Assembly (NCBI GenBank): GCA_025558095.1
Contig: JAIVFI010000034.1
Coordinates: forward strand, 1 to 64,000
Direction of reading: 5' to 3'
DNA length: 64,000 nt
Source of the DNA: Hyaloraphidium curvatum SAG 235-1
Lineage: Eukaryota > Fungi > Monoblepharomycota
Shown here in pieces: positions 1-64,000 of the stretch (the stretch's first letter is position 1; each line of letters opens with the position of its first letter). The notes under the pieces were generated by a model, which was given only the letters and a program-made list of their open reading frames with translations, did not search any database and was not told the DNA's origin. The translations under genes were made by a program, and so were the position numbers.

Positions 1-23855: not shown

Positions 23856-25316
23856 ATGGAGAATCCCGCCTTTGAACGCGAGCCTCGCCTCGAAAGCGGT
23901 GCGCCCCCGGGGGACGCGTCCGCGACGCCCCTTCACGGCGATGCTTCCGGTGCTCATCGCACACGTTCCGAGCCCGTGGGGCGAACGATTTGCACTCATG
24001 CGCGCTGCCCGCTCATTGGAAAGCCCCACAGGAGCCCGTCGTGCTGCCGACGGAGCTGCTTATCGCGGTCTTCCGACACGTGTTCCCGGAACTGAAGCTC
24101 CGCCACTGGCAGTCGCCCTATGGGCCGTGGGAATTTGCGGACTTCCACACGGCCTCCAAGATGTTGCGCCTGAGCAGGTCCTGCCACCTGCTCCTCCTTC
24201 CCCTCCTCATGAAGACGATTTCTGTGTATGCCATCGAGCTCCTGCCGTGCCGCAGGAGCAGGAGCAAACGAGCCTTCAGAGAGACAATGAATCTCGGCTT
24301 GAAGGCTCAGGAGCATCTCATGAGCAGCGAAGCCAATTTCGTGCACGTTCGCTGCCTCGGGGTCGACTGGCGCTCCTCAGGTCAGAGTCAGAGGCGGCTC
24401 CCTCCTATGTGCCGGAACCTGGTGCAGCTCTTCGCCCGGAACGCTTCGCTCTCGGAAGTGGCTTCCATGCCGTGCGCAGACGTCCTGCGTGTCCTCGTTT
24501 TTTTCGCAAATGGATCGCGGCGCGCTGCGTTTGTTCGACGTGGCCCGCGACCTGCAGGTGCGGTTCCACAGTCTGGAGAGGCTCGTCCTCGAGCGGGCTT
24601 ACGACCCGGACCTGCTGGACTGGTTCGCCGAGCGGAGCCCCCGCCTGCGCGGCATCGAGATCTTGTCGCCGACGTGCCTCGGGAGCCGGCCGCCTCGCCC
24701 GCCGAAGCCGGAAACGTTAGCCCTCGTTGACAGGCTGTGCATCGAGTTCCGTCTGGACTCGGCGGAACAGATTGCCGTGGCCATGGCTTCGGTGAAGCTG
24801 CCCTGCTCCGGCAGGCCCGCACTGCGGCCTCGGGTGCTGCAGGTGCGCAACGCCTTCAGCTGGTGGGTATCTTTCACCGGCCCCGACAGGGAGAACGTGC
24901 ATGCTCGCACGGCATGGCGCGCACTGGTGGGTCTCGATGGGATCGAGGAGCTGTACCTCGTCAACTCGGACACGACCATCCTTTCGTGCGGGCTACCGGA
25001 GGGCCTCCGGAAGCTGCGCCTGTGTTGGTGCTTCCTCAATGCGGGACCCAACCGTGCACTCGGCGGCGTGAAGGCCGTGCTCGGTCCCACCGTGGAGGTG
25101 TCCTTCCTCGGCCCGTACCTCCCGTTCGAACCGCAGGATGTCGATGGCACCTTCTGGGAGCCGGGAATGGCCGCCGTAGAGCTCGCTTTCTGGCGTGCGA
25201 GATCCGTGGACGGGGCCTTGGAAGCAGTTTCGGACGACATCGAGATGGAACTGCCCAGGGCGCTGGGAGAGAAGCTCGACGTGCTTTGTTCGCTGGCCTA
25301 CCGCGAGATCTGGTGA
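23856..25316 (+). pseudogene. F-box-like/LRR-like protein, paralogue 2 (frameshift at T7 run 24498-24504)
   Basis: Intron 23976-24031, LPTELLIAVFR, and AYDPDLLDWFAERSP nearly identical to paralogue 1. Confidence 0.6.
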
Positions 25317-25441
25317 ACCAAAGATCGGATGGATGGGCGACAGGGAACTGGGGGTGACGGAGCTTCCGAGGAGGCTGATGGAGGCGGAAAGAAGTGAAAA
25401 GGGGCAAGAAGTTCCGAGGGGTCGCAGGGGTGAGAACCTGG

Positions 25442-25488
25442 GGTATAGAGATGTCTAGTGTGGCAGCTTTGCCGTCAAGATGGAAATC
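25442..25488. repeat. ~47-bp imperfect direct repeat, copy 1
   Basis: ggtatagagatgtctagtgtggcagctttgccgtcaagatggaaatc. Confidence 0.8.
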
Positions 25489-25615
25489 CACGATGCCGAG
25501 ACCGCAATATTGCGAGTTGGCATCCGGCCGCGCCTGCCGCGCCTGCCGAAGCAGCACGCGGCGACGGCCTCTCAAAAGCCAGCGCCAACTGCCTCCCACG
25601 GTCTCCCGCCGCAAA

Positions 25616-26761
25616 ATGAGCGCAATCAAGTCCGAGTACCCGGTCCAGGGCAAGGTTCGTCCCGTGCTTTCCACGCCGGCGCGCAGCTGAACCCACCGCA
25701 GGTCGTCCTCATCACCGGCGGCGCCAGGCAAGTCCGCGCGCCTTCCCGCCTTCCCCGACCGACCGACCGACCCGCAGCGGCTTCGGCGCGGACCTCGCCA
25801 ACAAAATCGCGTCCCGGAAGCCCGCGGTGCTCGTGCTCGCGGACATCCAGGCCGAGCTCGGGCAGAAGGTCGCGGGGGAGCTGAGCGCTAAGCACGGGGT
25901 CAAGGTGGTGTCCAGGAGGGTGGACCTGAGCGATCTCGCGCAGGTGAAGGAGATGGTGGTCGGGACCATCAAGGAGTTTGGGGGTTTGGATGTGGGTGTG
26001 ACGCCTTCGGAAGAGGCATTGGTTGACGAGGAACTGATTTGGGGACGCGCAGGTGCTCGTCAACGTGGGTGCCTTGGCCCGTCGCCCCGCTGATCCGAAT
26101 GAGCTGACGAGGTTCGACAGAATGCCGGGATCGCGGACGGGTCGTGGCCCAAGGCCGTGGACAAAGGCGACTTTAACGTACCCCCCGACAGCTTCGTGCG
26201 GATGACGACGATCAACTACTCGGCGCTCGTCTACGCGACGGAGCTCGCGATCGTGGGGGCCAAGAAGAGCGGGAAGAAGCTGGTGGTGGTCAACGTGGCG
26301 TCGGTCGCGGGCCTGATCCCGCAGAAGGAGCCGATCTACGTGGGTGAAAAGCCGTCTTCACGCTCCCTTTCGCCCTCTCATCCAAATCTTCCAGGCCTCG
26401 GGCAAAGCCGCCGTCATCCACTTCACCCGCTGCCTCGCCGACCTGGCCCCCGCCGTCAGGGTCAACGTCGTGCTCCCGAACGCCGCGCCGACCCCGTTGT
26501 TCATGCAGGGAACGGGGAGCGAGTTCCACAAGATGATGCAGAACCACATGGTCACGATTGACGCCGTATCCGAGGCCATGCTCCGGTGCGTGCTGGACGA
26601 GTCACTCGCGGGTGGGTGATCGATTGCTGGGAGGGTTTGGGGATGCTACTGACTTTGCGCGTGCAGGGCAGACTGTCAGGGTCGTGCCGCGCGGGACGGA
26701 CGTGTGGGACCACAGAACGGGAAAGGCGACGCCGATCAACCAGTTTGTTGGAAAGATTTGA
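25616..26761 (+). CDS. Short-chain dehydrogenase/reductase (15-hydroxyprostaglandin DH-like), multi-intron
   Basis: VVLITGGA(S)GFG, LADI, VLVNNAG, VNVASVAG, Y..(ASG)K catalytic motif split by an intron. Confidence 0.85.
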
Positions 26762-26878
26762 GGTCAGGTAGAATTCTAGCGGGATTCCCCCCGTGGGCAG
26801 AAAGGATGTGGGGAAGTTTGAAATCCTCTTTTAGCGGGACGACAGTGCAATGTAAAGGCAAAAGCGAAAAGAAGATGT

Positions 26879-26925
26879 GGTATCGAGATGTCTAGTGCGG
26901 CAACTCGCCGCCAAGATGGAAATCG
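26879..26925. repeat. ~47-bp imperfect direct repeat, copy 2
   Basis: ggtatcgagatgtctagtgcggcaactcgccgccaagatggaaatc. Confidence 0.8.
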
Positions 26926-26964
26926 AAACGTACAAGAGCCTGCCGCGACCACACCCGTGAGCCC

Positions 26965-27942
26965 TCACGCCTCCGACCCCTCCACCGGCATCCCCACCAG
27001 CCCCCCCTCCCTCGCCGCCCTCCTCAGATCCCTGAACGAGTTGCCGTCGTTCCGACAGTCGCTCGGGCTCACCGCCACGGTGATGGTCTGCATCCCTCCG
27101 GCGGCGGTGCGCCTTTTGAGGACGCGGTGCTTGCCCTGTCGCACCTGTACGAAGCCCATGGCTGCCGCGGCGGAGAGGGGGGAGCGGTATTGGGAGAAAA
27201 GGGCGGTGATGGCGCGGTCCGGGTCGGGTTCGGCGGGCGTGGGGGCCGGGGTGCGGGTTTGGGGCGTCGGGGTGGAGGTGGGGGGGAGGGAAGAGACGGT
27301 GAGGGTTGCGGAGGAGGTGGAAGAGTCCGATGGGGTCGGGGAGGGGGCGCGGGAAGTGGTTTCCGAGCGGGGAGGAGAAGGCGGCGGAAGGGCGGGCTTG
27401 GGTTCCGAGGTGCCCTTGATCCGGAGCACGCGGACCCGTGCCGGCGACCGCAAAGGAACCGAGGCGGCCCGTGTCGTGGGCGCCTTTGAGTCCTTGGCGA
27501 ACCAGCCCGGGACGCCCGGAGCGGACTTTGGCCGGCCTCGGGGCGCCAGACCCGGCCAATTGTCGGCTTGGGACACCGAGCAGGCGCCCATCCTGGCCGC
27601 TAGAGAGTTCGAATTCGCATTTCGCCGGTCGCTTGGGCCGGAGAGGTGTGAGCCAGCTGCCGGCCCGAGCGCGCCGGAAGGTCGAGTCGCCGGTGTGGCG
27701 AGCGCCGCGTCGGCCTCCGCCTCCTGGCGCTCCCTCTCAGCGGCGGCAGAGGCAACCGACGCCCACGAGTTGCCTTTGGGCGGGTCCATAGGGGATTCGG
27801 CCGGCGGGGAGGTGCCGGTGGGAGCAGCTGCATCCCGCTCCCCGGGCTGCGCGGCGGCCCCCGCGCCGGCCGCCGCCCGCTCCCGCCGCGCGGCGCGGCG
27901 CTTGGCGTTCTTAGAAACCTGTCCCGGAACCAATGGTGGCAT
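26965..27942 (-). CDS. Disordered Pro/Ser/Thr-rich protein with C-terminal HicA-like domain
   Basis: Intronless ORF from MPPLVPG. C-terminus GFVQVRQGKHRVLKR...TITVAVSPSDCRNDGNSFRDLRR. Confidence 0.6.
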   Translation of the reverse strand: MPPLVPGQVSKNAKRRAARRERAAAGAGAAAQPGERDAAAPTGTSPPAESPMDPPKGNSWASVASAAAERERQEAEADAALATPATRPSGALGPAAGSHLSGPSDRRNANSNSLAARMGACSVSQADNWPGLAPRGRPKSAPGVPGWFAKDSKAPTTRAASVPLRSPARVRVLRIKGTSEPKPALPPPSPPRSETTSRAPSPTPSDSSTSSATLTVSSLPPTSTPTPQTRTPAPTPAEPDPDRAITALFSQYRSPLSAAAAMGFVQVRQGKHRVLKRRTAAGGMQTITVAVSPSDCRNDGNSFRDLRRAAREGGLVGMPVEGSEA

Positions 27943-28061
27943 TCCGGAGTGCGCTGGACAACGTGAGGTGTTGTTGATCAAGAGGCGCTGCGTCCCACAG
28001 GCGGAAGGGGCGGAGTTCGCTCCGGCTCGAGCCACCCAATGTCCGAAAGTCCGTCTGGAAC

Positions 28062-28775
28062 ATGGAGCAGCAGCAATGGCATTCGATTGTAGTGCAAACG
28101 AATCCGCAGCAAAGTGTAATCGGATGTCGCGGCAAGACGCAATGCCCCGAGTCGACGCTGATGAATTCTAACCAATCCCGAGCTCCCGAGCATTCTCGGA
28201 GCCCGCTTCTTCTCCCTCCTCTACGGGAACATCGCACGCGCAGTGCTCAAGATCCTGATGGTGCTGATCGACGCCCGCCCCGTGCGGAAGCGGCTCTTTG
28301 CAGACGGCACGCCGGCAAGTGGGCCGGGGAACGCGCCGGGGGCCTTCTGGCCATCGGCGGGGACGGCATGGGGTTCCTCTACTTCTTCTCGCAGTTCGTG
28401 AACTGGTGCGAGGGAACGGTTCCCGCGGACATCTGGGAACTGGCCCACCAGGACCGGAACATCCTGTGCAGCTTCGTATTCCGGAACGAGACCGTGGCCG
28501 GCGCGACCGGGTTCGCCTCGGCGGACGGCTGGAAGGACATCGCCAGGCAGTCGATCCGGTCGATCCGGACGGCGATGGGCCCCGCGGCGTCGACCTGTGA
28601 CCACTGCCTCAAGCCCGGAAGCGAGATGAAGAGGTGCTCGAGGTGCAAGGTCGCGCACTACTGCTCGTCGGAATGCCAGGTCGCGGCTTGGAAGGCCGGG
28701 CACCGCGCGGCGTGCGCGGGAGGTGCGAGCGCGGCGCACGAGTCGGCCAAGGCAGGCGCTGTAGACGCAGAGTGA
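28062..28775 (+). CDS. MYND zinc-finger protein of a different subtype (start uncertain, possibly a fragment)
   Basis: TCDHCLKPGSEMKRCSRCKVAHYCSSECQVAAWKAGHRAAC. Confidence 0.7.
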   Translation: MEQQQWHSIVVQTNPQQSVIGCRGKTQCPESTLMNSNQSRAPEHSRSPLLLPPLREHRTRSAQDPDGADRRPPRAEAALCRRHAGKWAGERAGGLLAIGGDGMGFLYFFSQFVNWCEGTVPADIWELAHQDRNILCSFVFRNETVAGATGFASADGWKDIARQSIRSIRTAMGPAASTCDHCLKPGSEMKRCSRCKVAHYCSSECQVAAWKAGHRAACAGGASAAHESAKAGAVDAE

Positions 28776-29225
28776 CCACACCTTGCCGCGGCGCGGAGAG
28801 GTCGCGCGTCCCGAAGCTTCGCTCCCGCCAGACTGGCGGCAATTCGGAAATCGTGAAGTTCTTGGTCGTTTGTCACGGAACGGCCCTGCGCGCGGCCGTG
28901 CTTCGCGATCGGGTCCGATCAGGGTGCTGGGCGGGCGGCGCGGGCCGCCCGGGCGGTGCGGGGGGGCGGCGGGCCGCCTGCCTCGTCTCGCGCGCGCCCT
29001 CCCCCCGGCCCAGCTGCCATTGAGCGAGGACAGATAAGGCCAACTATTGAACAGTCGCGACGAGGCCTAAGGCAGTTCGGTCATTGGTGCCGCACCTCGG
29101 ATCAACCTTGGGTCCGGGCTGGGCATGGCTGAGCCGCTCACGAGCCTCTTTTCGGTCACTGCGGCCGCAAAACCACTATCGCGGACCTTCCAGGCGGCCC
29201 CTCGGATCGGCACCCCGGCCGTGCC

Positions 29226-30122
29226 ATGGGCCGCCTCCTCCTCTGCCTCGCCGCGCTGGTCGCGGCAGCGGCCGCCGCCGCCGGGTCGTGGGTCGCTCCC
29301 GGCGCTCGCCTCCGCTATGCCGACGCCCGTTCCCCCGACAGGCCGGTGCCCGCCGACGAGTTCGACGCCTCCGCGGACGTGGTCGCCGCGTCCCCCGGCG
29401 CGATCTTCAGGCGCAGCTGCGCGGAGTGTGTCGAGGACACCTTTTGGTTGAGTGGCCCCCGCCCGCCCGCGCGACCGCGCTCACCGGCCGCCCGCAGCGA
29501 GTTCAACTACCCCGGCGCGCCCGAGGGACAGGTTGCCTGCGTCGGGCTCGGACCGGAGGACCTGCACGGGCTGTACCGGCGGTACGCCGAGCCCGACCCC
29601 ATCCCGCCCAGCTGGGGCACCGAGACGGCCATGACGATCATCGGCAACATGCCGCAGACGAACGACAACGGTTTCACCGGCTCCCTGAACTCGGTCACCG
29701 TCAGGACGTTCAAGATCACCCTGGCCGCGACCGCCAGGTGCAGGATCACCTCGGTCGTCATGCGGCTCGCGAGCTCGAGCGCGACCATGCCGACGGTGCA
29801 GATCCGCGACGACGTCGGGACCAGCAACCCGGGCTCCACCGTGCTGGACGCGCTCGTGTCTCCCTCCAGGTCGGGATCGAGCGCCGTCGATTACACCTAC
29901 ACCCCGAGGAACGCGAGCACCGTCTACGACGAGGGAAGCTCCTTCTGGCTCTTTGCCACCGGCGGATCAGCGGCCTGGCAGTCCAGCAGCCCCGGCAAGG
30001 GGTACTCCGGGGTCGCCACCGCGGCCGCGAACCGGTACAGCGGCGACAGCGGTGCGAGCTACACGAATTCGTTCTTCCTCCAGACGTTCCGGATCAACGG
30101 CGCCTGCCAGATCCTGTCTTGA
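29226..30122 (+). CDS. Secreted LYRRY-module protein with choice-of-anchor-R-like beta domain
   Basis: Signal peptide, in-frame introns 29288-29341 and 29447-29497, spliced CAECVEDTFCEF..ACVG..LYRRY. Then IIGN..ITSVVMRL..VQIRDD..NPGSTVL..YTYTP..FWL. Confidence 0.75.
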   Translation: MGRLLLCLAALVAAAAAAAGSWVAPGARLRYADARSPDRPVPADEFDASADVVAASPGAIFRRSCAECVEDTFWLSGPRPPARPRSPAARSEFNYPGAPEGQVACVGLGPEDLHGLYRRYAEPDPIPPSWGTETAMTIIGNMPQTNDNGFTGSLNSVTVRTFKITLAATARCRITSVVMRLASSSATMPTVQIRDDVGTSNPGSTVLDALVSPSRSGSSAVDYTYTPRNASTVYDEGSSFWLFATGGSAAWQSSSPGKGYSGVATAAANRYSGDSGASYTNSFFLQTFRINGACQILS

Positions 30123-30399
30123 AATGGAGCAGGTGTGGTCGTGCGAGGCGGATGGGGTAGGACTGGTGATCCTACTCGCGCCCATGCGGCGGCGATGGGG
30201 AGGGCTGGCGATGGTGCAGGACCCTGCTCCACGGACGGGCAACAGAGGCACGCGGGAGCGCCGCAATTGGCACGGGTGAATCGGCAATAGCAAGCACTGT
30301 AGACGCAGAATAAGTACATCCTCCCGTCTTTTTCCGTTTCGCAACGCGGCCAGCGCGTGGTTTGCCACCGCGGATCAGGGCCTCCTGGCGGACGAGGCT

Positions 30400-30944
30400 C
30401 TAGTGGTTGTAGGCATCCGGGTCCACGGGAGCGCTGTCGTTGGGGGACGGTCAGCGTGATCGCGGGGACGAAAGCGCGCGGGCCCAGCCACCTCAGGTCG
30501 ATCTTGACCTTCTCCTTGGGCTCATCCGCACCGTCCGCGCCGGCGGCCGCACTGCCCGACCACCATCGCGATCAGCCATCATTGCCCATCGGATCGAACT
30601 GCGGGAAAGCGGGAAACCCACGCGGCCTTGGGCGCCTTGCTGTGGTGCACGCCCGCCGAGGCGAGCAGCGCCTCGGCGTCCTTGACGGCCCCGCCGTGGT
30701 TGAAGATCCCGTCGAACACGCCGGCACGGTGGTGCTCGACGCCGTGGTCGTCGGCGAGATCGTCGACGTGGGTCCTGTTGCGCACGGGGTCAGCGGCCGC
30801 CGCGGAGAGCGGCGGGGGGACCCACCCGGCGGCCTGCGCCTTGGCAGCCTCCGAGTTCCGTCCGGAGGCAGTATTTTTGAACTGCTTCACGAACTCCTCG
30901 GTGTCGTCCACGGCGGCGGGGCGGGCGGGGGCGTCGGAGGCCAT
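30400..30944 (-). CDS. Small hypothetical protein, 2 introns
   Basis: MASDAPARPAAVDDTEEFVKQF..., splices via GT..AG introns to ...KVKIDLSAPVDPDAYNH*. Confidence 0.55.
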
Positions 30945-31884
30945 TTCTGCGTTCGGTTGTGCGGGAGACGGAGGGACCCTGAGTCCGAAGGGAGCGGGGT
31001 GCGGGCGCCAGGGCCCTTGGCGGTCGGTGGCGCCACTGGTTAGCACTGTGCGTCGCCACTTCCAAAGAACGAGAGAGGAAGCGGGTTCCGCGTAGTTGAC
31101 TTCTCTGAACATTGCATGGCCAGATGCTCGTGTCTCCCGGTGAAAGCCAATCTTATCAACCTGGGAGCTTCAGAGTCCCTGCATTTCGGTGGGCTCAAGG
31201 AACAAGATGCATCCCATTTGCTTGATGCTTGTGGAAGCTCCGATTTGCTGCCAGTGTCCCTCAGGAATGGGACGTGCGGAATGCATATTGGCGCACTCAC
31301 GCGGGACCCTGCCCAGCGACCCCTCTCAACTTCGAAGCGGCGGCGCGCCCCCGGGCCAAGCGGAACCACAGAAAACGCCTTTACCGCACCCGATTTCGTT
31401 TGAGTTGATACTGGCGTTTGGTTTCAAAGGAGTGGGTGGGTAACGTCGACCCTCGGTCCAGAACCAGGGGAAAGGTGACTCGCCCGGGGGAAAACAGGGG
31501 ACCGCTTCTCTGCCTCCATAATCCCCGAACCGGCGATCGTTGTTGCCTCTGCTGATATTGTTGGCCACCGGGGGCCGCCCCGTCCGGGGTCTCGGCCGTT
31601 GCCGCCCGATCGGGCCGCCCGTCCGTTTTGCCGATCTCGATCTGCCATCTGCCCATCTGAAGCCCCCGGTCCCGCGAAGCCCCTCGATCCCTGTGCGGCC
31701 GGACCCCGGGGATAGGTCCAGACCCGTCCCCCGCGTGACTCCTGGTCGTGCGTGCCCAGCAGCTGCCCGCAAAGTGCGCCGATTCGTCGGGCAGCGCTCG
31801 ACCCCACAGCCGCGAGCCCGCGGTTGACGTGGGTGGCTGGGGTGTCCCCTTCGGCCCGCACTCCCGCCGGCTCTTTCCCCCGCG

Positions 31885-33741
31885 ATGGCGCCCGACGCCG
31901 CCGCCGCGGAGCGCGAGGGCCGCGCGAAGAAGCGGCAGTTTGAGGCCGTCCGCACGCTCGGCAGGGGAACCTCGGGTACCGTGAAGCTCTGCCGGTTCAA
32001 ACCCACCGGGGCATTGGTGGCCCTCAAGAGCCTCGTCAAGGCGCACACGGACGGCACGGGCGCCGAGAGCTTCTGGCGGGAGGTCACGGCGCTGCGGACC
32101 GCGGGCAGGCACGAGAACCTGTGCGGTCTGCTGGACGCTTTCGAGACCTCGACGAAATACTACCTGGTGGGTGGTCCGGGCGGCAAGTGCGGCACAAGGG
32201 GGGAGCGGGTGCCGCTGTGGGAGTTTCGGAACAATATCTCGGCCGTCCCATTCGCTTGGCCGGGGCGATAGCCACGGCATGAGCGTGGGCACGCTCGGGC
32301 CAGTCGTTCCTCATTTTTCCATGGCACGTCCTGATCGCCTTTCCGACTACAGGTCCTCGAGTACTGCTCCGGGGGCGACCTCTTCAACCGCCTCGCCAGC
32401 GGAGGCGTCTTCACCGAGGCGCACGCCGCCACCTCGGTCGCCACAATCCTCAACGCCCTCCACTTCCTCCACTCGCACGGCGTGGTCCACCGCGACCTTA
32501 AGCCGGCCAACCTCCTGATGCGTGATTCGTCGCTCAACGCGGCGCTGGTGCTCGTGGACTTTGGCTCGTCGTTCGTCGGCACGGGCGTGCAGGCGTCCGG
32601 GGGCAAGGACGCCATGCAGACGCTCGCGGGGACCCCTTACTACCTCGCGCCCGAGATCGTGCGCGGCAAGCGGTACTCTTCCAAATGCGACCTCTGGAGC
32701 ACGGGCTGCATCGCGTACGAGCTGCTGGCGGGCTGCACGCCCTTCCACTACGCCAGCTCGATCCAGGACCTCTACAAGCGCATCCGCCGCGCGGACTTTT
32801 CCTTCCCCCCCGAATGCGGCTCCGACCTCGCGCGCGACTTTGTCTGCCGGCTCCTGGACCCGGACCCGCGCGCCCGGCCGACGGCGCTCGAGGCGCTGGG
32901 GCACCCGTGGATCCGGACCTACGTGCCGTCGTACTACCTCATGCTCCTCGCGCTCTTCAACCACGAGGCCGACCCGAAGATGTTCGGCCCGCCGCCCGCC
33001 AACGCGACCGACGCCCTGTTCGAGGTGTCGGACTCGGGCGTGAGCATGGAGCGCATGTCGGTCGCCGAACCCTTGCGGCAGAAGTGGGAGGACATTGGCC
33101 GGCCGGGGCCGCTGCAGGTGCCCGTGGTGGACGTGCCGGACACGTTCGTGGCGGACATCAGCTCGGCCGCGCTGCCGGTCGACCCCGCGCGGGCGCGGAG
33201 GGAGGCGGAGGAGCGGATGCTCGTCGCGCTGGAGCAGTCGGGCTTCGTGTGGACGGGGCAGATGGCGGCGGGGGTCGAACAGAGCGTGCTGGACCGGCTG
33301 GTGGAAAAGTCGGGGTTCGTGTGGTCTTCCGGATTCGGCGATTCGCTGCCGGACGAGCACGAGCACGGGAGCGGGGACGAGGATTCGGGAGGCCCGGGGG
33401 ATGCAGGAGGGCCGGGCGGGCCGGATACGGACGGCGTGTCGCGGGTCGGCAGCGACTCCACCGCCGACGCGGTATCGCGCATCGGGAGCGACACCACCGC
33501 GGACGGCATCTCCCGGATCGGCAGCGACTCCACCCGCGTGGAGCGCCGGATCGTGCGCACGGGGACCGAGTCGACCATCGCCGCCTCGGCGGTCGACGAG
33601 AGCGAGACGGACACGATACGGCGGCACCGGAAGGGGGAGAAGCACGGGCATGCGAGGGCGATCACCGTGGACAGCATGGTGTCGGAGTTTGCGGCTTTCG
33701 GGTTGGGGCGGGAGCGGCGGGAGGGGTCGAGTTCGTCGTGA
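31885..33741 (+). CDS. CAMK-group Ser/Thr protein kinase
   Basis: LGRGTSGTV, VALK, VHRDLKPAN, DFG, GTPYYLAPE, DLWSTG. One intron near 32167-32352. Confidence 0.92.
33430..33535 (+). repeat. Three ~36-bp coding tandem repeats (D-G/A-V/I-SR-V/I-GSD-S/T-T-A)
   Basis: DGVSRVGSDSTA DAVSRIGSDTTA DGISRIGSDST. Confidence 0.8.
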
Positions 33742-33949
33742 CTTGGGTGGCGCGTTGCCAGTGTAGTGCGTAGTGATCTAGCTTCACTGTTTCTGAACGG
33801 ATGGCTGGAATGGCGATGATCTGGAGCTCCGTGTGATGGCCGTCCGCCGGGAGACACCAAGGGGCGAGGCGTGCGCCACCCCTTCGCCACCTGAACCACC
33901 ACCGTCGGCCTTGCCCGCCCTATCGTTGCCCGCCCCTTCCACTCCCGCC

Positions 33950-35016
33950 ATGGCCGCCACGGCCACCGTGTCCGCCGACCTCGCCGCGCTGCCGCCCGCC
34001 GCACTGCCCGCGGCCACGGCCGACCTCGACCGCGCCGAGCGCGACCTGCGCGAGCACGGCATCTGCATCGTCAAGGACGTGCTGTCGAAGGAGCAGGTCG
34101 ACGACATCCGCGCGCTGCTGCACCGCTGCATCGCGCAGGACGCAAGGAAGCCGCAGAACGTGCGGTTCGGGCTGGACAACTCGGACCTCAACAAGCGCGT
34201 GTGGAACCTGCCCAGCCGCGACCAGGTGAAGCACGCGGGGTCCACCTCTGTTGAAGTGGCTAACCCTTCCAATGTTACTTGCTGGAACCTGCTTTCTGCT
34301 ACCAGGTGGGTCCCATGGGGCGCACGCTCCTAAAGTAGCTGACCTCATGGTTGTGGCAACAGATCTTCTGCGACCTCGTCACGCACCCCGCCGCCCTGCG
34401 CCTCGTCAAGTCCGTCCTCGGCTGGCCCTGCCTCCTCGGCAACTTCTCCGCCAACGTGGCCCTCCCCGGCGCCGACCCGGGCGTGCTGCACGCCGACCAA
34501 GTCTTTGTCGACGAGCCCTGGCCGCAGAACCCGCAGGGCTGCAACGTCGCCTGGATCTGGGACGACTACACGGAGGCCAGCGGCGCCACGCGGTTCGTCC
34601 CCAACTCGCACAGGCTCAACCGCGGCGTCAGGCCCGAGGAGGCGGACGTCATGGGCATCCCGGCCGTGTGCCCGGCGGGGACCATGGTGGTCTTCGAGTC
34701 GAGGCTGTGGCACCGCGCGGGGCTCAACAAATCCGACAAGCCGCGCGCGGCGGGGTTCGCATGGTACTCGAAGCCCATATACCGGCAGCAGGAGAACTGG
34801 TTCGTGGCCGAACGCCCAGTGGCTTTCCCCCCTCACACTCTGCCGTGCAGGTTCCTATCCCTCAACCCCCGCGTGCTCGAGGGTGCCTCGGACGAGCTCC
34901 TCACGCTGCTCGCGTACCAGACCGTCGGCTTCGGCATGGTCAACGGGCACTCGCCAATGAAGACGTCGTTCGACGAGCAGGACCCGGGCTTCTACAAGGC
35001 GGAGGCCAAGATGTGA
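33950..35016 (+). CDS. Phytanoyl-CoA dioxygenase (PhyH) family 2OG-Fe(II) oxygenase, 2 introns
   Basis: GICIVKDVLS, LHADQ (HxD), GATRFVPNSH, LWHRAG, RQQEN. Confidence 0.85.
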
Positions 35017-35224
35017 GCGGGCGGAGGGAAAGCAGGATGTTGGTCGCGAAGCAGCGCGGTTGGATGTCGTCGGCAGCGAAGGTCAAACGCTTCGTACCGT
35101 TCGAGGTGCCGGGCTAGAGTTCGCAGGGACTTCGGTCCCCATTCACCGCGGGCGGCGCCCCGTGGCCGCCCCGTACTTCGGCCCAATCGATGCACAAAAG
35201 CCCGTAGCACGCCCGAGTTTCTTC

Positions 35225-38200
35225 ATGACATCGCCATCGCGCCCCGTGCCGGAGCTTCCCGGCCCGGCCAACCCCGGTTCGGGCGTGCTCTTCTGCCCCG
35301 CGCCGCTCTTTGCGTCTTCCGTCGGCGGCGTCTCGCCGTGCCTGCTGCAGTGGACGTCGTCGGCATTGTTGCTCCTGCTGGTGCTGGGCGGCGCGTTCGG
35401 ACCGGCCGTCTTCGGCGCGCTGCGGAAGCGGTGGGCGCTGTTCGGACGACGCGGAGCGGGATACGCCCCACTGGGCGACCACGGAGAACCGAGCGCGGTC
35501 GTCGTCGACGGTGCGGACTCGGCGCCAAGTGATGAGCGCACCAACGGCCCGGAATCGCGGGCTGTGGGCGATGTTTGGCCCGTTTCGGACCGACCGGAGG
35601 CCCTTGCCGACTTGGAACGGCCAGCCGCCACTGTGCCTGCCACTCTCGACGAAATCCGCCCCGGGGACGCCGCAGCACCCGGCAAAGGAGCGGGTCGTGG
35701 TGGTGGCGGGGCCGCCCGCGGCAAAGGACACGGAAAGGGTGGGGGTCGCGGCGGTGGTTCAGGCGGCATGGGAGGGAAGGCCGGGAAGGGGAAGTGGGCC
35801 GTGGCGGAAACTTCTTCAGGTCCCGCTCAAGCAGCTGCGAGTACCTTGGACGCGTCGACCCGCGAGGGAGGAATCCCGTTCTCCAATCCGGACCCCGCGG
35901 ACGGAGCCGTTACCGGAGGACCAGACCAGCCGCAAATGGCCTCTCCGATCCCAGGCCGGGGACGCGGTGGGCATGGCGGCGGCGGCGGTCGCGGCAAAGG
36001 CAAAGGCGCGTGGAAGAACGGCCCAAGGAAGCACGGCAAGGACTCTCCGGACCCCCGTTCCCCCATTCCGACACGTTTTCCCCTCCCCCCCGCCCCCGTC
36101 CCCGCCCTCCTCTCCCTCATCGAGAACCTCCTCCTCGCCCTCGCCGCCGCCCACGCCTTCGAGGCCGTGTATGCCGCGCAGCACGCCTTCCTCCCCGACG
36201 CCTCGGACCCCGGCCCGATCCTGCGCTGGGCGCTCAGACCGGCGTGGGCGGTGCTCCCGTGGGCGATGGGGACGACGGGGTGGGGTGGGATGTATTTGCT
36301 TTGGGTGTGGAGGCACGAGGAGGAAGTGCCGGTCGTCAAGGATGGGGTTGTGGAGGTCGAAAGCATGGAGGTGCCGCAGTACGTCGCGCGGTTCAGGCGG
36401 CACGGCCTGCATCTCGCCGCTTTGGGTCTCCTCGTCGTCGAACTGTACCACAGGGTACGTTGGCTCGGCCTGCTGGCCCGGATCGGCACGTCGCCGGGGG
36501 ACTTTGTCGCGTCATTTGGAGCCGGTTTGGCGGTGGCCGCGGGCAAGCTTGGGCTGAACTTTGCCTTCGCTGGCGGACCGGGCCCTGCTTTCCACTTTTC
36601 TGCGGGTGAGGCCCCCGACGGGCTTGCGGGAATGGGCGGCTGGCGCGCCGTCGCGGGCGATGATTGGAGGTCGGTGCCGGTTCCTCCCCTCGGCATCCTG
36701 CGTCTCATCCCCGCCGCCATCCCAGCTTCGTATTCAGCTTCTTCCTCCGCCTCTCCCTCCTCTCCTGCATCCTCCTCCTCGACGCCGCCGTCCTCCTCCT
36801 CTGCCGGCACATCCTCCCCGGCGACCCGGACCCCGAGCTCCCGCCGGACCCCGATGATCTGGACGAGGAGGGCCGTGCGATGCACGGGGTCCGCAAGAAC
36901 ATGGACAGGAGGCCCGAGGGGAGGGAGATGTGGGCCGCGTTCGGGACCGTGCTGTCGTTCGCATGGCCGGCGGGGTGGGGCGGGAGGATGGCGCTGCTGG
37001 GGTGCGTGGGGAGCTTGGTGCTGGGGAGGATCGTCAACGTCCAAGGTAAACGGAAAGTTGTGTCGGGTTCCGTCATTCTGACGTGGCGTTTCTGCCCAGT
37101 GCCGCTCGCATACAAACAGATCGTCGCCGATCTCTCCGATCCGACAAAGACCTCGCTCCCCCTCGGCCCCCTCCTCGTCTTTGCCCTCCTCAAAATCCTC
37201 CAGAACGGCGTCATGGATGCCGTCTCCTCGCTGCTCTGGGTCCCGGTCAGCCAGGGCATAACCAAGGAGGTCTCGGTCCGCCTCTTTGACCACCTCCTCT
37301 CCCTCGGCATGCGCTGGCACCTGAAGCGCAAGCCCGGCGAGATCGGCCGGATCCGCAGCCGCGGCGTGGGCGCGGTGGTCTCGGTGCTGGACACCCTCCT
37401 GCTCCGCGCGGGCCCGATCGTGCTGGATCTCGTGCTGGCCTGCGCCTACTTCTCCGCCATGTTCGACTCGGTGTTTGCCACGATCGTGTTCGGGACCATG
37501 GCGGTCAACCTGTTTGCCTCGTTCAGGATGAGCGGGCTGAGGGTGAGGCACCGCCGCGCGGCAAACCAGCTGGGCAACAAGCTCGCGTCCAAGGCCATCG
37601 ACGTTCTCGGCAACATCGAGACGGTCAAGTACTTTGGCAACGAGAGCCACGAGTCGGCCGAGTATCGCCGGGCTTTCGGGACCTTCCAATCGATGGAGCG
37701 CCGCGCGTCGCTGGCCGACGCGCTGGTCAACGTGGCCCGGGTGGCCCTGGTGCAGGCCGGGATGCTGCTCGGGGCCGTCGAGTGCGCGCGCCGGGTCGTC
37801 GAGTTCCACACGTACGCGGCCTCGGATTTTGTGCTCTACCTGACCTACGTCGGCCAGCTCTACGGGCCCATCAACCAGCTGCAGAGGCATTACCAGACGC
37901 TCAGGCAGTCTGCGATGCAGTTGGGCTCGCTGCTGGAATTGTTGGACGAGGAGCCCGAGGTGCGGGACGCGCCCGGCGCGGCCGAGCTGGATCCGGGCGA
38001 CGGCGGCCTCGAGTTCGACGCGGTGCGGTTCACCCACTTTCCCGACAACCCCAAGCGGCCTGTTGTCGTGGACGGGGTGACCGCGGCCGCGGCCCCCGGG
38101 AGGACGGTCGCGCTGGTCGGCCCGAGCGGGGGCGGCAAGACGACGCTGCTCAAGCTGGCCCTGCGGTTCGTGGACGCCACCGAGGGCACGGTCAGGGTGT

Positions 38201-38865
38201 CTGGCAGGGACGTGCGCGAGGTCACCCAGGCCTCGCTGCGGAGTGCGATCGGGGTCGTGCCGCAGGACGCGGCGCTGTTCAACGCCAGCCTGATGGACAA
38301 CATCCGGTACGGCCGGCTGGACGCGACGGATGCCGAGGTGGAGGAGGCGGCACGTTCGGCGCAGATCCACGACAAGATAACCGGCTTCGAGAAGGGCTAC
38401 GCCACGGTCGTGGGAGAGCGCGGGATGCGCCTCTCGGGGGGCGAGCGGCAGAGGGTCGCGATCGCCCGGGCGATACTTCGGAACCCGAAGGTCCTCCTCC
38501 TGGACGAGGCCACTAGCGCCCTGGACGTGCAGACGGAGAAGGCCATCCAGGAGCAGCTTCACCAGCTCAGCAAGGGCCGCACCACCCTCGTCGTCGCGCA
38601 CCGCCTCTCGACGATCGTGAACGCGGACGAGATCCTGGTCCTGGACGAGGGCCGGATCGCCGAGCGGGGCTCGTTCGAGGAGCTCCTCGCGCTCGGCGGC
38701 CTCTTCAGCAGCATGTGGCAGGCGCAGCTGCGCGATCCGGACGCGGGCAGAGCTCTGGCCAAGGAGGCGAAGGAGCCGGAGAAGCCTCTAAGCCCGGGCT
38801 TCGGGCGTGAGGAGACGGATGGTCTGCAGGTGGACGAGGACATGGGGTGGGCGGACATCGTGTGA
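35225..38865 (+). CDS. ABCB6/HMT1-type heavy-metal-tolerance half ABC transporter
   Basis: N-terminal TM extension, LWVPVSQ..WHLKRKPGE, NIETVKYF, Walker A GPSGGGKT, signature LSGGERQ, Walker B LLLDEATSALD. Confidence 0.88.
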
Positions 38866-39118
38866 TCCGAAGGCGAAAAACAGCAGTCCTGTCCTGTGTT
38901 GATTACCGGCGGCGAACAACGAAACCTAGGCATCCCCCGGGTACGTCTACCGCTGCTTTCCCGCCCGTGAATTCCGTTGGCTAGAGGGCGGATCAGGTCG
39001 ATCGAGTCGAACAGCAACTGGGGATAGACCCGTCGGGTCCAGACCGCTGACGTGAGCACCCGTCGATAGTCCATCTTCCCCCGTAGTCCACCAAGAACCC
39101 CGGCCGCAGCCCGCGGCC

Positions 39119-39964
39119 ATGCGCTCCCACCCCGTCCTCTTCCTGGCCGTTTTGCTGGTCGCCGTTTTTCAGGTCGAAGGGTGGGCGCCTGCCCGGCGGC
39201 GGCGGACGCCGGCCTGACCCCGCCCGCCGCAGCTCGCCGTACGGGTCCCTCGCCGACCCCGTCGAGCCCCGCGCGCCGAGCCGCACCCTCGTCGCGCAGT
39301 GCTCCGAGTGCCCCGACGACATCGACGTGTTCTGCGAGCCGCACGAGGCCGGCGGCGTGGCGTGCGTGCGGTACGGCGACAACATGCGGTCTCTTTACCG
39401 CCGCTACGCGGGCGACTTCGGCGACGCCTGCGACGTCGGCAACACTTGCAAGTGGGCGAATACCACCTGCTCCGGAGGCATCTGCGTGGCGTGCGGAGGC
39501 ACCGGCGAGCCCTGCTGCGCGAGCGACACCTGTTCCGAGTTCAACACCTGCTCGTCGGGTACCTGCGAGTCGTGCGGAGGTGGGTGGGCCGGGCGGTAAC
39601 CTCCCGTCCTTTCTCGTGCTGACGGGTCCCGACCCAGGCCGGGCCCAATCGTGCTGCCCTACGGGGACGAGCTGCCAAGGGACGGACATGTGCTCCTCCG
39701 GCATGGGAAACACCTGCCGCGAATGCGGCTTGCCTGACGAATCCTGCTGTGCCGACAACACGTGCTTGGCCGGAGCGGAGTGCTACATCCGCGTCTGCAA
39801 GTTTTGCGGCCGTGGGTCCTCCGCCGCCCGGTCCGCGGGTCTGTTGCTGACAAGGCCGTCGCCCCCCCTGCGCAGTCATTGGCTATCCTTGCTGCCTGAT
39901 CAAGACGCCGGAGTGTTCGTTCGGGACCTGCAACATCGGCACCCGTAAGTGCGAAAACTCGTAG
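39119..39964 (+). CDS. Secreted LYRRY-module protein with Cys-rich CGGxGEPCC repeats
   Basis: Signal MRSHPVLFLAVLL, QCSECPDDIDVFCEP..ACVRYGDNMRSLYRRY, repeated C..CGG.GE.CC units separated by short introns. Confidence 0.8.
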
Positions 39965-40511
39965 TAGCTTTTCTTCCTGTTGTAATATGGAAAGTGGGCA
40001 CATAAATCATCAAAGGTGCATCTACGTCGGAATCAGTATCATCCATCAGAATCGACCCAAATCGGCAGGAAGAAGTGCAGTCGGAGATGTAGACTCTTTT
40101 CCGCCGGTGACCTTTCGCCAGGGAAGAGGAGTCGAGTTACTGAAAGTGCTGAAGACGTAGCAATGATGTAGGTCGGACTCGTCTCATCCATCAAATTGAC
40201 CAAGTCCACGACGAGCAAGAGTTCGTCATCTGGGCCGGACCTCGCCCACGCGGGATGCCCAAGTGCCCGCTGCCGGCCGCGGCAGTCATGGCATGGACTA
40301 GCCGAGAACGCGATCATGGTCACGAACGGACGCAATTCCTTCGCAACGCGTTTTCATACTGTCGCGCTTGTGCATGTTTGGCCGATCGCCTCCGCCGATC
40401 GCGCGCGAGTTGTTCCGAAGTTGCGCCGTCGGCCACCAACCGAAAGCCGTTCAGGACATTCGTCTCCATTTAGCATCGTCGACGCTGCCAGGCCCTTCGG
40501 CGTTCTCCGAC

Positions 40512-41909
40512 ATGACTCCCCCGCGCGTTTTCGACGCGATTATCATCGGCACCGGCCAGGCGGGCCCCTCGCTCGCCGGCCGCGTGGCTTCGGCCGGCCA
40601 GCGCGTCGCCATCGTCGAGCGCCACGTCGTCGGCGGCACGTGCGTCAACACCGGCTGCATGCCAACCAAGACGCTCGTCGCGAGCGCGTACGCGGCGCAC
40701 ATGGCCCGCCGCGCGGCCGACTTCGGTGTCGTGCTGCAGGGCACCGTCGGCGTGGACATGAAGGCCGTGCACGCGAGGTCGCTCAAAATCACCATGGACG
40801 CGCGCAACGGCAACGAGAATTGGCTCAAGGGCATGCAGAACTGCGAGCTCATCTTCGGACACGCGCGCTTCGAGGGTCCCAAGACCGTGCGCGTCAACGG
40901 GGAGCTGCTGAGCGCCGAGAGGATCTTTGTCAATGTCGGCGGCCGTGCTCTTGTGCCTGACTTTCCAGGCGTTGACTCCGTGCCGTACTGGACCAACTCG
41001 TCGATCCTCGCCTCGGACGCCCTGCCGGAGCACCTAGTCGTTATCGGGGGGAGCTACATCGGACTCGAATTCGCCCAAATCTACCGCCGATTCGGCGCCG
41101 CCGTGACCGTCGTCGAGCGCGGCCCCAGGCTGGCCGGCAAAGAGGACCCCGAGGTGTCGCAGACGATAGAAGAGTTCTTCGAGGCCGAGGGGATCACCAT
41201 CCGCACCCACGCAACCTGCATCCAACTCGCCCGGAACCCGGACGGCAAGATCACCGTCGGCGTCGTCTGCGAGAAGGGAGGCCCCGACGTCGTGGGCACG
41301 CACGTGCTCCTGGCCGTCGGCCGCGTGCCCAACACCGAGGACCTGGGGCTTGACCAGGCCGGCGTCGAAACTGACCACCGCGGCTTCATCAAGGTCGACG
41401 ACTTCCTCGAGACCAACGTGCCCGGCGTCTTCGCCCTGGGCGACTGCAACGGCCGCGGCGCTTTCACCCACACAGCCTACAACGACTTCGAGATCGCCGC
41501 CGACAACCTCCTCGGCACCGCAGGCTCCACCCCGCGCCGGGTCTCGGACCGCATCCTGTGCTACGCTATGTACACGGACCCGCCGCTGGGCCGCGTGGGC
41601 ATGACCGAGACCGAGGCCCGCGCCACGGGGAGGAAGCTCAAGGTGTCGACGCGGCCCATGGCGCGCGTCGGCCGGGCCAAGGAAAAGGCCGAGACGTGGG
41701 GTTTCATGAAGATGGTTGCGGACGCCGAGACGGACGCAATCCTCGGCGCCGCGATCCTGGGGACGAGCGGGGACGAGGCCATCCAGTCGGTGCTGAACGT
41801 GATGGCCAACGGTGGGACGGCGACGAAGATGGCGCGCACGGTGCACATCCATCCGACGGTGGCGGAGCTGTTGCCCACCATCGCGGGGGACCTCAAGCCG
41901 GTGCTCTGA
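40512..41909 (+). CDS. Class I pyridine nucleotide-disulfide oxidoreductase (MerA/Lpd-like, bacterial type), intronless
   Basis: IIGTGQAG, GGTCVNTGCMP redox disulfide, GGSYIGLE, GDCNG, IHPTVAE. No C-terminal Cys-Cys. Confidence 0.92.
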   Translation: MTPPRVFDAIIIGTGQAGPSLAGRVASAGQRVAIVERHVVGGTCVNTGCMPTKTLVASAYAAHMARRAADFGVVLQGTVGVDMKAVHARSLKITMDARNGNENWLKGMQNCELIFGHARFEGPKTVRVNGELLSAERIFVNVGGRALVPDFPGVDSVPYWTNSSILASDALPEHLVVIGGSYIGLEFAQIYRRFGAAVTVVERGPRLAGKEDPEVSQTIEEFFEAEGITIRTHATCIQLARNPDGKITVGVVCEKGGPDVVGTHVLLAVGRVPNTEDLGLDQAGVETDHRGFIKVDDFLETNVPGVFALGDCNGRGAFTHTAYNDFEIAADNLLGTAGSTPRRVSDRILCYAMYTDPPLGRVGMTETEARATGRKLKVSTRPMARVGRAKEKAETWGFMKMVADAETDAILGAAILGTSGDEAIQSVLNVMANGGTATKMARTVHIHPTVAELLPTIAGDLKPVL

Positions 41910-42373
41910 GGACTGGGATCTTGGCGGGAGCCGGGCGGGGCAGGATCAAGTCGAAGGAGATCATTTTCATTTCCAGAGCTTTTTGTTTTGGTGACTGCAA
42001 CTAGAAACATCAAAGCTCCGGACAGAAAGTCTCCACAGTAGCCCGCCCGAACAAACCCACCCCCCCGATGGTGACGGCCGTCGCTGCCAACACCCTCAGG
42101 AACCCGTAGTCAACAATCATCCCGAACAGCGTCGCCCTGAACAGCTTAGGTTTCTCGACAAAGTTCGCAAGCACCCGGGCGGGGCGGTGAAGGGCAACGA
42201 CAGCGAGAGTGTGTGTAATGAGGACAGCGAGAGTGTGGTGGCGTTCTAAGGAGGAGTCCCGTCTCCAAAAAAAACAACCCGACAGCAAAGTACAAACTCC
42301 GTCTGATTCGCAAGCCCAGCTGACCGCGCCGACTGCGAACGCCATTCCATAACATTCTTACCCGTTGGAGACC

Positions 42374-43853
42374 ATGTCCTGGAGCGGCTTCCACGAGGCC
42401 GGCTTCGTGGCCGACGACCGCCACCTCATCGCCGCTGGTGCCGCTTTGGACGCCCTTCTCGCCGCCGCCCGCCGAGTCGAGGCCTCTGCTTCGAAAGACA
42501 CCCGGCAAGAACTCGCCAAGCGCGAGGGAGCCGCTCCGAAAGCCGCGCTGGAGGCGTCCATCTTCCTGTTCAAGGGCTTCCTGCACGAGGAGGCACGAGC
42601 CACGGCGCTGTCCCGCCTTGAAGGCGAACTGCGGGACGAAGACCGCATCGGTTGGGCCTGGCAAGGTTCTTTCTTGGCGTCCAGCAAGCGCGCATTCCAA
42701 TGGGCCAGGCACCGGGGGACGTCAACCACCGCATCATCATGGCCGTCTTCCACCGCGTACTCGCGCTGGGCCGCAGGTTCCTCGGACCTGCGCAAGCGTT
42801 GGAAGTACCCGACCGTGGAGGAGCTGAGGAGGCGTGGCGCCGATATGGGCAGACCGACCCCGTGGGAAGTGCCCCAGGTCGAACCCCTCCTGGATCTCCT
42901 CTGGCTGCCCACCAGATACACCCTGGCGCTCGTCAGGAGCATGGGCTACTCGCGCCCTCTGCGTCGGCGTCTGGCGGAGGATCTCGGTTTCGTCGACGAC
43001 CTCGCGCTCTGCTGCGCCTCCAACGAGCCGACCGTCGTGTGGCAGGGCAATCCCTGGCCATTGCAGGATCCGACCATGCACAGGCAATTTGCACTTGACG
43101 CCACAGCTTTCATGTTCTCAGTGCTGGTGCAGCTCCTGGCCGAACGCCCGGACCCGTGGCGACGTTCCCTATCATGCTCTTTGGTTCCGTGCTGTGGAAC
43201 CCGATGATCAGGGCCAGGGAGCTGATGAAGCTCGTCACGTGGGCCAAACCTCTACGCGTCCGGATCGCGGAGGACGTCGAAACGGTCGAGAACCTCGCTC
43301 TGTGCACGGTATCGAACGTCTCCCTGGTCAGGCTGCGAGCGATCCCGGACTGGTCCCGGACGGCTTCTAAGGAAGATCTCGACGACGCTCTCTACTATAT
43401 CAAGGACTGCATCGGGGATCTCGCCATGCTCGCTTTGGAGCGGCCCAAGCTCTGGCAACGCCGATGCGCCGAGCGAGCCGGGTGCCCCGTGCTCTCGACG
43501 GCGGCAGCGGCGTAGATGCTCGTCAATGCCGTCGCCAGGGAACGGCGTGAGGACGTCAAGGACAACTGGAACTTGCTACTCCGCCACTAGGCCTCCCTCA
43601 AGGAGGCGGTCATGCCAGGAAGCGTCAGGACGCCCACATATCCTGGCTTTCTGATTCGGCGCGACGTCTTCAACAGCGTGACCCAGGAGGCCGATGTCTG
43701 CGATTGCTGCGGTAAGCCGCGAGGAGGCGACGTCAAGCTGATGCGGTGCGGGCGGTGCGGGATCGCGCGTTACTGCGGGGCCGAGTGCCAGCGTGCGGCG
43801 TGGAAGGAGCACAAAAAGGACTGTGTCCAGAGAAGTTCTCCGGTAGAGAAGTG
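42374..43853 (+). pseudogene. MSW-MYND family copy with internal duplication, frameshifts and stops
   Basis: MSWSGFHEAGFVADDRHL. The PLRxRxAED..LAxC..ERP segment occurs twice, TAG at 43513 and 43588, MYND intact. Confidence 0.85.
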
Positions 43854-44017
43854 AATGTATCACATCGATCTCCAAAAGGCCCTCCTTCTTCGGTCGGTCG
43901 GGGAAGCGCACGCAACAATGAGGCGGAGCCCTTGCGCAGCCAGCCCGGCGAAAAGCGCGCGAATCCGGAATCAACCGCCCCGCAACCGCAGGGGCGAAAC
44001 CCGGCCTCGTCCGGCGG

Positions 44018-44076
44018 CCGCCGCTCCCGCAACATGCGTGTCTCCGCCGCTCCCGCAACATGCGTGTCTCCGCCGC
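44018..44076 (+). repeat. 26-bp perfect tandem duplication containing the start codon
   Basis: ccgccgctcccgcaacatgcgtgtct x2 plus a partial third copy. Confidence 0.9.
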
Positions 44077-44598
44077 GGTCCTCCTCGCCCTGCTCGCCGC
44101 GGCCCTCGTGGGGGGCGCGGCCACCGCCCCGGCCCCGCACCTCCGCAGGGTCCGCGGCTGCGCGGAATGCCCCGACTCGCACTACTGGTGGGCCGCGACC
44201 GCCAATGCTGCTCCGGGACGGCTTGCTGACCGTCCGCCGCGTCGGTCGCTTTCCCCGCCGCCCCCATTTCCACCACCAGCGAGTTCCTGGCCGACGGCGT
44301 GACCTGCACCTCGTACGGCGCCGACCGCGGGTCCCTCTACAGGCGGTACGCATCGTCCGACCCCCCTCCGCCTCCCTGCGGCGGGGCAGGAGAGGCGTGC
44401 TGCGCCACCGGCGATCGGTGCGACCCGGGACTCACGGAAAACATCAACCTCACGAGCCCGGTGCCGTGCTCGTGCATGCCTTCTTTCGGGCGGGGGTGGG
44501 GGCATTTCCGGGGTCGGCCTCGGCTGAGCATGCCCGGGAGACGGTGGGCAGCGGCGGGGTCGGGGACGGTGTCGCCGAGCTACGGTATGTCGAATTGA
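44060..44598 (+). CDS. Secreted LYRRY-module protein with short Cys-rich tail (3' end uncertain)
   Basis: Signal MRVSAAVLLALL, intron 44188-44279, spliced CAECPDSHYCEF..TCTSYGADRGSLYRRY..CGGAGEACC. Confidence 0.7.
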
Positions 44599-44867
44599 CT
44601 TCCGGCCCCCATCCTCATTCATCTCCTGCGTCGCTCCATGGCGCAGACCGGTGCCGAAACTGATTCATTATTGCGGCTGACCATCAGCGATCCGGGGCGA
44701 ATGTTGCCGATCTTGGCGTGAACCACCCGGCGGCGAGGGTCCTGACCCACCCGGCGGCAAACGGGCCCAACTGTCCCCCCATTTCGTCGGACATCACTCG
44801 GCGGTCCGGCACCTCGGCGGTCCGGCACCGGGCGAATCGCACCGTCGCCTTGGAACTCTGTCGCAAT

Positions 44868-46440
44868 ATGGCGCCCAACTCTGTCGCCGATCCGGCGCCG
44901 CTGTCGGCCGACTACCTCGTCATCGGCGCCGGCGCACAGGGCCTGGCGTTCCTCGACACGCTGCTGCTCGGCAACCCGTCCGCCACCGCCGTGCTCGTCG
45001 ACCGCTACGAGCGACCGGGAGGCCACTGGACGACGGCGTATCCCTTCGTGCGGCTCCACCAGCCGACGCAGTTCTACGGCGTGGCGTCGGTGCCGATGGG
45101 GTCCGGCCGCGTCGAGGCCAGCGGCGGGAACAAGGGCCTGGCCGAGCTCGCGCCGGCGTCGGAAGTCTGCGTGGGTAACTCTCGCTGCTGCCGACCCGTC
45201 CTCTGCTCACCCTTGAATCGTGGCAGGCCTATTTCAACAACGTGCTGCACGGCAAGCTGCTCCCGACCGGCCGCCTCACCTACCTCCCCCTGCACGACTA
45301 CGACGAGGCCTCCAACTCCGCCGTCTCGCTGCTCTCGGGTGCCCGCACCCCCATCACGGCCAAGAAGATCGTCGACTCGGCCTACTCCCGCGTCGTCGTG
45401 CCGTCGATGCGCCCGCCTCCCTTCCCCGTCGCCCCCGGCACGACCATCGTCGCCGTCAACGGCCTCCCCAAGGCCATCAGGCCCGACGTGCCGCGGTACT
45501 GCGTCCTGGGGAGCGGCAAGACCGGCGTCGACGCCGTCACCTTCCTGATCGAGATGGGCCTCGACCCCGCCCGGATCACCTGGGTGATGCCCCGCGACGT
45601 GTGGCACATCGACCGGGCGTCGATGCAGCCGGGCGGGATATGGCTGCCGCACATGCTCGAGGTTGCGGGCAGGACGGCGGACGCGGTGTCCAAGGCCGAG
45701 AGCATCGTGGACTTCTACCACCGGATGGAGGAGGCGGGCGCCATCATGCGGCCGGACGGGGCAATGGAGCCCGTGTCGGATCACTGCGGCAACATCACCC
45801 GGGCCGACCTGGAGATGATGCGGTCGGTCAAGGACGTGGTGCGGATGGGGAGGGTGACGGCCATCGAGGAGGATGGGATGGTGCTGGAAAAGGGCAAGAG
45901 GGAGATGCCGAAGGGCACGGTCTATGTGGATTGCACGGCCAACGGGCTGGCGAGGCGGCCGCCGGTCAAGGTGTTCCAGGAGGGGCGGATCGTGATCCAG
46001 CCGATCCACTACTGGTAGGCAGCCCGTGCCGTGGCGCCGACGCCGCGCTCACTCATGCATGCCGCCCCCTTCACAGCCAACAGGTCTACTCGGCCGCCGC
46101 CATCGCCCATCTCGAAAACACCTACCCCTCCGACGACGCGCGCAAGAACGCTGCGGCGATGCCGGTCCCGCACCCCGACACCCCCGCCGACGCCGTCAAG
46201 TCGCGCGTGATCGACGCGCGCAACCGCGCCGCGGAGCTGTCGGACCCGCTGCTGCGCAGGTGGCACGACGGGTGCCGGCTCAACTTCTGGTCGTACTTTG
46301 CCCCCGGCATCCTCGACCTGCCGGAGGAGCAGTACGAGGCGGCGTGCAAGGAGAGGGCGGCGGGGCAGCTGGCCGTCGCGGAGGTGCTCGAGGGGCTGCT
46401 GCGGAAGGAGGGGCACAAGCTCTACGATTCCGAGTTCTGA
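44868..46440 (+). CDS. FAD/NAD(P)-binding oxidoreductase (DRxxxPGGHW...YPFVRLHQP family), 2 introns
   Basis: DYLVIGAGAQG, DRYERPGGHWTTAYPFVRLHQP, VLGSGKTG, VDCTANG, QQVYSAA. Confidence 0.85.
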
Positions 46441-46824
46441 GGCGGGCGCTGCGCCGGGTGGTGGCGTGGGCCTTTGATCGACTTCTGCCAACTGGGCTGC
46501 CCGATAGACAGCCGCGCCTTCCGAATGCCGTTTCTCAAGCAGCCGGCCTCGAACCTCCTAGACTTGGAGAGTCCTCCCTGCGTACCGATCAGCACCGCCA
46601 TGCCGCCGTCCGGTCGCGCGGTTCCCGTCTGCGTTGAGGCTGCAGACGAATCGTGGCTCCACGACAATCCAAGGACGCGAAGCCGTTTGTTCTATGGTCT
46701 GTCTGCTGGTCGGACGCGATGCCAAGAACCGCGGGAACTTCGACAAGGGCGTGCCGCAGCGGGTGAATTTGGTGGACCCACGAACCGCCCACGAGTCGGT
46801 CCTTTATCCTTCGCTTCCCCAACC

Positions 46825-47654
46825 ATGAGATCCGGCCTCCCCGTGCTCCTCGCCCTCGCCCTCGCCTTCTCCGGGGCCCTGGCGTGAGTTCCCGCGCGGG
46901 CGGGTGGCGGCGGCGCTGATACCCCGGGCAGGGCGCCGCAGCTGGCCGAGCGCGGCGCCGCGCGCACGCTCGTCGCGCAGTGCTCCGAGTGCCCCGACGA
47001 CATCGACGTGTTCTGCGAGCCGGACGTGGGCGGCCGCGTCGCGTGCGTGCGGTACGCCGACAACCTGCGGTCGCTGTACCGCCGCTACGCGGGCGACGTG
47101 AACGACGTCTGCGGGCCGTCCAACACCTGCAACTCGGCGTCCGCAATCTGCTCGGGGGGCTTCTGCGTCGCTTGCGGGGGCAACGGCGAGCCGTGCTGTG
47201 CCTCGAGCACGTGCTCGACAAACCATTACTGCTACGGGGGCACCCAGTGCAACCCGTGCGGAGGTCGGCCGGCCCGCTCCGCTGACTCCGCCCGGCGCTA
47301 ATCGCCCCCCGCCGCCCCGCGCAGCCCTGGGACAGATCTGCTGCCCGACGCTCGACCCGCTGCTTCGGTGCCACGGCGACGGAGTCGCCTGCAACTGGAA
47401 CAACAACGCTTGCATGGCGTGCGGCACCATCCCCAACGGGCCCTGCTGCTCCGACAACACGTGCTCCTCCATCGGCACGCAGTGCGTGGGGACCGTGTGC
47501 CTGGAGTGCGGCAGTGGGTACCGCTTTCGCCTGCCGCGTGCCGCGTCGCTGACCTCGGGTCCCCGCGACGGCAGGGGTGGGGAAGCCGTGCTGTTCGTCG
47601 GGCAGCCCGTGCCCCACTTCGGGCACCTGCAACGGCTTTGCGCAGTGCGTGTAG
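46825..47654 (+). CDS. Secreted LYRRY-module protein with Cys-rich repeats (close paralogue of the 39119 gene)
   Basis: Signal MRSGLPVLLALAL, RTLVAQCSECPDDIDVFCEP..ACVRYADNLRSLYRRY, CGGNGEPCC repeats. Confidence 0.8.
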
Positions 47655-47916
47655 GGCGCAGACGTGGTCGGGACGTTTGGGCACGAAAGTCTGACCGGGA
47701 AGCTGTGAGGCGACGGAGAAGAGCCCCAATCAGATCTAACTATCTAGCGATGCCTGATCCTGGCGGGGCCCAGCCGGCGTCTGAGGCAACACACGGAATG
47801 CGGTTTGTGGACGGCAGTCGGATCAAACAGAATTGGAACCCCCCGGGTGCCCGCTCGTGGATCGTCTGGCCTGTTGGGGGCGCGTCTGCCGTCCCACCAT
47901 TGCCCCCGTCGGTGAG

Positions 47917-48854
47917 ATGACCGCGGCCCGGCGTGGGCCGGCGCTGCTCGTCGGTGCCTGCCTCGTGTTTCTCTCGCTGCTCGCCTCGCCGCGGAGGAGC
48001 GCCCCGCCGGGCTGGGCCGCGCACTGCGCCGCGTCGCTCGTCGCCGCCGAGGCGCGCTCGGCCGAGGAGCGCCGCCTCCGCGCCGACTTCCTGCGCGCCA
48101 CCGCCGGCCGCAACCTGTCCGCCGCGCCGCGGCTGCCCCTTCGGCGATGGCGGTAAGTGGGCCTGCTTCGCCGAGCTCGCCCGTCCGGGGCACCCGTGCC
48201 TGGTGTATTCCGTGGGACGACTTCTCGTTCGAGACAGAGGTGCGGGACCTCAACCCCGCCTGCGAGGTACACACCTTCGACCCGACAACGGACGCCGCCG
48301 AGTCGTCGCAGCTGGCTGCGCAAGTCAACTCGGCTTTCCGCAGTGTGTGGTGGGGCAACCGCACCGTCGTCTCCATCGCGGAAGAGCTGGGACACCTACA
48401 TCGTCGGATCGACGTGCTCAAGATCGACTGCGAAGGGTGCGAGTTCCTCCCCGGCTTCCTGGGCTTCTTTCAGAACTGCGCACCACGCGGCGGCCGCCCT
48501 GCGATCCCCGTGGGCCAGCTCCTGATCGAAGTCCACGCCACCCGGTTCCCTCCGCCTGCGTGGAACGAAACCCCCACATTCCTCGACTTTTCCCTTATCT
48601 CGGAGCTCTTCTCCTCCATCGAACAATGCAGCTTCCATCTGTTCCACAAGGAACGGAACCACTGGGGCTGCTACGGGTACCCCTTCTCGTTCGCTTCGTG
48701 GGACGCGGCGAGGACGGGGCACTGGCTGGACCACTGCCCCGAGGTGCCGTGGGAGGAGTTCCTGGACGGGGTCGGGAGGGAGGAGGGGAGGCGGGGATCG
48801 GGCGGGGGGGACCCGCGGGGCGGGGATGATGACGGGGACGGCGGGGCCACGTAG
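47917..48854 (+). pseudogene. METTL24/Methyltransf_22-like methyltransferase, apparently frameshifted twice
   Basis: N-terminal TM anchor, GDGGKWAC, CLVYSVG, CEVHTFDPT, IDVLKIDCEGCEF, QLLIEVH. Motifs lie in three frames. Confidence 0.65.
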
Positions 48855-48904
48855 GGAGCCGGAGCTGCAAAAGCCCGGTTCTTTTGGCGGCACACTTCCG
48901 ATCT

Positions 48905-49200
48905 TCACTTCGTCGCCGGGGAGCTCCTCGGGACGCAGTCCTTCTTGTGCTCCTTCTAGGCCGCCCGCTGGCAGGCCCCGGAGTACCGCGCGATCCGGCA
49001 CCGTCCGCAGCGCGTCAAAAGTTACCTCACCTTTGGGCTTTGCGCAGCAATCGCACCAATCCGCATCGGTAGAAAGGTGGCCAGCTTGTATCTCGTGTTT
49101 TCCTCGTGTCCGGGAAGCACAACCGCGCGGCCAGGCACCCCACGAAGCCCGAGAACTGGTCCCAAGCCTCCCGGTAGCGCGTCCTATAGTGACAATAGAA
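48905..49200 (-). pseudogene. 3' fragment of MSW-MYND family
   Basis: DWCDCCAKPKGEV..., frameshifts, AA*KEHKKDCVPRSSPATK* (TAG at 48956-48958). Confidence 0.8.
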
Positions 49201-49276
49201 CGGAAGAGGTTCGAAGAAGGCATTTATGGTACAGCGAATGTACATCAGCAGAGACGCAGATCGGACAACCGTGCCA

Positions 49277-51361
49277 TCAGACCACCCCCACGTCCACCGA
49301 AGACGTCCCCGATCCCGAGCCCGGCCCCTTCCCCGCCCCTCCCTCCAGCGACGAAGCCAGCACCGACGCCACTGACCCCGACACGGCCCTCCCCAGCACC
49401 GCCCCCCTCTCCCCCCGGTCCAGCAGCAGCACGTCCGCGATGAAGTCGCTGTCCGCCGCCTCCTCCCACTCCTCCGGCCCCAGCGACGAACTCGACCCGC
49501 CGCCGGGCAGCGCCGGAACCAGCCCCGACTCGAGCATCGCCGCGTCGAACGCCTCGGATACCCTCCGCGCCTGGAACCCGTACCCCGACGCCAGCCTCCG
49601 CAGCGCCCTCGCGACGGTCCGCGCGCCGCCCTCGAACGCCTTGGCGCGCCGCATCCGCTCCGTCCTTTCCCAGGGCTGCTCGCCCTCGGGGGGCACCCCG
49701 CGGAGGAGGGCGGCCTCGGCGAGGAGCACCTTGCCCGCGGCAAAGGTCGGCGCGAGGAGGACAAAGTGCCCCCTGCGGAGCTCCGGGTCCGCGCGGAGGA
49801 AGCACGCGAGCATCCGCGAGAACCGCAGGCAGCGCGCGGCGCCCGCGGTGCGGAAGCCGGCGGCCAGGAGCACCTCGGATGCGTGGCCCTCGGCGCAGAG
49901 GAGGGACTGCAGCGCGGATTGGGCGTGCATGGGGGTCGGGAAGACGGAGCGGGAGAGCAGCGGGGCGGCGTCGCCGTGGGAGAGGGGGACGCCGAGGTCG
50001 GGGGGGAGCACGGTGGGCGCGGCGTCGGCGCAGGCGGCGAGGGAGGCGGCGGCGGTGCGGAGGCGGTGCGGGTCCGAGGCGTGGGTGCGGAGGGAGTAAG
50101 AGATGAGGTGGCGGAGGTAGTTGGAGAGCTGGAAGAGGCACATGACCGAGGCGCTGCCCTCGAGGGCCGCGCGGGCGAGGGCGCGGGCGGTGCGGGCGAT
50201 GCCGGGGAAGGAGGAGGCGCCGAACTGGATCGAGGGGTCCGAGCCGGCGCGGAAGGCAACCAGGCTGCCGAAGGCCTCTTCGCGGTTGGGGTGGATGAAC
50301 CAGGCCTCGCCGCACGGCACGGGCCACGCGTGCTTGTGAAAGTACTGCGCGATGGTTGGCCGCCCCGTGAAATGGGCCATGCCCGTTTCGGGGGCCGCGA
50401 CGATGATGCGCGCCCGCAGCACCGACTCGCGGTACACCCACGCGTCTGCGTTGGCCGGCGGTCCCGAGGGGAGTAGCCGGAACAGCGCGTCCGTGACTTT
50501 CGCGGCACGGATGATCACGGGCGCCGTCTTTTGCGGCTGCCCGCCCACGACGACCACGTCCAGCAGAGAAACCAGCGTCTGCGCCGTCTCGAGGCCGTCG
50601 ACGCTGCGCGCAAGCAGGAGCTCCCGCACCCGCTCGACGCACCACCTCGAGAACGAAACCCTGGCCCGGTCGCCGTACGACGTCAGCAGACGGGCGCCGG
50701 AGGCGGCCAGGGCAAAGAGCAGCGCTGTGGGGACGCGGCCCGAGTAGACGGCCGAAGGGCGGTTGAACGCCTCCTCAAACGTCTGCCTGTGCACAATGGG
50801 ATACATGGGGTCGTGCGTGTCCCAGTATTCGCGCACGGCGGGGAGCAGCAGGTCCATCGGGTTGAGGGCGCCGCCGAGGTCCGGAGGGGGGTGCAGGGGA
50901 ACAAGCGGGGGAAAGCGGGCCGTAGAGGGGGCAGACGCGGGGAACCCGGCGGGCGGGGTGTCGAACGACGGCGGCGGCGTCTTTGCCGGAGAAGGAAACG
51001 TGGTCTGCGGGCCCGGCGACCCAAGGGCGCCGCCCTGTGCCCTGAAGGCGCCGTGGGGAGCGCCGGCCCCGCCCTCCGGGCCGAACGGGAACGACCTGAC
51101 GCCAAACTGCGACCCCCCGGGCCCGGTGTCCGCCGCCTGCCTCGTTTCGAGCACTATTGCGACGACCGGCACGGGGTCCAGCCGCGAGTCGGTTGCCGTC
51201 ACCGAGTCGTCGTCGCGGCGCCGGGGGTCGCCCCCGCTCCCGCCCTCCCGTGCGCCGCTGCATTCCGAATTTCGCTCATCGCCGCCGTCCCTTAAAGCCG
51301 CGGCCCGCCGCGCCAGGTCGCCCCACAGCGGCGCTTCCGACGGCGCGGGGCTCGGCAGCAT
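49277..51361 (-). CDS. Fungal-specific transcription factor middle-homology (Fungal_trans-like) protein
   Basis: LLLPAVREYWDTHDPMYPIVHRQTF..ALLFALAASGA..LETAQTL..YRESVLRA. No Zn2Cys6 seen and start uncertain. Confidence 0.7.
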   Translation of the reverse strand: MLPSPAPSEAPLWGDLARRAAALRDGGDERNSECSGAREGGSGGDPRRRDDDSVTATDSRLDPVPVVAIVLETRQAADTGPGGSQFGVRSFPFGPEGGAGAPHGAFRAQGGALGSPGPQTTFPSPAKTPPPSFDTPPAGFPASAPSTARFPPLVPLHPPPDLGGALNPMDLLLPAVREYWDTHDPMYPIVHRQTFEEAFNRPSAVYSGRVPTALLFALAASGARLLTSYGDRARVSFSRWCVERVRELLLARSVDGLETAQTLVSLLDVVVVGGQPQKTAPVIIRAAKVTDALFRLLPSGPPANADAWVYRESVLRARIIVAAPETGMAHFTGRPTIAQYFHKHAWPVPCGEAWFIHPNREEAFGSLVAFRAGSDPSIQFGASSFPGIARTARALARAALEGSASVMCLFQLSNYLRHLISYSLRTHASDPHRLRTAAASLAACADAAPTVLPPDLGVPLSHGDAAPLLSRSVFPTPMHAQSALQSLLCAEGHASEVLLAAGFRTAGAARCLRFSRMLACFLRADPELRRGHFVLLAPTFAAGKVLLAEAALLRGVPPEGEQPWERTERMRRAKAFEGGARTVARALRRLASGYGFQARRVSEAFDAAMLESGLVPALPGGGSSSSLGPEEWEEAADSDFIADVLLLDRGERGAVLGRAVSGSVASVLASSLEGGAGKGPGSGSGTSSVDVGVV

Positions 51362-51794
51362 CGCGGCGTCGGCCGCTCCCGGCGCCTGAGCGCCGTCGGC
51401 CGCACTCAGCGCCACGAATCCCGACACGGACAGCGGTTGGGCCGGCTCATGGCGCCGCTGTGGCCGGCCGGCGGGGCGTTGGCGGCGGGGCACGGAGGTC
51501 CCTTCCAGTCATCGCGGCCGGTCGGCCATCACCGCTTCGCCGCCGGCGGGGCTGAGCCCCGGCGCGATCGACTTACGCCGGTACGAGATGGGCAGCAGTA
51601 GGGCTGGGCTGTTTTAGAGCGTACCTGGATGGGCTGTAACTGAGCTGGATGGCGGGCTGGGTCTAAATCGGAAACGGGCTTCGGACTTGGGATATTGGGG
51701 TTCTCCTAGCGGAGCCGGCGATCCAGGTTCCAAAAGAGCGAATCTCGGCGCAAACGAGGTTCTGTGTTTATCATAATGATGCAGGACTGATGTC

Positions 51795-51914
51795 GGCCCC
51801 GTCACGCCAACGGCGTACAGCTTCACCGCAACGGGGACGGTCACCTACACGTGGGTCATCCGGGATGGTCCTCCGGCCCCGGCGCCCTTGCTGAGCCTTC
51901 CTGCTCCGCGCAGC
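51795..51914 (+). repeat. Orphan fragment of the Ig-like repeat of the downstream gene
   Basis: ggccccgtcacgccaacggcgtacagcttcaccgcaacggggacggtcacctacac plus following intron-like sequence matches about 53145-53262 and 53575-53695. Confidence 0.8.
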
Positions 51915-52530
51915 CGAGCGGATAGGGTGTCTCGGTTGCTGCAGGCCTGCGGTGTTCTGCGGGACTGCGGGTCGGCGTGAGCAGGTGGCTCTCAATGGAT
52001 GTTGGCGCTTCGGCAAGGGGGGCTTTCACCGGCCAGTTGGACGGATTGATGGTGCACAGAGCTCGCGATGGATCGTGCTCTCTATGGAATGGCATCGGTC
52101 TATTAGTAGTCTTCGATCCTCAGTCCGCGAGGGAACCCCACCGGGACCTGCGTCAAGCGGAGTCTCGACAAGAGCGGGGGCCCGAGACGCAACGGCGCCG
52201 AAACTGACGAGGGGTAAAGAGGCCAATCTCGATCGTGAATGGCCAGTTGCGGAGCCGAAGGTGTTCCAGGACTTATGTCGATGGCTCTCGTCCAATGCCG
52301 TGCTCCGCCGCGGCCGAGAGGACCCATTGACTTCCCGGACTGCTGCGCCGGCCACCCAAAACAGAGCGTGCAAAACAGCCGAATCCCGCCAAACGCCGGT
52401 CTCCATGCCCTGTCGAAACGCAGGCAAAGTTGCCATGCCGACCCAGTCTCCCTCTACCGCGGCGGCGCGCGTTCGGGCGGGGTTCGGCGTCAGCAACCAA
52501 ATAAGCCGGAGACGTCCTGCAACGCCGGAG

Positions 52531-53706
52531 ATGGCGATCCGGATGCCCGCCGCGCTGCTCTGTCTGCTGGTCGCCATTCTTCTCGTCTGCTGCGGGGTTG
52601 TTGCGTCGCCCAGCGGCGCCCCGCCCGTGTTCCGGCGGTCCTGCGGGGAGTGCGCGGGGACGGACTATTGGTGCGCCCCGCTGCCCGGCTCCTCCCGCAA
52701 CGAAGCTGATTGCAGCGCCCTGCTGCGCCGCGTCACGCAGCGAGTTCGCTTACCCCGGGACGCCCGAGGGCCACGTCGCCTGCTTGGCATACGCCGACTC
52801 GAAGCTGCTCCACCGTCGGTACATTGTGCCCGGGCCGCTCCTGCAGGCCAGGCTGGCCGTCAGGGAGGTGGCAAACGGCGGCAGCCTGGCCCTGGATGCC
52901 ACCAGCTCCGCCACGGGCTTCACTACCCTCACCATCTCCAACGCCGGCAACGCACCACTCGCCGTCAGCGCGGTCGCCATCGCCGGCGACGGTTGGGGAG
53001 CCGCGGAACCCTCGCCGCCGGTCATATCTGCGGGTGGCACCGCCGACCTCGAGATTTACGTCACCCACGGGGGGCCGACCTCGGCGCTGACTACCGCCAC
53101 CCAAACTGCGACATTCACCGTCCTCGCCACGAACCAAGCGGGCGACGCGCCCGTCACGCCGACGGCGTACAGCTTCACGGCCACGGGCACCGTCACCTAC
53201 ACGGTGCGCTGGTCCCGGGCGATCCTCCCGCATCGATGCTGAAGCCTTCCTGCCCCGCGCAGCCGCCCCCTCGGGCCACCCTGACCGTCCGGGAAGTCGC
53301 CAACGGCGGCAGCCTCAACCTGGAAGCCCCGGACTCCCCGTCACGCTTCACCACGCTCACCATCTCCAACGCCGGCGACGCCCCCCTGGCGGTTACCGCC
53401 GTCGCCATCTCGGGCGACGGATGGGGCGCCGCGGAACCCCAGCCCCCGGTCATTTCCGCGGGCGGCACCGCGGACCTCGAAATCTACGTCACCTACGGGG
53501 GCCCGACGACGGCCCTGACCACCGCAACCCCGAGCGCGACCTTCACCGTCTTGGCCACGAACCAGGCGGGCGACGGCCCCGTGACGCCAACGGCGTATAG
53601 CTTCACGGCCACGGGGACGGTCACCTACACTGTGGGTCTCGTGCCCGGGCTGTCGTCCGACATCATTGCTGAACCTTCCCGTCCCGCGCAGCCGGGGCCT
53701 TCCTGA
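52531..53706 (+). CDS. Secreted LHRRY-module protein with two tandem Ig-like (ASH/choice-of-anchor-D-like) domains
   Basis: Signal peptide, intron 52671-52740, spliced CGECAGTDYCEF..ACLAY..LLHRRY. Two near-identical LTISNAGxAPLAV...YSFTATGT repeats. Confidence 0.78.
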   Translation: MAIRMPAALLCLLVAILLVCCGVVASPSGAPPVFRRSCGECAGTDYWCAPLPGSSRNEADCSALLRRVTQRVRLPRDARGPRRLLGIRRLEAAPPSVHCARAAPAGQAGRQGGGKRRQPGPGCHQLRHGLHYPHHLQRRQRTTRRQRGRHRRRRLGSRGTLAAGHICGWHRRPRDLRHPRGADLGADYRHPNCDIHRPRHEPSGRRARHADGVQLHGHGHRHLHGALVPGDPPASMLKPSCPAQPPPRATLTVREVANGGSLNLEAPDSPSRFTTLTISNAGDAPLAVTAVAISGDGWGAAEPQPPVISAGGTADLEIYVTYGGPTTALTTATPSATFTVLATNQAGDGPVTPTAYSFTATGTVTYTVGLVPGLSSDIIAEPSRPAQPGPS

Positions 53707-53969
53707 TGGAATCTTGGGGCTTGTGGGCTGCTAGCGGAACGAATTCATTCTAGCTTTCTAGACTGCAATACATGGTCGTCTGCCCGAGGCGATCTACATG
53801 TGCCAGGGATCATATTCCTCCTCCGTCATCCGCAGTGCGCCAACTTCGTCCCAGAATCGCAGCTCCGCGACCGCGCTGCCGTCGTCCCGCACGAGGCGGG
53901 CCGGCAGCGTGAGCACGATCTCGCGCACCCCCGCCCGCGCGAACCAGGTCCGCAGGAGCGCGTAGTCAT

Positions 53970-54120
53970 CCGACGTGTAGCATCCAGCGCCCTCAGACCG
54001 AGCACGAAGAAGCGCTTGTTCGAAAGCATGAGGCTCAAGAGCGTGCCTTTGAGATTGCGGAGACGGAGGATCCCGGCGATTATTTCAGAGACCAGCTCGT
54101 TCGGGAGCGTGGGACGGGGG
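53970..54120 (-). pseudogene. F-box-like fragment
   Basis: PTLPNELVSEIIAGILRL..LLSLMLSNKRFFVLGLRAL, after which the frame degenerates. Confidence 0.4.
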
Positions 54121-54675
54121 GCGGTCGTGTCTCCCAGGCAGCGTCCGCGGCGCCGCCGTCGCCCGCGGGGATGACGCCCGGCAAAGCGACGGCTGCAGGG
54201 GCATCGTGGGAAAGAGCACGGCCGCGACCTGATTCCTTTCCGGTACCGCGCGAGCTCATGGCTGGGTAGTTGTCTGGAGTTGAGAGTTGAGAGCATGTGA
54301 CGCACTGGACGCGGAGCAACCGGAAAGTGCCAGAGTCCTAGCCCGGCGCAAACGAGGTTATGCTCTTGAAGCTGACATCCAATAAATTGGTCTATGCGGG
54401 GCAGTACTGGCTACCGGCCGCTGGCTCGATCTGTCAACCGCGGCGTTCGGCGCTGGCATCCACACACTACTCGGAAAACCCCCGAATCCCGCTGATCGCG
54501 GGCCACGCTCCCGTCTCGGCATCTACGGAAGTGTTCCGACCGCGTTTCCGCGGGTTTCCTTGGCGCCGGTTGAAGTCGATCACCCGGAGCTGTCCTTGCG
54601 CGCACAGCTTCGACCGCGGGAGGCCGTCCCGAAATCTCCGCGAATCCCCGCCTTTCCCGCCGTTCCGCTTCCGAG

Positions 54676-55375
54676 ATGCCGGCGCCGGACAGCGTCCAGA
54701 CGAAGCAGCGGCGAGACCGCACCGAGGGCATAGTCGCCCGCCCGTCGACCGCGCAAAAGGACGACCTCGACGCGTTCCTCGCTTCCTTTTCCGACACCGT
54801 CGCCGAGGCCGCCGCGATCAAGGTCGCCGCCGGGAAGGCCGCCTTCAAGCCGGAGGGCATCCCCGTCGGATCGCTGCTCGAGATCCAGCTCCGCGAGAAG
54901 GCGGCCGAGGTCGGCGCCGCGGTGCCCGAGGCGCGCGGGATGCCGGCGGCCCCGGCGACGTCGCAGGCGCCGAGCAGGGACGATGCGGCGTCGGTGTACT
55001 CGGTGGCGAGCTCGATGGTCAGCATGCTGAGGCGGGCGAGGGAGAACGGCGTGGTGGAGGAGCCGCCGGCGCTGTTTGTCGAGGCCGCGAGGGGCCGGGC
55101 GGAGATGAAGCCTACTCGGGCGCAGAGGTGGGTCGAACGAGATCAAGGAGCGGGGCAGCTGCCTGACCAACACGCCCTGCTCGCACTCGATGTTCGCGGC
55201 GGCGATCCCCCGCTCGCGTGCGCTGCGGCTGCCGCGAATCAGGCTCTGGCATGCCGTTCGCTACGACATCAACTCTCCCGTCAAGATCCTGATGGACAAC
55301 AAGACACGGGACGGGCTCGCCGGCGCTGCGATGCAGGTCGCGCCGGTTGCGCAGGGCTCCGACCGGCTGCGGTGA
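54676..55375 (+). CDS. Hypothetical protein, probably one intron (~55128-55242)
   Basis: Coding-like ORF MPAPDSVQT..., GT..AG splice to LWHAVRYDINSPVKILMDNK..*. Confidence 0.5.
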
Positions 55376-55546
55376 TATTGACTTGCTTGAAGGGCCAAGG
55401 TGGTCGCCTCACGGTTAGGATGTTGCTGGATCATCGGAGTCAGTCGCCATGTGTATGTAATGCTGGTGCCACACTCGTTCTCGGGAGGAATTGTGTCTAT
55501 CTGAAGGAGCCTTCCAAAGTCCAAAACGCAACGCCAACGACCTCCC

Positions 55547-57169
55547 TCAGGGCTCCTTCTTCCGCGGATCCTTCTTGAATCCCGTCTTCTCGTCCACCCA
55601 TCCGATTTCCTGCCCGTCCCACCCGACCCGCCTCGCCTGTGCGTACGGCTCCCTGCGCCTCAGCTGCCTGAAGAACCCGCCCACCATTTCCCAGAAGGTC
55701 AGGAACTCGAACCGCACGCCGAACTCGTTGCACGTCTTGGCGAGTTCCGGGTACGCCCAGCGGTGGTACGCGTGGTCGACGGCGGGGAGGAGGTGGTGCA
55801 GGGTGTGGTCGCCGAATGTCGTGAGCACGGCGGGGAGGAGGAGGGAGGAACCGGGCATGTACTGCTCGATTCTGTCGCCGGTCACCTCGACCTGGAAGAG
55901 GCCGCTGGAAAGGAGACGGTGAGGCGAGAACGGAGAAGGACGCGGCGGTACGCACAAGTCGCGGATGTGGTCGAACCCGGGCTTCTCCTCCCCCTGCCGC
56001 CACGCGAAGTCCGTATAGTGCCCGACCGTGAGCCCGAACGTGAGGCCCCATTCGCCGCTCATGATCTTGGTGATCAGGTAGAGGCCGAAGGTCTCGAGGA
56101 CACCGCGGGCCGACTTGGAGTGAGGGAGGCCGGACCGGCGGCGCAGGCCGACCATGCCGAGGAACACGAGCCACGTGAGCAGGTTCTCGGGCCTGGGTCC
56201 CCCCTGACGCAGCCAGATAAGGGGCGTCAACAGCGTCCCGACCACCGCACGGCTGACGATGCCGTAGTGCCACTTGATGAAGTCGCCGAGGTACGAGTTG
56301 GTCGACTTGGGCTGGTCGAGGTCCCACTTCATCCCCGCGAGTGCCATGCTGATCAGGGGGAGCTCGCAGTCCAGCGATGTGTTGGGGTAGATGTGGTGGG
56401 AGAGGCAGTGGTGCACGCGGAGGGCCCAGCTGCTGCTGCCGACGAGGTCGATGAGGTACGTGCGCCAGTTGTGCTTCTGGTGCGCTATTGAAGAATGGAG
56501 GAGGTCAGAGAAGGTGACCAGGGAGCGACGGACGGTTCAACTTGCCAAAGTTGTGCCCCGCAACCTGGGTCATCCCGGCGGCCAGGCCGGCGAGGACCGC
56601 GAGCGGAATGGACCGCTTGTAAGCCGCGGCGCCGGCCAACGCAAGGAAGCTGAGCGCGGTCGTGTCGACGACGAGCTTGGAAAGGAGCTTGGGGCCGGGG
56701 CCCTGCTTCTTGACGGCCTCGCGGACGCGCGCACGCAGGACGTCGAAGAACCCGCCGGGCTCGACTGTCAGCGGCGACTCGCGGGGCCAGTCCGCGTCCC
56801 TGACGTAGTACTTCTCCAGGACGGCCCTTGCCTTCTCGATGTCAAGGTGGTGAGCTTCAAAGTGCTCTGTGATGTCCTGGCCGCGGGTCATGTCCAACCA
56901 GACGTTGCCGCCCGGGTGTTCTGCGAGGAAGCGCGACAAGGCGCCGGTCAGAGATGGGCAATGCGGCGGCCGATCCTTGCCCGCCCACCAAAGTTGGAGA
57001 GGTCGTACAGTTTATTATGGACGCGGAAGAGCCCGCCGCCCCGCTCGTTGTACTTGCGGCGGTTGTCGAGCCACGCCTGGAGGTCAATGGACCGGCCGCC
57101 GATAACTTCCTCGAAGGGCGGGAATCGCGTCCGCGGCTCGAACGCCGGTGCGGTGCTTCCGTCGGGCAT
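55547..57169 (-). CDS. Cytochrome b5-fatty acid desaturase fusion (Cyt-b5-related type)
   Basis: LYDL..HPGG heme motif, FEAHH, His boxes GHNF, HHCLSHHIYPNT, GDHTLHHLLP. Confidence 0.85.
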
Positions 57170-57469
57170 GGTGTGCTCGGGCGCGGGAAGTCGGTTGCTT
57201 GGCGGAAACGTTGGTTCCCGAAACTCGGCGCGGGAATGGCCGCGGTTGGCGTTGTTTGCCGCCTTTTGCCACAGAAGTTCAAGGGGTGGCTCCAGGACCC
57301 GTGGGCCGAGCCGCTGGTCCGGGATCCCATTGAGGTGGAGACCACGGTCCTCAGTGGGTTCCTCGCCGCGTACGGGCCATAGAAGGGGCTGAGTCAACGT
57401 TCGGCGACAGTTCTCGGCGGAGGTTTCTCCGGGATCACCACTGCCGCGAAACTGAAGGACGCCGGGATC

Positions 57470-58398
57470 ACGGACTTCCCGACATACCCGCTGACGACCA
57501 GGACCGTACGGACATCTTGCCTTTCTTCGGTATCGCGGATCCTTGCGCCTTGCCCGTCGAGCGCGCACCCCCGGATCTCGCACAGCGAACGATCCGACGC
57601 CTTTTCAGCCCCATGGTGGCTGCCATTCGCCGTTTCACCGACGCGTACCTTGATTCGGACCTTCGAGCGGCTGGCAGTATCCCACTATCCAGGAGATGGT
57701 GACTCGTCACGATAGTTTCGCTTCTGGACCTTTGCAAGGCTTCAACAGAGACTCTTTCGCCGATACCCTGTGGAAACCTACGCTCGGGGCTCTCTTGCTG
57801 GCAAAAGCTACTCTCGTGGTCCCAACCGTGTCGGCGACGTATTGCCGAGGATGTGGCTCTGCTTGACAACATGGCCCGGTGCACTGCATCGAACCCCTAG
57901 CTGATCGTGATGCTGTCCATCCCGGAATTGCCGAAGGAGGCCGAAAACGAACTGATCCAGGTGCAATGTCCACATTCGTCGCGGAGAGACCTAACCCCTG
58001 GAGGCGGCAGATGGCGGAAGACGGTTCAAGCGGCCAAAATCTCACTCCACTCCAATGGATGAAGCTGGTCAACAGCCTCTCGGGGAGCCGCAGGTTCGAC
58101 CTCATCAACAGCGTCGTCCACCTCGTGAAGTTCTGCGATTCATTGCGCGAAGCTATGGATCCGGGATCCTGGAGGGGCCAGGGCTACTACCTCATTCATC
58201 CTCCGCCGCAGCAAGCTCATGAACGGTACCGCAGCCAGCGATTCTTGCGATCCCTGCGGGAAGACGCAGGGAGAGGTGAAGCTCATGAGGTGCAGCCGGT
58301 GCGGGAAGGCGCGATACTACGGGGCCGAATGCCAGCGGGCCGCGTGGAAGGAGCACAAGAAGGACTGCATCCCGCGGAGCTCAACGGCGGAGAAATAA
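57470..58398 (+). pseudogene. 5'-truncated, degraded MSW-MYND family copy
   Basis: PPDLAQR..YLDSDLR, FVAERPNPWRR, SLREAMDPGS, and a MYND-like end KLMRCSRCGKARYYGAECQRAAWKEHKKDC in different frames. Confidence 0.8.
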
Positions 58399-58497
58399 AT
58401 CCGCTAGCTTACCGCAGTGATAAGTGTCTGAATGCTTACATAGCTGGCCTCCCTCGCTCTACTCCTCTCGCGCGCACTTTGTCCAGCTCCAACGAGT

Positions 58498-59318
58498 TCA
58501 AAGCCATGCGAGGGCTGCCGTCACACCGGCAAATGCAGCCAGCCCAGGCATTCCGGCCCGCAACCCCGCAGCACCGCCGGGCCTTGACGTGCTCGCCGTC
58601 GCTGTCGCCGTGCTCGCGGTCGTTAAGCTGGTCCGCCCCGGGGCCACGCATCCCGTCGGCGTCGGCCTGTTGACACTGCCCTCAGTCATGTTGACCCGCA
58701 GCGTGCGGGCCTCGGAGCCGTTGAAGTAGGCCTGCGGCACCGCGGTGCCGTTGGCGTACTTGGCGTCCCATTGCGTGGCGAACGAGATGTACACGCGCGC
58801 GTCCTCGGTGTAGCACTGCGCGTTGGCCGGGTCGCTGCGCGTGCAGAAGGAGTTGTTGGCGCTCGAAGCATTGACGACGCCCTCGGGCCACGAGACGGAG
58901 AGGAACTGGTAGCCGTCGATGTTGCTGTCGGCGGGCGTGCGGCACGTGCGCGAGATGTCGACCGGGCGCGAGGCCGGCTGGATGTCGGCCGGGCTGGAGT
59001 AAACCACGGAGAGCGCATAGGGCGGGGAGGAGCACAGGCCGAAGCGGTAGTTGGTCAGAGCGCTCCAGTTGGTGTAGAACACTTGGCTGCCGGCGGGAAC
59101 ACGTAGCGAACGGCACGGCGCGGAGTCAGGCGGGAATACGAAGAGGAAGAACGCGTCAGTATTCAGATCCGGCGCCAGACGGTGCGAGAGACATGCCAGA
59201 AGTTGTTCGTCAATGCGAGTAGAAATTCTTGGCCCGTGACCAGCGGCCGCGGGGTCGACTGCGGCGCCGCCGCCGGCAGCAGCGAAAGGACGAGAAGAAC
59301 GGCGCTCAGGACGCGCAT
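58498..59318 (-). CDS. Secreted, probably GPI-anchored glycoprotein (~236 aa)
   Basis: Signal MRVLSAVLLVLSLL, one intron 59087-59196 (GC-AG), several N-x-S/T sites, Ser/Thr-rich linker, hydrophobic C-terminus. Confidence 0.65.
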
Positions 59319-59528
59319 TTCCGGGCAGGATTCGCGCGGCGGGCTGCTTGGAGTTGGTGGGGGACGATCCGGTGGCGGGGGGCAGCTTTGTCCCTGCGTC
59401 CCTCCTCGCGAAGCCCGGGTCTCCGAACAAAGCTGCTGAACTCATGGAATAATCGGATGCGGTGCAATATGACAGAGACGTGTTCGGAACCAATGGCACC
59501 CATATCCCCGTGGCGACACCCCGCCACT

Positions 59529-61954
59529 CTACCCCGTGTTCCCCACGCCCTGTTGTCCAACACGAGTGGTCAGCCCCGGATACGATGGCCCACATCAACA
59601 ACTCCCACCTTGCTGATCCCTTGTATCGAAACCACCAGCGCGTCCTTGAGCACCGGATCGTCCTCCAACCTCGCCTCGGCGCCGTTGTCCCCCTCCGCCT
59701 CCTTGCCGCCCTTGGAGTAGTCCGTCCCCCGCACCTTGGCGAGGATGTTGGCCTGTAGCACGTTGAGTGGGTCCGTGAAGGGCACGCGGGCCTCGACGGC
59801 GCGCCGGACGACGGGGTCGTTGTCGAGGAGCTGCTCCTGATTGGTGATCTTGAGGATGTCCTGCACCGTCTCGGCGTACTCGGCGCGCAGGGTGTCGCCG
59901 AACGACTTGAGGTTGTCGGGGACAAGGAGCTTGTCGTAGTACTCTGTGGGCAACACCGCCGATGACTTCGTTAGCCTGGTTGGCAAACGAGTCCGGTGCG
60001 ACGCCCACCGGCCACGTTCATGTCCGCCTTGGCCAGCACCATCTGCACCAGCGACAGCGTGGAGCGGAAGAACGGCCACTCGTTGTACATCTCCTTGAGC
60101 AGGTCCAGCTTGCCGTCCGCGATCTCCTGCCGCAGCGCCTCGCCAATGCCGAGCCAGACGGGGAGGTTCACGCGGGTCTGGTTCCAGCTGAAGATCCAGG
60201 GGACTGTAGGCACAGATAAGCTGCTGGTGCCGCGTACACAGCACGGCGCAACCCACTTGCGCGCAGGGTCTCGATGCCGCCCGCCCTCCGCTTGGACGGC
60301 CTCGACCCGATGTTGAGCAGCGACAGCTCCGGATTGGGTGTTGCGCACCGCAGGTAGTCCACGAACTCGGGCGTCTCGAAGACCATCTTGCGGTAGAAGG
60401 CGCACGACGTCTCGCTGAGCTTGTTCATCATGTCCCTCCACTCCTTCTTGGCCGGCTTCTGCTGCAGCAGCGTGGCCAGCAGCGTCGCGTTGGTGTACCG
60501 CTCGAGGGTCTGCTCGGCCGTGGCCTGCAGGCCAAAGTGGCTGTCGATGATCTCCCCTTGGATCGTGATGCGCATCTTGCCCTTGATCGTCCCGCTCGGC
60601 TGGGACAGGATGGCCAGGTGCTGCGGGCCACCTCCGCGGCCGACGGTGCCCCCGCGGCCGTGGAACATGACGAGGTTGACGCCCCAGTACTCGCACGTCT
60701 TGACGAGAGCCTCCTGGGCCTGGTAGAGGGACCAGACCGAGGCGAAGCGGCCTGCATCTTTGGCTGAGTCCGAGTAGCCGAGCATGACCTCCTGATAGCC
60801 CTTGATGGTGTCGCGGTACCAGTCCAGCGAGAGTAGCTTGCGGATGGTGTTGGGTCCGTCTGTGGGTCATTGGACATGGAACAGTGTAAGACGCGTCCAC
60901 GTCCGGCAACGTCGCGCGCGACCCACTCTCAAGATCGGTCTTGGTCTCAAACAGCGGGGCCACCGGCAGCAGTGGCTCCATCCCGAACGACTTCTGCAGC
61001 AGGCACACGGCCAGCACGTCGCTCGCCGTCCTCGCCATAGAGATGATGTACGTGTTGAGCGCGTCCCGGCCGATGGTGGGCAGCGCGCGGAAGCATGCGA
61101 TCACCTCGCGGGTGAGGTCCGACGGGGCGTCGGGAGCGTCCTTGGGGATGCAGTCGGGCCACTCCGGGGGGACGAGGGGGCGGCGGCCCTTGAGCTCGGC
61201 GAGGAGGAAGGTGATGCGGGCTTCCTCATCCCAGGACTTGTAGGAGCCGATGCCGAGATAGTTCGTGATGGCGTCGAGGGCGTCGGTGTGGGTCTCGGAT
61301 TCCTGGCGGATGTCCTGTGGTGTGACGGGTCCACTGATGAGATTCGCGGGGAAGCCCATCGAGCTGTCCTCCCACCAGCTTGACCAGCGACATTCCGAAC
61401 ACCGTCACTCTCCTGATCATGTCCTGCAGCCTCCCCATGGCCACCAGTTCGAGCCCCGACTCGCAAAGCGACTTGTAGCACAGCTTGAGCGGCCCCAGAA
61501 GCTCCTCGGCGGAGGTGATGAGGCCAGGCGGGGGAGGCGGGGTCTGGTGCGTCGAGACGATCTCCTCGAGATAGCGCTCAGTTATGCGGAGACGCTCGCG
61601 GAGGGCGGCGAGGCAGATGCGGTAGGGCTCGTCCTCGGGCACGTTGAGGCCTGTGGGATCACAGCCGGCTTAGATGTCAATGCGATCAACCACAGACGTC
61701 GCTTTCTGGAATCCCACCCTTGACAAAGTTCCAGTGGCTGAGCCCGATCCTGACCATCCCTCCCTGCTGCATCTCCGCCCCCCCAATCTTGGCCATGTCC
61801 GGAATCACGGTATCCTTCAGGTAGTCCTGGAACTCCTTGGTGCACTTGGTCATGGACAGCTCGAACAGCAGCCTGTCCACCTCGGCAAAGTACAGGTCCG
61901 CCGCGCGCCACCTGCTGAACGCCACCACCTCGGAGGTCACCTTGGCGGTCACGT

Positions 61955-61985
<31 letters not shown>

Positions 61986-63320
61986 CGAGTTGAAGCGGAC
62001 GGGGACGACGTCCGGGGGCAGGGGGAGCGCGCCGCAGCGGGCGAGGGCATCGTCGAGGAGGCGCATGAAGTTGGGGAGGGCGTGGAACAGGACGCGTTCG
62101 ATGACCTCGAGGCCGGCGCGGGCTTCGTCCTGCGGAGTGTCGGGAAATCAGCACGTTACTTGACATATGCGATGGGGCCTGCAGCCCACCTCCGGCTTGG
62201 GTTTGGTCCGCCTGACGGCGCTGCTCCCCCACACGCCGAGCACCTCCCTGACCACCCCCTCCTTGACCCTCTCCAGCTCGTCCGGCGTGAGCACCGCGGT
62301 GTCCCTCTGCGTGAGCAGCTCCGCGATCCCGTAGTACTTTCCCAGCAGCGTCTTTCGCGTGGCCTGGGTCGGATGCGCCGTGATGGTCAGGTCCACGCAC
62401 TGCTCCATCAGCGCGCTCCGGATGTCCTGAGGGGACAGGCCGGCCGCGAGGAGCTGCGAGAAGGCGTCGTCCATGGTCTGCTTGAAGAACAGGGAGGACT
62501 CGCCGCGGCGGTAGGCCCGCCACCGGCGGACGCGGTGCTGTCGCTCGGCGAGCTCGCCGAGGGTGAGGAGCTCGGAAAAGACGCGGGCTAGCTCGAGGTA
62601 AGAAGCCGAAGTGGTGATCTGCGCCGCCAGCTCGGTGAGGGCGTCAAAGTTCTCCTTGGTCTGGTTGGCGTGGTAGGCACGGGCGCGGGAGAGGAAGGAC
62701 TCGAGGGTCGAGATCAGTTGTTCTGGGATCATGTCCGTCAGGCATGGCCAGTGGCGACGCCATAACCACCCACGAGTCCCTTCGTTGCCCTTCTCGGCCT
62801 CGGCGGCCGTCTTGACAATCTGCATGAGCGTGTAGGTGAGGAGCTTGAGGTCTTCTTGGAGCGGGAGGTTGAAGTCGACGGGCTTGACCGCGGCGCTGAT
62901 CCGGACGATTGCGTCAATAACCGACCACTTCCAGAGGCCCGAAACAGCCTCTATGCCAGACGTAACCCACCTGGCACCCAGGTAGCCGCCGGTGGGCACC
63001 CTGACGCTTTCCTTCCTCGACGGCACCCGCTGCCGCCCCTCGGCTTCGCCGTGGTCCGGCTCCCCGTACAGCCCCGGTGGTGGCGCATTCAGGCTCGGAT
63101 CGACCTCGAAATTGGGCCCGTCGACGTAGCCGTTCGGCTCGGCCACCATCTTCCCGCCGAGGCCGGGGGTCGACATCCGCTCCAGCATGCGGGGCAGGTT
63201 GAACTCGCCCTCGAGCTGCATCGGGCTCGGCGTGAGCTTGCGGATGGTGTCGCCGCGCGAGGCCGAGGGGAGCACGGGCGGCGGCGTGGGGTTCCCGGGG
63301 GGAGGCGTCGTGGAGGCCAT
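59529..63320 (-). CDS. ppc: Phosphoenolpyruvate carboxylase, multi-intron
   Basis: VDLTITAHPTQ, SWIGGDRDGNP, PLFET, MLGYSDSAKDAG, FHGRGGTVGRGGGP, LRA(V)PWIFSWNQTR, C-terminal ..GNTG*. Confidence 0.95.
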
Positions 63321-64000
63321 TGCGGGAGGCGTGTTCGGGGAAGCCGTGTCCGGGGCCGGGGGTTCGGGGTCCGTCCGCAGGCGGGTTGCAGGTTCCTCTG
63401 GCAGGCCTGGAGAACCGTCGTCTAGCCGATTGCGCTCCTCCGACGCGTGCGAAGTCTCAGATTCCCCCGTTTGAGGCCCCGGGGCGGCAGGAAAGAAGAG
63501 GCCCGCGATTCGGCCGAGCACGCCCTCCGCCGTCGTCGGAACGCGTCGCGGCGCGCCGGACGCGCCACCGATCTCAGCTCCGTTCCTCGCGCTGGCGCGA
63601 TGCGGGGTGCCGAGGCGGTGGCAGGACCGGGCGGGCGAGCGATGGAGCGGAGGAGATAGCGCGTCGGGTGCCCTGAGTTCCCTTGCGCTCGCGGGTCGCA
63701 AGCCCGAGCTCACGTGAAGACAGGGGGGGCGGTGGATCGTCGACAGTGGTATCGATCTGCATCCCAAAGCACTGAATAGTATGTACAGAGAATAGTTCGA
63801 CCGTTGCTTCCGGCCGTGCTTTCCCGAAGCCCCTGCAGTCTTGCCGATCAAGCCAACCAATCTTCAGCCTCAATGCGACTCCTGTTTACGGCACCATCAT
63901 TTCCTCGCTTCGTTTTCCAGCAGCAGATATCCCTGAGAGTGCACATGAGCAAGGCCTCAGGAGCCTGGGAAGGACGAACGAACCCCGATCGCGGCCCCGG

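Follow-up and report, generated by a model that had tools for sequence, protein, structure and literature searches.

Several groups of secreted proteins are built on a plan in which a constant leader precedes variable cargo. Conotoxin precursors and the nematocyst proparts of cnidarians carry a conserved leader or pro-region with a dibasic end before hypervariable or unrelated mature parts; these animal proparts are cysteine-free and their cleavage has been demonstrated. The CRN and RxLR proteins of oomycetes form large, lineage-specific, clustered families in which a constant module past the signal peptide is followed by highly diverse C-termini. Wall-anchoring modules, including bacterial SLH and LysM and fungal CBM18, WSC, and CBM1, are small, aromatic-rich, and joined to many unrelated extracellular domains. 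In bacteria, the choice-of-anchor R domain owes its name to its combination with surface-sorting signals that can replace one another. K2PP effectors and Kex2-processed repeat proteins, both fungal, consist of a signal peptide, a leader ending in [KR]R or L-x-x-R, and Cys-rich cargo. The Kex2 motif has been defined as KR or RR together with an L-x-x-R extension, and the pro-domains of K2PPs are typically without secondary structure (PMC8528282).

The window analyzed here is a stretch of 64,000 nucleotides from Hyaloraphidium curvatum SAG 235-1 (contig JAIVFI010000034.1, positions 1 to 64,000), in which a profile scan finds exactly five copies of one protein module. The five genes that contain them (Table 1) each encode a hydrophobic signal-like peptide followed by a module of about 43 residues with four cysteines and the C-terminal motif L-Y-R-R-Y. 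We propose the name LYRRY domain for this module of the Hyaloraphidium lineage, which is a new domain family on the known plan of constant leader and variable cargo. An initial annotation of the window had described five secreted proteins with a common N-terminal four-Cys module whose homology stops right after RRY. Signal-like peptide and module are indeed present in all five, and the similarity between copies is lost one to two residues past L-Y-R-R-Y. Its descriptions of the payloads also stand, with a choice_anch_R match in gene A, Cys-rich repeats in genes B, C, and D, and tandem Ig-like domains (weak matches) in gene E. A search of the literature found no account of the LYRRY family or of secreted proteins of H. 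curvatum.

Table 1. Coordinates of the five LYRRY genes and their parts in the window.
Gene	Feature	Position	Strand	Remarks
A	gene	29226-30122	+	
A	exon 1	29226-29446		signal peptide, linker, N-terminal half of module from about 29406
A	intron	29447-29497		
A	exon 2	29498-30122		C-terminal half of module, RRY end at 29585; choice-of-anchor R payload at about 29643-30101
B	gene	39119-39964	+	public protein P0080, 223 aa
B	exon 1	39119-39180		
B	intron	39181-39232		after signal peptide
B	module	39291-39410		unsplit
B	payload exons	about 39233-39583, 39637-39812, 39869-39961		Cys-rich repeats
C	gene	44060-44595	+	3' end provisional
C	exon 1	44060-44187		
C	intron	44188-44279		phase 2, in Cys3 codon
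C	exon 2	from 44280		
C	module	about 44147-44349		followed by Pro-rich linker and Cys-rich payload
D	gene	46825-47560	+	3' end approximate
D	exon 1	46825-46883		
D	intron	46884-46931		
D	module	46972-47091		unsplit
D	payload	about 46932-47270 and 47330-47520		Cys-rich repeats
E	gene	52531-53706	+	
E	exon 1	52531-52670		
E	intron	52671-52740		phase 2, in Cys3 codon
E	module	52630-52822		
E	payload	about 52850-53205 and 53257-53631		two tandem Ig-like repeats separated by an intron

Most copies of the module are interrupted by a phase-2 intron within the codon of the third cysteine. A GT..AG intron at this site splits genes A, C, and E, the exons of which were searched one by one. Genes B and D lack it and instead have an intron just past the signal peptide; they are tandem relatives that arose as whole-gene duplicates, their modules being 86% identical, and the splice model of gene B matches its public protein. 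The module of gene C is a short-loop variant that reaches just 25.6 bits against the profile. The proposal that RRY marks a shuffling or exon junction had to be abandoned, since within the exon that encodes RRY the frame stays open for at least 30 further codons in about 89% of examined copies, and the conserved intron falls within the module itself. L-Y-R-R-Y was also considered as a DNA-level recombination signal and rejected because synonymous codons vary in the motif, a variation that indicates selection on the protein.

When the module profile was compared with the 31.9-Mb genome of H. curvatum, at least 150 intact copies were found at E ≤ 1e-4, with a stop codon in just one of the 150; such numbers place the family far beyond chance. 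The copies are enriched near contig ends, and the examination at the DNA level covered 71 unique copies from 76 loci. Among 1.84 billion representative proteins the profile matched 91 clusters, and 29 of the 30 sampled were H. curvatum "hypothetical proteins". The last of the 30 comes from another organism; it is an environmental scaffold of 954 bp, just 37-41% identical, that shares both architecture and intron. A word-indexed protein search yielded just three candidates, each from H. curvatum, and no relatives were found among metagenome contigs queried with a single consensus-like module.

Each protein carries a single module, which invariably lies at the N-terminus whatever the payload; the median start of the module is residue 36, and a hydrophobic run lies upstream of it in 70 of 86 models. 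Behind it stand at least 31 unrelated types of soluble payload, including PAN, EGF, NHL, Ig-like, leishmanolysin, and the bacterial choice-of-anchor R domain, and a tail of transmembrane or GPI type is absent from all of them. The payloads are domains of binding type (PAN, EGF, NHL, Ig-like, Stig1). The payload of gene A matches the NCBIfam family choice_anch_R (NF041539) with 68.7 bits (cut-off 30, E 5.5e-19) over profile positions 1-154 of 155, and protein P0024 matches it with 32.5 bits. The repeats of gene E resemble Ig-like families just weakly (E about 0.1 for HYDIN/VesB and for choice-of-anchor D), and those of genes B, C, and D match no family. The initial annotation had read the arrangement as a modular secreted system with a constant, unnamed, disulfide-type leader and had expected a profile to recover further copies with diverse payloads; both are confirmed by the copy number and the variety of payload types. 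The family is thus a clear example in nature of a single leader joined to dozens of unrelated cargo domains, a bacterial-type surface domain included.

A module of this distribution might have no shared function and have been carried along passively as the N-terminal leftover of a single ancestral gene, the 3' regions of which have since become unrecognizable. The whole-gene duplication of B and D fits this account, as does a module identity slightly higher within payload groups (0.56 for related vs 0.53 for unrelated payloads). However, PAN, EGF, NHL, M8 peptidase, and choice_anch_R are distinct, independently recognizable families, so a single ancestral sequence cannot account for all the payloads. 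The modules, moreover, hold about 53% identity and their invariant residues while synonymous sites vary, and 149 of the 150 copies are stop-free. We consider a passive remnant extremely unlikely; the near-equal identity of modules with related and unrelated payloads instead means that the role of the module is independent of its cargo.

The statement that the module is not a named domain is upheld. No Pfam family (over 92 proteins) or NCBIfam family falls on it, a profile search of PDB sequences gave no match at E ≤ 10, and a search of the ESM Atlas by features gave no usable match. Two AlphaFold2 models of the module, with pLDDT of 83 and 78, contain strands and helices, and the predicted fold is a small three-stranded sheet with L-Y-R-R-Y as a C-terminal turn or helix. 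Fold searches gave nothing significant (best E 1.6 with Foldseek against PDB, best Z 2.4 in the wide VIA search), the domain being too short for a firm negative. In the Atlas shape search the best TM was 0.51 over 34 residues (rmsd 1.7) with a beta-defensin-like cluster, a score that means little at such length. Beta-defensin-like folds likewise are three-stranded antiparallel sheets with disulfides, but they possess six cysteines where the LYRRY domain has four, and the two are unrelated in sequence. The LYRRY domain is a new protein domain, for which Pfam and PDB sequences contain no relative and fold libraries gave no significant match, and it organizes 150 or more genes of an aquatic fungus that branched early.

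Across 119 unique modules the four cysteines are invariant, including a C-x-[ED]-C pair, and seven positions in 43 residues are conserved aromatics. The invariant cysteines, together with His at some loop positions in up to 36% of copies, could suggest a retained module that binds metal or acts as a thiol-disulfide center. This is very unlikely, as His is not conserved at any position, four cysteines in secreted proteins such as these normally make two disulfides, and no thioredoxin-like or zinc-ribbon family matches the module. The count of payload cysteines is even in 73 of 87 proteins; with four invariant cysteines in the module, this suggests that the latter pair with one another.

The tail, too, is strongly conserved: the 119 modules have L in 97%, Y in 91%, R or K in 90 or 8%, R in 93%, and Y in 98%; past the motif, the commonest residue at any position does not exceed 36%. 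The expectation that RR is conserved genome-wide is met in this tail, with [KR]R in 108 of 119 modules (91%). Another RR, upstream of the first Cys, is not such a site: it is dibasic in just 53% of copies and A-R in 22%, and was therefore ruled out as a processing site. The tail fits the Kex2 motif with its L-x-x-R extension, and it is possible, if on balance unlikely, that the module is a pro- or sorting domain that escorts cargo through folding, export, or sorting and is removed after L-Y-[RK]-R by a kexin-type convertase, in the manner of conotoxin and cnidarian proparts or of fungal Kex2-processed pro-domains. The Leu at P4, the location of the motif exactly at the end of homology, the single N-terminal position regardless of cargo, and at least three strong kexin P-domain genes in the genome are consistent with cleavage. 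In the canonical model (model 2) the tail has a pLDDT of just about 51-55, and may therefore be flexible and open to protease attack. In model 1, however, the motif is helical. Kex2 cuts K-R better than R-R, whereas the tail has RR in 83% and KR in merely 8%, and Tyr at P1' (98%) and at P3 (91%) is conserved at least as strongly as Arg at P1, which cleavage alone does not explain. Dibasic pairs in the payloads, moreover, are not depleted (31 observed vs 17.6 expected).

The comparison with K2PPs is similarly divided. LYRRY proteins have a signal peptide and N-terminal region with KR, RR, or L-x-x-R at its end, and kexin genes occur in the same genome; the leader, however, is not a disordered pro-region but a conserved, predicted folded, four-Cys domain common to about 150 genes with unrelated cargo, and its putative cleavage site favors R-R over K-R between near-invariant tyrosines. 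From conotoxin and cnidarian proparts it differs as a folded Cys domain in a fungus, one in which we know of no secretory organelle.

We prefer, tentatively, the reading that the leader is kept on the mature protein as an anchor or adaptor. The LYRRY domain, closed by two internal disulfides, would be a handle, independent of the payload, by which many different extracellular domains of binding type are attached to the same partner; this partner would most likely be a component of the cell wall or matrix. The surplus of conserved aromatics, which exceeds the needs of a core this small, may form a binding face together with two exposed arginines. L, Y, and Y of the tail are conserved at least as strongly as the arginines, and their spacing (i, i+1, i+4) agrees with an amphipathic helix such as model 1 shows. 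The confidence with which the module is predicted to fold, and payloads that are of binding type and do not bring a membrane anchor themselves, point to a retained handle as well. By analogy, the module of gene A would take the place of the bacterial surface-sorting signal beside choice-of-anchor R, and the architecture and intron of the diverged environmental relative suggest that the arrangement is old. New members may come about through duplication of genes near chromosome ends and a swap of the 3' gene part behind the module.

Against a retained handle, the module bears no apparent similarity to any carbohydrate-binding module: in the 92 proteins the CBM1, CBM18, WSC, and LysM profiles did not match it, and the one CBM_4_9 match lies inside a payload. 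Wall-anchoring modules share its general character, but the LYRRY domain has no sequence or significant fold match to them, is never tandem, and its wall binding is putative. Its strict single-copy position at the N-terminus is seen in pro-regions more commonly than in binding modules, and the tail conforms exactly to the kexin consensus L-x-[KR]-R, at the domain boundary.

The likeness to RxLR and CRN effectors drawn in the initial annotation holds for the layout and not for the motifs, as RxLR-dEER, LFLAK, and HVLVxxP are absent from the column profile of the 119 modules; the LYRRY module is also of disulfide type, and its junction is no demonstrated recombination site. H. curvatum is, to our knowledge, a free-living fungus with no known host. 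We think it doubtful, but worth stating, that the LYRRY domain serves as an address signal specific to the lineage and read by dedicated machinery of its own, a receptor or specialized convertase. Such machinery would route a large and rapidly evolving set of binding proteins, most of them encoded near contig ends, to one particular destination, for instance the autospore wall, a matrix, or another organism. It would then be a free-living fungus's counterpart of PEXEL- or RxLR-type export signals, a folded disulfide domain in place of a linear motif. If the leader is a sorting or anchoring signal, it would constitute a new fungal device for secretion or surface display and might serve as a display tag. 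Through the family many faulty public gene models also come to light, with genes fused or introns left unspliced.

Each of the five window genes A, B, C, D and E (start codons at 29226, 39119, 44060, 46825 and 52531, all on the forward strand) encodes an Ala/Leu-rich signal-like peptide from its start codon, followed by a variable linker and a four-cysteine module of about 43 residues, the LYRRY domain. Signal peptides were called by a hydrophobic-run heuristic. The initial annotation had placed a signal peptide and this module at all five start codons, which is borne out: a profile scan in all six frames finds the same five copies and no others in the window. The window comprises the 64 kb at the start of contig 34 in an assembly of 31.9 Mb and 55 contigs, with a G+C content of 63-71% and short GT..AG introns. 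Public records identical to the products of this genome are listed as Hyaloraphidium curvatum "hypothetical protein DFJ74DRAFT_...".

The consensus of 119 unique copies is [VIL]-[FY]-x-R-S-C-x-[ED]-C-x(4-6)-[FY]-C-E-[FY]-x-[YFH]-P-G-x-P-x-G-x-V-A-C-V-x(6-12)-L-Y-R-R-Y. In this set the four cysteines are present in 99-100% and the glutamate in 97%, and the tail is conserved as L 97%, Y 91%, R 90% (K 8%), R 93% and Y 98%. Homology ends directly behind RRY, as had been proposed, and at no later position does one residue exceed 36%. A dibasic site ahead of the first cysteine was rejected, since just 53% of these modules have [KR]R as the preceding pair and 22% have A-R; the conserved feature is therefore a single arginine. 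The tail was also considered as a selected DNA signal and rejected, as its codons, including those for arginine, vary synonymously and selection therefore acts on the protein.

The profile search proposed in the initial annotation reveals a large family. An 11-sequence profile gives at least 150 module matches in the genome at E <= 1e-4 (208 candidates at first look), just one of which contains a stop codon. A 46-sequence profile, searched against 1.84 billion representative proteins, yields 91 clusters at E <= 0.001, 61 of them at E <= 1e-10. H. curvatum is the source of 29 of 30 sampled clusters, the weakest matches included, and no other named organism occurs in that sample. The one remaining cluster is that of P0089, encoded on a scaffold of 954 bp and 66% G+C from an ENA metagenome (L077; ERZ28614139, scaffold_242474). 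It carries a phase-2 intron in the codon of the third module cysteine (Cys3), as in H. curvatum members, and matches their architecture of a module followed by a choice-of-anchor-R-like part. Its identity to the nearest H. curvatum genes is only 37-41%, and no DNA-level match to the H. curvatum genome was found. This divergence points to an uncultured relative; the family therefore occurs in a second organism as well and is no oddity of a single strain.

The module starts at a median residue of 36 and is repeated in none of 79 full-length public models. The few late starts reflect fused gene models. That of P0012 is joined to an unrelated upstream gene, and the DNA shows a separate signal peptide for P0012 just upstream; the models of P0050 and P0036 run on from an upstream VIT1 and an upstream short-chain dehydrogenase gene, respectively. 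The models of P0064, P0079 and P0073 leave the Cys3 intron unspliced. Public gene models of LYRRY members are thus often wrong; that of gene B (P0080) agrees with our exons.

Behind the module stand interchangeable payloads, as the initial annotation claimed; BLAST grouping divides 74 of them into 31 unrelated sets. Their median length is 123 residues, and among 87 payloads the cysteine count is even in 73 and no hydrophobic tail or transmembrane segment was found. Pfam families include PAN (about 16 members, mostly weak matches), EGF, Stig1, NHL, leishmanolysin and the ALK/LTK glycine-rich domain, among others, and the majority of payloads have none. Module identity is nearly equal between proteins with related (0.56) and unrelated (0.53) payloads. 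The suggested choice-of-anchor R payload holds for gene A, and this bacterial-type domain follows the module in several H. curvatum genes and in the environmental relative, and may have been acquired from bacteria long ago. RRY, earlier envisaged as a shuffling junction, does not fit exon shuffling: the reading frame stays open for at least 30 codons beyond RRY in about 89% of copies, and the module-cargo junction therefore usually lies within an exon.

Coordinates of introns, payloads and neighbouring genes
Feature	Sequence	Position	Strand	Detail
MYND zinc-finger gene	window	28062-28775		immediately upstream of gene A; Pfam zf-MYND E 9e-11
Choice-of-anchor R payload	window (gene A)	29643-30101	+	68.7 bits (cut-off 30)
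Intron behind signal peptide	window (gene B)	39181-39232	+	52 nt
MYND zinc-finger gene	window	43612-43854		immediately upstream of gene C; Pfam zf-MYND E 8e-13
Intron behind signal peptide	window (gene D)	46884-46931	+	48 nt
Choice-of-anchor R payload	P0024			behind module
Choice-of-anchor R-like payload	L077	472-945		environmental relative

Gene structure was counted at the DNA level in 71 unique copies, about half of the family, and the module is split in 50. In 42 of these the acceptor AG occupies one common place, directly before the final base of the cysteine codon and the glutamate codon; exon 1 was located for 34 of them, with a GT donor (GC once) 50-172 nt upstream (median 63 nt). The Cys3 codon is likewise interrupted as TG / intron / C in genes A, C and E (introns of 51, 92 and 70 nt). 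Genes B and D form a local tandem pair, because their modules are 86% identical; they have lost the within-module intron and share one directly after the signal peptide.

AlphaFold2 predicts for the gene B module (46-row alignment; pLDDT 83) a short helix, a hairpin and a helix across the tail at pLDDT of about 70, and for a canonical member (78 rows; pLDDT 78) three strands, with the tail at only 51-55. Fold searches gave no significant match (Foldseek best E 1.6; VIA best Z 2.4), and the best Atlas match (TM 0.51) is a beta-defensin-like cluster. Disulfide pairing and tail contacts are putative. Tentatively, the module may be retained on the mature protein, because the leader is a predicted folded, strongly constrained domain with conserved aromatics in surplus, the L, Y and Y of the tail are at least as conserved as its arginines at a spacing that suits an amphipathic helix, the cargo consists of soluble binding-type domains without their own anchor, and a choice-of-anchor domain stands behind the module. 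Kex2-type cleavage after the basic pair of the tail is a somewhat less probable reading: the tail agrees with the Kex2 motif (P2 Lys/Arg, P1 Arg, extended form L-x-x-R; PMC8528282), marks the exact point where homology ends and is poorly ordered in one model, and the genome encodes kexin-type P-domain genes. However, R-R is far commoner than K-R, the tyrosine behind the basic pair is near-invariant, and the pro-domains of Kex2-processed fungal proteins typically lack structure (PMC8528282), unlike the predicted folded LYRRY leader. Payload dibasic pairs are not depleted, which discriminates little between retention and cleavage; the two can be combined in a sorting domain that is removed later.

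On contigs of known extent, 80% of copies are found no more than 150 kb from a contig end (40% expected; p ~1e-16) and 31% no more than 25 kb from one (7% expected). No telomere repeat occurs at the window start, so this is contig-end enrichment rather than a proven subtelomeric location. A neighbouring copy lies within 20 kb for 60 of 150 copies; contig 28, for example, carries a cluster of six in its initial 18 kb, and contig 16 another six in its initial 33 kb. MYND genes may be duplicated together with LYRRY genes; a further MYND-like reading frame was seen, by eye only, at window positions 1-118. Module-containing open reading frames on different contigs are identical at C30:62501 and C48:18050 (L021/L022) and at C44:241377 and C47:75002 (L043/L044), which may reflect either recent segmental duplication or haplotigs left uncollapsed on small contigs.
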